Assembly (NCBI GenBank): GCA_036505595.1
Contig: DASXTE010000018.1
Location: forward strand, 6,915 to 70,914
Source: Pyrinomonadaceae bacterium
GTDB lineage: Bacteria > Acidobacteriota > Blastocatellia > Pyrinomonadales > Pyrinomonadaceae
Length of the DNA: 64,000 nucleotides
Reading direction: 5' to 3'
Shown: in pieces, positions 1 to 64,000 of the stretch
How the letters are laid out: the number at the start of each line of letters is the position of its first letter
How positions within the stretch are numbered: position 1 is the first letter of the stretch
The notes under the pieces: generated by a model
Told to the model about the DNA's origin: nothing
Seen by the model: the letters and a program-made list of their open reading frames with translations, nothing else
The model's database searches: none
Position numbers and translations under genes: made by a program

Positions 1-115
1 TTTGGAATTGTCGAAACAGCGCAGCAACTTTTTGCCGCAGGCGCAGGTGAGTAAAACGGTGCATTGAGAATGAACGCCGCATCGTGCGGCGCTTAATTGA
101 GGAAAAGAAACAAAC

Positions 116-1846
116 GTGGCTATTGAAGAAAAAGATCGAGACGACGTAATGGATCGCCTGCTCCAGTTGGGCGGCGACAAGAAATTTCTGTCTTACGACG
201 ATTTGAATCGTGAGCTGCCGGAGAATGTTGTGTCTCCGGACGACATTGAAGACGTACTCCAGAAGCTGGATGCTTCGAATATTCATGTCGCGGATTCGGA
301 TGAGCGGCTGATTGAACAGGCTGCCGCAATCGCGACCGAGGAAGAAGACGGCGATGAGGATCTGGAGCTGGATCTTTCCGCCGGCGCGCTGGAGAAGACA
401 AACGATCCGGTACGGTTGTACCTGCGCGAGATGGGCGTTGTCCCGCTTTTGACGCGCGAAGGCGAAGTGGCCATCGCCAAACGCATTGAGCGCGGCTTGA
501 TGAAAACTCACAAGGCGATTGCGCGTTCGCCGATCGCGGTGATGGAGCTTTTGAAGATTGGCGAAGAGCTGGCCGAACACAAAATCAATATTCGCGAAGT
601 CGTTCTTTTTTCCGAACAGGCTGAACTGGCCGGCGAGGATGATAAAGCCGATGAGTACCGCGAATGGACGATCGAAGGCATCGAGAACATTCGCAAGCTT
701 TTCAAGAACGCGCTGAAAGAATACGAGAAGCTGAAGAAGGAAGCTAAGGCGCAACGGGGAAAGAGAACGAAGAAAGTGCTCCGGTTGCGTGGCCGTGTCG
801 CGCGTCTGCGAATTGAAATCGCCGACGAAATCGGCCGGTTGAACATGACCGAGCGTTCGCGCCAGCGCCTCATCAACGCGATTCGCAACGTGCAGAAGGA
901 AGTGCGGTCCGCCGAGCGCGAGCTTTCCACCTACACGGAAAGACTCAATTCAAAGAAGCGTTTGAAGGCTGACGATCAGAAAGCCTACAAACAGCACGTC
1001 TCGAACGCGAAGAAGCGTCTGCGCACGGTCGAGGAGGAATTCCACATCTCGCCGGTCGAGGTGAAGCGCTCGCTTCAGAACATTGTGACGGGTGAGCAGC
1101 AGACTGGCCAGGCCAAGCGCGAACTGGTCGAAGCTAACCTGCGTCTGGTCGTCTCGATCGCGAAGAAATACACGAACCGCGGCTTGCAGTTTCTCGATTT
1201 GATCCAGGAAGGCAACATCGGTCTGATGAAGGCGGTCGACAAGTTCGAGTGGCGGCGCGGCTACAAATTTTCGACGTACGCGACCTGGTGGATTCGCCAG
1301 GCAATCACCCGCGCGATTGCCGATCAGGCGCGCACGATTCGCATCCCGGTGCACATGATCGAAACCATCAACAAGCTGATTCGCACTTCGCGCGCGCTGG
1401 TGCAGGAGCTTGGCCGCGAACCGACGAGCGAAGAAATCGCGAAGAAGATGGACATCCCGGTTTCAAAGGTGCGCAAGGTCCTGAAGATTGCCCAGGAGCC
1501 GATCTCGCTCGAGACGCCGATTGGCGAAGAAGAAGATTCGCACCTTGGCGACTTCATCGAAGACAAGTCAATCCTGAATCCTTCAGACGCGGTGGTCGCT
1601 TCCAACCTGCGCGAGATTACCGACGAAGTGCTGGCGACGCTGACACCGCGCGAAGAAAAAGTCATCAAGATGCGCTTCGGCCTCGGCACGACGGGATCGG
1701 AGCACACGCTCGAAGAAGTTGGTCAGCATTTCGCCGTGACGCGTGAACGCATTCGCCAAATCGAAGCCAAGGCGCTGCGCAAGCTGCGGCATCCGTCACG
1801 GTCGCGAAAGTTGAAAGCGTTCCTGGAGACAGTTCAGCATAACTAG
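116..1846 (+). CDS. rpoD: RNA polymerase primary sigma factor (sigma-70)
   Basis: 576-aa ORF with GTG start. Acidic N-terminal region. Conserved region 2 ([37 protein letters not shown]) and region 4.2 ([30 protein letters not shown]). Confidence 0.95.
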
Positions 1847-1851
1847 CAAAG

Positions 1852-1926
1852 CAGAGGTCAGATATCAGAAGTCAGAGGTCAGCAAAAGCCGGGCGCACTG
1901 ACCTCTGATCTCTGACCGCTGATCTC
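1852..1926. repeat. heptad-word hairpin (word CAGAGGT / ACCTCTG); probable rpoD terminator
   Basis: Left arm 1852-1882 reads CAGAGGT CAGATAT CAGAAGT CAGAGGT CAG. Right arm 1898-1926 reads CTG ACCTCTG ATCTCTG ACCGCTG ATCTC. The 10 bp next to the loop pair perfectly. It fills the whole rpoD / next-gene spacer and is followed by TTTGTTT. Confidence 0.8.
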
Positions 1927-1927
1927 T

Positions 1928-3952
1928 TTGTTTATGAAGAAGATTGTCGAAAGCTATCGTAGGAAGCTCGCCAGCGAAGACGGCTGGGTGCTGAAGCCCG
2001 GGAGCCAGTTGCGCATCGCGCTCTGCTATCCGAATGTCTATTCGATCGGCATGGCGAACCTCGGCTTTCAGGCGATGTACGAACTCTTCAATAACATTCC
2101 TGAGGTTTCGTGCGAGCGGGTTTTCCTGCCGGACAGCAGCAGAGGGCCGAGCATCGGCGAGGGCTCAACATCCACGCGAGCCCTCCCTAACGGTCGGGCT
2201 ACTGCCCCGCGGCATCCCCGCAATGGATCGGGTTACGATTACGCCCTCCCTAATGGTCGGGCTACTGCCCCGATCAATGAACTCGCGGAATATCAACGCA
2301 CGGGAACTCCACTACTTTCCCTCGAATCACAAACTCAGGTTCGCGACTTTGACGTAATCGCGTTCTCCATTTCCTTCGAGACTGATTACGTCAACATGGC
2401 GCACATGCTGCAAATGAGCGGCGTGCCGGTTTGGGCGAAAGACAGGACAGAACGCGATCCGCTGGTTGTCATGGGGGGCGCGGCTTCGTTTCTGAATCCG
2501 GAACCGATCGCGGACTTCACTGATGTGATCGGTGTCGGCGAAGGCGAGATTCTCGGGCCGAAGCTGGTTGACGCAATCTTCGAAAATGATTCGAAGGAAG
2601 AACTGCTGCTGGCACTGGCGCGACAAGGCCGCGGTTTTTACGTGCCGTCACTCTATTTTGTCAGCTACAACGAAGACGACACGGTCGCTGCATACACGCC
2701 CACAGAAGCAGGCGTTCCGTCGCGCGTGGGCCGCGCAATCTCTGCTGAGAATCCGAAGGAAGGTAGTCTGCGCCGCGCGATTCGAAAGCAACAATTCGAT
2801 ATTGCCGCGCAACTCCGCCGTGATGAAGTATTTGCGCCATCGACCACAATTTTTGCGCCGCAAGCCGAGATGGGCGACCGATTCCTGATCGAAATATCGC
2901 GCGGCTGTTCGCAGGGTTGCCGCTTCTGCTGGGCAGGTTACAATTACTGGCCGCCACGCGTCGTGCCGGCGCGCGACATCCTCGCGAAAGCGAAAGCGTG
3001 GCGCGCAAAGACCGACAAGATTGGTTTGGTTTCAACCGCCGTCTGCGACCATCCCGAAATTAGTGAGATTCTGCACGGCCTGCGGGCTATGGATTATCGC
3101 ATCTCGGTTTCTTCGCTCCGGCTTGATCAGATTTCTGAGGAATTGTTGGACGCGCTGGTTGAATCGCGCGACCAGCAGATCGCCGTCGCGCCGGAAACCG
3201 GATCGGATCGCCTGCGTCGCGTGATCAACAAGAACCTGACCAACGACGAGATTGTGGACATCTGCGGCGCAGTTTTCGATCGCGGCATGCTGACGGTGAA
3301 ACTCTACCTGATGGTTGGCTTACCGACCGAAACCGACGAAGACCTCGCAGAAATGGTGAAACTAGTCGAGCGCATCAAGGATCGCATGTTGGAAGCCGGC
3401 AAGCGCTTCGGCCGTGCCGGCAAAATTATTCCCTCGCTTAACGGGTTTGTGCCCAAACCCAACACCCCGTTTCAGTGGGAAGCGATCTGCGATGAAAAAG
3501 AATTGAAACGACGGCTGAAGTGGGTCTGCAAACAACTCGCGCGTATTCCGAATGTAGAAGTCCGCGCGATGTCCGCGCGTATCGCCCACGAACAAGCGCT
3601 TTTCTCGTCCGGCGATCGTCGAATCGCGCCGGTGATCGAAGCGATGGCGCGTATGAATGGCGACCTCAACGCTGCGCTGCGCGAAACCGGAATCGATCCG
3701 GCGTTTCACACGAGCCGCGCGCGATCCTACGATGAAATTCTTTCGTGGGAGATTGTCGATTCGGGTCTGGGACGCGAGTTCATGGAACGCGAACACGAAC
3801 GATCGCACGAAGCTCGCTCAACCGCTCCCTGCCCTTCCGTCAATCAATGCACTCGCTGTGGAGTCTGCCCAACCACATGGCTCGCAGAAGCTCCTCCTGC
3901 GCTCGTGCAATTGCAGGCGTTCGCGACCAGTAGAGTGCCCGCTACCGTCTAA
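1928..3952 (+). CDS. radical SAM protein with N-terminal B12-binding-like domain (TIGR03960-like family)
   Basis: 674-aa ORF. Radical SAM cluster motif CSQGCRFCWAG. N-terminus ALCYPNVYSIGMANLGFQAMYELFN is typical of this family. The start may be ATG 1934. Confidence 0.8.
   Translation: MFMKKIVESYRRKLASEDGWVLKPGSQLRIALCYPNVYSIGMANLGFQAMYELFNNIPEVSCERVFLPDSSRGPSIGEGSTSTRALPNGRATAPRHPRNGSGYDYALPNGRATAPINELAEYQRTGTPLLSLESQTQVRDFDVIAFSISFETDYVNMAHMLQMSGVPVWAKDRTERDPLVVMGGAASFLNPEPIADFTDVIGVGEGEILGPKLVDAIFENDSKEELLLALARQGRGFYVPSLYFVSYNEDDTVAAYTPTEAGVPSRVGRAISAENPKEGSLRRAIRKQQFDIAAQLRRDEVFAPSTTIFAPQAEMGDRFLIEISRGCSQGCRFCWAGYNYWPPRVVPARDILAKAKAWRAKTDKIGLVSTAVCDHPEISEILHGLRAMDYRISVSSLRLDQISEELLDALVESRDQQIAVAPETGSDRLRRVINKNLTNDEIVDICGAVFDRGMLTVKLYLMVGLPTETDEDLAEMVKLVERIKDRMLEAGKRFGRAGKIIPSLNGFVPKPNTPFQWEAICDEKELKRRLKWVCKQLARIPNVEVRAMSARIAHEQALFSSGDRRIAPVIEAMARMNGDLNAALRETGIDPAFHTSRARSYDEILSWEIVDSGLGREFMEREHERSHEARSTAPCPSVNQCTRCGVCPTTWLAEAPPALVQLQAFATSRVPATV
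2180..2272 (+). repeat. two direct copies of a 30-nt REP-like unit, in frame inside the radical SAM CDS
   Basis: gccctccctaaCggtcgggctactgccccg (2180-2209) and gccctccctaaTggtcgggctactgccccg (2243-2272), 63 nt apart. Both translate as ALPNGRATAP. Related copies occur at 6949-6967, 25976-25996 (inverted) and 26070-26091. Confidence 0.85.
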
Positions 3953-4013
3953 TTCCCTTTCGAATCCAATCGGTGTCACCCGCTTATTAGCCCGACACGT
4001 GGGGGTTCTGTAG

Positions 4014-4406
4014 CTACTTAATAGTCAGAAAACTCGTGCTCTGTGCCGTGTAATCGAAATCGTAATTGTAAGTGAAGCCGGGAAATGAAATCGGACGGGT
4101 GAACTGCACGCGCACTTGTACGCGACCTTCTGTTTGTGAAGGCGTGATAACGGCATCTTCCGGAACGTGATATTCCGCTTTGCTTTTTGTGATCTGATCG
4201 GCGACCCACGCCGTGTCGTAGCCTTGTGCAGCCGCCAGATTCACCTTGTTCTGCATGGCGTCTTTGAAGTAGTAGGCATCGATGGCAACCGGAATGTACA
4301 TGTACGCGACGTAGCCGACGATCGCAACGACCGCAATGAAGACTATTAACTTCATGCGCGCGCTGCCTTTTTGACCTTGATGGCGAAGGAGTGATTCGGT
4401 ATTCAT
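4014..4406 (-). CDS. hypothetical membrane-anchored protein
   Basis: 130-aa ORF with one N-terminal TM segment (KLIVFIAVVAIVGYVAYMYIPV). An alternative start is M18 at 4355. No family recognised. Confidence 0.55.
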   Translation of the reverse strand: MNTESLLRHQGQKGSARMKLIVFIAVVAIVGYVAYMYIPVAIDAYYFKDAMQNKVNLAAAQGYDTAWVADQITKSKAEYHVPEDAVITPSQTEGRVQVRVQFTRPISFPGFTYNYDFDYTAQSTSFLTIK

Positions 4407-4412
4407 AGGTTT

Positions 4413-5567
4413 TCAGTGACGACAGAGGGCTGCGGCAAGCGCCGCCCGCAGCATCGGCGTTTCGATTTGATTTGCGTCCACGATCCGGGGACGGCCGATC
4501 CTTTCGAGCAGTACCCAATTGAGTTTGCCTTGCACTGCTTTCTTGTCCACCGTCATCGCGTCGATGATCTGCGCCGTCGAGAGATCGTCGGCGCGCGGCA
4601 ACGGCCCGCAGAGCGTGACCGCCTTGCGCAACAATTCTAACTCGCGGGAGGGGAGCATGCCTAGACTTTTCGAGATTTCGGCCGCCACAAGCATTCCATA
4701 ACCCACCGCTTCGCCATGGCGGAACCGCCGATAATTCGTTACCTTTTCCAGCGCATGCGCCGTTGTATGGCCGAAGTTGAGGATCCGTCGCGAGCGGCGG
4801 TCTGTGCGGGCCACATCCTCGCGTTCGTCGCCGGCCACGATTGAAGCTTTGAAGCGGCAGTGGGCGGCGATCGCGGCAGAGACTTCAGTCCGTGATTTCT
4901 GTTGGTCAAGAAACAAACTGAAGTCTGTTCCACTACGACGTAGCAGTTTTACCGTCTGATCAAACAGCTTACGACTCCCGACGGCTCCCTGCTTCACCAT
5001 TTCGCAGAAGCCTGAAGTTAGTTCACGTCGTGGAAGCGTTCGGAGAGTGTCGACATCGATCACGACCAGGCGAGGCTGATGAAACGCGCCGACGAGATTT
5101 TTTCCAGCCGGCAGATTGATTCCCGTCTTGCCACCGACCGAAGCATCAATCTGCGCGAGCAGCGTCGTTGGCGCCTGAACGAAAGAGATACCACGAAGAT
5201 AAATCGCCGCGGCGAATCCCGCTAGATCTCCGACCACCCCGCCGCCGAGCGCGACCACTGCGTCGTTTCGTTGCAGGCCACTTTCGCTGAGAAACTCGAC
5301 CGCACGTTGTAGTGAACGAAACGATTTCTGCCGCTCACCGTCCCGCATGAGCCAATAGTTGACAGCGAATCCTGCGCGCCTCAGACTTTGGATCGCGCGC
5401 CTGCCGTACAGCTCAAAGACGGTTCTGTTTGTAATCAGCGCCGCTCGGCGCGCCTCTGGTCCGACCGATGCGCGAAGCTCTTCGCCTAGCGTTGGCAACA
5501 GACCCGCCCCGACCTTGATTTGGTAAGTCTGTGACCGCGCCGGCAGGCGCACAGGGATGGCTGGCAT
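4413..5567 (-). CDS. aroB: 3-dehydroquinate synthase
   Basis: 384 aa. Motifs GGGVVGDLAGFAAAIYLRGISFVQAPTTLLAQIDASVGGKTGIN and NFGHTTAHALE. Confidence 0.9.
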   Translation of the reverse strand: MPAIPVRLPARSQTYQIKVGAGLLPTLGEELRASVGPEARRAALITNRTVFELYGRRAIQSLRRAGFAVNYWLMRDGERQKSFRSLQRAVEFLSESGLQRNDAVVALGGGVVGDLAGFAAAIYLRGISFVQAPTTLLAQIDASVGGKTGINLPAGKNLVGAFHQPRLVVIDVDTLRTLPRRELTSGFCEMVKQGAVGSRKLFDQTVKLLRRSGTDFSLFLDQQKSRTEVSAAIAAHCRFKASIVAGDEREDVARTDRRSRRILNFGHTTAHALEKVTNYRRFRHGEAVGYGMLVAAEISKSLGMLPSRELELLRKAVTLCGPLPRADDLSTAQIIDAMTVDKKAVQGKLNWVLLERIGRPRIVDANQIETPMLRAALAAALCRH

Positions 5568-5803
5568 GACTAGACTCTATTACAGAATTGTTAGCCGGAT
5601 CGAGCGGATAGGCGGATGTAGTTGCGGCGCGGTCCACTGCCGTACCCTGGGTTGGCCCTCGAACGGCGTCAACGGCCATAATTGCGATGGAAACTCGCAG
5701 CAATTCATTCTTTCATTTTGTTGTTGTCTTTGAATCCCGAGTGCCCGACGCTAGATTACAGGGCTGCCCCATTGCCCGTGCGGCCCATGCCGAAGAGGTA
5801 AAC

Positions 5804-6802
5804 ATGATAACTCGCAACAATCTATGGTCTGCTCTGATCGTCATCGCTGCCGCGTTCATAATCGCGGCCAGCTCAACGCAAGCTCAAACCCGACGGCGCA
5901 CGGCGCGCGTGTCTGGTCCGCCGACGCTCTCGCTGTCAGCCGAGCCGAACGTCCTGCGCGTATGCGAAGGCGAGCCGGCGAGCGTACGTCTTTTTGCCAA
6001 CGCTTCGTCAGGCAGTGGCGCGGCGCTACGTTACCGATGGACCGTCGACGCCGGCCGGCTTTCAGGCAGCGGCGCAAATGCTGCATGGGACTTGGCGGGA
6101 GCCAGACCTGGTACGTACCACGCGGTCGCGGATGTCGATGAAGGCGACGAAAACTGCGCCGCATTCGCTTCGGTGACCATCGTTGTGACCGAGTGTCCTC
6201 CGCCGCCGCCACCGCCACCGCCCAGTTGCCCAACCGTAACCGTGTCTTGTCCGGACTCTGCGACGGAAAATGCGCCAGTAACATTTTCGGCTAATGTGAG
6301 CGGCGGCTCTTCGAACGTTACCCCAACCTACAACTGGACCGTTTCCGCTGGTCGCATAATGAGCGGCCAGGGAACAACCAGCATTACGGTTGACCCGGCT
6401 GGACTGGCCGGCCAGACGATTCGCGCAACTTTGGATGTGGGCGGCTACGGCATGCCGTGCCCGGCGAGCTGCACCGTGTCGATTCCGATTGAAGAGAAGT
6501 CGCGAAAATTTGACGAGTACTACGACATTGCCCGCAACGATGAGAAAGCGCGACTCGATAACTATGCGATCGAGCTCCAGGGCGCGCCCGGATCGCAGGG
6601 TTACATCATCGTGTATCCATCGCAAAAGGCGAAGGCTGGCGATGCGCAAGCGCGTGCAACACGCATTTCGGATTACCTGATCAACTCGCGCGGCATTGAC
6701 GCGAGCAGATTCACGGTCACCGTCGGCAAGGCGCGGGAAGGGTGGCTGACCGAACTGTGGATCGTTCCCCAGGGTGCGCCGCCACCTGTGCCCCAACGAT
6801 AA
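5804..6802 (+). CDS. secreted hypothetical protein with Ig-like repeats and a poly-Pro linker
   Basis: ATG at 5804 follows GAAGAGG. Signal-like N-terminus MITRNNLWSALIVIAAAFIIAASSTQAQ. PPPPPPPPP linker. The longer track ORF from 5687 has no signal peptide. Confidence 0.65.
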   Translation: MITRNNLWSALIVIAAAFIIAASSTQAQTRRRTARVSGPPTLSLSAEPNVLRVCEGEPASVRLFANASSGSGAALRYRWTVDAGRLSGSGANAAWDLAGARPGTYHAVADVDEGDENCAAFASVTIVVTECPPPPPPPPPSCPTVTVSCPDSATENAPVTFSANVSGGSSNVTPTYNWTVSAGRIMSGQGTTSITVDPAGLAGQTIRATLDVGGYGMPCPASCTVSIPIEEKSRKFDEYYDIARNDEKARLDNYAIELQGAPGSQGYIIVYPSQKAKAGDAQARATRISDYLINSRGIDASRFTVTVGKAREGWLTELWIVPQGAPPPVPQR

Positions 6803-6827
6803 GGTTCCTTCTGCTGAAGTGGTTTTC

Positions 6828-6866
6828 GGCGCGATTACCGACTTGTCGGGAGTCGCGCCTTTTTTT
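6828..6866 (+). terminator. intrinsic terminator
   Basis: Stem ggcgcga...tcgcgcc with an inner ccgac/gtcgg pairing, followed by a run of 7 T. It starts 26 nt after the stop codon. Confidence 0.75.
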
Positions 6867-6896
6867 GTGTGGTCAGTCGTCACTGCCTTGACTGTT

Positions 6897-6967
6897 GAGC
6901 CCTCCCGATCAACCACCCCACGCGGGCTGCCCGTGTGGGGACCCCGGCTGGTCGGGCTACTGCCCCG
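6897..6967. repeat. REP-like element (gccctccc ... ggtcgggctactgccccg family)
   Basis: It shares its head (gagccctccc) and tail (tggtcgggctactgccccg) with the 2180/2243 units. It has an internal hairpin ccccacgcggg/cccgtgtgggg. The tail supplies the last codons and stop of the minus-strand gene 6957..7595. Confidence 0.7.
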
Positions 6968-7595
6968 AGCGCACGACGGGCATGTGAATCAAAGTATCCT
7001 TCTCGACGTAGACAACGAACCGTTTTCCCTGCGGCAGCACCGCATCCTCTCCGCGTTTGAAACCACTCATCAAAGCGAGCGGCGACGCGAACGGCGCAAG
7101 CAAGACACCGAACACGATTGTCTTCGTCGCTACTTCGGCGCCGTGACTCGTACCGGTAACCTTGCTCGGCATTTCCGGATGCGCAGTTAACGGAACGCGG
7201 GTGAGATCGACCGCAACCACGTCTTGCATCGCCCAGGCAAGTTTGCCGGCCTTCCCCCAATGGCCACCGCGTTTTGCTTTAAGTACTCGAGCGGTGACCA
7301 GCGAATCCGATTCGATAACGGTAGTTCCGTCGACCTTAACCGGCACCAAGACCCGGAAGCTGAGGAAGTCACCCTTCCGCATGTCGCGGGAATTGACCGT
7401 ATCAGCCGCTTCGATCTCGAGTGGCGTGCCGGCGGGAATTACGAATTCGGGCGCAGCCGACTCCGCTCGATTGCTGCGATCCACTTCTGACACCTGGACG
7501 CGAATTCCTGCGGAGTCTGCGGGCGCGGGCGATTGCGCTAGCGCCGGTATTTGTTGAAGAACAATCGTCAACAGTGCAGTGAGCAGTGTTTTCAC
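6957..7595 (-). CDS. secreted hypothetical protein, paralog of the N-terminal part of 8276..9133
   Basis: GTG start at 7595, 8 nt after AGGAGG. Signal peptide VKTLLTALLTIVLQQIPALAQ. The C-terminal hydrophobic block (KTIVFGVLLAPFASPLALMSGFKRGEDAVLPQG) aligns by eye with AIVATSILFFPAAPLFLFMKGKNITIPQG of 8276..9133. Confidence 0.65.
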   Translation of the reverse strand: MKTLLTALLTIVLQQIPALAQSPAPADSAGIRVQVSEVDRSNRAESAAPEFVIPAGTPLEIEAADTVNSRDMRKGDFLSFRVLVPVKVDGTTVIESDSLVTARVLKAKRGGHWGKAGKLAWAMQDVVAVDLTRVPLTAHPEMPSKVTGTSHGAEVATKTIVFGVLLAPFASPLALMSGFKRGEDAVLPQGKRFVVYVEKDTLIHMPVVRSGQ

Positions 7596-7747
7596 TCCGA
7601 TCTCCTCCTGAATAAGCTCAACAGCCGTCCATTGGGAGCAAACACAATGCCCAAAAAGGGAGATGTCCTCGATCATCGCCACCCTAACGGCATGACGGAT
7701 GCCTCGTTCAGGCCGCTACCAGAACGTAAGAGAAAGGCGAGTTCATT

Positions 7748-8227
7748 ATGCAAACCAAGCTGATCGTTGCGGCCATGATGGCCGTCAGCTTTCTGGTCGT
7801 CGGGACCGGATTAGCATCAACCGCCGCCGCCCAAAGCTTGGCGCCCACAGAGCCGACGGACACACGAATACCCAGGAACTCCAAAGTGTACATAAGGCCG
7901 ACGAGCGGTTTCGAACAATACCTAGCCGCAGCGTTTCGGAAGAAGAGTGTGCCGCTGTTGATAGTCACTGAGCGCGACGCGGCCGATTTTGAGATTACGG
8001 TAACTCATGAAAAGACGGAGGCGAGTTGGGCGAGAATCTTCGTTTGGGGAATTCTTCAGCCATCAGCGGCAGCGAGCATTCAGATCGTCAATCTGAACAC
8101 CAAAGTAGTGGTCTTTGCCGATTCGTCGTATCGCGTTGCCGCCTTGCGCGGCGAGCGCAGCACGGCGGAGAAACTCGCGAAGTATCTGAAGCGCCGAATG
8201 GAGAAGGACGAAAAGAAATCGAAATGA
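7748..8227 (+). CDS. secreted hypothetical protein
   Basis: 159 aa. Signal peptide MQTKLIVAAMMAVSFLVVGTGLASTAAAQ and a Lys-rich C-terminus. No family recognised. Confidence 0.55.
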   Translation: MQTKLIVAAMMAVSFLVVGTGLASTAAAQSLAPTEPTDTRIPRNSKVYIRPTSGFEQYLAAAFRKKSVPLLIVTERDAADFEITVTHEKTEASWARIFVWGILQPSAAASIQIVNLNTKVVVFADSSYRVAALRGERSTAEKLAKYLKRRMEKDEKKSK

Positions 8228-8275
8228 AAAGGGCGCCCAACCGGCCGCCCTGATAGTGAAAGTGGCCATTGATGC

Positions 8276-9133
8276 TTACGGAAGTTTTTCGAGTTCAGCA
8301 CTAAGACTAATGCTTCCATTCGCGGTCACCGACATCGTGCGTTCCCAAGGTTTATAGCCGGGCTTAACAACAGTGATTTTGTGTTCTCCCGGAGACAGAT
8401 GGATTGTTGAAGGTGTAGTCCCGACGAACTTATCGTCCACGGTGATGTCTGCTCCTTCAGGAGAGGACTTAATAGTAACTGAGGAATCTGGCGATGCGGC
8501 CATCGGTGGAGCGGCTGAATTCGAAAGAGCAGCTTGAGTAAATTTTGCCGGATCCAACGGCGTATCAGCGGCAATGTAGGCAGTAACTTCTGTGCCTTGT
8601 GGAATAGTTATGTTTTTTCCTTTCATGAACAAGAAGAGCGGAGCAGCTGGAAAAAACAGAATACTTGTGGCGACTATGGCGCTCGTCATCGCAGTGGTGT
8701 GGTTTCCTCCACTTCCGCCTTTGACCGCACGCAGCGGAACTTTCTCGCCATCAACCAGCTGAACATAGTCAATGTTCATATCGAGTTTACCCGAACGCCC
8801 CAGCCGTCGTTTAGGTTGAGCTTTGGTAACGGTGGCGATGGCCATTGCTCCCTGCCTAATGACGACTACGTCTTTTACTTTAATATCCTCAAGCACCTCG
8901 AAATCAACTTTGTCGTCCACTTTCGCGTCTTTGGAAGAGATGGTTCGAGTTAACTTGATTCGAACAGGCGTGTCTTCGGATAAGCCAAATTCCAAAGCGT
9001 TTTTTGGCGGCGGCGGTGCAATCGTGGCAGTCTTCGGTTCCTGTTCTTTGTTTTTGTTTTCCTGGGGATAACCGGCAAAGGAGACCGTGAGGCATAGCAA
9101 CAAAAGGGTGGCAATTCTCTTGGAGGAATTCAT
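8276..9133 (-). CDS. PEGA domain-containing secreted protein
   Basis: 285 aa. Signal peptide. The C-terminal sequence SSVTIKSSPEGADITVDDKFVGTTPSTIHLSPGEHKITVVKPGYKPWERTMSV matches the PEGA domain signature. Confidence 0.75.
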   Translation of the reverse strand: MNSSKRIATLLLLCLTVSFAGYPQENKNKEQEPKTATIAPPPPKNALEFGLSEDTPVRIKLTRTISSKDAKVDDKVDFEVLEDIKVKDVVVIRQGAMAIATVTKAQPKRRLGRSGKLDMNIDYVQLVDGEKVPLRAVKGGSGGNHTTAMTSAIVATSILFFPAAPLFLFMKGKNITIPQGTEVTAYIAADTPLDPAKFTQAALSNSAAPPMAASPDSSVTIKSSPEGADITVDDKFVGTTPSTIHLSPGEHKITVVKPGYKPWERTMSVTANGSISLSAELEKLP

Positions 9134-9186
9134 AAGTATCCTTTCTTGTCGGAACGGAGAGGGATCGCTCGGACACGCCTAATGAG

Positions 9187-11160
9187 TTAGGCAATCGCGA
9201 CTTCTTCGTGATCTTCCACAAGGTGCGGCGTGACAATAGCCGGCATCGCGGACTCATCTTCGGCGAGAATCTGATTTACGATCGGCAGACTCAACGAATG
9301 CTTCTTCGAAATGTTCGGAACGTTGTGCCCGGCGGCGTAGACCGGATGGCGTTCGTGTTCCTTGTACCACTCGGAAAGATTCGCCGTCTTGTGCATGTTC
9401 TCGATGATTTGCCGCCAGCCGACGCCGGTGTTGTAAGCACAGAATGAAATCTCGCCTTCCTGGGTGCCGTACGGAATCACACACATCTCTGTGCGCCGGA
9501 AGTCGTAGTTGAAGAGATCCTGAAACCACATGCCTTCAACGCAGAGTACCCGCCAATTATCGGCGAGGCTGTCCTGCCCGGCGCTGGTCATTCGGTCGTT
9601 GCGATCCGAATTCGAGTTGGTTGACGACGGCTTGAACAGATTAATGATTTGCGAGATGGGAAATCCTTCCGGCGCTTTGCTGGCGTCGAAGTTCCGCATG
9701 ATCGCCATGCCGAGTTGGGCATACGAAAGTTTTTTCCCGCGCGCCGTGTCGGTGATTACCGCGACGTCTTTCATGAATTGTTCGTAGTTGAAGAACTCGA
9801 ACAGTGAACGGAAATCGCCTGTCTTTTTGTTGACCACGGCCAGTGTGAAGATGCCGCAGTTCGGATGGCAATTGCACGACGACCATCCCCACGGCGCGTC
9901 CGCGCCTTGCAGCATGTCCATCACGCTGGTGAAGGCTGAGTAAGACGACAGCGGGAACCAATCGCGCAAAGGCTGCATGCGTCCGCCGAGTTGATCTTTC
10001 AAATCGTGCGTCATGCCCGAGAGTGTGTAGCGCCACTTCGTGCGCATCTCGTCAGAAATATCTTCGTCGCGGCCCGTGAAAGAAACGGGTTGGAAAGCAA
10101 TCGTCTGAACTTTGTCGATGTTCTTCGCGGCGAATTCGACAATCTGCCCAATCGCATCGTTGTTAATGCTGTTGACGATCGTGACGACGAGCGTAACTTT
10201 GATGCCGACCTTCGCGAGATTCTCAATCGCGCGAACTTTCACATCGAACAGGTTGCCGACGCCACGATGTTTGTTCTTCTCTTCCCCGACGCCGTCAAAT
10301 TGCAAGTAAACGCCGTGTTGGCCGGCAGCTTTCGCGGCTTTGCAGAACTCGATGTCTTCCGCGAACCGGATTCCATTGGTCGCCGCGAGAATGCGATAGA
10401 AACCAATCTTCTTGGCGTAAGCGACCGCGTCGAGATAGTAAGGCGAAAGCGTCGGCTCTCCGCCCGAGAAAAGAATGATGACTTGCCGGCGCGGTTTGAA
10501 TGATACCGCGCGATCAAGAATCGCTTTCGTGTCTTCGAATGTCGGCTCGTGGACGTAGCCAACCTGGTTCGCGTCCATGAAGCACGGGTCGCACATCATG
10601 TTGCAGCGGTTGGTGAGATCGACCGTCAACACAGCTCCACGGCCAAACTTAATGTTCGACGTTCCATGCTTGTGAACGTTGGCATCTTCCGCCGCGCGAA
10701 AGTCGCGACCAAAGAAAAGCGATTCGATTCTTTCAAGGAAAGCGGGATCGGTGGCCATCACGTCTACGAACTCGCCGTGCTTCGGGCAAGTCTTACGCAT
10801 GACGACCCGGCCATTCTCTTCAACAATCTGTGCTTTGATTTCGCCCGGATGCTGATGCATCAGAGTTTCCAGAGGGGTCTCGCCCGAAATCACGGCGGTG
10901 CGAACTTCCTTAACGCAGCGCGGGCAAAGCGAATCAGTTTCTCTTGGGAAACCCAGCGGCGGCGCCGTCCGTTCGTACGACTTCAACAACGGGCCAGGCG
11001 CCCACTTCGGACGAATGGCTTCGCCTTCGGGCAGGAGTTTGTTAACGGATTGAAAGGCCTTCCAGGCGACATCGGAAAGCGTCGAGACGACTTTTGAGCC
11101 GGTGACACCGCTCAATTTGTTTTTGTCTGCCTCGCCCCGGCGGAATTGATCACTAAACAA
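9187..11160 (-). CDS. large radical SAM protein with N-terminal Cys knuckle (Tes/GDGT-MAS-like layout)
   Basis: 657 aa. TTG start 8 nt after GAGGAGA. CPRC...CPKHGEF knuckle. Radical SAM motif LTNRCNMMCDPCF. Cys-rich C-terminal domain (SSCNCHPNCG, ISFCAYN). Confidence 0.8.
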   Translation of the reverse strand: MFSDQFRRGEADKNKLSGVTGSKVVSTLSDVAWKAFQSVNKLLPEGEAIRPKWAPGPLLKSYERTAPPLGFPRETDSLCPRCVKEVRTAVISGETPLETLMHQHPGEIKAQIVEENGRVVMRKTCPKHGEFVDVMATDPAFLERIESLFFGRDFRAAEDANVHKHGTSNIKFGRGAVLTVDLTNRCNMMCDPCFMDANQVGYVHEPTFEDTKAILDRAVSFKPRRQVIILFSGGEPTLSPYYLDAVAYAKKIGFYRILAATNGIRFAEDIEFCKAAKAAGQHGVYLQFDGVGEEKNKHRGVGNLFDVKVRAIENLAKVGIKVTLVVTIVNSINNDAIGQIVEFAAKNIDKVQTIAFQPVSFTGRDEDISDEMRTKWRYTLSGMTHDLKDQLGGRMQPLRDWFPLSSYSAFTSVMDMLQGADAPWGWSSCNCHPNCGIFTLAVVNKKTGDFRSLFEFFNYEQFMKDVAVITDTARGKKLSYAQLGMAIMRNFDASKAPEGFPISQIINLFKPSSTNSNSDRNDRMTSAGQDSLADNWRVLCVEGMWFQDLFNYDFRRTEMCVIPYGTQEGEISFCAYNTGVGWRQIIENMHKTANLSEWYKEHERHPVYAAGHNVPNISKKHSLSLPIVNQILAEDESAMPAIVTPHLVEDHEEVAIA

Positions 11161-11428
11161 TGAAAGCTTCTCCTCGCAAATGCTCAGACACAGTTAGACG
11201 TGTCTGGGGTATTTAGAGCCTAAGAAATCACAATTACTCGCCGCAAATTCAGACAATTAGCATTCGGCGACAGCCCTCATGATAGTTGGCCGCGCCGATC
11301 AAGGCAAGACAAAAGCTGTTTGAGTGCGCGCTGATAACGAAATGTCCCTGTTTTGAGAAGATTTACGCGAATCGCCGTTAGCAAATCACCATTGCCCGTT
11401 GTACTATCGGCCTCCTCTTTCACAAGAG

Positions 11429-12481
11429 ATGAGCGGCAACAGCAAGACAGTTTCCGAGCTAGCCGAGCGCGTTAAAGGCCGCGTCCTGGGTGATTGTGAC
11501 GTCGCGATTGAGCGCGTTGCCAGCCTCGATTCGGCGGGCGAGGGCGACATCACCTACGTCGAAGATGAAAAATTCTACGAAGCCGCTGCGAACACCAACG
11601 CGTCTTGTGTGATCGTTCCAGAAAACGCGACGCTGGAACTTCGTTGTCAGATCCAGGTTAGGAAGCCAAAGCTCGCGTTTGCCTTAGTCGCTGAGATTCT
11701 CCACCCACAAAAACGCCACGAACCGTCTATCCATTCAACGGCAGTCATCGCCGACGCCGCTGATGTGGCGCTGACGGCGTTTGTCGGGCCGCACGTGACG
11801 ATCGGCGAGATGAGCACTGTTGGAGCAGGGACGCAAATCCTTTCCGGCGCGAGCATCGGCGACAGCGTCACGATCGGAAGCGACTGTGTTATCCACCCCA
11901 ACGTCGTCATCTACGACAACGTAACCATTGGCGACCGTGTGATTTTGCACGCCGGCGTGGTGATTGGCGCCGATGGCTTCGGCTACGTGCGCGACGAGCA
12001 AAGCCATCACAAGTTCCCGCAAATCGGCACGATCGTCATCGAAGATGACGTTGAACTAGGCGCAAATACATGCGTCGATCGCGCGGCGCTCGGCCGCACG
12101 CGAATTGGGCGAGGGACGAAGCTCGACAACCTGGTTCACGTCGGCCACAACTGCGACATCGGCGAGCGTGTAGTCATCGCGGCGCAAACCGGCATCAGCG
12201 GCAGCGTCACCATCGAAGACGATTGCGTCATCGGCGGCCAGGTTGGCTTCGGCGATCACATACGAGTGCAAAGCGGCGCCGTCATCGGATCCAAGGCTGG
12301 CGTGCTCCCCGGCAAGATCGTCCGGCCGGGTGTTTGGTGGGGGATTCCAATTCAGCCGCTCGATGAATACAAACGCCTCAACGCGCACGTCAGTCGCCTG
12401 CCGCACATGCGCGAAGAGTTGAAGGAAATGCAGGAGCGGCTTAAGAAGTTAGAGGAATGGGCGGATAATCGCGAAGTATAG
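11429..12481 (+). CDS. lpxD: UDP-3-O-acylglucosamine N-acyltransferase
   Basis: Left-handed beta-helix hexapeptide repeats throughout, an LpxD-type N-terminal domain and a C-terminal coiled helix. ATG 11429 is preferred over TTG 11399. Confidence 0.85.
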   Translation: MSGNSKTVSELAERVKGRVLGDCDVAIERVASLDSAGEGDITYVEDEKFYEAAANTNASCVIVPENATLELRCQIQVRKPKLAFALVAEILHPQKRHEPSIHSTAVIADAADVALTAFVGPHVTIGEMSTVGAGTQILSGASIGDSVTIGSDCVIHPNVVIYDNVTIGDRVILHAGVVIGADGFGYVRDEQSHHKFPQIGTIVIEDDVELGANTCVDRAALGRTRIGRGTKLDNLVHVGHNCDIGERVVIAAQTGISGSVTIEDDCVIGGQVGFGDHIRVQSGAVIGSKAGVLPGKIVRPGVWWGIPIQPLDEYKRLNAHVSRLPHMREELKEMQERLKKLEEWADNREV

Positions 12482-12581
12482 TCACAGGGAAAAAAGTCGT
12501 TGACAACCACCCGACTGGTGCGCGAATCTGAATTAGCAAACTTCGCTCTCCCGCGAAGTTATTTCCCCTCGGATTTCCATC

Positions 12582-13853
12582 ATGAAAAAGCCTTCGATCT
12601 CGGTTCTCGTTACGCTCGTCCTCTTTTCTGTTAGCGCCGTATTGGCGCGAGCGGCTCAAGATACGGACCCCATTACGCGGCCGCGGACAGTTGGCGTTGC
12701 GAAAAAAGAAACCGCAAAGGCGTCGTTCAAGACGCAGGACGCGCCGGCGCGCAAACTCGAGCCCGAGAAAAAGACCGGCCCACAGCAACCTCCGGTCGTG
12801 CGCGATAACTCTTCCGGCCGTTTGTCACCCAATCGCATTCAGGCACGAATCGACGAAGCCAAACGAATGTTGAAGAGCCGACCGCATCCGACCGCGATGA
12901 TGACGCCGGCGCTTGACTACGTCACTTTGGCCGCGATGCTACCGGACAATTCACATATTCATCTGGTGCGGATCTCGAAAGAAGCCTTTCTGACGAAAGG
13001 ATCTGAAACATCGACTGTTTCGTCGCTCGGTCTGCCGGTAACGGTTCGCGTCGTACGCGCGAATGGCGTCAACACTGCCGTCACAATTTTCGACGACAAG
13101 AACCGGTGGCTGATGCCGCTGGTGGTGGAGTATCCAATTGAGAGGCGCGGTGTGTTTCGTGAAATGGCTTACTACACGTCGGCGCATCCGTCGTTGTTGA
13201 GCAACGATTTAACGAAGGCCGGACAGCTTTACGTGAACTCCATGGTCGATTTGGCGGCAAAGCGTTTGAAGGACAAGGGATTCTCGGTGACGCCGAATCT
13301 GATCGCCATCGCGAAACGTCTTTGCATCGTCGAGCACGTCGACCACGACCGCTTCCGCAATGAAAACCGCATCGCGCTGTTTGATGAGATTTATTCGCTG
13401 TACGCTCTGAATGAACTCGAAACTTATCGATATTCCGTCAGCTCCGCGGGCGCAGGCGGCATGGTGCAGATGATTCCGTGGACTTACAACCTGATGCGCC
13501 AGCGTCACCCGGGCATCGGACTGAATCCTGATTTCGTGCTCGGCATGCGCAATCATGGCAATGCGCTGGAAGCAATGCTGCTTTACATGCAGGACACCTG
13601 GAACGATTTGGTTGCCGATGATGATGTTCAAGCCGCGCTCAGCGCGAAGCAAATCACCCCGATGGAGTTGATGGCCGCGGGCTACAACTCGAACGCTGCG
13701 AAGATTCCCGGCTACATCCGTCGTGCCGGCTCGGGTTGGCGTACATTGATTCCGCGCGAGACGCAAATCTATTTGCAGATTTATCAATCACTGGACGTGC
13801 TTTCGAAAGCGAAAGACAACCACGCCCGCAAAGTACAAAACCGCGGGCGATAG
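12582..13853 (+). CDS. secreted hypothetical protein, possibly with a lytic transglycosylase-like domain
   Basis: 423 aa. Signal peptide MKKPSISVLVTLVLFSVSAVLARAAQD. GAGGMVQMIP resembles the SLT G-L-M-Q motif, but the resemblance is weak. Confidence 0.5.
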   Translation: MKKPSISVLVTLVLFSVSAVLARAAQDTDPITRPRTVGVAKKETAKASFKTQDAPARKLEPEKKTGPQQPPVVRDNSSGRLSPNRIQARIDEAKRMLKSRPHPTAMMTPALDYVTLAAMLPDNSHIHLVRISKEAFLTKGSETSTVSSLGLPVTVRVVRANGVNTAVTIFDDKNRWLMPLVVEYPIERRGVFREMAYYTSAHPSLLSNDLTKAGQLYVNSMVDLAAKRLKDKGFSVTPNLIAIAKRLCIVEHVDHDRFRNENRIALFDEIYSLYALNELETYRYSVSSAGAGGMVQMIPWTYNLMRQRHPGIGLNPDFVLGMRNHGNALEAMLLYMQDTWNDLVADDDVQAALSAKQITPMELMAAGYNSNAAKIPGYIRRAGSGWRTLIPRETQIYLQIYQSLDVLSKAKDNHARKVQNRGR

Positions 13854-13988
13854 CGAACGCATCACAGAGCACCCATAAGTTAACGCCTGGCATTCGCCGG
13901 GCGTTTTGCTTTTGCGCTTTCGCAAACTTTCAACTATCTTGGCGTTCACCCTGGACAATCCATCCGACCAAGGAGCGAAAAGCCGAAC

Positions 13989-15173
13989 ATGACGCGCACT
14001 CTTCTCAGACTGATCGCGGTGGTACTGTCGATTGTCGCTGTATTCGTAGTTTCAAACCGCCGCACAGATGCGAGACTTGGCAAAAACTTCATCGACGCGC
14101 CGCCGCAGGAAAAAACGGTTGAGCAGACGCGCAAAAACATTAAAGTCCTGAACGGCTTGCCGGACTCGCAGTTGATTCCGGTGATGAATTTTATCTCCGC
14201 GTCGATGGGCCGCCGCTGCAATTTCTGTCACGTGAACAATCAGGGGCAATGGGACTACCCGTCTGACGCGAAGCCTGAGAAGAACACTGCGCGTGAAATG
14301 GTCAAGATGGTGATGGAGGTCAACAAAACCACGGGACGACTGAATTTGGACACAGTGTCTTGCTACACGTGCCATCGCGGCCGGACCTCTCCACAGTCGC
14401 TGCCGGCGTTGCCTTTGCCGCTACCGTCGCCGCCGCCGAATGCGGGCGGTGGAGCGGCTGGGGCGCCGAGCGCGCAAGCATCGCCCAGTCCAACTCCGCC
14501 GCTGCCTTCAGCCGACGACATTTTCAACAAATACGCGGCCGCGATTGGCGGCCAGTCGGCGATCGATAAACTCAAGACGCGCACAGCGAAAGGCACAATC
14601 GTCCAGGCGAACGGCAACTCGTTTCCGTTCGAACTCTATCAATCGGGACCCGATAAGTTTTATCTGATGGTGACGACGCCGCAGGGTCCGTTCGAGCGCG
14701 GATTCAACGGCCAAGTCGGTTGGGAGAAGACGGCGCGCGGCTTGCGGGAAATCACGGGCAGCGAATTAGCGGGTTACAAAGCCGCGAACGCTCTGTTTAG
14801 TTTTATCAACCTGAAGCAGCAGTACGCGAGCCCGCCGCGAGTTCGTCGAGACAAATTGAACGATCACGATGTGTACGTTCTCGAGGGAACGACTACCGAT
14901 GGCCGGCGAATGAGATTGTATTTCGATGCGGCGACTGGATTGCTGCTGCGTCGCACAACGATCTTGTCGACGGTAATCGGCCTGATTCCGGATCAAGTTG
15001 AGTTTGAAGATTATCGTGACGTTGACGGCGTGAAGTTCGCATTCACGGGCCGCTCCGCGACCGTTGAACCGGGTAATCCAAGCTCGACGCGAACATTTAC
15101 GGACGTGAAATTGAACGTGCCGGTCGACGAATCGAAGTTCAACATGCCACCTGCCACGCCGCCTAATCCGTAG
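13989..15173 (+). CDS. c-type cytochrome domain protein (reaction-centre cytochrome c-like N-terminal domain)
   Basis: 394 aa. N-terminal TM/signal segment and two CxxCH haem motifs (CNFCH, CYTCH), followed by a Pro/Ala linker and a beta-rich domain. Confidence 0.7.
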   Translation: MTRTLLRLIAVVLSIVAVFVVSNRRTDARLGKNFIDAPPQEKTVEQTRKNIKVLNGLPDSQLIPVMNFISASMGRRCNFCHVNNQGQWDYPSDAKPEKNTAREMVKMVMEVNKTTGRLNLDTVSCYTCHRGRTSPQSLPALPLPLPSPPPNAGGGAAGAPSAQASPSPTPPLPSADDIFNKYAAAIGGQSAIDKLKTRTAKGTIVQANGNSFPFELYQSGPDKFYLMVTTPQGPFERGFNGQVGWEKTARGLREITGSELAGYKAANALFSFINLKQQYASPPRVRRDKLNDHDVYVLEGTTTDGRRMRLYFDAATGLLLRRTTILSTVIGLIPDQVEFEDYRDVDGVKFAFTGRSATVEPGNPSSTRTFTDVKLNVPVDESKFNMPPATPPNP

Positions 15174-15183
15174 AGAAACAGCG

Positions 15184-15828
15184 ATGACACCCGATGAACC
15201 AATCCAATCAGTGCCGCCCCGCGTTAGCATTCTGGCGCGCATCATTCCCGTGCTGTCGTACTTGCTCCCGGCACTGGGCGCGGCGATTAGCGGACTATCA
15301 TTAATAAACGTGCTGCGAGCAATGCGAAACGCCGAGAGCGCCGGCATTGCGGCCGTTGCTGCGGGCATAAGCGAGGCAAACGTAGCCGTGGTGGTAAGTC
15401 TCTACCTGGCAATCATCGTCGGATTTGTCGGTGTGGTGATTGGATTAGTGCGGATGTTCACCTCAGTCACAACAGCCTCACCGTCAGGTTGGTACTTCTT
15501 AATTACCGGTTTCCTCGGATTGCTGCCGATGCTGTCGCTGTGGCGAGCCCAGTCAATATTGCTCGAAGTGCTGTTTTCGCGTTCCGTGGGAATGGTCGAG
15601 GTTGCCGGTCAAATCACTTTGTTTTCAATGGTCGCCCTGTGCCTGGGCGTCGTGCTTATCCCGATTCTGCTGGCCAGCGCCTTCGTGCCTTTGCCGTCGA
15701 TTCTGCGCGCGAAAAGAAAGTGGGCGCCGACAATTGCGTTGCTGGTGATGGAGACAGCGATCGTCGCCATGACCGCGTTGTATCACCTGCGAACGGCGTG
15801 GGTTTACAGTCAATTTCGAAAGTACTGA
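15184..15828 (+). CDS. hypothetical integral membrane protein
   Basis: 214 aa with about 5 hydrophobic segments. No family recognised. Confidence 0.5.
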   Translation: MTPDEPIQSVPPRVSILARIIPVLSYLLPALGAAISGLSLINVLRAMRNAESAGIAAVAAGISEANVAVVVSLYLAIIVGFVGVVIGLVRMFTSVTTASPSGWYFLITGFLGLLPMLSLWRAQSILLEVLFSRSVGMVEVAGQITLFSMVALCLGVVLIPILLASAFVPLPSILRAKRKWAPTIALLVMETAIVAMTALYHLRTAWVYSQFRKY

Positions 15829-15842
15829 GTTCGCGAAGTTAA

Positions 15843-16781
15843 TCAGGAGTCGCGCGCTAACAGTGCCGCGCCGATTGCCACTGCATCGGCGCCCAGTCCG
15901 CCGGCAACGATCTTCGTTGATTCGAAGCACGGCTGGAAAGATCTCTTCTTTGCTTCTTCAAGAATTGAATTCAGAATTAAGTCACCGGCGTCCATTACTG
16001 TGCCGCCCAAAACGATCCGCTCCGGACTCAACAAATTGATGATGCCAGCGACGGCTGTGCCAATGTATTTTCCTGACCGCTCGATCATCATGATTGAGAA
16101 GTCATCGCCGTTCGTCGCTTCGTGCGCAAGATCGGCGGCGGTGAAGTCTTCCGTCGCGGCCAGTCGCGAAAGCGAAGAAGTCGAATCGCGATTCAGTCGC
16201 TCGCGCGCGCGGCGCACAATGTTGGGCGCTGAGGCCACAGTCTCGAGACAGCCAATGTTGCCGCACTCGCACTGAATTCCATCCGGATTGATGGTGGTGT
16301 GCCCAACTTCACCAGCACATCCAGACGCTCCAGTCCAGAGTTTTCCTTGCAAAATAAACGCGCCGCCGACGTTGTCGCCAATGTGAATGTAGAAGAAATC
16401 CTGAGCGTCGCGAGCGGCACCGATTTTGTATTCTCCGTAGGCGGCGGCATTTGCATCGTTCTCGAGTTCCAGACGTGAACCGGTCGCCTTCATTAACTCG
16501 GCATGAAGATCGGCGCGCACAAAAGATGGCAAACCGGTCGAGACGAGGACTCGATCCGTTTCGCGATTAACGAGTCCGGGAATTGCCAAACCTACGCTTT
16601 GAATTTCGCCCGCCTCGCGCAAGCTCGACACGAGCGCCGCGAGGTCGTTGGTGAAGTTATCCGGCTGGTAAGCGGCGTCGGTTCGCGCGACGACTTCGCT
16701 ATCAGCCGACACGACGGCGGCGCGCATTGAGCTTTGCGTCACCTCAATTCCAGCAAAAAATTTGTTAGGGGACGCAGGCAT
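15843..16781 (-). CDS. ROK family sugar kinase/regulator (glucokinase-like)
   Basis: 312 aa. ROK signature GCAGEVGHTTINPDGIQCECGNIGCLETVAS. Confidence 0.85.
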   Translation of the reverse strand: MPASPNKFFAGIEVTQSSMRAAVVSADSEVVARTDAAYQPDNFTNDLAALVSSLREAGEIQSVGLAIPGLVNRETDRVLVSTGLPSFVRADLHAELMKATGSRLELENDANAAAYGEYKIGAARDAQDFFYIHIGDNVGGAFILQGKLWTGASGCAGEVGHTTINPDGIQCECGNIGCLETVASAPNIVRRARERLNRDSTSSLSRLAATEDFTAADLAHEATNGDDFSIMMIERSGKYIGTAVAGIINLLSPERIVLGGTVMDAGDLILNSILEEAKKRSFQPCFESTKIVAGGLGADAVAIGAALLARDS

Positions 16782-16901
16782 GGACAGACGCCTCTCGCAT
16801 CAATTCGATTTGCGGGCAGGGATTTCGCGGCGATCTTAAGCGAGCGTTAGGGGACTGTCAAACTGCGTCTGGTGCGTGTAGAATTGCCCGCGAAATCAAA
16901 G

Positions 16902-17411
16902 ATGTCGGAAGCAAGTCAAAGCACTTCTGAGTTTCCCCGGCTACAGAAGATTCTGCTACCAACCGATTTCAGCGGCTGTGCCAACTTTGCGCTGCCATAC
17001 GCGGCTTCGATCGCACGCGCCACCGGAGCGACGATAATTTGCGTGCATGTGGTAGAGCCGGTCGTGCCTGCGGTTGGCTATACCGGTCTGGCCGAGCCGA
17101 TGCCGATCGCGGACATCAGCGATCAGTTGGAAGATTCTGCTGAACGACAACTGCCGAAGCTTGCCGAGTGTGACGAGTGCTCAGGCCTCGCCATGGAAGA
17201 AGTAATCGTGCATGGCGATGCCGCCGCTGAAATTGTGCGGGTCGCGGCTGAACGCCAGGTAGACTTGATTGTTATCTCATCTCACGGTCGTACCGGACTG
17301 GGTCGAATGATTTTCGGCTCGACCGCCGAAGCCGTCGTGCGACATGCCATTTGCCCCGTGCTCGTCGTAAAACCCCCACATGAGGAGGAAACTGAAGATA
17401 GTGAGCAGTGA
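16902..17411 (+). CDS. universal stress protein
   Basis: UspA fold motifs: ILLPTDFS at the N-terminus and VDLIVISSHGRTGLGRMIFGSTAEAVVRHAICPVLVV. Confidence 0.85.
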   Translation: MSEASQSTSEFPRLQKILLPTDFSGCANFALPYAASIARATGATIICVHVVEPVVPAVGYTGLAEPMPIADISDQLEDSAERQLPKLAECDECSGLAMEEVIVHGDAAAEIVRVAAERQVDLIVISSHGRTGLGRMIFGSTAEAVVRHAICPVLVVKPPHEEETEDSEQ

Positions 17412-17518
17412 GCAGCGGGCGGTGAGCAGTCAGAGTGGTTCGCCGTCTCTGTTTGGCTAATTTAGCGACTGTTCTTTCGTCTTTACTGCTCACTACTCAC
17501 TGCCCACTGCTCACTGAC
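17401..17518. repeat. heptad-word hairpin (word GTGAGCA / TGCTCAC)
   Basis: Left arm 17401-17433 reads GTGAGCA GTGAGCA GCGGGCG GTGAGCA GTCAG and contains the usp stop codon. Right arm 17487-17518 reads CTGCTCAC TACTCAC TGCCCAC TGCTCAC TGAC and ends 1 nt before the dedA ATG. The loop is about 50 nt. Confidence 0.8.
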
Positions 17519-18265
17519 ATGAACAGCCTTCAGTTTCTGTCTCACGTTCTCGAAGCATACGGACTTTACGGCGTCTTTTTTCTCGTTCTGATTGAAGGCG
17601 ACATTACACTGCTGCTTGCCGGCGTGCTGGCGCACAGCGCTTTTTTTGGAGACTACAGTTTTGCACGCCTTCTCATCTGGGGAACGCTGGGCGGCGTTGC
17701 TGCCGATAATCTCGCCTATGCGGGCGGGCGCGGGTTCGCGCAGACGGTCCGAAACGCGCGTTTCTATCGCCGGGCGAGACCGCGCGTTGAGCGCCTGACC
17801 GATCGTTTCGGCACACTCTCGATTTTCCTCACGAAATATATTTGGGGGTTGCGTTGGGCGTCTTGCATTTTTTACGGCGCCAGCCAGATGGCCTACCTGC
17901 GTTTTCTGGTCCTTTCAACCGCGAGTTGCTTTGTCTGGGTCTTTGTTCTGAGTGGTATCGGCTATTTCTTCAGCAGCGCCGTGGGAGGCTTGATCGTTGA
18001 TTTCCGTCGCGTCAGCAAGATTCTGCTGGTGGTCGTGATCGTCATAGTCGCCGCCGTTTATTTGCAAAAGCGGCTGCGCCTCTCTAAGAAAGTCGAAGCG
18101 GTTATGCCGGAGCGTCTTCAGGAAATTGAACAAGTCGCGATCGAAGGCCTGAAAGAAATCAAAGAAGAGTTCAAAGAAACGATTCACTTGAAGACAACTG
18201 ACCGGGGACGTGATGTCGATTCTACGGAACGGATACGCCCAGGCACTACGACTGACGAAAAATGA
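17519..18265 (+). CDS. DedA family membrane protein
   Basis: N-terminus MNSLQFLSHVLEAYGLYGVFFLVLIEGDITLLLAGVLA matches the DedA/SNARE-associated signature. The upstream part of the track ORF is a translated hairpin arm. Confidence 0.8.
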   Translation: MNSLQFLSHVLEAYGLYGVFFLVLIEGDITLLLAGVLAHSAFFGDYSFARLLIWGTLGGVAADNLAYAGGRGFAQTVRNARFYRRARPRVERLTDRFGTLSIFLTKYIWGLRWASCIFYGASQMAYLRFLVLSTASCFVWVFVLSGIGYFFSSAVGGLIVDFRRVSKILLVVVIVIVAAVYLQKRLRLSKKVEAVMPERLQEIEQVAIEGLKEIKEEFKETIHLKTTDRGRDVDSTERIRPGTTTDEK

Positions 18266-19269
18266 TTATCGAATCATCCGCACCCACGCGCGTGGATCTT
18301 GCCGGAGGCACGATTGACCTCTGGCCGATCTACCTGTTTCATCCCGGCGCAACGACAGTTAACTTCGCGCTGTCGCTGCGCGCGTCTGTGCGGATTGAAA
18401 CACGTAGTGATCGTCGAATCGTGCTCGAGTCGCAGGATCGTGGCGTCGCTTTCGAAACCTCACTTGACCGCATCGACGAGCTGGCGAGCGACAAAGAGCT
18501 CGAACTCGTTTCGAAGATGGTCCACTTTTTCCGACCCACCCAAGGCTTCCGCTTAGTTGCGAACAGCGAAGCGCCGGCGGGCGCAGGCATTTCCGGTTCG
18601 TCAGCGTTGGCGATTGCGCTGATTGGCGCGCTCAATCGCTTTGTCGGCAATCGTTATGACGAGCGGAAGTTCATCACGATCGCTGCAAACATTGAAACTA
18701 CCGTCATCAAAGTGCCGGCGGGCTTTCAAGATTACTACCCGGCGTTTTACGGCGCCGTTTCGTCCATTCACTTTCGGCCGGACGGCATCGAGCGTGAGCA
18801 TTTGCAAGTTAATCCCGAAGAAATCGAACGCCGCTTTGTGATTTGCTACACCGGCGAGCCGCGCAATTCAGGAATCAATAACTGGGAGGTTTTCAAACGT
18901 CATATCGACGGTGACGCGGAAGTCTTCGAGATCTTCGAACAAATTCGTGACGCGGCAAAGCGGATGCGCGCGGCGCTTTTGGCAAACGACTGGACTGAAG
19001 TCGCCACCACGATGCGCGACGCATATCCGCATCGAAAGCGCCTGGCGCCGGGCATTACGACGCCGCAGATGGACGCCCTCGTGGAAAAGGCGTTGGCAAA
19101 TGGCGCAGAAGCCGCCAAAGTCTGCGGCGCCGGTGGCGGTGGCTGCATCGCGTTTCTCTGCACGCCTGGTCGCAAACAGGAATTGGAGAGCGCGTTGGCC
19201 GCAGAGAAAGGCGCGGAGGTTTTGAATTGGAAAGTTTCGCGTGAAGGATTGGTTGTGAACGAGAGCTAG
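18262..19269 (+). CDS. GHMP family sugar kinase
   Basis: 335 aa. GHMP motif PAGAGISGSSALAIALIGAL and C-terminal KVCGAGGGGC. The start overlaps the dedA stop (ATGA). Confidence 0.8.
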   Translation: MIIESSAPTRVDLAGGTIDLWPIYLFHPGATTVNFALSLRASVRIETRSDRRIVLESQDRGVAFETSLDRIDELASDKELELVSKMVHFFRPTQGFRLVANSEAPAGAGISGSSALAIALIGALNRFVGNRYDERKFITIAANIETTVIKVPAGFQDYYPAFYGAVSSIHFRPDGIEREHLQVNPEEIERRFVICYTGEPRNSGINNWEVFKRHIDGDAEVFEIFEQIRDAAKRMRAALLANDWTEVATTMRDAYPHRKRLAPGITTPQMDALVEKALANGAEAAKVCGAGGGGCIAFLCTPGRKQELESALAAEKGAEVLNWKVSREGLVVNES

Positions 19270-19282
19270 CGCGTTGTTGCTA

Positions 19283-19466
19283 ATGAACCGCAAAGCGGTT
19301 CGTGGCCTCCAGCCCAACGTTGCCGGGCAGCGGCTACGTTGGGAAAGAAAGAAGGAGGAGGTGAACTACCGCAAAGCGGTTGTGTCCGTCCCAGACTTTT
19401 TCTTTTTCCCACCGTAGCCGCTGCGCGACAACGGCGGGCTGGAGGTTTCAACCGCTTCGCGGTGGG
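19283..19466. repeat. large palindromic MITE-like element with CCGCAAAGCGG cores
   Basis: Left arm: gaaccgcaaagcggttcgtggcctccagccc..gcagcggctacgttgggaaag. Right arm: cccaccgtagccgctgc..gggctggaggtttcaaccgcttcgcggtg. The centre carries a third accgcaaagcggt. Confidence 0.75.
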
Positions 19467-19495
19467 AGAAAGCCAGAGCCCTTCTCAATCTTCGA

Positions 19496-20530
19496 TTATT
19501 GCGTGCGGCTCTTCACCGCTTCGACAAGCTTCGTCAAACGCTCGATCTTCTGTTCGTGAGTCTCACCTGGCACTGGCCCGGTATCGCCAACGCCCGCATA
19601 AGTTCCTCTTCTCATCAGTGAGCGATCTGGTTCGCCGCTCGGCGAAGCGGTCGAGGTCGGCTGAGTTGCGGCCGTAACTGCATCAGGAGCAAGTTCATCA
19701 GGCGTCTCTGCGCCCGCGACGGGTGATGCTGTCGCCGCAGCCTCGCTCAGAGGCGCAGCAGAGGCTGCGCCGGTCGCGGCTTGTGCTTCCGCAGCAGGTC
19801 GATGCTCGTCGGCTGCGGGAGAAGAATCAACAACAGTGACTGCCGCCGGGGGCGCTGCATGTTCTGGTCCCTCGCCGGATTCTGTCCGCTTCTTTACCGC
19901 TTCAACCAGTTGCGCGAGCCGCGCAATCTTCTGTTCGCGTGTCTCGCCCGCGACTGGTCCGGTGTCTTTGAAACCCGCGTAGGTCGATCTTCGATTTAGC
20001 GATCGATTCGGCTCGCCCGCCGGTCGCGGCGCTGGTGGAGCGGCCATCGATTTCTCGGCGACAACTTCAGCTTTTGCCGCGGGCGGCGTTGGAGTTTTAG
20101 GAACGGCAGGCGGAGTTGCCGCAGGTCTCGCAGCAGGCGCCCCGTGGGCAAGCGCTGCACCCTCAGGCTCGACGATAACGTAAACGCCCCGCTCGTTTTT
20201 CTTAATGACCGGCAGCGTTCCGCCGGCGGCTTGCAGCAGCGCAGACAATTCGGCTTCGACAAAACGGTGCTGCTTTTCCGGATCGCGAACGTGTCCCAGC
20301 GGCGGACCCATATAGAGCGTGCCGCAAATCTGGCACTTGAACAGCACGTCATCGCCGCGCAAATGAACTTCCGCCGGTTCGCCCGCGGTCTTTAGTTGCT
20401 TCAAGTGACCATTGCACAGCTTGTTCTTCTCGTTTCGTTCGTTGCAGACAGTCTGTGCGTTGGTGATGCGCTTCGGGACAGGAGCAGGCGCAGCGGCTTG
20501 AGTGGTGGATTCAGTAATGTTAGCTGACAT
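19496..20530 (-). CDS. hypothetical protein with N-terminal zinc ribbon and a duplicated C-terminal module
   Basis: Start at MSANITE. Cys pairs CNERNEKNKLCNGH ... CQICG. Two modules of about 45 aa: EPNRSLNRRSTYAGFKDTGPVAGETREQKIARLAQLVEAVKKRT and EPDRSLMRRGTYAGVGDTGPVPGETHEQKIERLTKLVEAVKSRT. Confidence 0.6.
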   Translation of the reverse strand: MSANITESTTQAAAPAPVPKRITNAQTVCNERNEKNKLCNGHLKQLKTAGEPAEVHLRGDDVLFKCQICGTLYMGPPLGHVRDPEKQHRFVEAELSALLQAAGGTLPVIKKNERGVYVIVEPEGAALAHGAPAARPAATPPAVPKTPTPPAAKAEVVAEKSMAAPPAPRPAGEPNRSLNRRSTYAGFKDTGPVAGETREQKIARLAQLVEAVKKRTESGEGPEHAAPPAAVTVVDSSPAADEHRPAAEAQAATGAASAAPLSEAAATASPVAGAETPDELAPDAVTAATQPTSTASPSGEPDRSLMRRGTYAGVGDTGPVPGETHEQKIERLTKLVEAVKSRTQ

Positions 20531-20620
20531 GGACTCGGATGTGCAGATGGCGCGTCGTTTGGACGGTAGAATCTTAAGTTTTCGAATTGATGGCGTCAAC
20601 CAATTGGGAGGCTGCTTTCA

Positions 20621-20734
20621 TCATTTGTGTTTATAGAGTTCTTTGAGAATGAGAGAACTTAGCAAACACAGAACAACGAAGGCCACGACGACAGCTAAGA
20701 GTACCGCATCCCAGTTTACAAAAAGCATAGACAT
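20621..20734 (-). CDS. possible 37-aa single-pass membrane peptide
   Basis: ATG...TGA ORF found by hand, below the track cutoff: MSMLFVNWDAVLLAVVVAFVVLCLLSSLILKELYKHK. It lies directly upstream of, and co-oriented with, 19496..20530. The RBS is weak. Confidence 0.3.
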   Translation of the reverse strand: MSMLFVNWDAVLLAVVVAFVVLCLLSSLILKELYKHK

Positions 20735-20817
20735 GACGTTTCTCACGCCGCGTCTTCACGTCAGTTCCACGTTTTGATATGCGGTGACTTCAACGAATCG
20801 CATGATATGCTGCGCGG

Positions 20818-21288
20818 GTGCTCGCAAGTTTCTTCGGCTCAGTGTGGCGCTATCTTCCGGGAGTCATCCGTCGAAGACTTGTGCGCATCGGCCAAAGGCG
20901 GTTCACCGTAACGGCGGGCGCCTTTGTCTTCGACGATGCGGGGCGCATTCTGCTGCTCGAGCACGAGTTTCGGCCCGACAGCCGCTGGGGAATTCCCGGA
21001 GGATTTTTGAGCAAAGGTGAACAACCGGAAGCAGCGCTGCGTCGCGAATTGCGCGAAGAAGTTTCGTTGGAACTTACTAACGTCGAATTCTTCTTTGCTC
21101 GCACTCTGCCAAAACCGCGGCAAGTGGAAATCTACTTCATTTGTAATCCGGCGAATGTGCCAACACCGAGCAGCTTTGAAATCAGGCAGGCCCGGTGGTT
21201 CACCATGAACGATCTGCCGCTCGACTTGTCACAGGATCAACTTAGGCTGATCAAACGCGCGCTCAGTAGAGAAACCACTCGCGAATGA
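20818..21288 (+). CDS. NUDIX hydrolase
   Basis: Nudix box GGFLSKGEQPEAALRRELREEVSL. Confidence 0.85.
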   Translation: MLASFFGSVWRYLPGVIRRRLVRIGQRRFTVTAGAFVFDDAGRILLLEHEFRPDSRWGIPGGFLSKGEQPEAALRRELREEVSLELTNVEFFFARTLPKPRQVEIYFICNPANVPTPSSFEIRQARWFTMNDLPLDLSQDQLRLIKRALSRETTRE

Positions 21289-21334
21289 TGTATTCTACGC
21301 GGCGCAATTCATCACAATTAGTCAGGAGCAGAAG

Positions 21335-21955
21335 ATGGTCGCACCCAGTGTCCAGTTAATCCCTTCGCCTGAAGACGTAATGCAGATTCTTCGCAAGACG
21401 GGCGCCTTTCGCGAAGGCCACTTCGTTTATCCAAACGGCAAACACACCGCGCACTATTTTCAGATGCCGCTGGCGTTTCGTCTCTACGACACCGCGCGCG
21501 TATTGGCTGTGGCGCTCAGCCGCAAATTCCGAATCGACCGAGACATTGCAAGCCAGTTGCCAAAGGTCGCAGTCGTTAGTCCGAGTTCAGGCGGAATTCC
21601 GGTGGCGTTCGGTGTGCGTGAGGCGTTGAGTGCCGAGCAGATTTACTGGGCTGAACAGGAAGCCGGCAAGCGCATGTTCCGCCAGTACGTGAATCAGGGC
21701 GACATCAAACCCTGCATCATCGTGGATGACATTATTCGCAGCGGACACGCGATCGAAGAAACAGTAGCGCTCGTCAAAGGATTGGGCTCACCAATCATCG
21801 GCTGCGGCGCGATCGTAAGATTCAGTTCGGCGCCGCAGGAAGTCGCCGGCGTTCCCATCAAATCACTGGTTGAATTCGAAGAGCACTTCTACGATCGGGC
21901 TGAGGACTGCGCCGAGTGCAAGCAGGGCGTGGCCGAAGAGCATGTGAGATTCTGA
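21335..21955 (+). CDS. phosphoribosyltransferase (orotate PRT-like)
   Basis: PRPP-binding motif CIIVDDIIRSGHAIEET. Confidence 0.7.
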   Translation: MVAPSVQLIPSPEDVMQILRKTGAFREGHFVYPNGKHTAHYFQMPLAFRLYDTARVLAVALSRKFRIDRDIASQLPKVAVVSPSSGGIPVAFGVREALSAEQIYWAEQEAGKRMFRQYVNQGDIKPCIIVDDIIRSGHAIEETVALVKGLGSPIIGCGAIVRFSSAPQEVAGVPIKSLVEFEEHFYDRAEDCAECKQGVAEEHVRF

Positions 21956-21966
21956 AAAGCCGGGAA

Positions 21967-22032
21967 GCAGACGGCAGGCGGCAGGAGGCAGGGACATGGG
22001 TTGGCCAGACTGCAGGAGGCAGACGGCAGGAG
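21967..22032. repeat. heptad-word array GCAGACG (left flank of the four-helix-bundle gene)
   Basis: GCAGACG GCAGGCG GCAGGAG GCAGGGA at 21967-21993, and TGCAGGAG GCAGACG GCAGGAG at 22011-22032. Positions 22013-22032 are a perfect 20-nt reverse complement of 22466-22485. Confidence 0.85.
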
Positions 22033-22036
22033 TAAA

Positions 22037-22411
22037 CTAACCGCTGAATCTCTCTGGCTTGAGAATCATGCCGCCCAGCATTCTTCCCAGCTCTTCGTAT
22101 CGACTCGTTAAGTAAACTTGAGTGTCCGGCGACAAATAACCACAATCGCGAGCGAAGTCCAACCATACTTGTGTTTCTGTGGCTTCGCCGTCAGCGTCCA
22201 CCATCTTGCTCACGAACATCCTAGGATAGCGCTTCTTTCGGTAGCCCTCCGCAACGTTCGCTGCCACGCTGCGCGAGGCGCGTCGAATCTGATCGGTTAG
22301 CGAGTATTTTTCTTCGATGGGAAAATGCTTTGACTCTCTGAAAATTTCCATCGCCAATTCATAAGCTAGCTGGTAAGCCTTCAGGTCTCGGAATCCTCGT
22401 GGGAGTGACAT
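22037..22411 (-). CDS. four helix bundle protein (23S rRNA intervening-sequence protein family)
   Basis: 124 aa. Family signature FPIEEKYSLTDQIRRASRSVAANVAEGYRK. Confidence 0.85.
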   Translation of the reverse strand: MSLPRGFRDLKAYQLAYELAMEIFRESKHFPIEEKYSLTDQIRRASRSVAANVAEGYRKKRYPRMFVSKMVDADGEATETQVWLDFARDCGYLSPDTQVYLTSRYEELGRMLGGMILKPERFSG

Positions 22412-22417
22412 TGTTAT

Positions 22418-22486
22418 CCTGCCTCCTGCTGTTTGCCGTCTGCTTTCTGTGGTCCTGCCGTCCGCCTCCTGCCGTCTGCCTCCTGG
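22418..22486. repeat. heptad-word array CCTGCCG (right flank, complement of 21967-22032)
   Basis: CCTGCCT CCTGCTG TTTGCCG TCTGC ... CCTGCCG TCCGCCT CCTGCCG TCTGCCT CCTGG. It abuts the recR stop at 22492. Confidence 0.85.
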
Positions 22487-22491
22487 TTCTT

Positions 22492-23106
22492 CTACATCTC
22501 ATGTCGATTCGCCAGCGCCTTATCCATCGTCACTTCATCGACGTATTCCAAATCGCTTCCTACCGGCATGCCCATCGCTAAACGCGTGACGCGAACGCCG
22601 AGCGGTTTCAGTAAGCGGCTGATGTAGTTCGCAGTCGCTTCGCCTTCCGTGTTTGGATTCGTGGCGATGATCACTTCGCGAACTTCAACGCCGTCGTTGT
22701 TTTCAGGCTTCAGCCGCGGCAGCAAGCTGTCCAGCCGCAGGTCGCTCGGACGTATGCCGCGAATCGGCGACAGCGCGCCGTGCAGCACATGATAGAGGCC
22801 CTTGTAGCTGCGCGTCTTCTCAACCGCGAGCAGATCGTACGGCTGCTCGATCACGCAAAGCAGTGAACGATCGCGTGAAGGTGAAGCGCAGAAGCGGCAG
22901 GGATTAACGTCAGTCAGGTTGTTGCAGACCGAACATTCGGTGATGCGCTCTTTGACTTCGTGCAGGGCGGCAATGAGCCGTTCAACGTCAGCTTCAGGCG
23001 CGCGGAGAATGTGAAATGCCAAGCGCTGCGCTGACTTCTGCCCGATGCTAGGCAGACGCTTGAATTCGTCAATCAGTTTGGTGACGGGTTCGGCGTAATC
23101 AAGCAT
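22492..23106 (-). CDS. recR: recombination protein RecR
   Basis: 204 aa. LPSIGQKSAQRLAFHIL helix-hairpin-helix, a C4 zinc finger (CSVCNNLTDVNPCRFC) and a Toprim region. Confidence 0.95.
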   Translation of the reverse strand: MLDYAEPVTKLIDEFKRLPSIGQKSAQRLAFHILRAPEADVERLIAALHEVKERITECSVCNNLTDVNPCRFCASPSRDRSLLCVIEQPYDLLAVEKTRSYKGLYHVLHGALSPIRGIRPSDLRLDSLLPRLKPENNDGVEVREVIIATNPNTEGEATANYISRLLKPLGVRVTRLAMGMPVGSDLEYVDEVTMDKALANRHEM

Positions 23107-23110
23107 TTCG

Positions 23111-23234
23111 GTCTTTGTACTTTGAACTTTGTACTTAGTGTTTTGTCGTTTGGGCCAATCTAGCCGCGAGTTCTAAAGAGCACGAATCGCCAGGAGATCA
23201 AAGTACAAAGAACCAAGTACAAAGGACAAGAACC
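23111..23234. repeat. heptad-word hairpin (word CTTTGTA / CAAAGTA) between ybaB and recR
   Basis: Left arm 23111-23147 reads CTTTGTA CTTTGAA CTTTGTA CTTAGTG TTTTGTC. Right arm 23196-23234 reads CAAAGTA CAAAGAA CCAAGTA CAAAGGA CAAGAAC. The loop is about 48 nt. Confidence 0.8.
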
Positions 23235-23247
23235 AATTCGATTGTGT

Positions 23248-23562
23248 CTAAAACAAGTTCCCTAGTCCGGGTGGCAACATTGACCCTAGCTTGCTCTTCA
23301 TCGCTTCGTTGACTTTGCGATTGGCTTCGTTGACCGCGGCGAGAATCATGTCCTGAAGCATCTCGACGTCGCCTTCTTTGACAAGTTCCGGGTCCACTTT
23401 CAGCGCAACGATCTCGTGATCGCCCTTCATCGTTACGTTCACAACGCCGCCACCGGCGGAAGCTTCGACGCGCAGTTCTTCCATCTCGCGCGACATCTGC
23501 TCTTGCATCTGCTGCGCCTGTTTCATCATCTGCTGAATGTTGAGTCCACCCGGAAATTTCAT
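23248..23562 (-). CDS. ybaB: nucleoid-associated protein YbaB/EbfC
   Basis: 104 aa from [23 protein letters not shown]. The classic ybaB-recR pairing is present. The longer track ORF is an upstream extension. Confidence 0.9.
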
Positions 23563-23688
23563 TTTGTTAACCTCGCGATTCGAATCTGACTGCGCGAGCA
23601 GCATCGTAGCCGTCAATGAAAGCGAATGCAAAGTGGCTGGACTTCGCCCTGTGAAGTTCTGCAGAGGAAATGTTATAAGCAGGCAACT

Positions 23689-24381
23689 ATGACAAAAGCC
23701 GACGCTGCACCGCTTGTCGAGCGCACGCTCACTGCGCAAATCACGCTCTATTACGACGTCATTTCAGCTCAGACGCAGCCTGCGCCATTGCTGATTGCGT
23801 TGCACGGCTATGGCGCGAGCAAATGGCACGCGCTGCGTGAAGCGAAGATGATCGTCCCGGACGGGTTCGCTATCGCGGCCTTGCAAGCACCGCATCAGCA
23901 TTTGCGAGAACCCAAACAGCCGGGCGGGCCGCTGCGCTTCGGATTTGGCTGGCTGACGAATTTTCATCCGGAAGAATCGATTGCGATTCATCATCATGCC
24001 TTGCGGGAAATGATTGACGGGTTGTCGAACGAAGGGGTAGCCGATCGCGGTCGGATTTTTCTGCTCGGCTTTTCGCAAAGCTGCGCGTTGAACTATCGCT
24101 TTGCATTCACGCATGCCGACGTCTTGCGTGGGGTGATCGGAATTTGCGGCGGTTTGCCGGGTGATTGGGAAACTAATGAGCTTTACAAGGACACAGACGC
24201 GGCGGTGTTTCATCTTGCCGGCGAGCGCGACGAGTTTTATCCGCCGTCTCGTGTCGCGAACTACGCCACGCAGTTGCGGCAGCGCGCCAGCGATGTCGAG
24301 TTTCGCAGCTATGATGCGGGGCATGAGATTTTACCCGCAATGCGTGATGATATTCGCGAGTGGTTACGTGACAAAGCATGA
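23689..24381 (+). CDS. alpha/beta hydrolase (phospholipase/carboxylesterase family)
   Basis: [10 protein letters not shown] oxyanion region and nucleophile elbow GFSQS. Start taken at MTKADAAPL. Confidence 0.7.
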
Positions 24382-24433
24382 CGAATTAGTAATCTGGAAG
24401 GACATGACCAGACGGGAACTGACAGTTCAGTGC

Positions 24434-24629
24434 GCGAAGCGGACGCTTGGAAATAGCCCAGCGATTCATCGCTGGGTAATGGGCAAAAGAAGAATTAATG
24501 AGTCCGCAAAGCGGACGGCAGAAAATGTTGCGGGCCATACTCTGTCGCCCGTTTCACGGGCTTTTTGGTTCCTGCGGCGTTCGATTCCCAGCACTAAAGT
24601 GCTGGGCTATTGCCGCTCGTCCGCTTCGC
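24434..24629. repeat. large palindromic MITE-like element (same CGC[AG]AAGCGG family as 19283-19466)
   Basis: Left arm: cgcgaagcggacgcttggaaatagcccagcgattcatcgctggg. Right arm: cccagcactaaagtgctgggctattgccgctcgtccgcttcgcg. Central gtccgcaaagcggac. It is read through by the spurious 5' part of track ORF 24161..25309. Confidence 0.75.
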
Positions 24630-24664
24630 GGACTTCCAAACCCATCCGGACAAACGGAATTGTT

Positions 24665-25309
24665 GTCGTGGTCGTCCTGCTTGTGGCTTCAATCATTGCC
24701 GCAGCCTGTCAGCAGCAGGTCGCGCGCACGATTCCACCGCTGAAACCTCCGGAGCAGCAGACCGAGATTCGCGCCCTGCCGGCAAACAGCTCGCCTAACC
24801 TCAAGCCCGTAATTGACGGCGCGATTGAACAGGTTGGTAAGACGACCGGGTATGATCCTTCCTATCAGAAAATCGATTATCCGAATGGCGATGTGCCGAT
24901 TGAAACCGGCGTGTGCTCAGACGTGATTGTGCGCGCCTTCCGCAAGGCAAACATCGATTTGCAAAAAGAAGTTCACGAGGACATGAAGTCGAATTTCTCG
25001 GCGTATCCGACGAAGTGGGGGCTGAGCGGCACCGACGCAAACATCGATCATCGTCGCGTACCGAATCTGCAAACGTTCTTCACGCGCAAAGGCAAACAGA
25101 TCGCGACGACCGGCAGCGCCGACACTTTTCTGCCGGGTGACATTGTCACCTGGGACCTGGGCGGTGGTGTCGATCATGTCGGAATGGTCGTGAACGTTTG
25201 GTACAAACCTTCGCAGCGCTACCTGATTGTGCACAACATCGGCGCCGGCACGCGCATGGAAGATGTAGTGTTCGCGTGGAAGATTACGGGACACTATCGG
25301 TATTTTTGA
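24665..25309 (+). CDS. DUF1287 domain protein (probable lipoprotein)
   Basis: Conserved region GYDPSYQKIDYPNGDVPIETGVCSDVIVRAFRKANIDLQ ... GDIVTWDLGGGVDHVGMVV. Lipobox-like LVASIIAAAC. The start is uncertain (GTG 24665 is proposed). Confidence 0.7.
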   Translation, partial: VVVVLLVASIIAAACQQQVARTIPPLKPPEQQTEIRALPANSSPNLKPVIDGAIEQVGKTTGYDPSYQKIDYPNGDVPIETGVCSDVIVRAFRKANIDLQKEVHEDMKSNFSAYPTKWGLSGTDANIDHRRVPNLQTFFTRKGKQIATTGSADTFLPGDIVTWDLGGGVDHVGMVVNVWYKPSQRYLIVHNIGAGTRMEDVVFAWKITGHYRYF

Positions 25310-25403
25310 AGAAATCCAGTTCGCCTTGAGGAAGGGTTGTGTTCTTAGTGAGTCCCGTTAGGGACGGAATACTTATAGAACTCGCCTCCCGCAAAAGGCC
25401 TAG

Positions 25404-25445
25404 CGCCTTTAGGCGCGTCATGTTATAACGACGCGCCTAAAGGCG
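25404..25445. repeat. perfect 16-bp stem hairpin (REP-like)
   Basis: Left strand cgcctttaggcgcgtc, loop atgttataac, right strand gacgcgcctaaaggcg. A smaller hairpin gtccc-gtta-gggac lies at about 25352-25365. Confidence 0.8.
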
Positions 25446-25514
25446 AAGAATTCTTTGACAGACGCGTTGGGGCTATACAAATTTGGCTGCTCCGCAGCCT
25501 ACATTTCGTCAAAC

Positions 25515-25967
25515 ATGAAACATCATCGACTTATTTCTGCTCTTCTGACTCTAGCTCTGATTACATCCGCTGCGGCCCAGGACAATTCAAAGAACGCAAA
25601 GTCAATCTCAGCAATCCGCGCCGTCCTCGACGCGCAAGCCGCCGCCTGGAATCGCGGAAACATCGAGGGCTACATGGACGGCTACGACCGTTCGCCTGAC
25701 ACGGTTTTTGTTTCCGGCGATCGCGTGACGCGTGGCTGGCAAACGGTGCTCGAGCGTTACAAGAAGACTTACGACACGCGCGAGAAGATGGGCACCCTGA
25801 CGTTTTCTGATGTCGAAGTGACCATGTTAAGCAAAGACGCCGCACTCGTCCTCGGGCGATGGCATCTCAAACGGAGCAAAGACGAGCCACACGGCCGTTT
25901 TACTTTGCTCTTCAGAAAAACGAAAGCCGGCTGGAGAATCGTTCACGATCACACCTCGTCGGCGTGA
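25515..25967 (+). CDS. DUF4440/SnoaL-like (NTF2 fold) secreted protein
   Basis: Signal peptide MKHHRLISALLTLALITSAAAQ. Motifs WNRGNIEGYMDGY ... GRFTLLFRKTKAGWRIVHDHTS. Paralog of the C-terminal domain of 36679..37350. Confidence 0.7.
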   Translation: MKHHRLISALLTLALITSAAAQDNSKNAKSISAIRAVLDAQAAAWNRGNIEGYMDGYDRSPDTVFVSGDRVTRGWQTVLERYKKTYDTREKMGTLTFSDVEVTMLSKDAALVLGRWHLKRSKDEPHGRFTLLFRKTKAGWRIVHDHTSSA

Positions 25968-25975
25968 ACGCGTCG

Positions 25976-26091
25976 GAAGCCTGACCATTAGGGAGGACAG
26001 AATTCCCTGCCACGGCCGTCGGTGGCCTGCGTTCTGTGAATGACAAGAACTTGATGCTGATATGACTAGCCCTCCCTGACGGTCGGGCTTC
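25976..26091. repeat. inverted pair of the ggtcgggct REP unit
   Basis: gaagcctgaccattagggagg (25976-25996) is the reverse complement, with about 3 mismatches, of ccctccctgacggtcgggcttc (26070-26091). Confidence 0.7.
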
Positions 26092-26099
26092 TGACACGC

Positions 26100-27536
26100 A
26101 TGTCTGACTCAATTCAACCAAACATTGCTTCGCTGGAACATGATGTCGAAGCCCGCAGTGCCTCTCTCAAAAAAGAACTTGGTCTGTTCGATCTTGTACT
26201 GACTCAAGTTGTTTTCGTCGTTGGCACAATCTGGGTCGGATGGGCAGCCAAGCTCGGCTACCAGCAGAACGTCTTCTGGATTCTCGCAATTATCACTTTC
26301 TACGTTCCCCTCGCGGTCGTCGTTATCTTTCTCAACAAGCTTCTGCCGCTCGAAGGCGGACTTTATCAATGGGCGAAAGCCGCGTTTGGCGATCTGGTCG
26401 CGTTCATGGTCGCCTGGAACCTTTGGGTGTTCGCGATCCTGATCGCGTCGGGAATTGGGCTGGTGGTTACGACGAACATCTCGTACGCGATCGGCGAACG
26501 CGCGGCGTGGATGCGTAGCACCAAGTGGCTCATCACGCTGATCAGTTGCCTGCTGGTGTTTGGAATGATCGCCGCGGCGACTCGCGGGCTTGGGATCGGC
26601 AAGTGGGTTCACAACGCGGGCGGCGTGATGTTGATGATGACATTCGTCGTCCTGCTGGCGCTGCCGCTGTTTGCGATTCATCCCAACGACTACCGCCCGT
26701 TCGCGATTCAGATTCCTACGCTGTCGATGATGAACGTGAACGTCTACAGCAAACTCGCGTTGGGCGCGCTGACTGGTTTCGAGTACATCGCTATTCTCGC
26801 CGGCGAGACGCGCGCACCCGCTCGTAACATCGGTCGGTCGGTAATCATCGCCGCGCCCATCATCGCCATCATGTTCATTCTGGGTACGAGCACCGTGCTC
26901 GCTTTCGTCTCGCCGGACAAAGTCGATTTAATCGGGCCAATTCCACAAGTCCTCAGCATCGGCTTCAGCTCGTATGGCTGGGTCGGCAAAGTCGTTTCCC
27001 TGGCGATTCTCGGCGTGGTCGTGCGGCAGATTGCTTTGATGAGCATCTACTTCACCGCGAACACGCGGCTGCCGATGGTTGCTGGCTGGGATCGTCTGCT
27101 GCCTGCCTGGTTCACGCGCTTGCACAGGACTTATCGGACGCCTGTGAATTCAATTCTCGTGGTCGGCGCAGTCACGCTCGCATTCGGGCTCGCAAGTCTG
27201 ATCGGTGTTGGTGAACAGGAAGCCTTCCAGTTGCTCGACAACGCGGGTGGCGTTTTCTACGCGACAACGTATGTCGTTCTGTTCGCGATTCCGCTCTTCG
27301 GAATGAGAGCGTTCGGCGTACGCGCGCCCTGGTGGTTGCAGATCGCCTGCGCGTCAGGCTTGCTCGTTTCGCTTTTGTACATTGGATTCACGATCGTGCC
27401 GATCATCGCCGTCGGCAGCAGATTGACCTTCGCGCTAAAGATCGTAGCAGTCGTCATCGTCGCGAACGCTTTGGGATTCGGCATCTTTGCGCTTGGTCAT
27501 TCGCGCAATCGAAACACCGCTGCCGATATGTCTTAG
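26100..27536 (+). CDS. APC superfamily amino acid permease
   Basis: 478 aa with about 12 TM segments and APC-type N-terminal helices. The subfamily was not resolved. Confidence 0.75.
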   Translation: MSDSIQPNIASLEHDVEARSASLKKELGLFDLVLTQVVFVVGTIWVGWAAKLGYQQNVFWILAIITFYVPLAVVVIFLNKLLPLEGGLYQWAKAAFGDLVAFMVAWNLWVFAILIASGIGLVVTTNISYAIGERAAWMRSTKWLITLISCLLVFGMIAAATRGLGIGKWVHNAGGVMLMMTFVVLLALPLFAIHPNDYRPFAIQIPTLSMMNVNVYSKLALGALTGFEYIAILAGETRAPARNIGRSVIIAAPIIAIMFILGTSTVLAFVSPDKVDLIGPIPQVLSIGFSSYGWVGKVVSLAILGVVVRQIALMSIYFTANTRLPMVAGWDRLLPAWFTRLHRTYRTPVNSILVVGAVTLAFGLASLIGVGEQEAFQLLDNAGGVFYATTYVVLFAIPLFGMRAFGVRAPWWLQIACASGLLVSLLYIGFTIVPIIAVGSRLTFALKIVAVVIVANALGFGIFALGHSRNRNTAADMS

Positions 27537-27632
27537 AATCCCAACTCTGGTTTTCCTATCGCTCATGTGATAAGAATTCGCGCCGCAAGGCAATCCTGGA
27601 GTTCAGTACTCAGCCCCTGAAAGGAGAAACTG

Positions 27633-28049
27633 ATGAACTACGGACGCGTCATTTTGGGAGGTTTGGTGGCCGGTTTGGTCTTGAATGTCGGCGAGTTTCT
27701 GCTTAACGCTGTGCTTCTGCACAACGCGATGGTCGATTGGGCGAAGCAGCACAATTTGCCGGCGGATCCAGGACCGGCATTTTTGCCGGTCGCAATCGGA
27801 CTCACCTTCGTGCTCGGGATCGTCACGGTCTGGCTCTACGCGCTGATCCGGCCGCGCCTGGGAGCCGGCCCGAAGACCGCAATTGTGGCGGCGCTGCTGA
27901 TGTGGTTCGGGATTTACGTCTACTGCGGCGTCATCTACGGGATGATCCTGGCGCAACCGGCAAACCTCATAGGCTTGCCGATGATCTGGGGTATCGTTGA
28001 ATACACGCTCGGCGCAATTGCTGGAGCATGGCTGTACAAAGAAGCCTAA
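27633..28049 (+). CDS. hypothetical membrane protein
   Basis: 138 aa with 4 hydrophobic segments. Good RBS (AAAGGAGAAACTG then ATG). Confidence 0.55.
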   Translation: MNYGRVILGGLVAGLVLNVGEFLLNAVLLHNAMVDWAKQHNLPADPGPAFLPVAIGLTFVLGIVTVWLYALIRPRLGAGPKTAIVAALLMWFGIYVYCGVIYGMILAQPANLIGLPMIWGIVEYTLGAIAGAWLYKEA

Positions 28050-28061
28050 CGCAATTCACGA

Positions 28062-29318
28062 TTGGCGAACTCACTGGCGGTAATTAATTGCTCACAGCTC
28101 GTCACGATGGCGGGCGCGCGCCGGCCTCGCACGGGCGGCGATCTGCGCCAGCTCTCGATCATTGAAGACGGCGCAATGCTCGTCCGCGACGACCGCATTG
28201 AAGCAGTCGGCCGCCGGCGCGAAATCGAAGCGTTGATTGATGCCGAATGCGACGTGATCGACGCGGGCAAGCGCGCCGTACTGCCCGGCTTCGTCGATGC
28301 GCACACGCATCCGGTTTTCGCCGGCAATCGCGCGAATGAATTCGAGCAGCGCACGGCCGGCGCGACTTATCGCGAGATTGCCGCTCGCGGTGGCGGCATT
28401 CGCGCCACGGTGCGAGCAACACGCAACGCCTCGCTTACCGATTTAGTCAAAGCCGGCAAGCGTTACGCGGATTGGTTTCTGCGCTGCGGCACGACCACAG
28501 TCGAAGCAAAGTCAGGTTACGGCCTCACGCTCGAAGACGAGCTGAAGATTCTGCGCGCGATCAGGCAACTCGATCAGCAGACCTCGCTGAATTATGTTCC
28601 CACGTTTCTCGGCGCGCATGATATTCCTTTTGAATACAAATCGCGGCGGCAGACTTATGTCGATCTCGTAATCAAAGAAATGCTGCCGCGCGTGGCGGAA
28701 GAGAAGCTGGCGGAATATTGCGACGTTTTCTGCGAAGAGGATGTCTTCACCACAGACGAAGCCTGGCAGATTCTTTCCGCGGCGCGTTGTCATGGACTTG
28801 GACTGCGCGTCCATGCGGATCAGCTTTCGTTATCAGGCGGCGCAAAGCTGGCGGCCGAATTGAATGTGGCAACGGCGGATCACCTCGAACACACGGACGC
28901 AACTGGAATAGCCGCGCTGAAAGCTACGAAAGTCCAACCCGTCCTGTTGCCTGGTTCGGTTTACGCGCTCGGATCGAATCGCTATCCGGCGGCACGAGAC
29001 ATGATCGACGCGGGGCTGGCGGTCGTGCTCGCGACTGATTTTAATCCAGGTTCTTCACCGACACCTTCGATGGCTCTGATTCTTTCGCTCGCGTGCACGC
29101 AGATGAAGATGACGCCCTCCGAAACGATCACCGCGGCGACAATCAACGCGGCCTACTCACTCGGCCGTGGCGACGAAATCGGATCACTGGAAAGGGGCAA
29201 GCGCGCCGACTTCGTGATTCATGATGTGTCCGACTATCGCGAGCTGCCCTACTGGTTTGGGATCGAGCATCCGTGGCGCGTGTATACGGGAGGTAAACTC
29301 GCTTATGACTGTGCGTAG
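28062..29318 (+). CDS. hutI: imidazolonepropionase
   Basis: 418 aa. [37 protein letters not shown] and amidohydrolase metal ligands. No other hut genes in the window. Confidence 0.9.
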
Positions 29319-29358
29319 CGCAAGTTGCTAACTTGCGTCCGCAACTTAACAAGTTGCG
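29319..29358. promoter_or_regulatory. two tandem 19-bp perfect palindromes (possible operator pair or hutI terminator)
   Basis: CGCAAGTTgctAACTTGCG (29319-29337) and CGCAACTTaacAAGTTGCG (29340-29358). They end 17 nt upstream of the -35 hexamer at 29375. Confidence 0.5.
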
Positions 29359-29374
29359 CTACAAAAAATTTCCG

Positions 29375-29403
29375 TTGACGACATTCATCTCCTAATTTAT
29401 CAT
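29375..29403 (+). promoter_or_regulatory. sigma-70-type promoter
   Basis: TTGACG, a 17-nt spacer, then TATCAT. Confidence 0.6.
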
Positions 29404-29417
29404 CACGCTTAACACTG

Positions 29418-29433
29418 GAAAGGAGGTGATCCA
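29418..29433 (+). promoter_or_regulatory. extended Shine-Dalgarno: 16-nt complement of the conserved 16S rRNA 3' tail
   Basis: GAAAGGAGGTGATCCA is the reverse complement of ..UGGAUCACCUCCUUUC, the conserved bacterial 16S 3' terminus. Confidence 0.7.
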
Positions 29434-29440
29434 AAAATAT

Positions 29441-29476
29441 ATGAGTACAAATCACAGTGAGGTGGCTGAGACCTAG
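29441..29476 (+). CDS. possible 11-codon leader mini-ORF (MSTNHSEVAET)
   Basis: The ATG is 14 nt after the GGAGG core. The TAG stop sits in the loop of hairpin ctgagac-cta-gtctcag (29466-29482), which overlaps a second hairpin (29478-29518). Confidence 0.35.
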   Translation: MSTNHSEVAET

Positions 29477-29587
29477 TCTCAGGATCAATCCTCGAAATGT
29501 TCGGATTGTTATCCTGAGTAAGTCACTGTGACACCTTCTTTCCGAAGGTCCGGAGACCGAAGGTCAATCCAAACAGTTCACCGGAAA

Positions 29588-29620
29588 GCCGCTCGGCGAG
29601 CAATCGCGAGCGGCTTTTCT
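29588..29620 (+). terminator. intrinsic terminator ending the leader transcript
   Basis: Stem gccgctcg(g)cga, GCAA tetraloop, stem tcgcgagcggc, followed by TTTTCT. It lies about 100 nt upstream of the GTG start at 29722. Confidence 0.7.
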
Positions 29621-29721
29621 TCTCTGCACGAAGTCACTAAACTCTCTTTGCATGCCATTGAACGCTGCTCGCGTCATGTGCATCCAAGAATCACGATAGA
29701 AAACTCCGCACCTTGTAGCAA

Positions 29722-32700
29722 GTGTCAGAAAAGCTGTCGAATTCCCCCGTTTTTTACGATCCGCGCGGCCGTCGCTGGCGTCACGTACGTCGCACGTGGC
29801 TGGCGCTGGGTGTCCTGGCGACAATCGTCGTCGGGATCTTTATTGCCAGCGTCCTCGCAAATCCAGTTCTACCGCACTTGAATCTGCGGCCGTTGGCAAC
29901 GCTTCCCCGCGCTTCCGACATTAAGCCAAAAGCACCCGCGCCGATCCCGAATGCGCGCGAACTAAGAGCGAAAAAAGCAGAAGCCGAACTGCAAAAGGTT
30001 TACCAGCAAGTGAAGCGCGTGCCGGGCCGCCGCTCAGAGTTCTTGCCCGTCGCGCCGCCCCCGGCGAACACTCCCCTTCCGGCGCCCGAGGCGGCTAACG
30101 GCAAACAGCTCGCCATCGGTTTTTACATCAATTGGGATGAATCGAGTTACGCGTCGTTGCAGCGCAACCTCGACCATCTCGATTGGATCGTCGCGCAATG
30201 GGCGCACATCGTAGATGCCAAGCCGGACGAAAATTCGATTGATACCGAAGTCGATATCAAGGCGCTCAATCTGATTCGCGAAAAGCGCCCCCAGATTTCG
30301 ATCCTGCCGATGGTGCAGAACCTCGATGACGAGAAATGGCAGCCGGACGTTTTGGCGCGCGCCGTCGCCGACGAACAGTCGCGGCAGAAACTAGTCGCGT
30401 CGTTGCTACAGTTCGTTACTGGTAACAAGTTCGCCGGCATCTGCGTTGATTTTGAAGAACCGAAGAAAGAAACGCAGCCGAACCTGCTCACGTTCATGCA
30501 GGAGCTGCACAACGCGTTTCAAGCGCGCGGCTTGCTGGTCGTGCAAGCGGTGCCTTTTGATGACGAAGCCTGGAACTATCGAGCATACGCTGCGGCCAAC
30601 GATTACCTGATGTTGATGGCGTACGACGAGCATTGGGCGGGAAACGTCGCAGGTTCAGTCGCGTCGCAACAGTGGTATGAGCATCTGCTCGCGCAACGCC
30701 TCCGAGATTTGGATCCATCGAAAACAATAGTTGCACTGGGCAACTATGGCTACAACTGGACGGAAGGCGCCGACAGTCCGGAAGAAGTCAGCGTCCAGCA
30801 AGCTCTGATCGATGCGATGGAGTCGGAGGCGCAAATCGACTTCGATGCCGACACGCGCAATCCACATTACGAGTACGACGAAGAGGACAACTCGCATCAC
30901 ATCGTGTGGTTTCTTGACAGCGTGACGGCGTTCAACGAGATGCGCGCGGCGAGCGGCTATCACCCGGCAGGTTACGCGCTGTGGCGGCTCGGCTCGGAAG
31001 ATCCTTCGATCTGGTCAATCTTCGGCAGCGGACAAGTGAACGTTGCTTCGGCAGATTCGCTGCGTCGCATCACGTATGGTTACGACGTTGACTTCGAAGG
31101 GACTGGCGAGCTGCTGCGGGTCGAATCGAGACCGCACGACGGCGCGCGCGGAATCTCGGTCGATCCTCAAACCGGTTTCATCGCTTCTGAAACCTACGAC
31201 AACAAGAACATCCCCACGTCCTACGTCATTGAACGCACCGGCGATCGCCCGGGCGATATTGCTCTGACCTTCGACGATGGGCCCGACCCAAGATGGACGC
31301 CGGCGATTCTCGATATTCTGAAGAAAGAAAATGTGCCGGCGACGTTTTTTGTGATTGGCAAGAACGGCGACGCCTACCCCGATCTGCTGCGGCGCATCGT
31401 CGACGAAGGTCACGAAGTCGGTAACCACACCTACACGCATCCGAACCTCGGCGAAATTCCCGGGCGGGTCGTCGATTTGGAATTGAACGCGACGCAGCGC
31501 CTGATTGAATCGATCACCGGACGCTCGACGGTGCTGTTTCGTCCGCCGTACTTCGGTGACGCGGAAGCCGACAAGCCGGACGAAGTCGAATCGGCGATCC
31601 GGGCGCGGGACCTGGGCTACGTGATGGTCGGGGTGCGCATCGACCCAAACGACTGGAAACCCGGCACGACCGCGGATCAAATAGTCAGGAACACCATAGA
31701 ACGCGCCGAAGACAAAAATCCTGACACCCGAGGCGAGGTCGTCCTGCTTCACGATTCGGGTGGCGATCGCAGCGCAACAATCGCGGCGCTCCCGCAATTG
31801 ATTCACGAACTTCGCGCACGTGGATACAAGTTTGTTCCTGTCTCGGAACTCGGTGGCTGGACCCGCGATCAAATCATGCCGCCGTTACCGTCGAGCGAAA
31901 ATTTGTACACGCGCACTGACAAGCTGACGTTTCTCACGCTTTCGATTGGCGGATGGCTGATGCAGTGGGCGTTCGTAATCGGCATTGCTCTTGGCCTGAC
32001 GCGGCTGACGGTGATTGGCGCACTCGCGTTTGCGCAGTGGGTCCGCTCACGACGCCGCGAGCATGAACACACCGGTGAGCAGTTCGAGCCGTTCGTGTCA
32101 GTCATTGTTCCGGCTTACGACGAAGAGCAGGTGATCGAAAGCACGATTCGCAGTCTGCTGAATTCCGACTACCCACAGTTCGAAATAATCGTGGTCGATG
32201 ATGGGTCGGCCGATCGCACAAGCGAAGTCGTGCGTGAACATTTCGCGAGCGAACCACTCGTGCGTCTGTTCACGTTAACTAATGCCGGCAAAGCGTCAGC
32301 GCTGAATCACGGTCTGCGTCACGCCAAAGGCGAAGTAATCGTTGCACTCGACGCTGATACGCAGTTTCCATCCGAAACGATTCGCGCGCTGGCGCGGCGC
32401 TTTGTCGATCCGAAGATCGGCGCGGTCGCCGGCAATGCCAAGGTCGGCAATCGCATCAACATCGTCACGCGTTGGCAGGCGCTGGAGTACATCACTTCGC
32501 AGAACATGGATCGACGCGCATTCGTCAGCTTGAACTGCATCACGGTGGTGCCGGGCGCCGTCGGCGCGTGGCGTCGCGACTTGATCGAGCAATGCGGCGG
32601 ATTCAGCAACGACACGCTCGCCGAAGATCAAGACCTGACGCTGCAAATTCGCAAACTCGGCTACAAGATCGGTTACGAAGAGGCAGCCACTGCCTGGACC

Positions 32701-33204
32701 GAAGCGCCCGATCGTTTGCGGACGCTGGCGCGGCAAAGATTCCGCTGGGCGTACGGAACCTTGCAGTGTCTTTGGAAACATCGCGGCGCGCTGTTCCGTC
32801 TACGATACGGAACGCTCGGATTGGTTGGCATGCCGAACGTGTGGATCTTCCAGGTTCTGTTTCCTTTGATCTCGCCCATCATGGATCTGATCGTGATCTA
32901 CACGTTGCTTTCGTCCGTTTACTATCGCTTCGAACAACCCACGGGGTTTTCATTCACGAACGTTCGTCAGGTCATGTTCTATTACGCTTTGTTCCTTGCG
33001 GTTGACTGGTGCGCGGCGGCGTTTGCGTTCCTGCTCGAGCGCAAAGAACGTTGGCGTCTGCTGTGGTGGCTGTTCCTGCAACGGTTCTGCTACCGCCAGG
33101 TGATGTATTACGTCATGGTCAAGTCAGTTGCCACGGCAGCACGCGGCGCCGTCGTCGGCTGGGGTAAGCTGGAGCGGAAAGCGACGGTGGAAGTACGGCC
33201 ATAG
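29722..33204 (+). CDS. fused GH18-like hydrolase / CE4 polysaccharide deacetylase / GT2 processive glycosyltransferase
   Basis: 1160 aa. N-terminal TM segment. GH18-like block GICVDFEEP ... LMAYDEH. NodB motif IALTFDDGPDPRWTPAILDILKKENVPATFFVIG. GT2 motifs VSVIVPAYDEEQVI, IIVVDDGSADRT and QRFRWAYG, followed by C-terminal TM helices. Confidence 0.85.
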   Translation: MSEKLSNSPVFYDPRGRRWRHVRRTWLALGVLATIVVGIFIASVLANPVLPHLNLRPLATLPRASDIKPKAPAPIPNARELRAKKAEAELQKVYQQVKRVPGRRSEFLPVAPPPANTPLPAPEAANGKQLAIGFYINWDESSYASLQRNLDHLDWIVAQWAHIVDAKPDENSIDTEVDIKALNLIREKRPQISILPMVQNLDDEKWQPDVLARAVADEQSRQKLVASLLQFVTGNKFAGICVDFEEPKKETQPNLLTFMQELHNAFQARGLLVVQAVPFDDEAWNYRAYAAANDYLMLMAYDEHWAGNVAGSVASQQWYEHLLAQRLRDLDPSKTIVALGNYGYNWTEGADSPEEVSVQQALIDAMESEAQIDFDADTRNPHYEYDEEDNSHHIVWFLDSVTAFNEMRAASGYHPAGYALWRLGSEDPSIWSIFGSGQVNVASADSLRRITYGYDVDFEGTGELLRVESRPHDGARGISVDPQTGFIASETYDNKNIPTSYVIERTGDRPGDIALTFDDGPDPRWTPAILDILKKENVPATFFVIGKNGDAYPDLLRRIVDEGHEVGNHTYTHPNLGEIPGRVVDLELNATQRLIESITGRSTVLFRPPYFGDAEADKPDEVESAIRARDLGYVMVGVRIDPNDWKPGTTADQIVRNTIERAEDKNPDTRGEVVLLHDSGGDRSATIAALPQLIHELRARGYKFVPVSELGGWTRDQIMPPLPSSENLYTRTDKLTFLTLSIGGWLMQWAFVIGIALGLTRLTVIGALAFAQWVRSRRREHEHTGEQFEPFVSVIVPAYDEEQVIESTIRSLLNSDYPQFEIIVVDDGSADRTSEVVREHFASEPLVRLFTLTNAGKASALNHGLRHAKGEVIVALDADTQFPSETIRALARRFVDPKIGAVAGNAKVGNRINIVTRWQALEYITSQNMDRRAFVSLNCITVVPGAVGAWRRDLIEQCGGFSNDTLAEDQDLTLQIRKLGYKIGYEEAATAWTEAPDRLRTLARQRFRWAYGTLQCLWKHRGALFRLRYGTLGLVGMPNVWIFQVLFPLISPIMDLIVIYTLLSSVYYRFEQPTGFSFTNVRQVMFYYALFLAVDWCAAAFAFLLERKERWRLLWWLFLQRFCYRQVMYYVMVKSVATAARGAVVGWGKLERKATVEVRP

Positions 33205-33240
33205 GCGGACCGAGTGACTACACGACCGCACTGCGAACGA

Positions 33241-33345
33241 ATTTGACATTTGACATTTGTCATCTGTCATTTAGTCATTTAGCAGGGCGTGTCCCTCGCT
33301 GAACCAATGGCAAATGAAAAATGTCAAATCCCAAATGTCAAATGG
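33241..33345. repeat. heptad-word hairpin (word ATTTGAC / CAAATGT)
   Basis: Left arm 33241-33282 reads ATTTGAC ATTTGAC ATTTGTC ATCTGTC ATTTAGTC ATTTAG. Right arm 33311-33345 reads CAAATGA AAAATGT CAAATCC CAAATGT CAAATGG. ATG 33307 of the next gene lies 2 nt upstream of the right arm, at the 3' end of the loop, so codons 2-13 are translated from the right arm. Confidence 0.8.
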
Positions 33346-34971
33346 ATTGTTGCTTTCGCTGTCCTTCTGCTTATCGCAGCCGGCTTCCGCATTTCCGTCG
33401 CGCATTGGTTGCCGAACGACTCGCCTGACGATGGACGCGTCTACGCGCAGATGGCGCGGAACGTTCTTGAGCAACATGTCTATTCCCACGATGCTGAACC
33501 ACCGTACAACCCTTCGTTGATTCGACTTCCGGGTTATCCGCTCTTTCTCGCGGCGATCTATGCGGTCTTCGGCCACGATAACAACGGTGCAGTCCGCGTC
33601 ATCCAGGCACTGATTGATACAGCGACGTGCGTACTGATCGCGCTGATCGCGTTTTTCTGGCAGCCTGACGAGAAGAAGAAACTTACGAGCGCGGCGGCGG
33701 CCCTCGCATTGGCCGTGGTGTGTCCATTCACGACGATTTACGCAGCGACGATCCTGACAGAAGTGCCAACCAATTTTCTGCTGATGGCCATGTTGGTTGC
33801 GGTGACGCTGGCTTTCAGGAAATCAACCACAGAGGGCACAGAGGAAGACAACCAGACAGAATTCAAGACTGCATTGGCTTGGTGGTGTGTTGCAGGATTG
33901 ATTGGCGGGCTGGCAGTGCTGATGCGACCCGACAACGGATTGTTTCTGGCGGCGGTCGGGATCACCCTGGTCGTTTCTAACCTTTGGCCTTTGGTTTTAG
34001 GTCTTTGGCAAAGACCAAAAGCCAAAGACCCAAGATCAAAGACCCGCATCGCGCGACTCATTGTCTCGGGCGCCGTTCTCCCTTTCGCATTCGTGCTGGT
34101 GCTCGCTCCGTGGACGATTCGCAACTGGCGCATCTTTCATCTTTTCCAACCGCTCTCGCCTGCTCACGCTGAAATGCCCGGCGAGTTTGTCCCGCACGGT
34201 TACCTGCTCTGGGTGCGCACTTGGCTCGACGACGATAGTTACGTCGCGCCGTTTCTCTGGTCGCTGGATACCGATGAAATCGATGTTGACGATCTGCCGG
34301 CCGGCGCGTTCGATTCCACCGAAGAAAAGAACCGCGTTGCGGCGTTGCTCGACAAATACAACAGTGCGGACGAGTCGGAGGCGCCAGCTGCGGACGAAGG
34401 AACCGAAACCAATCCCAACCCGAAAGCGACACCGCAACCTTCGCCTGAAGCCCAGAAGAACGAAGAAGAAGACAAAGGTGATGAGTCTGAAGCGTCTGAA
34501 GAACCGCCCTCGGTGGAGATGACGCCGGAGATTGATGTCGGCTTTGCCCAAATAGCGCGCGAAAGAATCGCGCGGCATCCGTTTCGTTACTACATTTGGC
34601 TGCCGATCAAACGCGCACGCACGATGTGGTGCGACACCCATTCGCAGTACTGGCCATTTGAAGGAACGCTACTGCCTCTCGACGACCTGGATTACGAACA
34701 TCATCAGCAAATCTGGCTGCCGCTGTTTGCGGGATTGACGGCCGTTTACACGCTGCTGGGTTTACTGGGTGCGTGGTTTTTGTGGCGTACGCGAAAACTC
34801 GACACGCGGCGGTGGCTGCTGCTAGTGACGCTCGCAATCCTCCTGAGACTCATGCTCTTTTCGTTTCTGGAAAATCCCGAGCCGCGCTACCTGGTAGAGT
34901 TCTTTCCGTTCCTGTCAGTGCTCGGTGGGCTGTTCGTTGGGCGGCTGTTGCCAGCCGAATTGATCAGGTAA
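33307..34971 (+). CDS. GT-C fold membrane glycosyltransferase (family 39 / ArnT-PMT-like)
   Basis: Multiple TM helices. First-loop motif LPNDSPDDGRVYAQMARNVLE and LPGYPLFLAAIY. Acidic low-complexity periplasmic insert. Confidence 0.7.
   Translation: MANEKCQIPNVKWIVAFAVLLLIAAGFRISVAHWLPNDSPDDGRVYAQMARNVLEQHVYSHDAEPPYNPSLIRLPGYPLFLAAIYAVFGHDNNGAVRVIQALIDTATCVLIALIAFFWQPDEKKKLTSAAAALALAVVCPFTTIYAATILTEVPTNFLLMAMLVAVTLAFRKSTTEGTEEDNQTEFKTALAWWCVAGLIGGLAVLMRPDNGLFLAAVGITLVVSNLWPLVLGLWQRPKAKDPRSKTRIARLIVSGAVLPFAFVLVLAPWTIRNWRIFHLFQPLSPAHAEMPGEFVPHGYLLWVRTWLDDDSYVAPFLWSLDTDEIDVDDLPAGAFDSTEEKNRVAALLDKYNSADESEAPAADEGTETNPNPKATPQPSPEAQKNEEEDKGDESEASEEPPSVEMTPEIDVGFAQIARERIARHPFRYYIWLPIKRARTMWCDTHSQYWPFEGTLLPLDDLDYEHHQQIWLPLFAGLTAVYTLLGLLGAWFLWRTRKLDTRRWLLLVTLAILLRLMLFSFLENPEPRYLVEFFPFLSVLGGLFVGRLLPAELIR
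33981..34044. repeat. heptad-word hairpin (word CCTTTGG / CAAAGAC) in frame inside a CDS
   Basis: CCTTTGG CCTTTGG TTTTAGG TCTTTGG, then CAAAGAC CAAAAGC CAAAGAC CCAAGAT CAAAGAC. It is translated as LWPLVLGLWQRPKAKDPRSKT between TM segments. Confidence 0.8.
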
Positions 34972-36649
34972 TCCGAAGCTTGCGGCTTCGCTCGCGCCAC
35001 CAGATCGTTCCAGTCAGCGTCAACAGCACAATTAGTGAGACGATCGAAATGACACCGCCAATGGTGCGGTCGCGCGTCCGGCGAAAGCTCACCTCGACAC
35101 GGTGATTTCCCGCGGGTACCGTAACGAGCACTTGCCCGGTGCCTTTGAAAGATTGCGCGCGACCCGACTGGCCATCGATAAAGACTTGCCAGGCCGGATA
35201 ATTCAGCAGCTTGAGCGCCAGAAGAGCCTCTCGCCTGGTTGTCGCCGAGAAAATCTTCTGCTCAACTGACCAGCGATCGATTTGCAGCTTCAGCTCGTCA
35301 GCGTCAACCAGGTCGCCGCTCTCGTCGACTTTTCGCAGCAGCGGCGCATGTTCTTCCAACGCGAATCTGTTTGAACCAATCGGCTGAAAGTTGGTCGTCG
35401 CGAAGTAACCCGCCTGGGAGGCAAACTTTTCAGCAACCGTCGGCACATCATGACCCGCCCATTTTACCTTAATTGACAACGCCACCGCCGACGCGCAAAT
35501 GAACACAGCCACCAACAAGAGAAACTTTGACTTCACTGGAGCAGCGGACGCGACCAGAACTGCGAACGCAACCGTGAGCACGGTCAGCCATCGCCAAGGA
35601 AATTGCAGAAACTGTAACTTCGGGAGGTGTCGCCATAGAATCGTACTCACCGGAAACATCAGCAGCGAAGAGACGAGCGCCAGTACCGCCATCGCCCAGC
35701 AGACATCTGAACGCATTTGCCGACGCTTCAAGTTCAACGCGATGGCAATTCCCGTCAGCAGCATGAGACTCACGGCGAGCGCTGAAACGATCCAATTGAA
35801 GGCTAGAAAATCAGGATGATTATTGAGCGAGAAAAGAAAGTTGCGCTCGGGATTTCCGTCGGTGGAAATCATCGAAGCCAAATCGATCCATCGCTGTTCC
35901 CACCACGCCGGCACGATGTAAAAGGCCGCCAGGCCAAATCCAATCGCCACCGAGACGGCCACAGGCAGCACTGGTCGCACGTCGCGCCGCAGGCCGCAGC
36001 ACACGACCAAAACGATAACGAGCGTGTAACCGGCAATCACCGCGGCCGGCGCGTTGGTCAGCCAAATCGCCGCCAACACGACCGCCAGTAACGGCATGCG
36101 CTTCCATTCGCCGCGCGCAATCCGGATGATGCCCCAGATCATCAATGGAAACAGCGCGGCCGCCAGCAGTTCCGCAAAGGCGCTGCGGTAATAAATGACG
36201 ATTACGTTGTAAGGATTTGCCGCGAACAACACTGCGGCGATCACCGCCTGCCGAGGGACGAGCCAATCGCTCGCCAGCTTGTACATGCACACTCCTGCCG
36301 CAAACAGGCCCAACCAAAAGAGAATGCCGGGCACAACTTTCCACGGCAGAATCGATCCGAGTGCGGCGCCGATCATTGCAGACGACGGCGGATAAAAGAT
36401 GAAGCGCGGTTCGCCAAAGCCGAAGTTCGACCATTCAGCCCAACGCGGAAACCAAATGCCCTCGCCCCACTGACCACGAATGTCCATCCAGGACGCGAGA
36501 TGCGCTTGCAGATCGTGTCCGGATGGGTTGCCAAGGAAACACATGGGGGCGACTAAAAGCGTCGCCGTTATCGCAGACGCGTACAAAGGAACCAACCAGG
36601 GCCGTCGGCGAGGGTCAGGTTCAATCAGGTCGATTTGCGACTCATTCAT
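34964..36649 (-). CDS. PTPS-related (PF10131-like) integral membrane protein, putative GT-C glycosyltransferase
   Basis: 561 aa. The N-terminal region GNPSGHDLQAHLASWMDIRGQWGEGIWFPRWAEWSNFGFGEPRFIFYPP is typical of this family. About 12 TM segments. Confidence 0.65.
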   Translation of the reverse strand: MNESQIDLIEPDPRRRPWLVPLYASAITATLLVAPMCFLGNPSGHDLQAHLASWMDIRGQWGEGIWFPRWAEWSNFGFGEPRFIFYPPSSAMIGAALGSILPWKVVPGILFWLGLFAAGVCMYKLASDWLVPRQAVIAAVLFAANPYNVIVIYYRSAFAELLAAALFPLMIWGIIRIARGEWKRMPLLAVVLAAIWLTNAPAAVIAGYTLVIVLVVCCGLRRDVRPVLPVAVSVAIGFGLAAFYIVPAWWEQRWIDLASMISTDGNPERNFLFSLNNHPDFLAFNWIVSALAVSLMLLTGIAIALNLKRRQMRSDVCWAMAVLALVSSLLMFPVSTILWRHLPKLQFLQFPWRWLTVLTVAFAVLVASAAPVKSKFLLLVAVFICASAVALSIKVKWAGHDVPTVAEKFASQAGYFATTNFQPIGSNRFALEEHAPLLRKVDESGDLVDADELKLQIDRWSVEQKIFSATTRREALLALKLLNYPAWQVFIDGQSGRAQSFKGTGQVLVTVPAGNHRVEVSFRRTRDRTIGGVISIVSLIVLLTLTGTIWWRERSRKLRIT

Positions 36650-36678
36650 TCGAAAGAAAACGAGCGCAGTGAGAATGG

Positions 36679-37350
36679 CTAAGGCGTGCTGCTCGGCGCG
36701 CGCTCTGATGCGGGCACGCGCGAAGGATCCGGGTTGTCAGGTGACGTATGCAGGTGAACTGCTTTCCATTCTTTGCCAATCTTGCGAAAAACGATGGTCA
36801 TGCGGCCCGTGTCAGTTTCCGGCGTTCCATTGAATGTCATTGACTGCGTCCACTGACAAGTGATGAGCGCGGCCGTCGTGCCCAGCATTGTCACGCGCAG
36901 ATCGCGCACGTCGAGCTTCACGTCTTTCATGTTCGGATAGGAAGTTTCGCGATTCGACTTCAACTGGTCCCAACCTTTCGTGACGGTGCCGTTGTAATTA
37001 AACAACAGAAGCCGTGGCGTGTTCTGGTAAGCATTCGTCACTCCTTTCACGTCCGCGTTCCGGATGCCTTCAAGCAGATTATTGAACGCCGCCAAAACCG
37101 CGCCGGACGGCGACGTTTGTCCTGCCGCTCCATCACGCGACGCACGCGGAGTTGCCGTCGGCGTCGCCTGGGTCGTCGGCGACTTTACGACGGTCTTCGG
37201 CGTCGGCGACGGTTTTGGCGGCGCCACAGTGCGCGTCCGCGTCGTAGGGGATGTCGTTGTGGGTTCGACCGTTGATGAATTGGAGTTCTGCCCAAACGCA
37301 GCACCAGCGCACGAACAAACGACTGAAGCGATGACGAGAAGTCTTTTCAT
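36679..37350 (-). CDS. secreted DUF4440/SnoaL-like protein with Thr/Pro-rich linker
   Basis: Signal/lipobox-like MKRLLVIASVVCSCAGA. TTSPTTRTRTVAPPKPSPTPK linker. NTF2-like C-terminal domain ending RMTIVFRKIGKEWKAVHLHTS. Confidence 0.65.
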   Translation of the reverse strand: MKRLLVIASVVCSCAGAAFGQNSNSSTVEPTTTSPTTRTRTVAPPKPSPTPKTVVKSPTTQATPTATPRASRDGAAGQTSPSGAVLAAFNNLLEGIRNADVKGVTNAYQNTPRLLLFNYNGTVTKGWDQLKSNRETSYPNMKDVKLDVRDLRVTMLGTTAALITCQWTQSMTFNGTPETDTGRMTIVFRKIGKEWKAVHLHTSPDNPDPSRVPASERAPSSTP

Positions 37351-37448
37351 GGGTCAGTTTCCTCAGATTTTAGCCAGGGGCACAGACACGGCTGACATTC
37401 TAAACCATAATCGCCGAGGTGTTTCAGCTTTCTCTCGGTAAACAGTCA

Positions 37449-37553
37449 GACTTTGCGTTCCTTTGCGCCTTTGCGACTTGGCGTGAATCGATAATGGGAA
37501 ATGATAATTCACGCAAAGGCGCGAAGACGCAAAGTGGCGCAAAGAACAAAGTC
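37449..37553. repeat. word hairpin (word CTTTGCG / CGCAAAG); probable gltX terminator
   Basis: Left arm reads CTTTGCG TTCCTTTGCG CCTTTGCG ACTTGGCG TGAAT. Right arm reads ATTCA CGCAAAGG CGCGAAGA CGCAAAGTGG CGCAAAGAA CAAAGTC. The right arm overlaps the gltX stop at 37552. Confidence 0.8.
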
Positions 37554-39057
37554 AGCCGCCGAATTCGTTCCACGGGCGTTGGCTACGCAACCGCATAGCC
37601 GAACGCTCGCGGCCGATAATCTCGAAAACTTCAAACATCGAGGGACCAACCGCCTGCCCCGTCAGCATCGTCCGCGATCCGTTGATCAAAAGACCAGCTT
37701 TGACTCCGGCTTCCTCCGAAAAGGCGCGCAGAGCCTCTTCGGCCGTCGCCGCGGTAAACGGCTCAACGTTTTCCAAACGATCGGCGAGCGCCGGCAGCGG
37801 TTCTCTTAGCCGCGGCTCTTTCAAGATATTTTTCTTCACCGCGGCTTCATCAAAGTCGAAGTCTTCCGAAAAATACGCGCGGCCCTGTGAAGAGAAATCC
37901 TTCAAGGTGAAGAAGCGATGGCGGATTAGCTCGACAGCTTTCTCGAACCACTCGCGCTCGTCGTCATCGTATTCTTCGCGCCAGAGTTTCGCCGAACGCA
38001 GCTCGTCTTTCACCATCGGCAACAATTCTGCAAGCGGCATCGTGCGAATGTACTCGGCGTTCATCCAAAGCGCTTTGTCATCCGTCCAGTGACGCGGATC
38101 GTTTTCGTGAAAATTGAAGACCGCGTTAGCGCGGCCGATGCCTTCGAGGGAAAACTTCTCGACTAATTCTTCGCGCGACAGAATCTCTTTTCCGTCCGGT
38201 GGCGACCAACCAAGCAGGGCAAGAAAATTTCGGAATGCCGCGGGCACGAAGCCGCGGTCGCGATACGTCGTCAGCGAAACAACTTCGCCGTGTTTGCGCT
38301 TGGAAAGCTTGGCTTTATTCGGCGCGAGAATGAGCGGCAGATGCGCAAACTTTGGCACCGGCGCGCCGAAGGCCTGATAAAGCAGAATTTGCTTGTGTGT
38401 ATTTGTCAGGTGATCCTGCCCGCGAATCACGTGGGTAATGCCCATCTCGATGTCATCCAGCACGACCGAAAGGTTGTAGAGCGGATGGCCGTCTGATCGG
38501 AGCAGCACCAGGTCTTCGATTTCCGAGTAGCTGCGTTCCTGTTCGCCGTACACGATATCCGTAAAGCGTGATGCGCCTTCGACGGGCACTTTCAAACGAA
38601 TAGCGAATGGCTCTCCCCCGGCCGCGCGACGATCGGATTCTTCTTTCGGCAGATTGCGGAAAGGGTTGCTGCGATGATCGACGCCTTCAGCGGCTTGCGC
38701 ACGCGCGCGTTCGGCAATCTCTTGCTTGATGCCTTTGTCGTCGCGCGTCTCCTTCGGCGTAAAATCGCGATAGGCCTGGCCTTCTTCAACCAGGCGCCGC
38801 GCCGCGACGCGATGCTCGTCAGCATTGTCGGATTGAAAAACGATCTCTTCGTCGTAGTCCAGCTCGAGCCACTTCAAACCCTCGATAATCGAGCGCGTGG
38901 ATTCTTCAGTCGAGCGTTGCAGATCGGTGTCTTCGACGCGCAGGAGAAATTTGCCGCCCGTCTTGCGCGCGTAAAGCCAATTGAACAACGCCGAGCGCGC
39001 CGCGCCGATGTGCAAATAACCGGTTGGTGATGGAGCGAAACGAACGCGAGTCGTCAT
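37552..39057 (-). CDS. gltX: glutamate--tRNA ligase
   Basis: 501 aa. HIGH-type motif RFAPSPTGYLHIGAARSALFN and KMSKS-type motif KLSKRKHG. Confidence 0.95.
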   Translation of the reverse strand: MTTRVRFAPSPTGYLHIGAARSALFNWLYARKTGGKFLLRVEDTDLQRSTEESTRSIIEGLKWLELDYDEEIVFQSDNADEHRVAARRLVEEGQAYRDFTPKETRDDKGIKQEIAERARAQAAEGVDHRSNPFRNLPKEESDRRAAGGEPFAIRLKVPVEGASRFTDIVYGEQERSYSEIEDLVLLRSDGHPLYNLSVVLDDIEMGITHVIRGQDHLTNTHKQILLYQAFGAPVPKFAHLPLILAPNKAKLSKRKHGEVVSLTTYRDRGFVPAAFRNFLALLGWSPPDGKEILSREELVEKFSLEGIGRANAVFNFHENDPRHWTDDKALWMNAEYIRTMPLAELLPMVKDELRSAKLWREEYDDDEREWFEKAVELIRHRFFTLKDFSSQGRAYFSEDFDFDEAAVKKNILKEPRLREPLPALADRLENVEPFTAATAEEALRAFSEEAGVKAGLLINGSRTMLTGQAVGPSMFEVFEIIGRERSAMRLRSQRPWNEFGG

Positions 39058-39139
39058 AAAGAAAAGGCAAAAGTAAAAAGGTAAAAGGCAAAAGAACGAG
39101 CCACGAGTTTTGCCTTTTTACTTTTTCCTTTTGCCTTTG
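39058..39139. repeat. heptad-word hairpin (word AAAAGGC / GCCTTTT) between tRNA-Ser and gltX
   Basis: Left arm reads AAAAGGC AAAAGTA AAAAGGT AAAAGGC AAAAG. Right arm reads TTTTGCC TTTTTAC TTTTTCC TTTTGCC TTTG. The loop is aacgagccacga. It starts directly next to the gltX start codon and ends 6 nt from the tRNA 3' end. Confidence 0.8.
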
Positions 39140-39145
39140 TATTTC

Positions 39146-39236
39146 TGGCGGAGATGAGAGGATTCGAACCTCTGAAGGGCTTTTGACCCTTAACGGTTTA
39201 GCAAACCGCCGCCTTCAGCCACTCGGCCACATCTCC
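39146..39236 (-). tRNA. tRNA-Ser (anticodon GCT)
   Basis: Folded by hand. Acceptor GGAGATG/CATCTCC. 3-bp D stem (GCC/GGC). Anticodon stem GCGGT/ACCGT with loop TTGCTAA. Long variable arm AAGGG..CCCTT. T arm AGAGG-TTCGAAT-CCTCT. Discriminator G and an encoded CCA. Confidence 0.9.
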
Positions 39237-39278
39237 GCAACGATACGAAAAGTTATTCTAAAGCGCGCTAAATCAAAG

Positions 39279-39707
39279 TCAAGGCAACTCAGGCTGCGGT
39301 GTCGTTACCGAACTGAGATAGAGTTTTTTGCTCTCAACACTGAAGCAAAACCACAGCGCGTAAATCGCAAGCAAGGTTCCCAGCGGAATGATCCACGCAA
39401 CCATGATCGCCGCGAAGATGCCCCAGATGCGCGCGCCTGGTTTTCGCTTCCACATCTTGCGGCTCGCCATCGCCGTGGGCAACACCAGGACCAAGCCGAG
39501 GCCGAGATAGAAAACGACGGCGAACACACCTCCGAGCACGCCGAAGCCGGCTTGATTCATGTCCCCGGTTTCGTTCGCGAAAGAAATCCCCAGCGCAACA
39601 AAAACTCCAAGACTGACAAGCATCAACAACAAAAACGTCAACCCGAATAATGCGGCGAAGACGGCAAAACCGATCGCCAGATACTTGTTATGTTCGGCTG
39701 CTGTCAC
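39279..39707 (-). CDS. hypothetical 4-TM membrane protein
   Basis: 142 aa with four hydrophobic segments. Downstream of and co-oriented with arsR. No family recognised. Confidence 0.5.
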   Translation of the reverse strand: MTAAEHNKYLAIGFAVFAALFGLTFLLLMLVSLGVFVALGISFANETGDMNQAGFGVLGGVFAVVFYLGLGLVLVLPTAMASRKMWKRKPGARIWGIFAAIMVAWIIPLGTLLAIYALWFCFSVESKKLYLSSVTTPQPELP

Positions 39708-39740
39708 TATTCGGAGACCTGAAAGACCCGCGCAACGTTA

Positions 39741-40139
39741 TTACGCGGCCAATCCAATCGGCTTCGGTGCGCGACGCAGTTGCACCGGGAGTTGCGGCAT
39801 GCAACAGATCTGCGCCAGCTTCTGACGATCGCGTTGCAACTCCGGATGTTCGGCGAGCGACGCGCGGACTTCCCGAAAGATGCGCGCGGCGTGTTCGTCC
39901 GGCGGGTCGACCAAGCGATAGTGCATCCATTTTCCTTCGCGGCGCGCCGCAACAATCTGCGCACGTCGCAAGTAAGCAAGGTGCCGCGAAATCTTTGGCT
40001 GACTCGTCTTCAGAATCGCCACCAGGAAACAAACGCAAACTTCCGAATCGCCAATCAAGCTAATCAAACGGAGGCGCGTGCGATCCGCCAGCGCCTTAAA
40101 AAGATTTTCGATGTCATGGCTTTTCTTCGCCATAGTCAC
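39741..40139 (-). CDS. arsR: ArsR/SmtB family metalloregulator
   Basis: LADRTRLRLISLIGDSEVCVCFLVAILKTSQPKISRHLAYLRRAQIV, a winged HTH with the CVC metalloid-binding motif. Confidence 0.85.
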   Translation of the reverse strand: MTMAKKSHDIENLFKALADRTRLRLISLIGDSEVCVCFLVAILKTSQPKISRHLAYLRRAQIVAARREGKWMHYRLVDPPDEHAARIFREVRASLAEHPELQRDRQKLAQICCMPQLPVQLRRAPKPIGLAA

Positions 40140-40675
40140 TCAATTCCAACCGTGTGGCTGCGGCGCTCAAGCAAAATCGTGTCGCGCCACACGCCATTCA
40201 ACTTGCCAATCCGTTCGCGCCGGCCAACTTCGCGAAAACCAAGACGCTCATGAAGCGCCCGGCTGGCCGTATTCTCCGGAAACATTCCGGCTTGCAAAGT
40301 CCAGATACCGTTCTCTTCCGAAGCCGAGATCAAAGCAGCGAGCAGCTTGCGGCCCACGCCCGATTGCCGGCGAGCAGTGCTCACGTAAACGCTCACCTCA
40401 GCAACGCCGCCATAGACGCATCTTTGAGACACCGAACTAAGCGCCGCCCAGCCGACGATTCCTTTGCCGCCCCGTGCTACCAACCGCGCGAACTTCAAAT
40501 GCGCCGCGTCCCAGGCTTCCCACGAAGGCGCTTCCGTCTCGAAAGTAGCGTGGCCGGTCACGATGCCTTCCCGGTAAATCTCTCTCACCTGTTCCCAGTC
40601 CGCGGGCAACATTTGCCCAATGATCGGGTGAGCCATCACATTCGGCTTGACAGATATGTTCGGCTTGGCTACCAT
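40136..40675 (-). CDS. arsN: GNAT N-acetyltransferase, phosphinothricin-acetyltransferase-like (ArsN1-type)
   Basis: PAT-family pattern (EIYREGIVTGHATFETEAPSWEAW ... SVYVSTARRQSGVGRKLL ... RALHERLGFREVG). It overlaps the arsR start by 4 nt. An alternative start is M14 at 40636. Confidence 0.7.
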   Translation of the reverse strand: MVAKPNISVKPNVMAHPIIGQMLPADWEQVREIYREGIVTGHATFETEAPSWEAWDAAHLKFARLVARGGKGIVGWAALSSVSQRCVYGGVAEVSVYVSTARRQSGVGRKLLAALISASEENGIWTLQAGMFPENTASRALHERLGFREVGRRERIGKLNGVWRDTILLERRSHTVGIE

Positions 40676-40720
40676 GCATTCACATTCGCTGAGGCGAATA
40701 TGATTCTAAGGAGGATTGAA

Positions 40721-41209
40721 ATGGAAAGCAAGAACGAAACAGGGGCCGTGATGGTGGATGCGCTGAAGGCGCACCTGGCGCTGAACGTGACTGATGTGAC
40801 GAAAAGCATCGAGTTCTACCGGAGACTCTTCGGCATCGAACCGAGCAAGGTGCGCACTGGTTACGCCAAATTCGACGTGCAGAATCCGCCGCTGAACTTC
40901 ACTCTGAACGAAGGAATCGTTCCCAATCGCGGCGCGTTGTCACATTTGGGAATTCAGGTCCGCTCGACTGAAGACGTGCTCGCCACGCGCGAACGGTGGC
41001 AGGAGGCTGGGCTCTTGACGCGCGACGAAATGCAGACAAACTGTTGCTATGCGACTCAGGACAAGACCTGGGTGCGCGATCCGGACGGCAACGAATGGGA
41101 GGTCTTCGTCGTACTGGAGGATAATCTGCCGGAAACGGCATCGGCGGCGGCGTGTTGCGGACCCGACGGGACATGCGCTACGCCGATGACGCAGATTTCG
41201 CAAGCTTGA
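40721..41209 (+). CDS. arsI: ArsI/CadI family glyoxalase-fold protein (putative C-As lyase)
   Basis: ATG 40721 follows AAGGAGG. HLALNVTDVTKSIEFYRRLFG, GALSHLGIQV, and the vicinal Cys pair TNCCYATQDK typical of ArsI. The 351-aa track ORF upstream of this point is antisense to arsN. Confidence 0.75.
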   Translation: MESKNETGAVMVDALKAHLALNVTDVTKSIEFYRRLFGIEPSKVRTGYAKFDVQNPPLNFTLNEGIVPNRGALSHLGIQVRSTEDVLATRERWQEAGLLTRDEMQTNCCYATQDKTWVRDPDGNEWEVFVVLEDNLPETASAAACCGPDGTCATPMTQISQA

Positions 41210-41212
41210 GAT

Positions 41213-41635
41213 ATGGCTGAGAAGAAACGAGTGCTGGTCATTTGCACGGGAAACGTCGCGCGCAGCCAGATGGCGGAAGGACTATTGCGCCATTTAGCCG
41301 GCGACAAGGCGGAAGTTTTCAGCGCTGGTTTGATTCCGAGCTACGTTCGACCCAACGCAATCGCAGTGATGAAAGAAGTCGGCATCGATATCTCTCATCA
41401 TCGATCGAAGTCACTGAACGAGTTCATCGACACGCCGTTTGATTATGTGATTACGGTTTGCGATCACGCCGCTCAGTACTGTCCAACTTTTCCGGGTGAA
41501 GCGAAGCGAATTCACTGGAGCATCAAGGATCCGGTCGTAATCGGCGATGACGAAGCACAGCTCGAAGCATTTCGCAGCGCGCGAGATGATTTGAAAGACA
41601 GAATTGAGAAGTTCGTTGCAGACGAACTTGCTTGA
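41213..41635 (+). CDS. arsC: arsenate reductase, LMW-PTPase/thioredoxin-coupled type
   Basis: P-loop VLVICTGNVARSQMAEG (CX5R) with downstream Cys residues in VCDHAAQYCP. Confidence 0.85.
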   Translation: MAEKKRVLVICTGNVARSQMAEGLLRHLAGDKAEVFSAGLIPSYVRPNAIAVMKEVGIDISHHRSKSLNEFIDTPFDYVITVCDHAAQYCPTFPGEAKRIHWSIKDPVVIGDDEAQLEAFRSARDDLKDRIEKFVADELA

Positions 41636-41659
41636 ATTATGTTTCTTGTCTCGCAGAGC

Positions 41660-41702
41660 AAAAAAAGCGCCGCCCGGGATGTGACTCCTGGCGGCGTTTT
41701 TT
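41660..41702. terminator. bidirectional intrinsic terminator
   Basis: An A run, then stem gcgccgcc ... ggcggcg, then TTTTTT. It lies between convergent arsC and the Spy-like gene. Confidence 0.8.
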
Positions 41703-41724
41703 CAATTAGCGGGGACTGCCTTTA

Positions 41725-42228
41725 CTAGAGCGGCTTGTTCGCCATCGGCCCGCGCCGGCCAAACCGGCCGCGATTCTCGCGCCGGTTCTTGATCATTTCA
41801 TCTAGCTTGGTCTTCTGTTCCGGCGTTAACAACGCGGCCAACTGCGTCCGCGTATTCTGTCGCGACGCGTGAAGCTGCTGGCGCAACTCCTTCGCTTTCG
41901 CTTTTTCATCGTCAGTCAACGTGCCTTCGCGAAACTTCCGCCGCAGTTCAGCGAGTTCCTGCCGTTGAGTTTTGGTGCTTTCGAAATTCGCGCGCCTGAT
42001 TTCCCTCGCCTGCTGCTTCTGAGCATCGGTGAGGTTGAGCGTGCGCAAAGCGCCTAACGCCCGCCTGCGAGCATGACGGCGCCCCATTCGGCGCGCCATC
42101 CGGCCGCGCTGACGTTGCTGAACGTTCGGCGCAGCGTTGGTTGAGGCCGGGGGATCCTGCGCGGCCGCAATAACGAAACTCGTCAATACAATTGCCAAAC
42201 TACCAATCAAAACTGTGACTCTCTTCAT
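41725..42228 (-). CDS. Spy/CpxP family periplasmic protein (LTXXQ motifs)
   Basis: Signal peptide. LNLTDAQKQQ and LTPEQKTKL motifs. Arg-rich segment. Confidence 0.75.
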   Translation of the reverse strand: MKRVTVLIGSLAIVLTSFVIAAAQDPPASTNAAPNVQQRQRGRMARRMGRRHARRRALGALRTLNLTDAQKQQAREIRRANFESTKTQRQELAELRRKFREGTLTDDEKAKAKELRQQLHASRQNTRTQLAALLTPEQKTKLDEMIKNRRENRGRFGRRGPMANKPL

Positions 42229-42446
42229 CTGATTACTCCTTCAAACCTAGTGAACCAAAGACTCGCGAACATCGAAGTTAATGAATTCTCGACTGTTTGC
42301 GAATCTTTAGACGCGCCGTCTTCAGATTCAGCCGAGGAATTCCACGGGTCTGCTCCGAGGAAAGCCACGGCTCGCCGGCTTGTCTAAACGCGCGGTAAAC
42401 ATTAATCTCTTTCAAGGAATCAGGGCTCGTTTACAATCTCGCACGG

Positions 42447-44366
42447 ATGAAATTGCTTCAGGACATCAACTCGCCCGCAGACCTGCGCCGACTCAGCATC
42501 GATCAACTTCAGGAAGTCGCCGAAGAAATCCGGCAGCACATTCTCGAAACTATGTCGCGCGTGGGCGGCCACACGGGCGCGTCGCTCGGCGCGGTGGAGC
42601 TGGCGGTCGCGCTGCACTATGCATTCGACACGCCGCACGATCGTCTGGTCTGGGACGTTGGTCACCAGGCTTATGCGCACAAGATTTTGACCGGCCGTCG
42701 CGATCTTCTGCCGACAGTCAAACAGTACGGCGGCATCAGCGGCTTCCTCCGCCGAGACGAATCTGAATACGACACGTTCGGCGCCGGTCACGCATCGACT
42801 TCCCTGTCGGCCGCGTTGGGAATGGCCATCGCGCGCGATCGCAAAGGCGAAGAGCATCACGTCGTCGCGCTTATCGGTGACGCTTCACTCGCCGGCGGCA
42901 TGGCGATGGAAGCAGTGAATCAAGCCGGCCATCTGAAGACGCGCCTAATTGTCGTGCTGAACGACAACGAGATGTCGATCGCGCCGGCGGTGGGCGCGCT
43001 CACCGGATATCTTAATCGTATTCGCGAAGCCCACGGCTACCATCGCTTCAAGGACGAAGTCGAAGAGACACTACTTTCGATTCCGAGCGTCGGCGAGCGG
43101 CTTCATCACGCGGCGAAAGCGATGAAGGATGCGATTGCTGCGGCGGTTTTGCCGGGCGCGCTCGTGAACGAGCTTGGATTCAAGTACATCGGCTACGTCG
43201 ACGGCCACAATGTGAAAGCGCTGGTCAAGGCGCTGCGCGAAGCACAGCAAATCAAAGACGGTCCCGTCATCGTTCACGCGCTAACGACCAAAGGCAAAGG
43301 CCACCCGGCGGCCGAAAACGATTACTACAAGTGGCACGCGACCGGTCCGTTTGATCTGAAGACCGGCAAACCAATCAAGTCACCGTCGAAAGCTCCGACT
43401 TACACAAAAGTTTTCGGCGACACGCTCTGCGAGTTGATGGAAAAGGACGAGCGTATCGTCGCGTTAACGGCCGCTATGCCAGACGGCACGGGCGTCTGTG
43501 AAGCGCTTGCGAAGTTTCCTGAACGCTCGTTCGACGTCGGTATCGCGGAACAACACTGCGTGACCTTCGCGGCCGGATTGTCCGTGGAAGGATTGAAGCC
43601 CGTTTGCGCAATTTACTCGACATTTCTTCAGCGCGCTTTCGACCAGCTCATTCATGACGTCTGCATACAGGACTTGAACGTCAAGTTCTGTCTCGACCGA
43701 GGCGGCATCGCCGGCGGTGACGGCCCGACCCATCATGGACTGCTGGACATCGCTTACTTACGGGGCATTCCGAATATGGTCGTGATGGCGCCGAAAGACG
43801 AGCGCGAAATGCGCGACATGCTGTTCACGATGGTCGAGCACGTCGGACCGGCCGCGATGCGCTATCCGCGCGGCAACGGCGTCGGCGTTCCGATTGACCA
43901 GCCGCCGCAGCTACTCGAAATCGGCAAGGCAGAACTGCTGCGCGACGCGGGCGAAGTCGCCATCGTCGCGTATGGCGCGATGGTGCATCCGTCTCTCGAA
44001 GCAGCCGAGAACCTGGCGAAAGAAGGCATCGAAACGACGGTAGTCAACGCGCGTTTCGTGAAACCGCTGGACAGCGCATTGTTGCTGGCGCTCGCGCGAA
44101 CCAAGCGTCTGATTGTCACGGTGGAAGAGGCTTATCTCGCCGGTGGGTTCGGTTCCGCGGTGATGGAACTGCTCGAGGAAAACGGCCTCCAGGACAAAAT
44201 CGCCGTGGTCCGCATGGGAATTCCTGATCGCATCGTGACGCACGGAGATGCGAAGCTGCTGCTTGCCAAATACGGCCTGGACGCCGATGGCATTTATACG
44301 CGCGTGAAAGAAGCAGTTGCCGTGCTCGACGACCGGCACGCGCAGCACCATAAGGTTATTGCCTGA
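42447..44366 (+). CDS. dxs: 1-deoxy-D-xylulose-5-phosphate synthase
   Basis: 639 aa. GGHTGASLGAVELAVALHYAFDTPHDRLVWDVGHQAYAHKILTGR and the ThDP motif GDASLAGGMAMEA..LNDN. Confidence 0.95.
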   Translation: MKLLQDINSPADLRRLSIDQLQEVAEEIRQHILETMSRVGGHTGASLGAVELAVALHYAFDTPHDRLVWDVGHQAYAHKILTGRRDLLPTVKQYGGISGFLRRDESEYDTFGAGHASTSLSAALGMAIARDRKGEEHHVVALIGDASLAGGMAMEAVNQAGHLKTRLIVVLNDNEMSIAPAVGALTGYLNRIREAHGYHRFKDEVEETLLSIPSVGERLHHAAKAMKDAIAAAVLPGALVNELGFKYIGYVDGHNVKALVKALREAQQIKDGPVIVHALTTKGKGHPAAENDYYKWHATGPFDLKTGKPIKSPSKAPTYTKVFGDTLCELMEKDERIVALTAAMPDGTGVCEALAKFPERSFDVGIAEQHCVTFAAGLSVEGLKPVCAIYSTFLQRAFDQLIHDVCIQDLNVKFCLDRGGIAGGDGPTHHGLLDIAYLRGIPNMVVMAPKDEREMRDMLFTMVEHVGPAAMRYPRGNGVGVPIDQPPQLLEIGKAELLRDAGEVAIVAYGAMVHPSLEAAENLAKEGIETTVVNARFVKPLDSALLLALARTKRLIVTVEEAYLAGGFGSAVMELLEENGLQDKIAVVRMGIPDRIVTHGDAKLLLAKYGLDADGIYTRVKEAVAVLDDRHAQHHKVIA

Positions 44367-44539
44367 CACGATATCCGCCATCCTCCCGCATTCCCGTCGC
44401 AACACATGAGCAAATAAAGTTTCACGGAACGCCCGCCGTGTGCATCCTCACGAGCACAACCAGTCAGGCCACGCTGCGACCTTCACACGCGAGGCCTTAG
44501 ACTTGCATCTAAAGCGTCGGGTAAGAACGCCCAAGTGAA

Positions 44540-45124
44540 ATGAACATGACGAGAATCGAAGTACCTTTGACACTCCCGGCGCCGCATTTTGATGACGAAG
44601 CGACAATTGCGACGGCGCGGCAAGTCGTCCCCATCGAGCGCGCACGCGTGCGTGAATCCTGGCGAAAGCTGCGCGCAATTTTGCCATTGCTTTTGGCGGC
44701 GATGCTCTGCGGTGCATTGGGCGCGACAGTGGTTAATTACTACGAGCGAAAACCGAACGAGCAACCAAGAGTGCAACAGTCAGCACCGAACGGCCCCGCG
44801 GTTCAGGCGATCAGCGAACCTTCTCCAGCGGCCGTTGCCGTATCTTCCAACGTGACCAGCCAACCGGACGCGACCCAATCCGCTTCCACATCACAGCAAA
44901 CTTCAGCGAATACGAACGAGCAGCCAGCAAAGGCAGATGAAAAGAGCACGCAAGCGGATGACAACGTGTCTGAAAAAACGTCACCCAAAGCCGAGAAACA
45001 AGCCAGTTCCGACCCGTCAAAGTTGATCCGCAAGCGGCGGGTGCAACCTGATCAAGACGCGCCGAAACTTCAAAAGAACGGCGCCGGGCGGATTGCGGAC
45101 ATTTTTAGCGGCCCAAATCCCTAA
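44540..45124 (+). CDS. hypothetical single-pass membrane protein with low-complexity C-terminus
   Basis: 194 aa. TM segment ILPLLLAAMLCGALGATVV. Ser/Gln/Ala-rich tail. Confidence 0.45.
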   Translation: MNMTRIEVPLTLPAPHFDDEATIATARQVVPIERARVRESWRKLRAILPLLLAAMLCGALGATVVNYYERKPNEQPRVQQSAPNGPAVQAISEPSPAAVAVSSNVTSQPDATQSASTSQQTSANTNEQPAKADEKSTQADDNVSEKTSPKAEKQASSDPSKLIRKRRVQPDQDAPKLQKNGAGRIADIFSGPNP

Positions 45125-45380
45125 TGTACGACAGGCTCCAACCTGTCGCTGATTTAACACGCTGAAAACAAGAGCGGGCTCTAGTCTGTCTCAAATTCAT
45201 AATAATTTTGAGTATTGACCGCGCTGGGCGAGCGTGGCATTATGCGCCTTGAGGCGTACAGCAACTTTGCCCTTTCCTGGTTCGCCTGCCCCATCCTCAA
45301 CTTAAGCACAGCAGCCCGACTGATCCGAATTGTGGTCAAAATACGCTCGCGCGGTGCGGCGCGAGAGGAAGGTCACCCCT

Positions 45381-45641
45381 ATGAAGCGGCAGTTTTTCTA
45401 CGAGCGGGAATGCGTCCATCGGGAAGGGGGCGCGGACGGCGATACTTACAATGGCATGTTTTTCATTCAGGCACTTCAGCGATTGCAGAGCGATGACGCG
45501 GTGCGGATGGCCGCCAAAGTTTCGCCTTTTTATTGGGTCGACGCGCCGAGAGTTTTGGTTTGGCTTTGTAAGCAGTGCGCCAGCGAACTGGCGATGGTCG
45601 ATTCTCCGCGCGCGGTCTTGCAGAGCGGCAAAGTGGCATAG
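45381..45641 (+). CDS. hypothetical small protein
   Basis: 86 aa from MKRQFFYEREC, following GAGGAAGG. A candidate promoter (TTGACC, 17-nt spacer, CATTAT) lies at 45215-45243, which implies a 5' UTR of about 130 nt. Confidence 0.4.
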   Translation: MKRQFFYERECVHREGGADGDTYNGMFFIQALQRLQSDDAVRMAAKVSPFYWVDAPRVLVWLCKQCASELAMVDSPRAVLQSGKVA

Positions 45642-45704
45642 GCTTCAGTCTGTGCTTCGCGGGGGCATCGGCACCCAGACTAAAGGCTACGCTACAATCT
45701 GCGC

Positions 45705-46445
45705 ATGCAGCGCGATCGCATCGATAAGCTCCTCGTCGCTCGGGGTCTCGTTGATTCGCGCACGAAAGCGCAAGCCCTGGTAATGGCCGGCGCCGTTTTG
45801 GTTGACGAGCAACTGGTTAAGAAACCTTCCGAAGTCTTTCCTCACGAAGCAAACATTCGAATTAAAGAAGAACCGGGCCGGCGTTATGTCGGTCGCGGTG
45901 GAATAAAACTCGAAGGCGCCCTGCGTGAATTCAACATAGACGTCAGCGGATTAGTCTGCATGGATGTCGGCGCATCGACCGGCGGTTTCACTGATTGCCT
46001 TTTGCAGCACGGTGTGCGAGCAGTTGTCGCCGTTGATGTCGGTCATAACCAGCTCGATTGGAAAATCAGGAATGATTCGCGCGTTGAAGTGCGTGAAGGA
46101 GTTAATGCCCGCTATCTAAGTGCGACAGAATTCGATCGCAAATTCGATCTTGCCACAATTGACGTTTCGTTCATTTCGCTGACGAAGATTCTGCCGGCCG
46201 TTGTGCCGCTGCTGTCCCACAATGGCCGCATCGTCGCGCTGATCAAACCTCAGTTTGAAGTTGGCAAAGGCGAAGTCGGCAAAGGCGGGGTCGTCAAAGA
46301 TCCTGAACAGCACGAACGTGTTGTCAGCCAGGTCAACACCACTGCTGAATCTCTCGGGCTGAAAATCGGCGGCGTAATTCAATCACCAATTAAGGGTGCT
46401 GACGGCAATGTTGAGTTTCTCGCGCTGTATTACAAGTCGCGTTGA
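45705..46445 (+). CDS. tlyA: TlyA family rRNA 2'-O-methyltransferase
   Basis: N-terminal S4 domain (RIDKLLVARGLVDSRTKAQALVMAGAVLVD) and SAM motif DVGASTGGFTDCLLQHG. Confidence 0.9.
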   Translation: MQRDRIDKLLVARGLVDSRTKAQALVMAGAVLVDEQLVKKPSEVFPHEANIRIKEEPGRRYVGRGGIKLEGALREFNIDVSGLVCMDVGASTGGFTDCLLQHGVRAVVAVDVGHNQLDWKIRNDSRVEVREGVNARYLSATEFDRKFDLATIDVSFISLTKILPAVVPLLSHNGRIVALIKPQFEVGKGEVGKGGVVKDPEQHERVVSQVNTTAESLGLKIGGVIQSPIKGADGNVEFLALYYKSR

Positions 46446-46497
46446 CACTCCGATCAACCGGCGGCTATCATCCGCGCGTTCCTTCATCACCCGCAAA

Positions 46498-47376
46498 ATG
46501 GCTTCGATCAAACGCATTGGCGTAGTCGTCAAACCGCATCAACCCGATGCTCTGGAAACCCTCTGTCGATTGACCCAATGGCTCAACGAGCGGGGGATAA
46601 CTCTGGTTGGGCTTCCGGAAATTGAACGCGAAAGGATCGAGCACCAGACTGGCTGTGTAGTTGAGGTTGTTGACGGCGCTGAGATTGCCCGGCAAGTCGA
46701 TCTGATGCTGGTGCTTGGCGGTGACGGCACCATGATCGCCACGGCGCGGACGATTGGCGACACCGAAGTGCCGGTGATGGGAGTCAACTACGGCGGCCTT
46801 GGCTATCTCGCTGAGTTCCGAATCGAAGAGTTGTTCACGGCGTTAGAGTCAATCCTGGCTGGTGATTATAAACTTGAAAAGCGCGTAATGCTTGCGGTTG
46901 AGCTGCGGCGCGGCGACGAGCTAGTGACCAAGAACCGCGTGCTGAATGACGTCGTGATGAACAAGTCGGCGCTGGCGCGCATTATCGAAATTGAGACGTA
47001 TCTGACTGCGCAGTTTGTAAACTCATTTCGCGCGGACGGTCTGATAGTGGCCACGCCCACCGGCTCGACGGCTTATAATCTGTCGGCGGGTGGCCCGATA
47101 ATCTTTCCATCGATGAACGCGGTTGTCATCACTCCGATTTGTCCGTTCACTTTGTCGAACCGGCCGATTGTGGTGCCGGATGATTCAGTGATTGAAGTGC
47201 GCTTGATGACCGAAAAAGAAGAAGTTGCCTTGACGCTTGACGGCCAGGTTGGCTTTCCATTGCAAGTCGGCGACCGCGTCGTCATTCGCAAGAGCGATAC
47301 ATCTTTCAATCTCGTGCAACCAAAGAGTCGAAATTATTTTGATCTGTTGAGAGACAAGCTTCGCTGGGGAAGATGA
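46498..47376 (+). CDS. nadK: NAD kinase
   Basis: GGDGTMIATAR and ATPTGSTAYNLSAGGPI motifs. Start taken at MASIKRIGVVV. Confidence 0.9.
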   Translation: MASIKRIGVVVKPHQPDALETLCRLTQWLNERGITLVGLPEIERERIEHQTGCVVEVVDGAEIARQVDLMLVLGGDGTMIATARTIGDTEVPVMGVNYGGLGYLAEFRIEELFTALESILAGDYKLEKRVMLAVELRRGDELVTKNRVLNDVVMNKSALARIIEIETYLTAQFVNSFRADGLIVATPTGSTAYNLSAGGPIIFPSMNAVVITPICPFTLSNRPIVVPDDSVIEVRLMTEKEEVALTLDGQVGFPLQVGDRVVIRKSDTSFNLVQPKSRNYFDLLRDKLRWGR

Positions 47377-48737
47377 AACTCGAAACCCGAAACTCGAAAT
47401 TCGAAACTGCGAAGCGCCCCTGGTACCGGCCTTCCCTGACGACGCAAATCCTCATTGGCCTGGTTCTCGGTGGATTGATTGGATACCTCGGTCGGCGCTG
47501 GGGTTACAATTGGGGCAACAACGTCTATTTCCTTCGGGACATTTTTCTCAATCTCATCAAATCAATCATCGCGCCGCTGATCTTTTCGACGCTGGTTGTC
47601 GGCATTGCCGGCGGCGGCGAACTGAAAAAAGTCGGGCGCATGGGCGTGAAGGCGCTGCTCTACTTTGAGATCGTCACGACCATCGCGCTGTTCATCGGGC
47701 TGGCGATCGTTAATCTCACGAAACCGGGCGCGGGTGTTGCGTTAGTTGGTGGCAGCGACATCACTTCGCTCGTGAAGACACAGCCACAGGGCTTTCGCGA
47801 TCTAATCGTGCACATCTTTCCCGCGAGCGTCATCGACTCGATGGTACGCGGCGACGTGCTGCAAATTGTGGCGTTCTCAGTGTTGTTCGCGATGGCCGTT
47901 TCGGCGATGGGCGAGAAAGCCGCACCGATTCTGCGAGGCTGTGAAGCGCTTTCGCAGGTAATGTTCAAGTTCACCAACTACGTGATGATGTTTGCTCCGA
48001 TCGGGGTAGGCGCGGCAATGGCCCACACCATCGCTACGAATGGACTCGAAGTCTTGTGGAACCTCGGGAAGTTAATTGGTTCGCTGTATCTCGCGCTTTT
48101 CCTGCTCGTCTTTTTCGTGATGGGAGCGGTCATGATCATCGCGCGTGTTCCGATTATTCAGTTTCTCAAAGCGGTGCGCGAGCCTTTCACGATCGCCTTC
48201 GCCACGACGAGCAGCGAATCGGCCCTCCCGAAAGCCATGGAGAACATGGAGAGGCTCGGTGTGCCGCGGCGCATCGTCGGGTTTGTGATGCCGACCGGCT
48301 ACAGCTTCAACCTCGATGGCACGACGCTTTATCTGGCGATGGCTTCAGTCTTCGTCGCGCAAGCGGCCGAGCCGGTTATCGGCCACATGAGCTTTGGTCG
48401 TCAGATCGTGATGATGCTGACGCTCATGATTACTTCGAAAGGCGTTGCGGGCGTTCCGCGCGCGGCGCTGGTCATTCTGCTGGCGACGCTGAACAGCTTT
48501 ATGCCGGGCGGACTTGGACCAATCGGAGTCGCGGTGATCTTCGGCGTAGACGAATTGATGGACATGGGCCGCACTTCCGTGAATGTTTTGGGAAATTGTC
48601 TGGCTACCGTCGTCGTGGCGCGCTGGGAGGGTGAGTTCGACGATGACAAGGCGCGCGTGTTCGGCACACCGGAGGAAGTGAAGCGCGAGTTGGCGGCCGG
48701 CGAAGTGGCGCTCGCGGAAGCAGCCGCGGAAGGATAA
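47373..48737 (+). CDS. dicarboxylate/amino acid:cation symporter (DAACS/GltP family)
   Basis: 454 aa. SSESALP-type motif (TTSSESALPKAMENM) and PTGYSFNLDGT. The start overlaps the nadK stop (ATGA). Confidence 0.85.
   Translation: MKLETRNSKFETAKRPWYRPSLTTQILIGLVLGGLIGYLGRRWGYNWGNNVYFLRDIFLNLIKSIIAPLIFSTLVVGIAGGGELKKVGRMGVKALLYFEIVTTIALFIGLAIVNLTKPGAGVALVGGSDITSLVKTQPQGFRDLIVHIFPASVIDSMVRGDVLQIVAFSVLFAMAVSAMGEKAAPILRGCEALSQVMFKFTNYVMMFAPIGVGAAMAHTIATNGLEVLWNLGKLIGSLYLALFLLVFFVMGAVMIIARVPIIQFLKAVREPFTIAFATTSSESALPKAMENMERLGVPRRIVGFVMPTGYSFNLDGTTLYLAMASVFVAQAAEPVIGHMSFGRQIVMMLTLMITSKGVAGVPRAALVILLATLNSFMPGGLGPIGVAVIFGVDELMDMGRTSVNVLGNCLATVVVARWEGEFDDDKARVFGTPEEVKRELAAGEVALAEAAAEG
47375..47409 (+). 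repeat. unpaired heptad tandem array (GAAACTC x5) in the first codons of the symporter gene
   Basis: GAAACTC GAAACCC GAAACTC GAAATTC GAAACTG. I found no complementary array within about 100 nt on either side. Confidence 0.8.
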
Positions 48738-48748
48738 CTACCGGCAGG

Positions 48749-49564
48749 ATGCCGGTGAACCGCAGGCAAGATACCTGCGCTCCAAGAATGCTTTTTCCAA
48801 TTGCAGACGACAATCGTGATCGACGCACGACGCCCGTCGTGAACTACGTCCTTATTGCGATCAATCTGTTGGTATTTGTGTTTCTGCAGGGTCTAGGCTC
48901 AAACGATAGATTCACCTACGCGTTCTCGACGGTGCCGGGAGAGATCATAACCGGCAGAGACATCGTCACGCGGCCGGTCGTCGTGCAGCAGTTCACGGGC
49001 CAGCAAATCCAAATGCCGGGCTTGCAACCGACGCCGATTCCCGTCTACCTCACGCTGATCACTTCGATGTTCATGCACGGTGGCATCGCGCACATCTTCG
49101 GCAACATGCTGTTTCTTTGGATCTTTGGCGACAACATCGAAGATCGTATGGGGCATCTTCGCTATGCGATCTTTTATTTAGTGTGCGGAATTCTTGCTGG
49201 CCTCGCGCATGTGTTTACGACCGCCGCGTTCGCCGGGGGCAACGAGGCGAGCTTGTTGATTCCGAGTCTCGGCGCGTCGGGCGCGATTTCGGGAGTGCTC
49301 GGTGGTTACATTCTGCTCTTTCCGACGCGGCGGGTAATGGTAATGATCTCGTGGTTTGTGACCGCCGTTCCGGCCTTCATCGCAATTGGTCTGTGGTTCG
49401 TGTTTCAATTGATCAGCGGACTTGGCATGCTCGGCTCGGGCAGCAAAGCAGGTGGCGTCGCCTACGCCGCGCACATCGGCGGATTCATCGCGGGACTTGT
49501 TTTGATCACGCCTTTCTTGATTGGCCGGCCGCGCGACGATTCATACAACGTGCCGCGATACTGA
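48749..49564 (+). CDS. rhomboid family intramembrane serine protease
   Basis: HGGIAHIFGNMLFLWIFG and catalytic GASGAISGVLGGY motifs. The start could instead be ATG 48788. Confidence 0.85.
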   Translation: MPVNRRQDTCAPRMLFPIADDNRDRRTTPVVNYVLIAINLLVFVFLQGLGSNDRFTYAFSTVPGEIITGRDIVTRPVVVQQFTGQQIQMPGLQPTPIPVYLTLITSMFMHGGIAHIFGNMLFLWIFGDNIEDRMGHLRYAIFYLVCGILAGLAHVFTTAAFAGGNEASLLIPSLGASGAISGVLGGYILLFPTRRVMVMISWFVTAVPAFIAIGLWFVFQLISGLGMLGSGSKAGGVAYAAHIGGFIAGLVLITPFLIGRPRDDSYNVPRY

Positions 49565-49582
49565 TCATCCAAGCACTTCGCA

Positions 49583-49996
49583 ATGGCAACTGAACTGGCG
49601 CCGACAAACGTACAAGGCCTCGATATTCGCTCGACTCCGCGCGCAGAGATGAAGCTCTATCCGCTCGACACCTTCGCTTACGAATTTCCGGGCAAAGAGA
49701 TCAAGATCAATTTTGAGATTCCCGAATTCACCTGCATCTGCCCGTTTTCAGACTTTCCGGACTTTGCCACGATTCGCATAGAGTACGTGCCGAACGAACG
49801 ATGCGTCGAGTTGAAGAGTCTGAAGCTCTACATCAATTCATTTCGTGACGTGAAGGTCTTTCACGAGCATGTCATCAACATGATCCTCGAAGACTTTGTG
49901 AACGCTTGCGAACCTTTGAGCGTAGAGATCGAAGGCGACTTCAACGTTCGCGGAAATATCAAGACGACAGTGCGGTCGAGTTACAGACGACAGTGA
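49583..49996 (+). CDS. queF: NADPH-dependent 7-cyano-7-deazaguanine (preQ0) reductase
   Basis: [42 protein letters not shown] (type I QueF). Confidence 0.9.
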
Positions 49997-50018
49997 GCAG
50001 TGAGCGACGTACGACGTG
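49991..50018 (+). repeat. unpaired heptad array (CAGTGAG x2, CGACGT[AG] x2) bridging the queF stop and the next start
   Basis: CAGTGAG CAGTGAG CGACGTA CGACGTG. It contains the queF TGA and the GTG start at 50016. The word is the same as in the 17401 hairpin. Confidence 0.7.
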
Positions 50019-50258
50019 TTCTCTACGGTTGGAATAATTTTCGGGCTCTTAATTATCTGCGCAACCTTTCTGTTTCTTGCTCGCCGGATTCTGCGAATTG
50101 CGTTGAAACTCGCTTTCGCGATGACGATTGTCTTCGTGCTGGTAATCGGCGCGGGCGTTGGCTGGTGGCGCGGCTGGTTTTCGTCGTCATCTTCGCCAGC
50201 ACGTAGTCCGGCAATCCACTCAAATCAGCGGACAAACACGAATCGAACCCGGCGATGA
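50016..50258 (+). CDS. hypothetical small membrane protein
   Basis: 80 aa with two hydrophobic segments. GTG start. Confidence 0.4.
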   Translation: MFSTVGIIFGLLIICATFLFLARRILRIALKLAFAMTIVFVLVIGAGVGWWRGWFSSSSSPARSPAIHSNQRTNTNRTRR

Positions 50259-50259
50259 A

Positions 50260-50344
50260 GTCAGTACCATCCGCGTCAGCGGATGGGCAGTCGAATCGAT
50301 TCCGATGAGCTATTAACCCATCTCCTGACGGAGATGGTACTGAC
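50260..50344. repeat. composite REP-like palindrome (two inner hairpins within an outer stem)
   Basis: Outer stem gtcagtac / gtactgac. Inner hairpins ccatccgc-gtca-gcggatgg and ccatctcc-tgac-ggagatgg. Confidence 0.75.
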
Positions 50345-50355
50345 TCAGTTTACCC

Positions 50356-50664
50356 ATGAGCATTCAAGTAGAACGCTGGGGCGAGACCACTCCTCCAAAT
50401 CCCGCCGAGTTGCGCGCACGCCTGCAAGCCGAGGGCTACAGCGTCTTTCAATGGAGCGACGCGCCGGGGACTAAGTACGGCCCACACGCCCATCCCGAAG
50501 ATCAATCGCACTGGATTCTGAGCGGCGAACTCGAGCTTCGCGTTGGGCACGAAACCTACACACTGCGCGCCGGCGATCGCGATTTTCTTCCTGCGAACAC
50601 GATTCACTCTGCGTTCGTTCCCGGCAACGAGCCGGTCGTTTATTTGATCGGCGCGCAGAACTGA
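50356..50664 (+). CDS. cupin domain protein
   Basis: 102 aa. Cupin motifs GPHAHPEDQSHWILSGELEL and ANTIHSAF. Confidence 0.75.
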   Translation: MSIQVERWGETTPPNPAELRARLQAEGYSVFQWSDAPGTKYGPHAHPEDQSHWILSGELELRVGHETYTLRAGDRDFLPANTIHSAFVPGNEPVVYLIGAQN

Positions 50665-50675
50665 AGCGAGCACGA

Positions 50676-50766
50676 GCCACGAAAAGGCACAAAAAGCACA
50701 AAAGGAAAACTCAGCTCTGATCGGAGTTCGTTTTTCTGATTTGTGCCTTTTGTGCATTTTTGTGGC
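50676..50766. repeat. word hairpin (word GCACAAAA / TTTTGTGC)
   Basis: Left arm: GCCACGAAAAGGCACAAAAAGCACAAAAGGAAAAC. Right arm: GATTTGTGCCTTTTGTGCATTTTTGTGGC. It fills the cupin / polA-like spacer. Confidence 0.8.
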
Positions 50767-50775
50767 TAAATCAAT

Positions 50776-52560
50776 TTGGAAATGAATACGCAGTACGAAC
50801 TCATCACTACTCCCGAACAACTCCGCCGCGCGGTCGAGCAGCTCGCGAGCAAACAAGTAATCGGTCTTGATACGGAAACGACCGATCTCGATCCGTACCT
50901 GTCGCGCTTGCGGCTGATTCAACTCGCGACACCCGACAACGTTTACATCATCGATCTCGATAAATTCGGCGGTTATGATTTGAAAAAAAGCGAGGAGCTC
51001 GCGCCGCTGCGGGAGTTAATTAGCTCGGCGCGTCCAATCAAGATCGCGCATAACTCGAAATTCGATGCGAAGTTCATCAAGCATAACTTGGGCGTCGACA
51101 TCGGGGGGTTGTTCGACACTTTGCTCGCCAGCCAGTTGGTTTCGGCGGGGGACATCGAAGAACGTCATGGCCTGGAAGCGATCGCCGGTCGTTATCTAAA
51201 CGAAGCCGTCGACAAGAGCGAACGCCTCAGCAACTGGGAATTCGAACTCTCCGAGGCGCAGTTGCAGTACGCCGCGCGCGACGCCGCGGTGCTGATTCCG
51301 TTGCGCGAAAAGCTCGTCGAAAAAATCAAATCCAACAATCTGATTGACTGCGCGAAATTGGAATTCGACTGCGTGATGCCGGTTGTCGATCTGGAACTTG
51401 CCGGGTTCTTCATGGACAAGAAGCGTTGGTTGGAGCAGCTTGCGATCGTCGAGGAGCGGCGCGCGGAACTCGCGAATGAATTGCAGGAGATGCTCGGCGA
51501 AGGCGTGGCGCAAGCATCTTTGTTCGGCCCGCCGCGCGCGAACATCAATCTCGATTCGCAACAACAGGTGACCGAAGCGCTCAATCGCCTTGGCATTCCG
51601 CTGCCGGACTCCACACGCAATTGGAAGTTGCAGCCGCTGGCTTTGCAGTATCCGGTGGTGGCAAGGCTGCTCGAGTACCGCACGATGCAGAAGGCCCTGA
51701 CGAGCTATGGCCAGAACATGATCGAATTCATCAATCCGAAGACGGGCCGCCTGCACGCTGACTTTCGTCAAATCGGTGCACCCACTGGGCGTTTCGCCTG
51801 CACGAATCCAAACATTCAGCAGGTGCCGCACGCGGTCGAGTATCGCCGCTGCTTCATGGGCCATCCGGAAGGACGGCAGCTGATCATCGCCGACTATTCG
51901 CAAATTGAACTGCGCATTTTGGCGGAGTTCTCAAGCGACGAAGCTTTCATAAACGCATTCAACTCCGGTGCTGATCTGCATCGCGTGACGGCAGCGCAGG
52001 TGTTCAGTGTCGCGGAGGATCAAGTTACGAAGGATCAACGGGATTTCGCCAAGCGTTTGAACTTCGGCGTCGTTTACGGCATTGGCGCGCAGAGATTTTC
52101 CATGATGACCGGATTAGGTTTACCGGAAGCCGACAATGTCCTGCGCAGATACTTCGCAACTTATCGGAGACTGGACGAGTACTTGCGCGAGTCGGCGAAC
52201 CGCGCCGTCAGTGAGAAACAGGCGCGCACAGCTTCGGGACGTCTGGTGAAATTCAATTTCGATCCATCCGATCGGCAGCAAGTCTCGATGACGCAGCGCA
52301 ATGGAAAGAATGCGCCGATTCAGGGGACCAGCGCGGACATCCTGAAACGCGCGCTGCGACTCTTAAGTGACGCACTACGCACCACGTCGGGCCAGATCGT
52401 GAACATCATCCATGACGAGATCGTTGTGGAAGTTGACGAAACCGAAGCCGAAAGCCTGGCTGCGAAAGTCGAGCGCGCGATGTGCGCCGCCGGCGAAGAA
52501 TACTTGCACACTGTGCCGGTGAAGGTGGAAACGCAGATTGCGTGTGAATGGACGAAGTAG
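50776..52560 (+). CDS. polA: family A DNA polymerase, Klenow-like (3'-5' exonuclease plus polymerase, no 5' nuclease domain)
   Basis: Exo motifs LDTETT, HNSKFD and YAARDA. Pol motif A DYSQIELR, motif B RDFAKRLNFGVVYG, motif C HDEIVVE. 594 aa (ATG 50782 is also possible). Confidence 0.85.
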   Translation: MEMNTQYELITTPEQLRRAVEQLASKQVIGLDTETTDLDPYLSRLRLIQLATPDNVYIIDLDKFGGYDLKKSEELAPLRELISSARPIKIAHNSKFDAKFIKHNLGVDIGGLFDTLLASQLVSAGDIEERHGLEAIAGRYLNEAVDKSERLSNWEFELSEAQLQYAARDAAVLIPLREKLVEKIKSNNLIDCAKLEFDCVMPVVDLELAGFFMDKKRWLEQLAIVEERRAELANELQEMLGEGVAQASLFGPPRANINLDSQQQVTEALNRLGIPLPDSTRNWKLQPLALQYPVVARLLEYRTMQKALTSYGQNMIEFINPKTGRLHADFRQIGAPTGRFACTNPNIQQVPHAVEYRRCFMGHPEGRQLIIADYSQIELRILAEFSSDEAFINAFNSGADLHRVTAAQVFSVAEDQVTKDQRDFAKRLNFGVVYGIGAQRFSMMTGLGLPEADNVLRRYFATYRRLDEYLRESANRAVSEKQARTASGRLVKFNFDPSDRQQVSMTQRNGKNAPIQGTSADILKRALRLLSDALRTTSGQIVNIIHDEIVVEVDETEAESLAAKVERAMCAAGEEYLHTVPVKVETQIACEWTK

Positions 52561-52562
52561 TT

Positions 52563-52680
52563 CCCTCTCCCACTGGGAGAGGGTTAGGGTGAGGGTCCGA
52601 AGGTTAGCGGGCGGCAACTTCTTTTTTTGTTGCTCGTTAGCTTCGCCCCTCACCCCGGCCCTCTCCCAAAAGGAGAGGGA
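52563..52680. repeat. inverted pair of ccctctccc..gggagaggg REP units
   Basis: ccctctcccactgggagagggttagggtgaggg and cccctcaccccggccctctcccaaaaggagaggg. A single related unit occurs at about 62866-62895. Confidence 0.75.
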
Positions 52681-52760
52681 GCAAAACCTGTCATATAATC
52701 CGGTCGCGCGGCGCGACTAATTCACTGAAACACGGCGCTAATCCGTGAAACGAGACCCCG

Positions 52761-53321
52761 ATGGACATCGCGGAGCTTAAGGGCGAGCTTGAAAGGCTCC
52801 ATAGCGCCAGTTTTGGCTGGGCTTTGAGTTGCTGCCGCCGCGACCATGCCGAAGCCGAAGAGGTTTTGCAGACGGTCTATTTGAAAATTCTCGAAGGCAA
52901 GGCGCTGTATCGTGGCGAGTCGAGCCTGAAGACCTGGCTGTTTGCAGTCATCCGGAAGACGGCGATTGGCGAATACCGGAAGAGGCTCCTGCGGAATCTG
53001 GTTTTCATTGGCAGTTCGGAAAAGCGCGACGACCCGGCAACTTCAGCGGATGCGCCGCCTGTGATTTTTGAAAAGTCGGAAATCCAGAAGCAGTTTCGCG
53101 TCGCGCTCGCGAAGCTGCCACCGCGACAACGCGAGGCTCTGCACCTGGTTTTCTACGAAGATTTGAGCCTGCGCGAGACGGCTGATGTGATGGGCATTTC
53201 GATTGGCAGCGCGCGGCAACATTATGAACGCGGCAAGAAACACTTGCGCGAATGGCTGAACGAGACGGAAACAGATTATGGAATCGGGTTGGGAAGAAAA
53301 GAAACTCAAAGCGCTGTTTAG
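52761..53321 (+). CDS. ECF-type RNA polymerase sigma factor
   Basis: Region 2 (EEVLQTVYLKILE ... LKTWLFAVIRKTAI) and region 4 (LPPRQREALHLVFYEDLSLRETADVMGISIGSARQHYERGKKHL). Confidence 0.85.
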   Translation: MDIAELKGELERLHSASFGWALSCCRRDHAEAEEVLQTVYLKILEGKALYRGESSLKTWLFAVIRKTAIGEYRKRLLRNLVFIGSSEKRDDPATSADAPPVIFEKSEIQKQFRVALAKLPPRQREALHLVFYEDLSLRETADVMGISIGSARQHYERGKKHLREWLNETETDYGIGLGRKETQSAV

Positions 53322-53826
53322 CGAACTGAAGGCGACGGACGAACAGACTGCGCCGCGGTTCGCAACAGTGTGGAATCGCGCGCAAATCGCGCCGCGAAGG
53401 ATTCGCGCATTCAATCCGGCATTTGTCGCCGCGGCGGCGTTGCTAGTTTTCGGCCTGGTCTTTCTCGCCGTCTGGTCGAGGTATTCGCAGCGAACGCCGC
53501 AGCAGCCGATGGTGGTAAGCGTGCCAACTGCGCCCCTACCAACCAGCACGACTGCGCCGTCGCCATCCAATGAGATCAATGTCAAACCGGTCACGCCGCG
53601 CAACATTTTGGCCGTGTCGCGCGCTAACAAATTAGCTGCCCGGCGACATGCAATGCTCGTGGCGGCGAACCGCAAACTGACGAAAGACGCGAAGACGATC
53701 GCGAACTGGCAATCGCCGACCACAGCTTTGCTGACTTCGCCGAGTGACGAAATCTTCAGCTCGTTGCCGCAATTTAACCAGAGCACGACGCAGCTGAAAT
53801 CATTCCTGCCAACCCGCTCTAATTAA
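53278..53826 (+). CDS. putative anti-sigma factor (single-pass membrane protein)
   Basis: It overlaps the sigma gene 3' end. TM segment FVAAAALLVFGLVFLAVW. The position is typical of an ECF partner. No sequence motif recognised. Confidence 0.5.
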   Translation: MESGWEEKKLKALFSELKATDEQTAPRFATVWNRAQIAPRRIRAFNPAFVAAAALLVFGLVFLAVWSRYSQRTPQQPMVVSVPTAPLPTSTTAPSPSNEINVKPVTPRNILAVSRANKLAARRHAMLVAANRKLTKDAKTIANWQSPTTALLTSPSDEIFSSLPQFNQSTTQLKSFLPTRSN

Positions 53827-53841
53827 GAAGGAGAAACTTTC

Positions 53842-54456
53842 ATGAAGAAAACAATTGGACTCATCGCCCTGGCCGTGGCGGTAGCGTCGCTCAGTGTTGT
53901 GCTGGCGACCGCGCAGCAACCGCAGCCGTCGCAGCCCGATCAGCCGCAACAGCCGCGCACGCCGCCGCCACCGCCACCGGACATGCTTGGCGATGCGATG
54001 TTCCCGCCCGATATGATCATGCAGCACCAGCGCGAGCTGGGGTTGACTGACGAGCAGAAGGCGTTCATGCGCGGCGAGATAAACAAAACGTCGGCGCGGT
54101 TCAACGATTTGCAGTGGCAGTTGCAGGACGCGATGGAAGCGCTGCACGAAACCATGAAAGCCGACCAGGTTAACGAGCAGCAGGCGCTGACCCAACTTGA
54201 TAAGGTGCTGGACGCGGAACGGGAGATCAAGAAACTGCATATGGGGCTGGCGATCCGGATTAAGAACAACCTGACGCCGGACCAGCAGCAGAAGCTTCAA
54301 AGCATGCGCCATACCCCAGGACCCGGCGGCCCGGGACGTCACGGCCCCGGTGGTCCCGAAGGAGGACCGGGTGGCCCTGGACCTCGCGGTGGGCCGAGAC
54401 CGGGTGGGCCGGGTGCTCCCGGTAGTCCGTCACGGCCGAATGAATTCGATTTCTGA
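53842..54456 (+). CDS. Spy/CpxP-like periplasmic protein with LTXXQ motifs and Gly/Pro-rich tail
   Basis: Signal peptide. LGLTDEQKAFM and LTPDQQQKLQSM motifs. C-terminal GPGGPGRHGPGGPEGGPGGPGPRGGPRPGGPG. Confidence 0.7.
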   Translation: MKKTIGLIALAVAVASLSVVLATAQQPQPSQPDQPQQPRTPPPPPPDMLGDAMFPPDMIMQHQRELGLTDEQKAFMRGEINKTSARFNDLQWQLQDAMEALHETMKADQVNEQQALTQLDKVLDAEREIKKLHMGLAIRIKNNLTPDQQQKLQSMRHTPGPGGPGRHGPGGPEGGPGGPGPRGGPRPGGPGAPGSPSRPNEFDF

Positions 54457-54488
54457 TCCTGAGTTCGTTTTCGGCTCCCTTCATCCAG

Positions 54489-54528
54489 ACGCCCGCGATG
54501 GCAACACTACGTTCGCCGTCGCGGGCGT
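54489..54528 (+). terminator. hairpin, possible terminator
   Basis: 14-bp stem acgcccgcgatggc / gccgtcgcgggcgt (one G-U pair), followed by only a weak T tract. Confidence 0.45.
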
Positions 54529-54609
54529 TGCTCTTTCCCTCATCGCCATTGTCTGAACATTTCGGAAACAACTTAACGCGCGAGGCGTGTTGATAGTTCG
54601 CGTGAGAAC

Positions 54610-54660
54610 GGTGGCACGGGCGTCCCGCCCGTGAATCACACGCAAGATGCGCGTGCCACC
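54610..54660. repeat. REP-like hairpin (ggtggcacg ... cgtgccacc)
   Basis: Outer stem ggtggcacg/cgtgccacc with an inner cgggcgtcccgcccg hairpin. Confidence 0.65.
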
Positions 54661-54714
54661 AGCGATTGTATCCACTGACGCGCGCAGTTCTGAACTGATA
54701 TACTCGCGAACGAA

Positions 54715-55953
54715 ATGGCTGAATTTGTTTGTCGCTTAGGAACGCCGGCGGGCGAAATTGTGACGCGGACGATCGAAGCGTCCGCCGTGCCTGAGGCGCG
54801 CGCGCGCCTTGAGCGCGAGGGCTTCAAAGTCTTCAACATCACGCCTCCAAAAGCGGAAGGCTTAACTGCTTTCACCAAGGCGACCGGCGGCGGGGGCGGA
54901 CGGGCCCACGTCAAAGCCAACGATTTCCTGCTGTTCAATCAGCAACTCGCGGCGCTGTTGCGCGCCGGCATTCCCATCCTCCAGGCGATTTCGATGTTGC
55001 GACGGCGCGCGACTTCGGTCCGCCTGCGCGCGGTCCTGGAGAACGTTGAAGAAGCGATCCGCGGCGGCGCGGCTCTGTCGCAGGCATTTGCTTCACAGGG
55101 TGCAATCTTTCCGCGTATCTACACTGCTTCGATTCTTGCGGGCGAACGATCGGGCGCACTGGATGAGGTGCTCTCGCGCTACGTCACTTACATGCGGCGG
55201 TCGGTCGCGTTGCGGCGAAAAATTCGCGGCGCGCTCGCATACCCGATGTTCCTCTTGTGCGCGTCGCTCGGCATGGTTATTTTTCTTACCATCTACGTCG
55301 TGCCACGAATGTCGGAACTGTTTAAGGGGTTTGGGGACAAGCTGCCCTTCGTTACCCAAGTCGTGCTGGGGATTTCTGGCTGGCTGACCGGAAACGTTTT
55401 TTGGCTGGCGCCGCTGATAATCTTCGTCGCAATTGGTCTCGCCATTTGGTCGCGCACACCGCAAGGGCGACTGACAATCGATCGTCTGAAGTTGAAGATT
55501 CCCATCGCAGGAAAACTCCTGGTGCAATTGTCAGTCGCGCAGGCGTCCCGTTCGCTCGCGACATTGCTCGCGGGCGGTATCACGCTGGTGGAATCATGGG
55601 AAATCGCGGCTGAGTCGATAACTAACCTCGAATTGCGTCGGCGCAGTTCGGCAATCCTGCCGCTGATTCGCGAAGGCCGTTCGTTTACAGAAAGTCTGGA
55701 AGACGCCGGCTGGCTGCCTGCGCTGGCGATTGACATGATCGGAATCGGCGAGAGATCGGGCAGCCTGCGTGAAATGCTCGATGAAGTCGCGACATTCTAT
55801 GACGCCGAAGGCGAGGTTAAGTTAGAGCAGTTGACGACCACACTTGAGCCTGCGATCCTTGTCGTGATGGGCGGTATCGTAGTGGTGATTCTGTTGGCGA
55901 TTTATCTGCCGATCATCGAGTCGATTTCCGGCGGACCGTTGATGAAGCGTTAG
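54715..55953 (+). CDS. gspF: type II secretion / type IV pilus platform protein (GspF/PilC family)
   Basis: 412 aa. Two T2SSF repeats (FNQQLAALLRAGIPILQAI ; LATLLAGGITLVESWEI) and 3 TM segments. Confidence 0.85.
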   Translation: MAEFVCRLGTPAGEIVTRTIEASAVPEARARLEREGFKVFNITPPKAEGLTAFTKATGGGGGRAHVKANDFLLFNQQLAALLRAGIPILQAISMLRRRATSVRLRAVLENVEEAIRGGAALSQAFASQGAIFPRIYTASILAGERSGALDEVLSRYVTYMRRSVALRRKIRGALAYPMFLLCASLGMVIFLTIYVVPRMSELFKGFGDKLPFVTQVVLGISGWLTGNVFWLAPLIIFVAIGLAIWSRTPQGRLTIDRLKLKIPIAGKLLVQLSVAQASRSLATLLAGGITLVESWEIAAESITNLELRRRSSAILPLIREGRSFTESLEDAGWLPALAIDMIGIGERSGSLREMLDEVATFYDAEGEVKLEQLTTTLEPAILVVMGGIVVVILLAIYLPIIESISGGPLMKR

Positions 55954-56075
55954 CGTATTCAGAAAATGGGGGGTTCTTACGTCGATTCCAGCGTCGAGAA
56001 TATGGTAATCGATGCGAGTAGAAAACAATTGGTCGCCTCAGGACCGCACCTCGCAGCGAGTATTTTGAAGAAATA

Positions 56076-57797
56076 ATGAAGCAATTTACTGACGATCAAA
56101 CCGATAAGACCGTGCCCGACGCAGTCACGAGTGGGAATCTCACGAGTGCCGACGGCGACCTGCCGCAAGCTGCGGAACCACCGGAAGTTCGGCAGGCGAA
56201 AGAGCTCGCGCGTCGCTACCGGCTGCCGTTCGTAAACCTTCTGCCGGTAGAAGGCGAATCGCCAATCGATTATTCCTTGCTGAACGAAATTCCCGTCGAC
56301 CTGATGTTGCGTAATCAGTTCGTGCCTTTGCGGCGCGACAATGGAAAACTACACATCGCCATGGCCGATCCGACCGATCTCGATCGGTTGGATGAGCTCG
56401 CGAGCGCTTTGCGGACGCGTCTGGTTCCGTACGTGGCAACCGCCGGCGCCATCGATGTTGTGCTGCGCAAAGGCGACGCAACGCAGCGTGTTTTGCAGGA
56501 AGCCGCTTCCGGCTTTCGCATTTCGCTGGTCCGCGAAACTGAGCAAGGCGAAGAAGTTCTCGACCTCGATCGCCTCGCGACTGACAGCGAGATGTCGCCG
56601 ATCATCAAACTCGTCGACACGATCATCTTTAATGCGATGGAATCGCGCGCATCGGACATTCACATCGAAACGCGCGACACGGAAGTCCAGGTGAAGTACC
56701 GCATCGATGGCGCGCTTTACGCGAAAGTCGATCCAATCGACCTCGCCTATCACCAAACCTTGATTTCGCGTATCAAGGTCATGTCTGAACTCGACATCGC
56801 TGAGCGGCGCGTACCGCAGGACGGCCGTTTCCGCGTGCGCTACAAAGGTCGCAACGTTGATTTCCGCGTTTCCATCATGCCGACCGTGCACGGCGAAGAT
56901 GCGGTCATTCGTATTCTCGACAAAGAGCAGATCAACGAATCTTTCAAGAACCTGGATCTCAATGTCGTCGGTTTCGACCCGGACGATCTGCGCAAGTTCC
57001 GTCGTTACATAGCTGAACCTTACGGCATGGTGCTCGTGACCGGGCCGACCGGTTCAGGTAAAACGACCTCGCTGTACGCTGCGCTGAACGAAATCCGCAA
57101 CGAAGAAGACAAGATCATCACGATTGAGGATCCCGTCGAGTATCAGCTTCACGGCATCACGCAGATTCCAGTCAACGAGAAAAAGGGACTCACGTTTGCA
57201 CGCGGACTGCGATCGATACTGCGTCACGACCCGGACAAGATCATGGTCGGGGAAATCCGTGACGAAGAAACCGCGCAGATCGCCATCCAGTCAGCGCTGA
57301 CCGGCCACCTGGTATTCACCACAGTTCACGCGAACAACGTCATTGACGTAATCGGCCGCTTCCTGAACATGGGAGTTGAGCCTTACAACTTCGTTTCGTC
57401 TTTGAACTGTGTGCTGGCGCAGCGACTCGTGCGCGTGCTTTGTTCCATTTGCCGCCGCGCGTTTCATCCGTCTGACGTTGAATTGATCGAATCAGGTCTT
57501 CAACCTGAAGAACATCGAGGCCGCGTATTCTACGCTAATGTGGGCTGCGACAGCTGCAATCACACCGGCTACCGCGGGCGCACGGCGATTCACGAGTTGC
57601 TGGACTTAAGCGACAACATCCGCGAGATGATTGTCGAGCGCCGCCCGGGTTCGGAAGTGCGCCGCGCGGCGGAAGCCGAGGGCCTTACCAGCCTGCGCGA
57701 ATCCGCGCTCAAGAAAGTTTTCGCCGGTGTCTCGACGCTGCACGAAATCAATCGCGTCACATTCGTGGAAGAAGTAAATCTCAACGTCCAGAGGTAA
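56076..57797 (+). CDS. gspE: type II secretion ATPase (GspE/PilB family)
   Basis: N-terminal GSPII_E_N-like domain. Walker A GPTGSGKTT. Asp box and Walker B (IMVGEIRD). Tetra-Cys CSICRR...CDSCNHTGYRGR. Confidence 0.9.
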   Translation: MKQFTDDQTDKTVPDAVTSGNLTSADGDLPQAAEPPEVRQAKELARRYRLPFVNLLPVEGESPIDYSLLNEIPVDLMLRNQFVPLRRDNGKLHIAMADPTDLDRLDELASALRTRLVPYVATAGAIDVVLRKGDATQRVLQEAASGFRISLVRETEQGEEVLDLDRLATDSEMSPIIKLVDTIIFNAMESRASDIHIETRDTEVQVKYRIDGALYAKVDPIDLAYHQTLISRIKVMSELDIAERRVPQDGRFRVRYKGRNVDFRVSIMPTVHGEDAVIRILDKEQINESFKNLDLNVVGFDPDDLRKFRRYIAEPYGMVLVTGPTGSGKTTSLYAALNEIRNEEDKIITIEDPVEYQLHGITQIPVNEKKGLTFARGLRSILRHDPDKIMVGEIRDEETAQIAIQSALTGHLVFTTVHANNVIDVIGRFLNMGVEPYNFVSSLNCVLAQRLVRVLCSICRRAFHPSDVELIESGLQPEEHRGRVFYANVGCDSCNHTGYRGRTAIHELLDLSDNIREMIVERRPGSEVRRAAEAEGLTSLRESALKKVFAGVSTLHEINRVTFVEEVNLNVQR

Positions 57798-57962
57798 CAG
57801 GCTGTTCCTTCAGTCGCCCCCCCTTAAAACACAGGTCTTTTTCTGCTAAACTGGCCGAGTTTGTCGCATTGCGGAACCGACTGAAGATCGTCCGCGTGTA
57901 ACGAGCAGTGAACTCCGGCTTCACCGGCATCAAACGGAAGCCATTCGCCGAAAGGTTAAGTT

Positions 57963-60701
57963 ATGAAATCGCAAAATCGCTGGACTCCAATCGTTTCCCT
58001 GTTTGTGGTGGTCTGCCTGCTGGCGTTTCCAATGACCGCCTTCGCCCGCAAAGGCCGGGATCATTTCAAGAACGGCTTGAAACACGAGCAGGCGCAGCAG
58101 TGGGAGAAAGCGGCGCAGGAATTTACGCTCGCGCTCGCAGCCGATCCGTCGAATGCCGACTTTCAACTCCATTACCGGCGCGCGATGTTCAATGCCTCGC
58201 AGATGTACATGGAGCAGGGGCGCGCGCTGGCGGAACAGCGCGATTATGTCGGAGCTTACAACGCGTTTCGCCAGGCGTTCGGGTACGACCCGGTTAACCA
58301 GCTTGCGGTTTCTGAAATGGAGCGCATGCTGCGCCTCCAGGATGTGAAGCAAGGCGGCACCGGAAGCGGAGACGGCGCGAAATCCGACGGCAGCGGTGCG
58401 ACGCCAGCCGCTCCGCAAAATGCCAAGACCCCGGAAGAAGTCGTGCCGGCGCGGCCGGAGCAATTACGGGTCGTCAATTACAACGGCGATTTAAAGCACT
58501 ACATTCGCACGCTGGCGGAACAGTTGGGCCTGAACGTAATCTTCGACAAACAATCGTTCTCTCAACCACGCACGCTGGAAATCAATCTCACCCAGCCGAC
58601 CACTACCGCCAAGGCCCTCGATTTCATTTTCTTGCAGGAAGGCTTGTTCTTTCAGAAGCTTGATCGCCACACGATTCTCGTCGCCGATCAGGCGCGGCGT
58701 CCGCAGTACCAACAACTAGTCGTGCGCACGTTCTATTTGTCAAACGCGAAACCGTCGAAGGCCCTTGAAGTGATCACAAAGGCGCTGCCGGCATCAGTCG
58801 GCCGTCCGCAGTCGATCGTGGTGGTAGACGAAGACACGAACAGTTTGACCGTGCGCGACACGGCTGAGAACGTCAAACTAATCGGAGAGTTGCTGACGAG
58901 CATCGACAAAGATCGCGCGGAAGTTGTCATGGATGTGGACATTTTCGAAGTCTCGCGCACGAATCTGCTGCAATTCGGAAATCAGCTTGGCGCAGGAACT
59001 TTCAATCTTGGTGGTTCGCCAGGCTTGTCGATCTTAACCAGCAACGGCGCAGTTAACAGTGCCCATACAGGTGTTAATCTCGCCAGCATTGTCGGCCAAA
59101 CGCCGACGGCAGCGGCCGCCGCGCTGGTGATTCCGGCTTCAGTGCTGACAGCCTTCGCCAGCAAGACTAACGCAAAGCTGCTCGCTTCGACCCAAGTTCA
59201 TGCTTTCAACAACGAAGAATCGACCGCGCGCATTGGCCAGCGCGTTCCAATTCAAACCGCGAGCGTTTTTAATGGTTTGTCAGCGACGCCGACAACCGGC
59301 ACTGCTCCCGGCGTAACGAACGGAGTGTTTGGGAGCAATGGTTTTCCGGTGATCAATTACGAGCCGACCGGCTTGACGTTGAAATTCACGCCGCAGGTTT
59401 TCCCGAATCTCGATGTGCAAGTAAAGATGAACATCGAATCTAAGGATGTCACGGCTGCCAATACGCTGACGCCGACCTTTACTGAGCGGACAATTACCGG
59501 CACGGCCCGGGTCCAGAACAATCGCACTATGATGCTGGCCAGTGTTTCGCAGGACATTCAGTCCAGCGGGCGGTCGGGTCTGCCGATTCTGAGCGGGCTT
59601 CCGATCCTCGGACGCTTTTTTTCCTCGCCCACCAGAGACAATCGTCAGGTTGATATCGTCATCGCGGTAACGCCGCGCGTGTTGCGCGCCCCGGCCGTGA
59701 CGCCGCGCGACGAAGAGATGCGCCCCAGCGGAACGCTGCAATCACCGACGACGGGATCGTTGGAAGCGATGCTTTTGGAAACCGCGCGCGAAGATCAGAT
59801 TGCCGCAGCGCGACGCGTTCCGAAGGATGTAAACATCCAGTTGCCGGATGCGCCAGCGGCAACTTACGAGCCCGCGCCCGGGCAAACCAGCGACCGGACG
59901 AAGGCCGCCCCTGCGGCGACTGCTCAGACGACTAACACAGATGCGAAGAACGGCAGCAATCCGTCGACCGTCGCATCAAATGCGTCGACGAACGATACAT
60001 CCTCGGCAAAGAACGCGCAGGCTGATTCAACAGTCCCGCAACCGAAGTCCGCATCAGTCTCGCCGCCGGCCGAATCGAACAGCGCCAAGTCAATTGACGT
60101 CGCGACGGCCATCAAGAACGTCGTGAATTCGGATGCGAACGTTTCGGCGACTGCGTCAAATGCGAAAGAGAACGTGAATGTGACGGCCCCGGCCGACGAT
60201 CTCGCGCCGAAGAGTGCTGTGAACGAACCCCCTGTGAAGCCGACTGAACCATTGCCAACGGTGATTGAGCTGCGTCTGAGTCCTGACAAGAACGAAATGA
60301 CTGTTGGCGAGAAACGTCAACTAACAGTCGAGCTGAATTCGGAAGCGCCGCTCGGTCTGGTGGTGGTGATGCTGCGGTTCGATCCGAACATCATCAAAGT
60401 GCAAAGCGTCACGATCGGCAAGCTTTTCGCCGACGCGAAAACAGCACCGACAATCACCCAGTCAACGAACGACAAAGGTGTCTTGTTGGTTTCGCTCGCG
60501 CCGGCCGCCGGCTTTTCGATCTCAGGACAGGGCGCATTGCTCAATGTCGAAGTAGAGGCGATCGGCGCTGGCGATGGCTCGCTGGCGTTCGACGTTTCGA
60601 ACGTGCACCTGGTTTCGAGCGACGGCCGCAATACGGTGCTGCAACTAGCGCCGATGTCTCTGACGGTGAAGCCGCAAGCTGCGGCAAAATCAAACAACTG
60701 A
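57963..60701 (+). CDS. secretin with N-terminal TPR region and C-terminal cohesin-like domain
   Basis: Signal peptide. TPR-like helices (residues about 30-130). Secretin core (GLPILSGLPILGRFFSSPTRDNRQVDIVIAVTPRVL). Long Ala/Thr/Asn/Ser linker. C-terminal beta domain LTVELNSEAPLGLVVVMLRFDPNIIKVQSVTIGKLF...GALLNVEVEAIGAGDGSLAFDVSNVHL resembling cohesin. Confidence 0.8.
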   Translation: MKSQNRWTPIVSLFVVVCLLAFPMTAFARKGRDHFKNGLKHEQAQQWEKAAQEFTLALAADPSNADFQLHYRRAMFNASQMYMEQGRALAEQRDYVGAYNAFRQAFGYDPVNQLAVSEMERMLRLQDVKQGGTGSGDGAKSDGSGATPAAPQNAKTPEEVVPARPEQLRVVNYNGDLKHYIRTLAEQLGLNVIFDKQSFSQPRTLEINLTQPTTTAKALDFIFLQEGLFFQKLDRHTILVADQARRPQYQQLVVRTFYLSNAKPSKALEVITKALPASVGRPQSIVVVDEDTNSLTVRDTAENVKLIGELLTSIDKDRAEVVMDVDIFEVSRTNLLQFGNQLGAGTFNLGGSPGLSILTSNGAVNSAHTGVNLASIVGQTPTAAAAALVIPASVLTAFASKTNAKLLASTQVHAFNNEESTARIGQRVPIQTASVFNGLSATPTTGTAPGVTNGVFGSNGFPVINYEPTGLTLKFTPQVFPNLDVQVKMNIESKDVTAANTLTPTFTERTITGTARVQNNRTMMLASVSQDIQSSGRSGLPILSGLPILGRFFSSPTRDNRQVDIVIAVTPRVLRAPAVTPRDEEMRPSGTLQSPTTGSLEAMLLETAREDQIAAARRVPKDVNIQLPDAPAATYEPAPGQTSDRTKAAPAATAQTTNTDAKNGSNPSTVASNASTNDTSSAKNAQADSTVPQPKSASVSPPAESNSAKSIDVATAIKNVVNSDANVSATASNAKENVNVTAPADDLAPKSAVNEPPVKPTEPLPTVIELRLSPDKNEMTVGEKRQLTVELNSEAPLGLVVVMLRFDPNIIKVQSVTIGKLFADAKTAPTITQSTNDKGVLLVSLAPAAGFSISGQGALLNVEVEAIGAGDGSLAFDVSNVHLVSSDGRNTVLQLAPMSLTVKPQAAAKSNN

Positions 60702-60732
60702 GCACTGGGATAGAGAGGTCTCTCGCATAGCG

Positions 60733-61422
60733 ATGCGTCGCGCAACACGAATAAACGGATTCACGCTTATCGAGCTGGTGATCACGGTCGCCGTCCTCGC
60801 GATTTTGACCCTCGGCGTGATTCCGCTCATGCGAGTTTCAGTCAAGCGGCAAAAAGAAGAGCAATTGCGCGCCGCGTTACGCGAGATGCGCGAAGCGATC
60901 GATCAATTTCATCGCGAGGCGCTGATGGGGGCCTCAATGCAGGCCATACAGCAGGCTCAGTCGTCTACGGCACAACAGGAGCAGGCACCGCGGTCCACCG
61001 CGGCCCAGACGCAGCAGAACATTTTTGCCGATCCGCGGGTGCGTGTTTTCATTACCGATCAGACAATCTTCAGCTCCGACAACCCGGATCGTTATCCGCC
61101 CGATCTGGAAACACTTGTCGATGGTGTGGACGTGCTGCCGTTAACGCTGCCTGCCCAATTGCAAGGCGGCCAGGGAATTACGGGCGCCGGCATACTTGAG
61201 CGAACTGAAAATTCGGCAATTCCCAAAACTAAGATTTATCTGCGGCAGCTTCCCATCGATCCGATGACCGGCAAAGCTGACTGGTGCGTCAGCTCCAGTT
61301 ATGAACCCGCCGAAGATTCGAAACACGGCTGTCACTCGAGCGGCGATGGCGAAAATGTCTTCAATGTTCACTCGAGGTCAGAAGGCGAAGCGCTTGATGG
61401 GACAAAATACCGTGACTGGTAA
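60733..61422 (+). CDS. prepilin-type N-terminal cleavage/methylation domain protein (pseudopilin)
   Basis: MRRATRING/FTLIELVITVAVLAILTLGVIP class III signal. Confidence 0.8.
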   Translation: MRRATRINGFTLIELVITVAVLAILTLGVIPLMRVSVKRQKEEQLRAALREMREAIDQFHREALMGASMQAIQQAQSSTAQQEQAPRSTAAQTQQNIFADPRVRVFITDQTIFSSDNPDRYPPDLETLVDGVDVLPLTLPAQLQGGQGITGAGILERTENSAIPKTKIYLRQLPIDPMTGKADWCVSSSYEPAEDSKHGCHSSGDGENVFNVHSRSEGEALDGTKYRDW

Positions 61423-61506
61423 CGGCAGACGGCAGACGGCGGGGAGCAGAAGGCAGGAGACAGAGCGAACTTTTCTGCCGTCTGGCTCCTGCCGCCTGGC
61501 GCCTGG
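61423..61506. repeat. heptad-word hairpin (word GGCAGAC / GTCTGCC), same word family as 21967-22486
   Basis: Left arm reads GGCAGAC GGCAGAC GGCGGGGA GCAGAAG GCAGGAG ACAG. Right arm reads TCTGCCG TCTGGCT CCTGCCG CCTGGCG CCTGG. It starts 1 nt after the upstream stop codon and runs into the G-F cleavage-site codons of the next pseudopilin. Confidence 0.85.
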
Positions 61507-61870
61507 GTTTACTCTTCTCGAGCTGATGATCGTAATTTCGGTCATCATCATTCTCGCCGCGATCGCTCTGCCGCAATATCAAAAAACGATCATGCACGCG
61601 CGCGAAACGGTTCTGCGCGACGATCTATACCGGATGCGCGTTCTGATCGATCAGTACGCCGCCGACAAGGGCAAGCTGCCGCAATCGCTGGAAGACCTGG
61701 TCAGCGCTGGTTACATGCGCGAAATCCCCAAGGATCCAATTACCGACCAGCCGGATTGGGTGCCGGTGCAGGGCGACGACCCTTACACGGGCGAAAGTGG
61801 CATGATCGATATCCGCAGCGCATCTACGGAAGCCTCGACTGAAGGAGGCAAGCCATATAATGAGTGGTAG
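61475..61870 (+). CDS. gspG: GspG-like major pseudopilin; start codon unresolved
   Basis: GFTLLELMIVISVIIILAAIALPQYQK... and LPQSLEDLVSAGYMREIPKDPITDQPDW are classic GspG sequences. There is no in-frame ATG, GTG or TTG between the upstream stop (61422) and the GF site (61505). Only CTG codons at 61475 and 61496 are available. Confidence 0.6.
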   Translation: MPSGSCRLAPGFTLLELMIVISVIIILAAIALPQYQKTIMHARETVLRDDLYRMRVLIDQYAADKGKLPQSLEDLVSAGYMREIPKDPITDQPDWVPVQGDDPYTGESGMIDIRSASTEASTEGGKPYNEW

Positions 61871-61873
61871 TCC

Positions 61874-61942
61874 GCGATTTTTGATTTTAGATTTGCGATT
61901 GATTTTGCGTGAGCGTCAATTACAAATCTGAAAATCAAAAAT
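61874..61942. repeat. heptad-word hairpin (word GATTTTN / NAAAATC) ending in the next start codon
   Basis: Left: GATTTTTGATTTTAGATTTGCGATTG. Right: CAATTACAAATCTGAAAATCAAAAAT (61917-61942). The A and T of ATG 61941 are part of the right arm. Confidence 0.8.
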
Positions 61943-62864
61943 GCTCGATAAGCTTCTTCAACCTCGATTTCCCTCTTGCGCCGTCGGGCTTAAGACCGGC
62001 ACAGCGTCAGTGGTGCAATTGGATCGATCACGTGGCGCCTTCGTCGTAAAACGCGCCGCGACCCTGAACTTGCAGGCGAACGTGCTTCGATCAAGCTTCG
62101 ATGAGAGCAACGTGCTCGATCCGGACGGATTGATCGAAGCGCTGACCGATTTAGCAACGAGCGCCGGTCTGCTGCGGCAGCGCAAATGGTCAGCGACGTT
62201 GCCGGAAGCCAGCGCGCGCACGGCCATTGTCACAATCGAAGACGCCGGTGGCTCTCGCCGGGAAATCGAAGAAGTTCTCGAATGGAAAATCGAGCGCACT
62301 TTCGGCGCGCCGGTTAACGAGTTGCGCATCGGGCGCGAAGAGTTGTCGCCAAACGAGCAGAAGCAAACGCGATATATCATTACGGCTGTCCGCCTCTCTG
62401 TGCTGGCGGAATACGAGTCGGTTTTCGCTAGCGTGGGCTGGCAGACGGGGCTTGTCCTGCCGCGGCACGTCGGCGAACAGCAGTGGCTGCGCGACGGCGT
62501 GGCCGGCGATGGGTTGCTGCTGAGCGCGCATGAGGATGGATTCACGGCAGTGTTGCTGCGAAATAATCGGCCGTTGACGCTGCGCACTGTATTCTGCGAA
62601 ACGGAAGAGTGCGACGACGAATTACATCGGCTGCTCCTCTTTTACCGCGACCGCTCGGGGCAAAACGGCGACGCATCGTCAGTCAATCGCCTGCTGGTGA
62701 TGGGCGAACTTCTCGACAAGCAACGCGTCGTCGAGATCGCGCAAGAAACCCTGGGAGTAAGGCTGCGTCCGCTCGGCGCCGATGATGTCGGGCTGACCAT
62801 ACCGGGAGATTTGCCCTTCGATTTGATCGCCGCGCCCGCGGGACTTGCGCGGTTGGCATGGTAG
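61941..62864 (+). CDS. putative PilM/GspL-like assembly protein
   Basis: 307 aa, cytoplasmic. The call rests mainly on its position after the pseudopilins and on its size and composition. No diagnostic motif was seen. Confidence 0.35.
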   Translation: MLDKLLQPRFPSCAVGLKTGTASVVQLDRSRGAFVVKRAATLNLQANVLRSSFDESNVLDPDGLIEALTDLATSAGLLRQRKWSATLPEASARTAIVTIEDAGGSRREIEEVLEWKIERTFGAPVNELRIGREELSPNEQKQTRYIITAVRLSVLAEYESVFASVGWQTGLVLPRHVGEQQWLRDGVAGDGLLLSAHEDGFTAVLLRNNRPLTLRTVFCETEECDDELHRLLLFYRDRSGQNGDASSVNRLLVMGELLDKQRVVEIAQETLGVRLRPLGADDVGLTIPGDLPFDLIAAPAGLARLAW

Positions 62865-62931
62865 ATTCCGTCTCCCTTTGGGAGAGGGAGTTTGAAACTT
62901 TAGCTTTCCGCAAAACGTAAACTCGAAGCAA

Positions 62932-63534
62932 TTGCAAATGAGCACCCCGATCGCAATGGCGAACCGGAACGCGTTGGCCGATGGCGAGCTGGTGCAAGGC
63001 GCGCTCGCTGGCCGCGAATCTGGTTTCGAAGAGTTGGTGCGCCGATACCAGCGGCCGATCGCGGCCTACGTATATCGCATGGTCGGCGATTATGACGCAG
63101 CGCTGGATCTAACGCAGGAAGTTTTTATCAAGGTGTACGGGTCGCTATCGCGCTATCGGCCCGAGTTCAAGTTCTCAACGTGGATTTACAAGATCGCCCA
63201 CAATGCGGCAATCGATCATTTGCGCCGGCATGCCACTCGCGAAGCCGCCACCAACTCCGATGGCGACCGCTGCGAAGTCGCGATCGAGAGTCGGCGCCTA
63301 ACACCTGAGCAGGAGAGTGAACGCAGCGAACGCTGCTCGGAGATCGAGATGGTTGTGCAGTTGCTGCCGGCAGCTTATCGCGAACTGATCCTTCTCCGGC
63401 ATTCGCAGGATCTAAGTTACGACGAGATTGCTGAAGTGACCGGCTTGCCTTTAGGCACCGTTAAGAACCGGCTGTTCCGCGCACGCGAAGCCATGCGCGA
63501 GCAGCTCATTCAGAGGGGAATCACTAAGGCATAA
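62932..63534 (+). CDS. ECF-type RNA polymerase sigma factor
   Basis: Region 2 (YQRPIAAYVYRMVGDYDAALDLTQEVFIKVY ... FSTWIYKIAHNAAIDHLRR) and region 4 (LPAAYRELILLRHSQDLSYDEIAEVTGLPLGTVKNRLFRAREAM). Confidence 0.9.
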   Translation: MQMSTPIAMANRNALADGELVQGALAGRESGFEELVRRYQRPIAAYVYRMVGDYDAALDLTQEVFIKVYGSLSRYRPEFKFSTWIYKIAHNAAIDHLRRHATREAATNSDGDRCEVAIESRRLTPEQESERSERCSEIEMVVQLLPAAYRELILLRHSQDLSYDEIAEVTGLPLGTVKNRLFRAREAMREQLIQRGITKA

Positions 63535-63548
63535 CGCTACGTAATCCA

Positions 63549-64000
63549 ATGAGTTCTTCGGCTCAACAAACCTGCCCGCGTGAGGAGATCGCGGCGTACC
63601 TTGACGGCGAGCTCAACGGTCGTGCTTTGCCGGTTTTTGAGGAACACATAAAGCAATGCGCCGAGTGTGCTGCCGAGTTGCGCAGTCAACGGCAACTGCT
63701 GTGCACTCTGGAAGCCGCGTTCAGCAACTCAGGTCGAATCAAACTGCCTGCGAACTTCACGCGCGTGGTTGCGGCGTACGCCGAGAGCGACATGCGCGGC
63801 TTGCGCCACAAATCCGAACGGCGGCGCGCACTGCAACTGTGCGCGCTGCTTGCCGTGGCGGCATTCACGCTGCTGGGCGCTGCGTCAGGAGCTTTGATCT
63901 TTCAGCCGGCGCGTGGTTTCATGCGACTAGTCGCGCGCGTCCTCGATCTGGTCTGGCAAACATTCGCCGACGCTGCGGAAGGGGCCACCATAGTCGCGCG
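63549..64000 (+). CDS. anti-sigma factor with zf-HC2 motif (3' end runs off the window)
   Basis: Found by hand; it is not in the ORF track. ATG 63549, open to the window end. MSSSAQQTCPREEIAAYLDGELNG...FEEHIKQCAECAAEL carries the H-x3-C-x2-C motif. A TM segment lies near LQLCALLAVAAFTLLGAA. Confidence 0.75.
   Translation, partial: MSSSAQQTCPREEIAAYLDGELNGRALPVFEEHIKQCAECAAELRSQRQLLCTLEAAFSNSGRIKLPANFTRVVAAYAESDMRGLRHKSERRRALQLCALLAVAAFTLLGAASGALIFQPARGFMRLVARVLDLVWQTFADAAEGATIVA

Follow-up and report, generated by a model that had tools for sequence, protein, structure and literature searches.

Heptad-word hairpins between genes of a Pyrinomonadaceae bacterium share the build of rRNA intervening sequences

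The window analyzed here, 64 kb of one genome, contains long hairpins with arms built from a tandemly repeated short word, together with one cassette in which such arms enclose a gene encoding a PF05635 protein (Table 1). The sequence-only reading had described gene spacers filled by inverted arrays of words of about 7 nt, and this observation is confirmed: the described content was found at all listed sites, and in the window and the fetched loci (L numbers) ORF-less hairpins lie a median of 4.5 nt from the upstream gene and 8 nt from the next gene. TRF called 18 period-7 arrays in the window, compared with a mean of 1.57 and a maximum of 3 in 40 dinucleotide shuffles, and six period-14 arrays compared with 0.42 in shuffles. 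Ten arrays had a reverse-complement partner within 750 nt, a configuration absent from 40 of 40 shuffles, so the predicted excess over a shuffled control is upheld. Tandem arrays had an opposite-strand partner at every site listed earlier except 61874, where TRF called the 5' array alone, and 37449, where it called the 3' array with period 18. Arms found by an inverted-repeat finder were 77–92% complementary, and all ten ORF-less sites folded into a single long imperfect stem (dG −28 to −60 kcal/mol, z −3.0 to −9.1).

Table 1. Heptad-word elements of the window and their genomic context
Feature	Position	Strand	Context	Words and statistics
ORF-less heptad hairpin	1852..1927		rpoD / radical-SAM gene spacer	CAGAGGT (TCAG core), ~4.4 units per arm; dG −41.9, z −6.0
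ORF-less heptad hairpin	17400..17516		Usp / VTT-domain gene spacer	AGTGAGC (= GCAGTGA, GCAG core); z −6.4
Outer arm of IVP cassette	21963..22032			two arrays, GGCAGAC/GGCAGGA words
Gene for 124-aa PF05635 protein (23S rRNA-intervening-sequence protein, IVP)	22037..22411	−		PF05635 E 3.8e-32
Second arm of IVP cassette	22418..22486			complementary arrays, CCTGCCG/TCTGCC words
ORF-less heptad hairpin	23113..23229		between ybaB and recR (both minus strand)	CTTTGTA; z −3.1
Heptad hairpin	33241..33344		5' end of membrane glycosyltransferase gene	ATTTGAC; z −6.3
Heptad hairpin	33981..34044		in frame in 560-aa membrane glycosyltransferase ORF	CCTTTGG; z −4.9
ORF-less hairpin, period 8	37451..37552		downstream of gltX, upstream of SnoaL-like gene (both minus strand)	CCTTTGCG; z −6.7
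ORF-less heptad hairpin	39062..39138		between tRNA-Ser and gltX start codon (minus strand)	AAAAGGC (= GGCAAAA); z −6.6
Unpaired heptad array	47375..47413	+	encodes N-terminus of sodium:dicarboxylate symporter	GAAACTC x5.4
ORF-less hairpin, period 9	50675..50767		cupin gene / PolA-like gene spacer	GCACAAAAA; z −9.1
Heptad hairpin	61422..61506		in frame in pseudopilin leader peptide	GGCAGAC words as in IVP cassette; z −3.0
ORF-less heptad hairpin	61874..61942		pseudopilin gene / next gene spacer	GATTTTN; z −5.4

Analysis of the words revealed both locus-specific and shared features. The unit, a core of 4–5 nt with 2–3 variable positions, is about 7 nt long at most sites, as had been proposed, but 8 nt at 37449 and 9 nt at 50676. 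The tendency of purine-strand words to begin CA[AG]A was borne out in the window (8 of 10; 2.5 expected, P ~1e-4) and was weaker in other genomes (11 of 40 words; 5.6 expected, P 0.012). The claim that the sites share architecture and not sequence, as the opposite of a repeat family, did not hold. CAG-core words occur at four window sites (GCAG at 17401, 21967 and 61423, TCAG at 1852); words recur within genomes (two occurrences of GCAGACG in the window, and two each of AGTGACG and CGAAACT in L027) and are conserved between orthologs; and GCAG-core words like those of the window flank PF05635 genes in Acidobacteriota, Chloroflexota and Nostocales cyanobacteria. Exact cassette words are also carried by ORF-less hairpins, namely 61422–61506, the Usp|VTT spacer of L006, L040 and L075. 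Many ORF-less words in other genomes lack a CAG core (e.g. GGTCATC, AAGGATG and CGAAACT), and no trinucleotide core is universal.

The stretch at 21967–22486, previously listed as a plain hairpin, instead consists of two sets of GCAGACG arms enclosing the minus-strand PF05635 gene, which encodes a bAvd-like four-helix bundle. The purine-rich AGGAGG just upstream of its start codon is supplied by the arm at 22418..22486. The protein has 4748 homologs, the closest of known structure being PDB entries 2gsc and 2rld, with five chains each. A search of 185k species genomes with this protein as query yielded 80 loci in Acidobacteriota, Anaerolineales/Chloroflexota, Bacteroidota, Nitrospira, Clostridia and other taxa. 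Of the 79 loci with usable flanks, 51, spread over several phyla, have the gene enclosed by inverted period-7 arms whose GCAG core is invariant (GGCAGAA, GGCAGTA, GGCAGAC and GGCAGGA); by a rough count that assumes ~700 genes in the same DNA, only about four other genes are flanked in this way. Among copies on cyanobacterial plasmids, three from Nostocales (Nostoc edaphicum, N. punctiforme and Brasilonema) have inverted GCAGAGG/GCAGGGG arms, one from Leptolyngbya has GGGGAGA arms and one from Oscillatoria has direct G-rich heptads only. In Azospirillum lipoferum 4B, a full-length 23S rRNA gene harbors the homolog between CAGAGGA/CGGAGGA arms; the ACAG/ACGG cores of this true 23S intervening sequence (IVS) are similar in kind to the CAG-core words of the window. 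No transposase-like gene linked to the heptad elements was found.

The architecture is common to several phyla and present in a true 23S IVS, whose stem-loops flank a small four-helix-bundle gene in the same way. In Coxiella, the stem of the 23S IVS is a terminal inverted repeat of 28 bp, GACAGAT heptads precede the S23p ORF in tandem, the copy number of the heptad varies by strain, and RNase III cleaves at the first repeat (PMC4990558). Heptamer inverted pairs have already been described in Xanthomonas. We propose, with somewhat better than even confidence, that the heptad-word hairpins and bacterial rRNA IVSs belong to one kind of element, that the hairpins are mostly ORF-less, and that they are probable RNase III substrates evolving in place by unit slippage. 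Such an element would be a palindromic cassette with arms of a tandem short word, usually 7 nt, and an optional PF05635 four-helix-bundle gene in the loop; the window would hold one cassette that still bears its gene (21963–22486) and ten or so ORF-less forms. Co-transcribed with their neighbors, the hairpins would form imperfect duplexes of 30–40 bp that RNase III could cut, as it does rRNA IVS stems, separating or destabilizing cistrons, and each locus would acquire a word of its own and keep it as units are gained and lost, the two arms remaining complementary. By analogy with the Coxiella stem, the earlier suggestion of long RNase III-type stems is plausible and the hairpins are probably substrates of this enzyme; overall, the interpretation offered by the sequence-only reading is partly supported. 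The shared build makes the long-standing question of IVS function more testable.

Harmless settling sites for such elements may be the junction exactly between stop and start codons, cleaved leader peptides, N-terminal extensions and variable loops of membrane proteins. Three window hairpins, overlooked as such in the earlier reading, lie in frame within coding sequence, at positions that are permissive. The 3' arm of 33241..33344 forms the start codon, the only in-frame one upstream of the first membrane helix, and the first ~12 codons of the glycosyltransferase gene, and its orthologs retain a CATTT core. The hairpin at 33981..34044 falls in a loop between membrane helices of the same protein that alignment shows to be highly variable in length, and L095 has a TGGTCTT hairpin at nearly the same codons of the orthologous gene. 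The third, 61422..61506, lies directly before G|FTLLELMIV in an unusually long pseudopilin leader peptide of ~37 aa. Since cutting would destroy the message of copies with a start codon in an arm (33241, 61874) and of copies that are themselves coding (33981, 61423), such copies must escape cleavage or be repressive.

Comparison of orthologous spacers in related Pyrinomonadaceae, a check proposed earlier, revealed that core words persist while unit numbers vary, and that some sites hold another word, an IVP cassette or nothing. Cores are conserved across 60–78% divergence and are thus long-lived at orthologous sites; ORF-less, cassette and empty states alternate at orthologous spacers. For example, the CTTTGTA hairpin between ybaB and recR is common to the window, L001, L006 and L007, L010 has a different word, and L008 and L017 carry a second PF05635 gene there with GGGGCCA/GGAGCCA arms, words unrelated to CTTTGTA. 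The recR-side cassette is missing from L001, L004 and L005, strains with 96% identity to the window, and present, in either orientation, in species only 70–79% identical; no target-site duplication was visible at the one empty/filled pair. The Usp|VTT spacer has AGTGAGC in the window, AGTGAGC/AGTAAGC in L017 and AGTAGGC/AGACGGC, plain IVP-type GCAGnnn words, in L006. An AAGGATG hairpin present in L009, L010 and L017 is absent from the window, L001, L006 and L007.

These data fit the local generation suggested earlier, at least as in-place change by repeat units, and raise the alternative of a purely local origin, which we regard as unlikely. Each hairpin would then have grown from a short local inverted repeat by slippage on both arms, the long stem being selected or tolerated, and PF05635 genes would be separate passengers homing into loops, as into 23S rRNA hairpin tips, making ORF-less hairpins targets and not relatives of cassettes. 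Consistent with this, the words are locus specific, their cores are stable at orthologous sites and copy numbers differ; in the window, the NUDIX|Pribosyltran spacer has no hairpin but retains a single TTCATCAC-like unit at the place of (CATCCTT)x4 in relatives; and the "empty" recR site of L001 is a 15-nt GC palindrome. Other palindromes are nested inside large-hairpin loops, indicating that loops are insertion targets, and a search for PF05635 gene remnants in the large loops of ORF-less hairpins came up empty, so descent of these hairpins from cassettes is not supported. In contrast, the GCAG arm core accompanies the PF05635 gene in different phyla and within rRNA, which is hard to explain if arms are products of the local target; exact cassette words occur in ORF-less hairpins; and array variation is concentrated in 2–3 unit phases, which plain slippage with uniform mutation does not predict.

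Less probable still is that the phased words are bound by an oligomeric protein, for which the pentameric PF05635 protein or a paralog per word class would be the best candidate. Much as TRAP binds spaced GAG triplets, each subunit would bind one core on a single-stranded RNA or DNA arm, controlling stem folding and, through it, how the neighboring gene is translated or its transcript processed. The unit, with its short core and variable spacer, is suggestive of such sites, as are retention of the core at periods of 6, 7, 8 or 9 (L081, with GCAGTG x4, and L013), the median of 4.8 units per ORF-less arm, and the overlap of arms with Shine-Dalgarno-like stretches and start codons. Entries 2gsc and 2rld have five chains each, the Xanthomonas family member is described as a homopentameric toroid (PMC4990558), and a study of Nostoc independently postulated a heptamer-binding protein (bioRxiv 10.1101/2022.06.06.494920). 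However, the arms that flank IVP genes typically exceed five units (median 8, and as many as 13 in a clean L024 arm); about eight different words stand against a single PF05635 gene in the window; and related PF05635 genes carry unrelated words (L008/L017 vs L051).

Finally, the positions of the hairpins bear on how they are transcribed. Visual inspection showed no U tract in 8 of 10, which adjoin or overlap the next start codon; for example, 3 nt separate the 3' arm of 17400..17516 from the next ATG, and the 3' arm of 61874..61942 terminates on one. Hairpins so placed must be transcribed through, in agreement with the earlier view that they are not plain intrinsic terminators. The hairpin at 39062..39138 fills the gap between tRNA-Ser and gltX, leaving no room for a separate gltX promoter, and the tRNA gene is preceded by a promoter-like site. 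It is very improbable that the elements are ordinary terminators or attenuators that happen to be made of repeats. This reading can point to their location at the ends of genes, to T-rich 3' arms or tails in a few of them (TTGTTT at 1852, a T-rich arm at 39062) and to the one cassette and seven ORF-less hairpins in convergent-gene spacers. Against it, most end 0–8 nt before the next start with no promoter room or lie inside coding sequence, U tracts are mostly absent, a consensus scan, weak evidence because it accepts only loops of 3–8 nt, flagged no hairpin as a whole and showed no excess over shuffles, and the periodicity and PF05635 link would be left unexplained. The unpaired array at 47375..47413 is probably what remains of a hairpin that lost its other half; CGAAACT hairpins are present in L027, and relics with the 3' arm alone occur in L087 and L100.

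The periodic inverted arrays first noticed in a sequence-only reading were confirmed: each of the eleven sites listed there showed, when re-read, 3-6 imperfect copies of a word, then a loop, then the reverse-complement run, as had been stated. The shuffle control proposed with that reading gave 18 period-7 arrays in the window compared with a mean of 1.57 and a maximum of 3 in 40 dinucleotide-preserving shuffles, and arrays with a reverse-complement partner no more than 750 nt away occurred 10 times in the window and never in any of the 40 shuffles; period-14 arrays called by Tandem Repeats Finder (TRF) numbered 6 versus 0.42 in the shuffles. Both arms were called as arrays by TRF at every listed site except 61874, where the 5′ array alone was called, and 37449, where the 3′ array was called as period 18. 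The reported word length of about 7 nt was upheld at most sites and gave way to a period of 8 at 37449 and of 9 at 50676.

Folding of the ten ORF-less hairpins of the window, which have no gene in the loop, revealed a single long imperfect stem in every case (ΔG −28 to −60 kcal/mol; z −3.0 to −9.1), with stems of 30-40 bp, loops of 10-55 nt and, by an inverted-repeat finder, arm complementarity of 77-92%. These hairpins occupy a quarter of the window's spacers, and about eight different words, most of them not G-rich and nearly all paired as hairpins, occur within 64 kb. ORF-less hairpins lie a median of 4.5 nt from the upstream gene end and 8 nt from the next gene, and their distribution among co-directional, convergent and divergent spacers (32/7/5) did not clearly differ from background (372/114/90); a deficit in divergent, promoter-containing spacers (5 of 44 versus 90 of 576) was not significant. 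Their neighbors include, by Pfam, rpoD, a radical-SAM gene, Usp, recR, ybaB, gltX, a cupin gene, a PolA-like gene and pseudopilins and, by ARAGORN, tRNA-Ser. A Rfam scan of the window at gathering thresholds gave no match on any heptad hairpin.

Within long indel-free arrays, differences between units were confined to two or three heptad phases, the other four or five positions being fixed; for example, differences per phase were 4, 0, 0, 0, 3, 5 and 0 for GGTCATC in the related locus L063 and 1, 0, 5, 0, 0, 1 and 5 for GCAGAAG in L040. This phase bias was modest once all arrays were pooled. The 56 ORF-less words compared share no trinucleotide that could be a universal core, only A-runs and TCA being enriched, and the CA[AG]A rule was strong in the window and weak in other genomes. 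Directly after the queF stop codon, at 49991-50005, lie two copies of CAGTGAG, the word of the 17400 hairpin, which may be a remnant.

The site at 21967-22486 was not the plain hairpin it had been taken for; instead, two GGCAGAC-type arm sets enclose a minus-strand gene for a 124-aa protein of PF05635 (the 23S rRNA-intervening sequence protein family, hereafter IVP), which is also bAvd-like in the Pfam scan. PF05635 proteins, annotated as S23p or four-helix-bundle proteins, are very widespread, with 4748 database relatives of the window's IVP alone, and the closest of these (76-98% identity) are annotated as four-helix-bundle proteins of Pyrinomonadaceae and Blastocatellia, which places the window in an acidobacterium of this group. 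A scan of one genome per species across 185k species returned 80 loci (58-88% identity) from Acidobacteriota, Anaerolineales and other Chloroflexota, Bacteroidota, Nitrospira, Clostridia, Chlorobiaceae, Balneolaceae and Fidelibacterota. Of the 79 loci whose flanks were usable, 51 had the IVP gene between inverted period-7 arms, with the words GGCAGAA, GGCAGTA, GGCAGAC, GGCAGGA and GGCAGTC and up to 13 units per arm; a rough count gave such arms around only about 4 of the other genes of this DNA, taken to number roughly 700. The GCAG core was also seen at period 6, upstream of position 5001 in L081 (Tunicatimonas; GCAGTG, four units) and in L013 (GCAGAA), the core being kept and the unit length altered. 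At L033 (6600-7100), a decayed, part-duplicated and frameshifted IVP gene lies behind GGCAGTG/GGCAGAA words, with an intact copy a few kb off. A count of five units per arm, which would match a pentameric protein, was not convincing: the median is 4.8 units (IQR 4.1-5.9) for ORF-less arms but 8 for cassette arms, and TRF misses arrays shorter than about 3 units.

A tblastn search of plasmids with the IVP gave 21 matches, cyanobacterial for the most part. Copies on Nostoc edaphicum, N. punctiforme and Brasilonema plasmids carry inverted GCAGAGG/GCAGGGG arms, and a Leptolyngbya plasmid copy carries GGGGAGA arms. On the Oscillatoria nigro-viridis PCC 7112 plasmid (L170; NC_019730.1, 8629-9764), GGAGAGT/GGGGAGA arrays lie on both sides of the IVP gene; these long G-rich arrays share one orientation, and therefore no hairpin forms. 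In Azospirillum lipoferum 4B, Rfam places the match within a 23S rRNA gene of full length, some 1150 nt into the gene from the 5′ end, and the match is flanked by the heptads CAGAGGA, CGGATGA, CAGAGGA, CGGAGGA and CAGAAAG and their mirror array; this element is a true intervening sequence (IVS). ORF-bearing 23S IVSs of the S23p/PF05635 type are known from Coxiella burnetii, Leptospira, Xanthomonas and Brucella. The Coxiella burnetii element has a 28-bp stem of terminal inverted repeats, an S23p ORF and, upstream of the ORF, two to three tandem GACAGAT heptads whose number is strain dependent, and its excision involves RNase III cleavage at the first repeat (PMC4990558). Because the same build is found in the Azospirillum and Coxiella IVSs, we regard the window cassette as an IVS-type element outside rRNA.

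Comparison of orthologous spacers revealed alternative states at single sites. Among five near-identical strains, found by looking up contigs that encode an identical RecR, two contain the cassette as in the window and three (L001, L004 and L005) lack both the arms and the IVP gene, indicating that the two are gained or lost as one unit. In the cassette-free strains, whose flanks are 96% identical to the window, recR is followed by 15 nt (GCGCGCGCAGCGCGC) and then the convergent gene. This GC palindrome is the entire spacer (L001 3616-3630, corresponding to window 21956-22491) and is unmatched at the cassette ends, so that the loss was not a simple excision; no MITE-type target-site duplication was found between the filled and empty states of this one site, the spacer being replaced whole. 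At 17401, 50676 and 61423, the near-identical strains had either no record or the same sequence.

Six more distant loci (L006-L010 and L017) share the gene order of window 16.8-27.4 kb, with 70-79% nucleotide identity, and all six keep an IVP cassette in the recR-phosphoribosyltransferase spacer. Relative to its flanks, the IVP gene in L006, L007 and L009 is oriented opposite to that in the window, L008, L010 and L017, a pattern that either recombination between the inverted arms or separate insertions would be expected to produce. Orthologous spacers, a comparison suggested at the outset, were examined at four sites in all. In the ybaB-recR spacer, a CTTTGTA hairpin is present in the window, L001, L006 and L007, with unrelated loops and differing copy numbers; L010 has a hairpin of another word (GGAATGC/ATTTCGG), and in L008 and L017 the spacer holds another PF05635 gene, distinct from the first, within GGGGCCA/GGAGCCA arms. 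Between the 96%-identical window and L001, the arms of this hairpin are identical and the loop differs by a 7-nt indel (cgcggct; window about 23165-23172, L001 about 2945). The Usp-VTT spacer has AGTGAGC in the window, AGTGAGC/AGTAAGC in L017, and AGTAGGC, AGCAAGC, AGACGGC and AGAAAGC in L006, where these are ordinary IVP-type GCAGnnn words with the gene absent. An AAGGATG hairpin lies between the NUDIX and phosphoribosyltransferase genes in L009, L010 and L017, compared with a hairpin-free spacer of 46-50 nt in the window, L001, L006 and L007. A site that can hold a hairpin, a cassette or nothing offers a natural allelic series for effects on expression.

Hairpins were also found elsewhere in the DNA retrieved: in the roughly 680 kb of IVP loci, 80 in number, 36 more hairpins lay apart from the IVP flanks, and 80 glycosyltransferase loci contained about 19 more, with many words and some recurrence within a genome (e.g. 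AGTGACG twice and CGAAACT twice in L027). Very long arms were seen in L063 at 838-1185 and 6406-6993 (GGTCATC, 13 units; AAAGTCC/AAGGTCG), with loops of 195 and 486 nt. Since these loops are full of nested GC-rich palindromes, hairpin loops seem to draw further palindromic insertions.

The description of the listed sites as spacers between genes stood for most of them and failed for two, which lie in frame within genes; an arm of a third hairpin and an unpaired array are also translated (table).

Heptad elements that contribute to coding sequence in the window
Feature	Position	Frame	Coding context
Hairpin in coding sequence	33981-34044	in frame	560-aa membrane glycosyltransferase gene
Hairpin in coding sequence	61422-61506	in frame	~37-residue pseudopilin leader, directly before G|FTLLELMIV
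3′ arm of hairpin	33241-33344		sole in-frame start codon upstream of the glycosyltransferase's first membrane helix
Unpaired array, GAAACTC x5	47375-47413		encodes the symporter N-terminus

For comparison with the extended pseudopilin leader, that of the adjacent pseudopilin has 9 residues. A metagenome scan with the glycosyltransferase as query returned 80 orthologous loci (52-69% identity), the closer of which retain the start-codon hairpin with a constant CATTT core and two variable positions (ATTTGAC, ATTTGCC, ATTTGTC, ATTTCTC and ATTTTTC), the two arms varying in concert between orthologs. The product of its 3′ arm is a conserved N-terminal peptide, MKNEKWKMxNGKW, and in L087 and L100 this coding arm is all that remains of the hairpin. 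The internal hairpin occupies an interhelical loop of the membrane protein, of which distant orthologs have a short version. The window's closest orthologs have loop sequences similar to the hairpin-coded stretch, and a hairpin was detected at this place in the window and L095 only. In some orthologs a different, REP-like palindrome occupies this loop in frame. At window residues about 225-250, peptides of the kind that translated REP-like palindromes yield were seen in two sets of orthologs, one of L094, L096-L098, L104 and L145 and the other of L091, L099, L100, L108, L115, L129 and L164 (WSAPAERSGDGALE...SALSKAAPSRRTPKGRF; WSAVASAARHRFGS...DPKRRRRFALPAHS). In annotation, hairpins of the heptad kind can give proteins extra N-terminal residues or internal in-frame segments, whether spurious or real.

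The best-supported explanation is that the hairpins are IVS-type palindromic elements, mostly gene-free, with a common architecture, a real IVS among the examples, alternation of states at orthologous sites, persistent core words and in-frame copies all observed. We propose that such elements would persist at positions where they do no harm, be transcribed together with neighboring genes and fold in RNA into imperfect duplexes of 30-40 bp; by analogy with the Coxiella IVS, RNase III may cut these stems and affect the flanking cistrons. The elements would evolve in place by gain and loss of units, the arms staying complementary. Several observations weigh against this reading: a tblastn search for decayed PF05635 genes in 14 large hairpin loops found none, the word of the ybaB-recR hairpin is unrelated to the cassette word, many ORF-less words have no CAG core, and a target duplication was not visible at the sole empty/filled pair. 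In addition, cleavage would ruin messages whose start codon or coding part lies in the stem.

A less probable rival is that the hairpins grow purely locally and that PF05635 genes home into their loops. Less probable again, the phased cores may serve as binding sites of the pentameric PF05635 protein; its nearest homologs of known structure, 2gsc and 2rld, contain five chains per entry. A broader and distinctly speculative proposal, which we think improbable as a whole, is that rRNA IVSs, dispersed PF05635 genes, the heptamers of cyanobacteria and Xanthomonas, and the acidobacterial hairpins form one mobile palindromic superfamily, in which a PF05635 pentamer recognizes its own CAG-core arms, as RNA or single-stranded DNA, for propagation or self-control and the ORF-less copies are non-autonomous and partly used by the host. 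If this were true, ORF-less copies would in part serve processing or translational control of adjacent genes.

Ordinary terminators are unlikely, as the short GC-rich stem, small loop and U tract of an intrinsic terminator were not found together in these elements. Inspection by eye showed no U tract in eight of the ten window hairpins, which directly adjoin or overlap the start codon that follows, and a gltX promoter would not fit beside the hairpin that separates gltX from tRNA-Ser; transcription must therefore run through the hairpins. A consensus terminator scan, limited to loops of 3-8 nt, flagged no hairpin as a whole and gave no excess over shuffles, and a consensus promoter scan gave the same counts as in shuffles. 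At 39146-39282, tRNA-Ser(GCT) has a good σ70-like promoter match upstream (TTGACT-16-TAGAAT) and is followed by the heptad hairpin and at once by gltX. From sequence, this arrangement suggests that tRNA-Ser and gltX may form one tRNA-mRNA co-transcript.

The window elements share with rRNA IVSs a long bracketing stem of terminal inverted repeats, an optional S23p/PF05635 ORF in the loop (22037-22411; E 3.8e-32) and the ORF-less state, which holds for the ten other window sites as for many rRNA IVSs. Also present are heptamers in tandem at the stem, which the Coxiella IVS has but which do not formally define an IVS, and in the Azospirillum IVS both arms are tandem CAG-core heptads (CAGAGGA) around a PF05635 gene. 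In contrast to IVSs, which sit at 23S or 16S helix tips as the Azospirillum element does in rRNA, the window elements lie in mRNA spacers and coding sequence flanked by protein genes or tRNA-Ser, with no rRNA in the window by Rfam; moreover, 10 of 11 lack an ORF and the words are diverse.

Tandem heptanucleotide arrays enriched in intergenic DNA are likewise known from Xanthomonas and Nostoc. The Xanthomonas GGGAATC heptamers are intergenic, prefer about four units and form 70-75 convergent, stem-loop-capable pairs per genome (Rehm et al. 2015, PMC4692102), and the Nostoc heptamer is GGGGA(C/T)T in intergenic tandem arrays (PMC4692102). A heptamer-binding protein was postulated in separate work on Nostoc (bioRxiv 10.1101/2022.06.06.494920). 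The Xanthomonas and Nostoc genomes use essentially one word genome-wide, which was studied as a G-quadruplex former, in contrast to the roughly eight words in 64 kb of the window, and none of the window arrays uses a fixed genome-wide word of the STRR or Xanthomonas type (CCCCAGT, TTGGTCA, CAACAGT; GGGAATC). The STRR heptamers of cyanobacteria were reportedly described by Mazel et al. in 1990. TAACTGA direct repeats of 2-6 units occur just before start codons in Beggiatoaceae, Cyanobacteria and Bacteroidetes, in genomes with few Shine-Dalgarno sites, and a role in translation was suggested (MacGregor 2015, PMC4679880). Unlike the window arrays, they are nearly all direct (1 inverted in 170), use a single genome-wide word and form no hairpin.

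Rickettsia palindromic elements, said to have been described by Ogata et al. in 2000, are palindromes in frame within protein genes. They resemble the four tabulated copies in lying at permissive protein positions, but form a sequence family of conserved 100-150-nt copies with no heptad substructure. Correia/NEMIS elements of Neisseria and similar MITEs are inverted repeats in co-transcripts that are cut by RNase III, altering the stability of flanking cistrons. As small palindromes between co-transcribed genes that fold in mRNA, they may offer an analogy for the processing proposed here, but their copies share a common sequence, defined terminal repeats and target-site duplications and lack 7-nt periodicity. 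REP/REPIN elements were rejected because they require one imperfect 20-40-nt palindrome in many copies, whereas the window has about eight words and the 56 ORF-less words lack a shared trinucleotide. Integron attC sites were considered because they too are hairpins alike in shape and not in sequence that separate co-directional genes; they were rejected because the flanks are housekeeping genes (rpoD, recR, gltX and tRNA-Ser) syntenic across species, and reading of the window arms found no R″/R′ GTTRRRY core sites. CRISPR arrays and DGRs were set aside because the repeats run without gaps, in inverted orientation, and lie among housekeeping genes of conserved synteny; a Pfam scan of 20 hairpin-flanking ORFs found no reverse transcriptase.

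Over-represented heptameric repeats in some bacteria were already known, and the Coxiella study was the one paper found to connect heptamers with an IVS (PMC4990558). What appears to be new here is the occurrence of many words in one genome, the pairing of almost all arrays as hairpins, the association of heptad arms with PF05635 genes across phyla, in and out of rRNA, and the exchange of hairpins and cassettes at orthologous sites. A true 23S IVS, cyanobacterial plasmids and housekeeping-gene spacers of soil Acidobacteriota and Chloroflexota all carry the same gene and heptad-arm cassette, which brings three puzzles into one frame: the nature and origin of IVSs, the role of PF05635 proteins and the over-representation of heptamers.

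Other palindromes in the window are distinct from the heptad hairpins. Long, non-periodic, REP-like palindromes occupy intergenic positions 19306-19445, 50259-50345 and 52562-52680, with arms of 48, 29 and 34 nt, respectively. Two copies of the Acido-Lenti-1 RNA (RF01687; gathering score 37) were found at 24429-24476 on the minus strand (38.2 bits) and 24587-24634 on the plus strand (37.1 bits), inverted to each other and forming one inverted repeat within the spacer of 421 nt that precedes the gene at 24161.

Follow-up and report, generated by a model that had tools for sequence, protein, structure and literature searches.

A four-helix-bundle (4HB) gene of the S23p family, situated between two convergent protein genes in the 64,000-nt stretch of DNA analyzed here (the window), is enclosed by complementary arrays of heptanucleotide words, and these arrays belong to the gene and not to a host hairpin. 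A stem with the open reading frame (ORF) held inside complementary arrays is the normal packaging of 4HB genes in at least six phyla. On balance, and with limited conviction, we favor reading the region as a self-contained gene module of the intervening sequence (IVS) type that is located outside rRNA and whose transcript ends pair into a duplex of the RNase III type.

The 4HB gene is present at 22037..22411, as claimed in the first-pass annotation; it lies on the minus strand and encodes a protein of 124 aa that passes the cutoffs of both family profiles. The match to PF05635 (23S_rRNA_IVP) scored 111.1 bits against a cutoff of 33.8 (E = 3.8e-32) and covered profile positions 1-105 of 106; the match to TIGR02436 (four helix bundle protein) scored 102.2 bits against a cutoff of 24 (E = 1.7e-29). 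The S23p/four-helix-bundle family, whose first members were discovered in rRNA intervening sequences, is large, and we know of no catalytic motif in the protein. Both DGR Avd models were missed (NF033474, 34.2 bits, cutoff 80; PF22296, 34.4 bits, cutoff 40). The nearest solved structures by sequence are 2GSC (E = 1.8e-8) and 2RLD (E = 1.4e-4), each deposited with five chains and linked to the 4HB protein by sequence similarity alone. Comparisons with orthologues gave dN/dS values of 0.03-0.08 with synonymous sites saturated, and we conclude that the gene is functional. A Shine-Dalgarno-like (SD-like) AGGAGG, read from the sequence at 22422..22427 on the minus strand, lies 10 nt before the ATG; it is supplied by the final heptad of that arm of the stem which lies 5' of the gene, and it falls within the predicted stem. 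An SD-like motif at -20..-4 was found in 39 of the 80 homologous loci described below.

On one side the gene is bordered by a phosphoribosyltransferase-like gene (PRT; 21335..21955, plus strand; weak matches to PF00156 and pyrE_Therm), whose stop codon adjoins the module, and on the other by recR (22492..23106, minus strand; TIGR00615, 254 bits), which is co-directional with the 4HB gene. Gene calls and profile matches confirmed the convergent PRT/recR setting that had been proposed. The spacer between the two genes measures 536 nt, and the 4HB module occupies all of it, stop to stop. The neighboring genes are NUDIX, PRT, recR, ybaB, hydrolase and DUF1287 genes. No reverse transcriptase families were detected within ~5 kb of the 4HB gene, and no template/variable repeats lie adjacent to it. 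A permissive Rfam scan found no rRNA at 21000-24000 and no match of any kind in the module itself. PADLOC returned no defence-system match for the module, and no transposase or integrase is present in it, the 4HB gene being its sole ORF. Other word hairpins had also been claimed for the window. These exist, and they span their spacers nearly from stop to start, but they lie mostly between co-directional rather than convergent genes (hairpins at 1852, 23113, 50675 and 61422).

Two arrays are located on each side of the 4HB gene. The outer arm on the PRT side (21955..21995) contains array L1 (21965-21992; TRF period 7, 3.7 copies; inverted repeats I1, I2 and I4), whose plus-strand words are GCAGACG, GCAGGCG and GCAGGAG and which forms the distal 3' arm of the gene-sense transcript, where it is read as CTGCC words. 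Array L2, the inner arm on the same side (22006..22032; TRF period 14), is the gene-proximal 3' arm and begins 5 nt past the 4HB stop codon. On the recR side, the degenerate array R1 (22418..22445; inverted repeats I2, 89%, and I5) forms the gene-proximal 5' arm, and array R2 (22453..22485; TRF period 14, 2.4 copies, 94% matches; I3 and I7), which begins 6 nt past the recR stop codon, forms the distal 5' arm. Inverted repeat I1 (48 nt, 77%) extends to both stop codons, I2 covers 28 nt at 89%, and I7 is a perfect 20-nt repeat that matches 22013-22032, within L2, to 22466-22485. The earlier description of GCAG-type arrays on the left, complements on the right and a perfect 20-nt repeat was thus accurate in every position. 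With up to two mismatches allowed, the word GGCAGACGGCAGG has 14 matches in the window against 1.8 expected, a number reached by none of 100 shuffles; apart from one stray, the matches are restricted to the two module flanks and to 61424-61500.

A protein scan, limited to one genome per species, yielded 80 homologous loci spanning Acidobacteriota, Chloroflexota (Anaerolineales), Bacteroidota, Nitrospira and others. The 200 nt upstream of each gene were scored for complementarity to the 200 nt downstream. Scores above the threshold of 30 were obtained for 63% of the 79 scorable 4HB genes and for 2% of 499 other ORFs at the same loci (4HB genes versus neighboring ORFs, Mann-Whitney p = 8e-26). 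Inverted flanking arrays, the presence of which at other 4HB copies had been proposed as a check, are therefore found there at a frequency far above that of other genes, and about one third of the homologues have no detectable flank complementarity inside 200 nt. Upstream of the gene the heptad consensus, read on the coding strand, is GCAG-(T/A)-A-(G/A), and downstream it is the complement of this word. Upstream, in-register GCAG heptads numbered 301 on the coding strand and 12 on the other strand; downstream, the corresponding counts were 19 and 234. The GCAG core is invariant across phyla, and heptad positions 5-7 vary. In independent records, GCAGAGG/GCAGGGG arrays and their complement border the homologues on Nostoc and Brasilonema plasmids (42-54% identity). 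The same arrangement thus encloses homologues in Acidobacteriota, Chloroflexota, Bacteroidota and Nitrospirota as well as on plasmids of cyanobacteria. A scan of eight loci from other phyla found no rRNA.

The association was also approached from the repeats, through an inverted-repeat census over about 1 Mb in which the arms were afterwards classed as GCAG-type or other. A 4HB gene occupied the loop in 51 of 60 GCAG-type inverted repeats but in only 6 of 129 others (Fisher odds ratio 116, p = 7.5e-30), and the association held at loci not selected for 4HB genes (p = 4e-4). Three of the nine GCAG-type exceptions proved to be 4HB pseudogenes inside intact hairpins. Because GCAG arms are specific to 4HB genes, we conclude that the arrays and the gene form one unit.

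The word family also recurs without a gene. A recurrence claimed at 61423-61506 is real and was located on the plus strand at 61422..61506, where a GCAG-family hairpin with GGCAGACGGCAGG matches lies at a pseudopilin junction, a position conserved in orthologous operons. The hairpin comes after the stop codon of the first pseudopilin gene and runs up to the cleavage motif (G|FTLLE) of the second; since it ends at this motif, it is read through within the prepilin leader of ~37 aa. Six orthologous operons hold a hairpin at the identical place with arms that co-vary, and the words in these operons are GCAGACG, GCAGAAG, GCAGTGA and GGGCAAA. Because position is kept and the arms co-vary, the 61422-61506 hairpin represents a conserved structural element and not 4HB debris. 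Recent in-frame insertion of the 84-nt hairpin at 61.4 kb, with CTGG direct repeats, was considered and rejected, as many species share the long leader together with the hairpin. A second gene-less GCAG-type hairpin, with GCAGTGA words and a loop of ~60 nt, was detected at 17400..17516 in the tandem-repeat and inverted-repeat census.

Contigs that share one identical RecR protein are of two kinds, one bearing the module and one empty. Identity to the window is 99.8-99.9% in the module-bearing group, and the window and contigs L001, L003 and L004 share one orientation. Empty sites in relatives had been sought as a check, and one was found, in contigs of ~96% nucleotide identity to the window that include the MAG GCA_036001745.1. 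The empty allele consists of the recR stop codon, then GCGCGCGCAGCGCGC, then the PRT stop codon, so that a 15-nt palindrome replaces the 536-nt module. Homology between the filled and empty alleles breaks precisely at both stop codons (21955 on the PRT side), and no target-site duplication is visible at the junctions. No GCAG hairpin is present in the empty allele, and nothing of the 15-nt palindrome survives at the filled site.

Eight related contigs (L007-L011, L018, L087 and L106) contain a 4HB gene in the same spacer. Among the orthologues in L007-L011, L018 and L087, identities track one another (4HB, 80-88%; PRT, 82-88%; RecR, 86-93%); L106 and L114 have 4HB genes of 65-70% identity in this spacer. 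Divergence of the 4HB gene in step with recR and PRT, together with saturated dS, points to long vertical residence. The module at this site is an old, vertically inherited resident, and by the same comparisons the arrays have been kept with the gene far beyond neutral decay. Relatives with RecR identities of at least 86% mostly carry the module; the empty allele is therefore derived by parsimony and, judged by outgroup comparison, looks like a loss. The gene is flipped relative to the window in L007, L008, L010 and L087 and also in the more distant L106. Because L007, the closest relative of the window (RecR 93%), is among the flipped contigs, at least two inversion events must have occurred. 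An arrangement of purine arm, gene and pyrimidine arm keeps the same arms on reverse complementation, so recombination between the arms suffices to flip the loop. Independent insertion in the two orientations was rejected as unnecessary, given that the arms are symmetric and the orthologues track host divergence. In distant relatives (RecR 75-82%) the contents of the spacer are highly varied and include 0-8 nt of sequence or gene-less heptad hairpins built of many different words. At this distance the PRT/recR site is also occupied, besides the 4HB genes of L106 and L114, by a GCAG hairpin without a gene (L095), remnants of a single CTGCC arm (L109 and L110), toxin-antitoxin-like pairs (L089 and L090) and a REP-flanked gene (L105). 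The PRT/recR spacer is a hot spot.

The gene-sense RNA (548 nt) has a predicted MFE of -208.6 kcal/mol (z = -4.55), and none of 100 shuffles was equally stable. Within the MFE structure, an outer stem pairs 22452-22492 with 21955-21995, and nested inside it is a stem between about 22423-22449 and about 22001-22028 (arrays R1/L2). A promoter scan of the recR-4HB interval and the module, covering sigma-70-type consensus sites only, found no site. When mismatches in the stems were compared at 53 loci, 92 were of the G·U type and 118 of the A·C type (p = 0.08). There was thus no RNA-level excess of wobble in the gene sense, and the comparison lent no support to selection on that RNA or to its processing by RNase III; what is selected could instead be DNA hairpins, or both transcripts. 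Conservation of the GCAG core goes beyond what pairing needs, a hint that the core may have a sequence-specific partner, for which the 4HB pentamer is one candidate.

In the reading that we favor, the module comprises a 4HB (S23p/Avd-like) gene and complementary untranslated flanks of degenerate GCAG-N-A-R heptads, purine-rich before the gene and complementary after it. It would lack a promoter of its own and be read through from recR, or from PRT in the flipped lineages. Such read-through is weakly suggested by the promoter scan and by the upstream neighbor, whose direction matches that of the 4HB gene at 66 of 78 loci. In the read-through transcript the arms would close a duplex of ~45 bp plus ~25 bp and thereby bury the AGGAGG. 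RNase III may then cut the duplex as it does in rRNA IVSs, an analogy that makes processing of this kind plausible, and such cleavage would free the 4HB message from the host operon and determine how well it is translated and how stable it is. As DNA, the inverted arms may permit inversion and deletion of the loop. Events of these two kinds would explain why relatives differ in the orientation of the gene and why some have only a one-arm remnant or a GCAG hairpin without a gene.

The first-pass annotation had offered a cassette that targets hairpin loops, that is, a recently mobile gene, with or without arrays, that inserts into pre-existing intergenic hairpin loops. Presence and absence of the module between contigs of ~96% identity, with breaks exactly at the two stop codons, would fit such mobility, and so would the different occupants of the spacer in relatives (L106, L114, L089, L090, L105 and the gene-less hairpins). 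The PRT/recR site accounts for just 6 of the 80 homologous loci, several genomes hold multiple 4HB copies, copies from Acidobacteriota and Anaerolineales are 71-73% identical, and some copies are found within rRNA helices. However, the arm words are not arbitrary: the specificity of GCAG arms for 4HB genes argues against landing in random hairpins. The orthologues at the site have diverged alongside recR and PRT to the point of dS saturation, and the empty allele, which appears derived, has no GCAG hairpin into which a gene might have inserted, just as the filled site has no remnant of the palindrome. Nor was there a target-site duplication, a transposase or integrase, or a PADLOC or Rfam match. 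The proposal fared poorly on these grounds, and we regard it as unlikely. A related idea, in which the arms serve frequent inversion of the gene as a DNA switch that is read from either PRT or recR, strikes us as very unlikely. Both orientations do occur among orthologues, with two or more inversions required by L007, and recombination between symmetric arms would be enough to flip the loop; but the four independent assemblies of the module-bearing group share a single orientation, no invertase is located nearby, and the inversions separate species and do not occur within a population.

Two further explanations concern what the arrays do. The heptad duplex, as RNA or DNA, may provide candidate recognition sites for a pentameric 4HB protein, serving autoregulation or protection with pairing as a secondary property. 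The invariant core with its variable positions 5-7 is consistent with this idea, as is a clade of 4HB genes, 32% identical and located in the ybaB/recR spacer, in which three species conserve a different word family, GGRGYCR. IVS copies likewise use words of their own, GACAGAT in Coxiella and CAGAGGA in Azospirillum, and in DGRs the homologous bAvd binds both nucleic acid and the reverse transcriptase. Shared descent can nevertheless explain why word families correlate with protein clades, and gene-less GCAG hairpins occupy conserved sites unrelated to 4HB genes, as in the pilin operon; as the primary role of the arrays, protein binding seems to us quite improbable. Even less credence is due to two independent terminators that serve the convergent PRT and recR genes and have an unrelated small gene between them, a possibility that we consider barely credible. 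The arrays do adjoin both stop codons, but single flanks on both strands folded like shuffles (z = 0.0, +0.8, +0.6 and -0.7), and a terminator scan of the module found no GC-rich stem with a T-run in either flank. Similar arrays, moreover, flank 4HB genes between co-directional genes (34 of the 71 loci at which both neighbors were called) and inside a 23S rRNA gene. Because the flanks fold only jointly, they are not two independent terminators; it was such independence that had been named beforehand as a result that would refute the first-pass claim.

The protein family, the rRNA IVSs and inverted heptad arrays were each already known separately (PMC4990558; PMC4692102; PMC4679880; PMC10053308). 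A search of the openly accessible full-text literature returned no report of non-rRNA 4HB genes enclosed by inverted heptad arrays. The window locus and roughly 60 others indicate that the stem-plus-ORF anatomy of IVSs is not peculiar to rRNA, and the conserved GCAG heptad core supplies a concrete sequence rule for finding 4HB modules. How rRNA IVSs originated has been in question since the early 1990s, and the present results suggest that a module which already existed was inserted into rRNA genes. Both this origin and the function of S23p thereby become testable, the latter by way of RNase III processing, of the protein's binding to its own repeats and of the dynamics of inversion and loss. 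The results also link one specific gene family to the surplus of heptanucleotide repeats long noted in bacterial genomes. As a tentative extension, which we think unlikely in its full form, 4HB genes and GCAG arrays might make up a widespread, undescribed class of RNA/DNA-protein modules and the free-living source of rRNA IVSs, in which the pentamer would recognize the heptad duplex and either control RNase III processing or help to create and spread intergenic heptad hairpins.

Among known systems, the module resembles the 23S rRNA IVSs that contain an S23p ORF (Coxiella burnetii, Leptospira and Azospirillum), with which it shares the protein family. Such IVSs are sited in helix 25 or helix 45 of the 23S rRNA gene. 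A 42%-identical homologue on Azospirillum lipoferum AZO_p2 is located inside a 23S rRNA gene (LSU rRNA at 2283-5481 by Rfam; ORF match at 3501-3830) and is flanked by CAGAGGA/CGGAGGA heptads and their complement. In Coxiella, the 23S IVS has GACAGAT heptads upstream of the S23p ORF and a 28-bp terminal stem, and it is cut by RNase III with removal of the SD (PMC4990558). The proposal that the layout copies an rRNA IVS is thus borne out by the purine-rich heptads and their complement in Azospirillum and by the heptads upstream of the ORF in Coxiella. Complementary termini form a long stem around the ORF in the IVSs and are present in the module as well; both also have tandem purine-rich heptamers just 5' of the ORF, the complement 3' of it, and an SD-like sequence in the stem. 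Unlike the IVSs, the module lies outside rRNA between convergent protein genes, is probably borne on mRNA, and has two array blocks per side. RNase III excision is a demonstrated feature of the IVSs, whereas the module is known here from its sequence.

The 4HB protein of the module also belongs to the same four-helix-bundle superfamily as the DGR protein bAvd, to which its homology is distant (weak matches to PF22296 and NF033474); homology of bAvd to the four-helix-bundle family has been noted previously (PMC10053308). It differs from DGR Avd in scoring below both curated cutoffs and in having no nearby reverse transcriptase or template/variable repeats. Like the heptanucleotide arrays of Xanthomonas and cyanobacteria, the module has intergenic inverted arrays of 7-nt units. 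The Xanthomonas GGGAATC and cyanobacterial heptamer arrays are convergent, capable of forming stem-loops and variable in length between close relatives (PMC4692102), but they use other words and were described without an enclosed gene, and the openly accessible papers searched connect them with no 4HB gene. A last parallel is with REP/REPIN elements and their RAYT (Y1 transposase), where a small gene also lies in inverted repeats that recur gene-less elsewhere. REP/REPIN elements are present in these genomes (L008, L050 and window positions 19306-19445), yet REP arms are palindromes of unique sequence and not heptad arrays, and RAYT, unlike the 4HB protein, is a known transposase.

Heptad hairpins, whose arms are arrays of a repeated unit or word of usually 7 nt, were found within coding sequence as well as between genes. 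The hairpin at 61422-61506 lies inside a stretch that codes for a long prepilin leader (window 61397-61870; comparison loci L168-L175); the leader starts upstream, overlapping the end of the preceding gene. In six orthologous operons it occupies the same position and reading frame. Its words vary by species (GCAGACG, GCAGAAG, GCAGTGA and GGGCAAA), and the two arms co-vary.

Many intergenic spacers of the window, mostly between co-directional genes, are occupied nearly stop-to-start by heptad-array hairpins (1852-1927, 23113-23229, 33241-33344, 33981-34044, 37460-37552, 39062-39138 and 50675-50767). The word differs from one of these hairpins to the next (CAGAGGT, CTTTGTA, ATTTGTC, CCTTTGG, AAAAGGC and others). 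Comparison of hairpin 23113-23229 with its counterpart in the relative L002 revealed identical arms and a loop with a 7-nt indel. The ybaB/recR spacer of the window and of L002 contains a gene-less CTTTGTA hairpin, where three relatives hold a four-helix-bundle gene of a second clade (32% identity; L018 3790-4235, L087 2003-2476 and L089 1798-2202). These second-clade genes have their own flanking heptad family, GGAGCCA/GGGGCCA and its complement.

Four-helix-bundle genes were also packaged in variant forms. GCAG-type hairpins at L029 4995-6500 and L071 4928-6403 (the latter with a 1430-nt loop) each enclose the four-helix-bundle gene and a second ORF, of 286 aa in L029, and the module may be able to carry extra cargo. 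Opposite arm polarity, with a CTGCC-type 5' arm, surrounds two four-helix-bundle genes (L017 1998-2536 and L028 4912-5436; usual polarity, n = 51) and may reflect adjacent modules. A Tunicatimonas MAG (L082, ~4900-5450) has hexamer (GGCAGT) arrays in place of heptamers, and an Oscillatoria plasmid (L178) has purine-rich arrays on both sides in direct, not inverted, orientation.

Repeats also bracket PD-(D/E)XK 'GxxExxY' genes (PF13366): inverted heptad arrays, CACAAAG/CTTTGTG, flank the gene at L043 4906-5388, and a duplicated long hairpin brackets that at L084 6396-6803. The PRT/recR spacer, downstream of recR, holds small toxin-antitoxin-like gene pairs and no four-helix-bundle module in L089 and L090, and a REP-flanked gene in L105.

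Not all long inverted repeats in the window are heptad arrays. Those at 24429-24634 and 52562-52680 (GGGAGAGGG-type) extend over 48 nt with 79% complementarity and 34 nt with 82%, respectively. A REP-like 48-nt inverted repeat (CCTCCAGCCCAACGTTGC...) is located at 19306-19445; in L002, a relative with 96% identity, ~32 nt stand in place of the ~250-nt segment around it (19262-19512). In another relative, this REP-like sequence brackets a Y1_Tnp (RAYT-like) gene (L008 1815-2267).

Follow-up and report, generated by a model that had tools for sequence, protein, structure and literature searches.

The DNA between hutI and the exopolysaccharide synthase gene of the Pyrinomonadaceae window (the whole 64-kb stretch analyzed here) carries a promoter, a stretch complementary to 16S rRNA, a mini-ORF and a terminator, and it raises the question of whether these form a leader that controls the synthase, as the original prediction held, or a gene in its own right. 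We consider it probable, at roughly 60%, that positions 29411-29621 are a free-standing sRNA gene, a divergent acidobacterial member of the Ms_IGR-5 lineage, whose core is a ribosome-loading module remodeled by translation and whose peptide is a by-product. Comparison with relatives demonstrates the conservation of the element, its helices, the retention of the start, frame and stop of the mini-ORF, independence from the synthase, and peptide residues that are set by base pairs.

Every feature originally listed for this unit was found where it had been placed, and its description as self-contained was borne out by its own promoter and terminator and by strong conservation. All features lie on the forward strand. 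The sigma-70-type promoter at 29375-29403 (-35 TTGACG, 29375-29380; 17-nt spacer; -10 TATCAT, 29398-29403) is near-consensus and preceded by an A/T-rich tract. A promoter scan recovered it with 10 of 12 matches (two sites found, 0.5 expected), and TTGACG-17-TATTAT occurs at the equivalent place in all Pyrinomonadaceae relatives. We infer that transcription starts at ~29410-29411, and covariance-model, fold and alignment evidence predicts a small RNA of ~210 nt (29411-29621). Folding of the 216-nt RNA of the element gives -84.2 kcal/mol (z = -6.4), an energy that no shuffle out of 200 matched. The intrinsic terminator (29585-29621) consists of a AAAGCCGCUCG ... CGAGCGGCUUU stem and a U-rich tail; its G+C-rich hairpin, 29585-29618, is followed by TTTTCTTCT. 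Both the single-strand fold and the alignment fold support this terminator, the latter with compensatory changes at seven pairs; a simple terminator scan did not recover it because the stem has a bulge. Promoter and terminator alike are predictions from sequence.

Promoter, mini-ORF, alternative hairpins and terminator stand in the order appropriate to a translation-sensing transcription attenuator, in which formation of the terminator, and with it synthase expression, would depend on ribosome movement along the mini-ORF, and the polysaccharide synthase is co-directional, 100 nt downstream. Its GTG start at 29722 lacks a Shine-Dalgarno sequence, as had been noted, and the promoter scan detected no promoter-like site for it between 29620 and 29722 in the window. 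The arrangement is also kept within the family: in 69 of 80 orthologous loci, the synthase is preceded at a distance of 249-557 nt by the invariant GAAAGGAGGTGAT, three more have it farther upstream, and with seven loci having too little upstream DNA, the element precedes the synthase in 72 of the 73 that can be assessed, as expected of a leader. Against this stands its wider distribution. A pattern scan gave at least 120 genome matches (among the matches listed, 90 in Actinomycetota, 28 in Acidobacteriota, one in a Heliobacteriaceae MAG and one chance match), so that Actinomycetota and Acidobacteriota together have at least 118 genomes with the element architecture; among these listed matches, the synthase lies downstream in only 5 of 120. 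Since the scan pattern fixed AAGGAGGTG and GTGAGGTGGCTG, the invariance of these blocks outside Pyrinomonadaceae is not an independent result, and since the sequences are related, their counts are not independent events. The downstream gene is conserved and convergent in 27 actinobacterial loci, in eight Terriglobia loci and in one Pyrinomonadaceae locus, L169; in L169 and in another, L132, the synthase is absent and the element still adjoins hutI. Where the synthase is present, a 344-aa ORF may intervene (L071; the gaps in L070 and L058 are about as large), the spacer ranges from ~40 to ~350 nt and contains unrelated palindromes, and most relatives have a conserved promoter-like block, TTGACT-18-TATAGA, after the terminator.

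The RNA itself also argues against attenuation. Alternative folds leave the terminator stem untouched, both conformers of the window RNA keeping it intact, and the coding sequence of the peptide, MSTNHSEVAET, repeats no codon and contains no run of regulatory ones. The trp/his/thr-type leader-peptide attenuators likewise have a promoter, a short ORF, hairpins and an intrinsic terminator in series, but the element lacks their competing antiterminator, their regulatory codon runs and their constant downstream gene. We therefore reject the synthase-leader reading on distribution and genomic context and regard attenuation as very unlikely: gene order across relatives shows an element that stands free and is not tied to the synthase. 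Some read-through into the synthase may occur in this genome. A tempting but wrong annotation, that of a regulatory leader of the exopolysaccharide synthase, is thereby removed.

Rfam at curated thresholds gave no match in the element region, and permissive thresholds gave only weak matches to Ms_IGR-5 and CC2171. No cis-regulatory family, c-di-GMP-I/II included, matched 29250-29800 at its gathering score or at E values up to 10; since no covariance model matched, a c-di-GMP or other riboswitch was rejected, which agrees with the initial impression that the element belongs to no known riboswitch class. Ms_IGR-5 (RF02471) is an actinobacterial sRNA that was found in M. smegmatis in 2013. Published expression of it comes only from Streptomyces, where it forms an expressed sRNA unit (PMC8079986, PMC8780764), and from mycobacteria; Ribo-seq shows it protected by ribosomes in M. 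abscessus and M. smegmatis (PMC4974804). For Ms_IGR-5 and CC2171, the literature searched contains mentions of expression and Ribo-seq only and describes no function. The window aligned to the full RF02471 model (positions 1-184) at 16.8 bits (E = 0.13, 551 nt searched), far short of the gathering score, 45 bits. Other acidobacterial elements, aligned over the same positions, scored 52.3 (L138, which passes), 43.3, 41, 34.9 and 23.4 bits, and the actinobacterial matches reach 85-185 bits as RF02471 members.

Read 5' to 3', the blocks of the window element follow the order of the actinobacterial members: ACAC-N, GGAAAGGAGGUG, an in-frame start, N'-GUGAGGUGGCUG, a stop two codons on, AAUCC-N-CAG-N-YACC and the terminal hairpin, with the same first helix, P1, and its covarying pair. 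The window element differs from Ms_IGR-5 in being A+T-richer, in its acidobacterial (Pyrinomonadaceae) host, in its classic U-tailed terminator, and in a central domain made of a hairpin, P4, and a copy of the 16S tail able to mask the docking site. Its supported helices, CAC-N / N'-GUG and GGUGGCUG / CAG-N-YACC, are also unlike the first helix of the Rfam consensus. This membership, which the original prediction lacked along with the long-range helix and the internal 16S-tail copy described below, extends a 13-year-old orphan sRNA family from Actinomycetota to Acidobacteriota, where the curated model mostly fails. The second weak match, to RF01867 (CC2171; 22.6 bits, gathering score 75), aligned only the 5' 24 nt and the terminator. 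CC2171 is an alphaproteobacterial sRNA, Northern-validated in Caulobacter and Methylorubrum, whose 5' end, AACA..GAAAGGAGGUGAUCCA, has the same 16-nt anti-16S stretch, with a start codon after it and a terminator at the end of the RNA (10.1101/2022.01.24.477521). The likeness is limited to the two ends, the GUGAGGUGGCUG block and the AAUCC..CAG..YACC motif being absent from CC2171, and the resemblance may be analogy rather than homology.

The 16-nt stretch, docking site SD1 (29418-29433), reads GAAAGGAGGTGATCCA, begins ~8-9 nt from the inferred 5' end of the RNA and is complementary to the free 3' tail of 16S rRNA. Its original description as a perfect anti-16S complement held, and it is the sole match to the 16-mer in the 64-kb window even when three mismatches are allowed, the next-longest exact anti-tail match on either strand being 10 nt. 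Thirteen of its bases (29418-29430) are invariant among Pyrinomonadaceae relatives. At positions left free by the search pattern, pairing or wobble with the 16S tail occurs in 84-100% of sequences over 17 positions and then falls to ~20%, about where helix 45 of 16S begins. Substitutions within the site are exclusively wobble-compatible (A/G opposite U, C/U opposite G). The tail sequence used for this comparison is the generally known one rather than one from these genomes; a 16S gene was sought in the fetched loci to check it and none was found, every GGATCACCTCCTTTC match being the element itself. These patterns support selection on the anti-16S stretch. The spacing from GGAGG to AUG in the window element is long, at 14 nt.

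Complementarity of this extent (13 invariant bases, 17 with wobble) goes well past the need of initiation, and SD1 could be a mere decoy for the 16S 3' tail of 30S or 70S ribosomes, acting with no translation of its own to lower initiation or to re-bias it, e.g., toward leaderless mRNAs. Such titration would suit a near-consensus promoter with an A/T-rich upstream tract, the ribosome protection reported for Ms_IGR-5 (PMC4974804), and the identical 16-nt 5' stretch in CC2171, an otherwise unrelated-looking sRNA. However, it leaves unexplained why start codon, frame and stop position are so strictly conserved, it would need RNA copy numbers comparable to those of ribosomes, and the site is by prediction mostly paired in Pyrinomonadaceae-type RNAs (P(unpaired) 0.14). 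We consider titration unlikely.

Comparative analysis supports four helices, P1 to P4, and the terminator, with compensatory changes. In the alignment fold, P1 joins CACUG (29413-29417) to CAGUG (29455-29459); 96% of its cells are paired, compared with 27-40% when the partner is slid. Its fourth pair covaries across phyla (G-C 10, U-A 4, A-U 2, C-G 2) and, among 155 unique sequences, is U-A in 62, G-C in 50, C-G in 12 and A-U in 10. P2 is a long-range helix between GGUGGCUG (29461-29468), which lies inside the invariant block GUGAGGUGGCUG and overlaps a second Shine-Dalgarno-like sequence, GAGGUGG (29459-29465), and CAGUUCACC (29574-29582; family consensus CAG-N1-3-YACC). It forms spontaneously in folding of the window RNA once P1 is enforced; since its 5' strand is invariant, its changes are limited to G-C to G-U, with no compensatory change, and its support comes from these changes and from conservation. 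P3 pairs GACCU (29470-29474) with AGGUC (29561-29565), which runs into the conserved junction AAUCC (29561-29570 in all), and one of its pairs is A-U in 17 sequences and G-C in 11. A hairpin at 29466-29482 with the TAG stop in its loop had been proposed; it is present in the window, but the conserved pairing of this region is P3. The second hairpin of that proposal, 29478-29518, was confirmed as P4 (CUCAGGAU / AUCCUGAG), the hairpin of a lineage-specific central domain, with compensatory changes at two pairs. Within Pyrinomonadaceae, P3, P4 and the terminator have such changes at 12 pairs in all. The direct repeat CCGAAGGTC that had also been pointed out does exist (29542-29550 and 29557-29565), but it is confined to the sub-lineage of the window and consists of two different helix strands placed side by side. 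A tRNA-like reading of AAUCC..ACC was dropped because the bases ahead of it belong to P3 and not to a T arm.

The mini-ORF (29441-29476) consists of 11 codons and a stop; its ATG, at 29441, is within the P1 loop, and its TAG, at 29474-29476, is at the foot of P3. In all 146 unique sequences, the first start codon that follows SD1 is in the mini-ORF frame (ATG counts by frame: 109, 11 and 13), and the stop falls exactly two codons past GCU in 145 of the 146, with TAG, TGA and TAA all in use. The ORF was correctly called, and selection on it is supported, as it is for the anti-16S stretch. Conservation in frame, a C-terminal E-V-A-x-x kept across phyla, and the Ribo-seq signal reported in mycobacteria (PMC4974804) might suggest that the 11-residue peptide is itself the functional product. 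Yet the residue ahead of E-V-A varies among S, R, C and G with the base pair that closes P1, the fourth-pair base A29456 being base 1 of the codon for that residue. The codons for E-V-A belong to an invariant nucleotide block; it contains GCU, a codon rare in high-G+C genomes. The N-terminal part varies in both sequence and length (11-19 codons in total). Among 63 unique Pyrinomonadaceae-type sequences, whose unbiased subset is the ~70 synthase-linked loci, there is no synonymous variation, and the comparison gave no indication of protein-level selection on the peptide. Alignment with the helices shows its residues to be dictated by base pairs. Since the peptide sequence follows the RNA helices, the act of translation, and not the peptide, appears to be selected, and we give a small-protein gene hardly any credence. 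Dual-function sRNAs with a small ORF include SgrS/SgrT, RNAIII/hld and SR1/SR1P; the window element resembles them as a structured sRNA that is also translated, here by prediction, and differs in that its peptide follows RNA helices.

The central domain of the acidobacterial RNA contains CACUGUG (29524-29530) and then CACCUUCUUUCC (29532-29543), which nearly copies the 16S 3' tail; as one segment (29524-29543) they can pair with CACAGUG and SD1. The resulting fold, which masks the docking site, has the minimum energy for the window element. The same is true of only 10 of 63 relatives and not of the other 53, and we therefore rejected this fold as a conserved ground state. Of 55 unique Pyrinomonadaceae-type elements, 52 retain the tail-copy motif; Terriglobia have a similar element, and the motif is absent from the actinobacterial members. 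This conservation would suit a base-pairing sRNA whose 5' ribosome-binding site serves as a nuclease shield and whose working part lies elsewhere, in Pyrinomonadaceae in a CCUCCUUUC-type tail copy that could occlude the Shine-Dalgarno sequences of target mRNAs. The STAB-SD sequence, GAAAGGAGG, offers a comparison. According to a passage of PMC3997798 citing Agaisse and Lereclus (1996), a strong 5'-proximal Shine-Dalgarno of this kind stabilizes RNAs in Gram-positives even without translation; like SD1, STAB-SD of the B. thuringiensis cryIIIA leader is 5'-proximal and pairs with the 16S tail, without necessarily acting for the main ORF. It differs in belonging to the leader of a long mRNA, whereas SD1 is in a 210-nt RNA that ends at a terminator and carries a conserved mini-ORF of its own, and the complementarity of SD1 is much longer, up to 17 nt. 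Since actinobacterial members lack the tail copy, occlusion of targets cannot be the function of the whole family. Moreover, the best helix of the copy with SD1 is 9-11 nt, compared with a mean of 7.5 for shuffled central domains, and stabilization alone needs no conserved stop position. A base-pairing sRNA of this type therefore seems to us quite unlikely.

The ribosome-loading reading joins these features as follows. A 30S subunit would dock on the 16S-tail-complementary stretch; translation of the mini-ORF, whose frame crosses the 3' strand of P1 and the 5' strand of P2 and ends at the foot of P3, would then unzip P1 to P3. Given docking and unzipping, the RNA would alternate between a folded and a ribosome-opened state and might thereby report on, or exploit, the supply of free ribosomes, the peptide presumably being a by-product. 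In Pyrinomonadaceae, the internal near-copy of the 16S tail may pair with the docking site and close it. The output of such a switch could be RNA stability, a base-pairing seed or the ribosomes themselves. More tentatively, with a small but real chance of being right, the entire Ms_IGR-5 lineage, its acidobacterial branch included, might be a ribosome-directed riboregulator in at least two phyla that captures the whole free 16S 3' tail, uses forced translation of the mini-ORF as its switch, and senses the free 30S pool or masks the anti-Shine-Dalgarno, with the acidobacterial tail copy acting as an auto-inhibitor. Compared with the papers searched on the Ms_IGR-5 family, three features are new: complementarity to the entire free 16S tail with wobble-compatible substitutions only; conservation of the start, frame and stop of a mini-ORF whose residues are set by RNA helices; and, in Acidobacteria, a 16S-tail copy inside the RNA, opposite the docking site. 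Together they provide a concrete, testable hypothesis of function for a widespread sRNA, and genetics exist in M. smegmatis and Streptomyces.

The element pattern had no match in viral contigs, and a phage origin was discarded. No functional neighbor common to the phyla was found, synteny being at the level of clades only. The neighbors are a nitrobindin-like gene in Actinomycetota, where the neighboring gene is not constant, NUDIX and UbiX-like genes in Terriglobia, and hutI in Pyrinomonadaceae.

Reading of the sequence from 29100 to 29900 confirmed all parts of the leader unit that had been described between hutI and the 1160-aa exopolysaccharide synthase gene. These were a promoter (TTGACG, 29375-29380; 17-nt spacer; TATCAT, 29398-29403), the anti-16S stretch GAAAGGAGGTGATCCA (29418-29433, hereafter the docking site), an 11-codon mini-ORF encoding MSTNHSEVAET (ATG at 29441, TAG at 29474-29476), two overlapping hairpins, a direct repeat of CCGAAGGTC (29542-29550 and 29557-29565), a G+C-rich terminator hairpin with a U-rich tail (29585-29621), and the synthase GTG start (29722), which lacks a Shine-Dalgarno sequence. 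In a promoter scan the promoter scored 10/12, and the region had two sites against 0.5 expected. The anti-16S 16-mer had no second match within the window, even allowing three mismatches, and the next-longest exact match to an anti-16S-tail sequence on either strand of the 64 kb was 10 nt. The 216-nt RNA had a predicted fold of -84.2 kcal/mol (z = -6.4). These features are real and did not come together by chance. Another promoter-like match (TTAACA-18-AAAAAT, 9/12; 29409-29438) overlaps the anti-16S stretch and probably just reflects the A-rich spacer.

The element, a predicted ~210-nt sRNA gene (about 29411-29621, forward strand), belongs to a family that is already catalogued and is not a new kind of RNA. 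The Rfam search called for by the original prediction gave no match in this region at the gathering threshold; at permissive thresholds, two sRNA models aligned over their full length, RF02471 Ms_IGR-5 at 16.8 bits, against a gathering score of 45, and RF01867 CC2171 at 22.6 bits, against 75. CC2171 resembles the element only at the 5' AACA..GAAAGGAGGUGAUCCA and at the terminator. A pattern scan for two invariant blocks (AAGGAGGTG, 15-45 nt, GTGAGGTGGCTG) matched at least 120 genome records; the matches listed comprised 90 Actinomycetota, 28 Acidobacteriota (spanning Pyrinomonadaceae, other Blastocatellia, Terriglobia, and Bryobacterales), a single MAG of the Heliobacteriaceae, and a chance hit within an archaeal ORF, the counts not being independent in this pattern-selected, cross-phylum sample of related sequences. 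The actinobacterial matches are bona fide Ms_IGR-5 (85-185 bits), and against RF02471 the acidobacterial elements grade down from 52.3 (above gathering) through 43.3, 41, and 34.9 to 23.4 bits. Because of this gradient, and because the order of sequence blocks is identical in the window element and actinobacterial Ms_IGR-5, we regard the former as a divergent Ms_IGR-5 relative lying beyond the curated model. Both S. lividans and S. avermitilis express Ms_IGR-5 as an sRNA unit (PMC8079986, PMC8780764), and Ribo-seq of M. abscessus and M. smegmatis shows it protected by ribosomes (PMC4974804). CC2171 is a Northern-validated sRNA (10.1101/2022.01.24.477521). The literature searched on the two gave no assigned function for either. 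New here are the acidobacterial branch missed by the curated model, its tail-copy domain (an internal near-copy of the 16S 3' tail) and, family-wide, complementarity to the full tail, the conservation of a translated frame that helices set, and a revised set of helices. The Heliobacteriaceae element, the only Firmicutes match listed, is very similar to that of a Blastocatellia MAG (fetched loci L100, 7665-7840, and L160, 2711-2887); its contig may be mis-binned, and the family's occurrence in Firmicutes is uncertain.

The gene upstream of the element encodes an imidazolonepropionase-type amidohydrolase (hutI), and the 1160-aa protein downstream carries GH18-like, polysaccharide deacetylase, and GT2 domains. 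Conservation upstream of synthase orthologues, on which the original prediction had staked its leader, was indeed found. Among 80 metagenomic loci (56-79% identity across the first 400 residues), the 13-mer GAAAGGAGGTGAT lay 249-557 nt upstream of the synthase gene in 69 and 1160-1370 nt upstream in three more; in seven the upstream DNA fell short of 450 nt, and one locus (L039) lacked the 13-mer. The promoter TTGACG-17-TATTAT, AACACTGGAAAGGAGGTGAT, ATGAGTTCTAATCACAGTGAGGTGGCTG, CAATCC-N-AACAGTTCACCGGAAAGCCG, and the terminator were kept at these loci, and the DNA 3' of the terminator varied in length and content. The role as leader was not borne out: the synthase is downstream in only 5 of the 120 genome matches listed, the conserved downstream gene (nitrobindin-like) is convergent in 27 actinobacterial loci, and a convergent NUDIX gene follows the element in eight Terriglobia loci. 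In four Pyrinomonadaceae loci (L169, L132, L085, and L170) the synthase is absent and the element still sits beside hutI, the next gene in L169 being convergent, and at another locus (L071) a 344-aa ORF separates element and synthase. Since the element occurs without the synthase, or with convergent or inserted genes, hutI-element-synthase is a clade-level gene order, and attenuation of the synthase by the element is very unlikely. No promoter-like site was found at 29620-29722, and some transcriptional read-through into the synthase may occur in the window. Most relatives have a conserved block, TTGACT-18-TATAGA, after the terminator, which is degenerate in the window and fails the promoter-scan rules. 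Relatives carry a conserved block CTTGACTTATCAACCCGCGCACCGTTATAGACATCAAA upstream of the synthase gene, degenerate in the window (29622-29724). The L071 ORF (1358-2392) is secreted-looking with a TonB-C-like end; L070 and L058, of this Pyrinomonadaceae sub-lineage, have gaps of comparable size between sRNA and synthase, the ORF itself being read in L071.

An alignment fold of 28 Pyrinomonadaceae-type elements gave four helices and the terminator (window coordinates). Inside P1 (CACUG, 29413-29417, with CAGUG, 29455-29459) lie both the anti-16S stretch and the start codon. The fourth P1 pair takes all four Watson-Crick forms across phyla (U-A 62, G-C 50, C-G 12, and A-U 10 in 155 unique sequences), and in a 27-sequence cross-phylum alignment 96% of P1 cells were paired, compared with 27-40% when the partner was slid. 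The long-range P2 (GGUGGCUG, 29461-29468, with CAGUUCACC, 29574-29582) is supported by conservation and by thermodynamics, forming alone once P1 is set; it shows only G-C to G-U changes because its 5' strand is invariant. One pair of P3 (GACCU, 29470-29474, with AGGUC, 29561-29565) is A-U in 17 sequences and G-C in 11, and compensatory changes occur at two pairs of P4 (both strands in 29478-29518) and seven of the terminator (29585-29618). Of 183 elements, 166 carried the 3' motif AAUCC-N2-5-CAG-N1-3-YACC. The first helix of the RF02471 consensus, GGUGGU with GCUGCC, is not supported by these alignments; counts across phyla point to CAC-N pairing with N'-GUG, and GGUGGCUG pairing with CAG-N-YACC. 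Two features of the original prediction are present but differently explained: the hairpin with the TAG stop in its loop is not the conserved pairing, and the direct repeat is a chance juxtaposition, in this sub-lineage, of a small-hairpin strand and the P3 3' strand. GGAUUG in the P4 hairpin (29503-29508) is complementary to the invariant junction CAAUCC (29565-29570) and could form a pseudoknot; the alignment held no compensatory change there, variation being wobble-type or pair-breaking.

Neither the window nor the fetched loci contain a 16S gene, and the docking site was compared with the common bacterial 16S 3' end GGCUGGAUCACCUCCUUUCU, which we assume for these hosts. At the positions left free by the search pattern, 86, 99, 100, 99, 100, 100, 84, and 88% of 161 unique sequences could pair or wobble with this tail, compared with ~20% directly beyond the stretch. 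The common substitutions were A/G opposite U and C/U opposite G and no others, which is the signature of a fixed external pairing partner. The invariant 13-mer corresponds to the single-stranded 16S tail following helix 45. Such complementarity would also suit pure titration of the 16S tail by the element, which we consider unlikely, or a 5' stabiliser on a base-pairing sRNA, comparable to those strong 5' Shine-Dalgarno sequences that act as stabilisers (reviewed in PMC3997798), a role that appears quite improbable.

For the mini-ORF, the earliest ATG, GTG, or TTG located 3 nt or more past the anti-16S stretch was in the frame of GAG-GUG-GCU in all 146 unique sequences (ATG codons per frame: 109, 11, and 13). 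The stop, which may be TAG, TGA, or TAA, fell exactly two codons past GCU in 145 of 146, and the frame was retained over lengths of 11-19 codons. The residue preceding E-V-A varies among S, R, C, and G, since the covarying P1 partner supplies the first base of its codon, and the E-V-A codons are themselves the P2 strand. No synonymous variation was seen in the unbiased Pyrinomonadaceae set, the peptide does not look selected, and a function of the 11-residue peptide itself is highly improbable. What is conserved would instead be that a ribosome translates the frame and terminates at that position. A ribosome that has reached the stop codon has the internal GAGGUGG 5-8 nt upstream of its P-site codon, a distance matching that of a Shine-Dalgarno in initiation, and this sequence may hold the terminating ribosome.

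The best-supported reading, to which we give a probability of roughly 0.6 (its first half being graded higher), is a stand-alone sRNA with a ribosome-loading core that has folded and ribosome-opened states. The stretch complementary to the tail would be where a 30S subunit docks, and P1 to P3 would open as the mini-ORF is translated, thereby giving the two states. In Acidobacteria, the built-in tail copy would compete with the ribosome for the docking site. This copy, CACCUUCUUUCC (29532-29543 in the window) or CCUCCUUUC, lies in the Pyrinomonadaceae-type central domain, and 52 of 55 unique sequences retain it; elements of Terriglobia have a comparable GACCACCUCUU, and actinobacterial members had no tail copy above shuffled expectation. 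The minimum-energy fold of the window element (-84.2 kcal/mol) pairs the tail copy with the docking site and CACUGUG with CACAGUG, compared with -77.2 kcal/mol for the family fold (P1 + P2), which is the minimum in 53 of 63 relatives. Predicted accessibility of the docking site is lower in the Pyrinomonadaceae lineage (P(unpaired) of 0.14) than in actinobacterial members (0.46). In the predicted order of transcription P1 forms first, and the masking fold is not possible until about 125-140 nt have been made.

Tandem 19-nt palindromes, CGCAAGTTGCTAACTTGCG and CGCAACTTAACAAGTTGCG, occur right after the hutI stop (29319-29358), with no further copies in the window. In four relatives' loci (L062, L067, L074, and L078) the variable spacers past the sRNA terminator are taken up by similar CGCAAACT..AGTTTGCG palindromes, and all these palindromes look like REP-type intergenic repeats of Pyrinomonadaceae. 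Two matches to Acido-Lenti-1 RNA (RF01687), just above gathering, lie ~110 nt apart in opposite orientation at 24429-24476 (reverse strand, 38.2 bits) and 24587-24634 (forward strand, 37.1 bits), and a tRNA gene is present at 39149-39236 (reverse strand, 60 bits).
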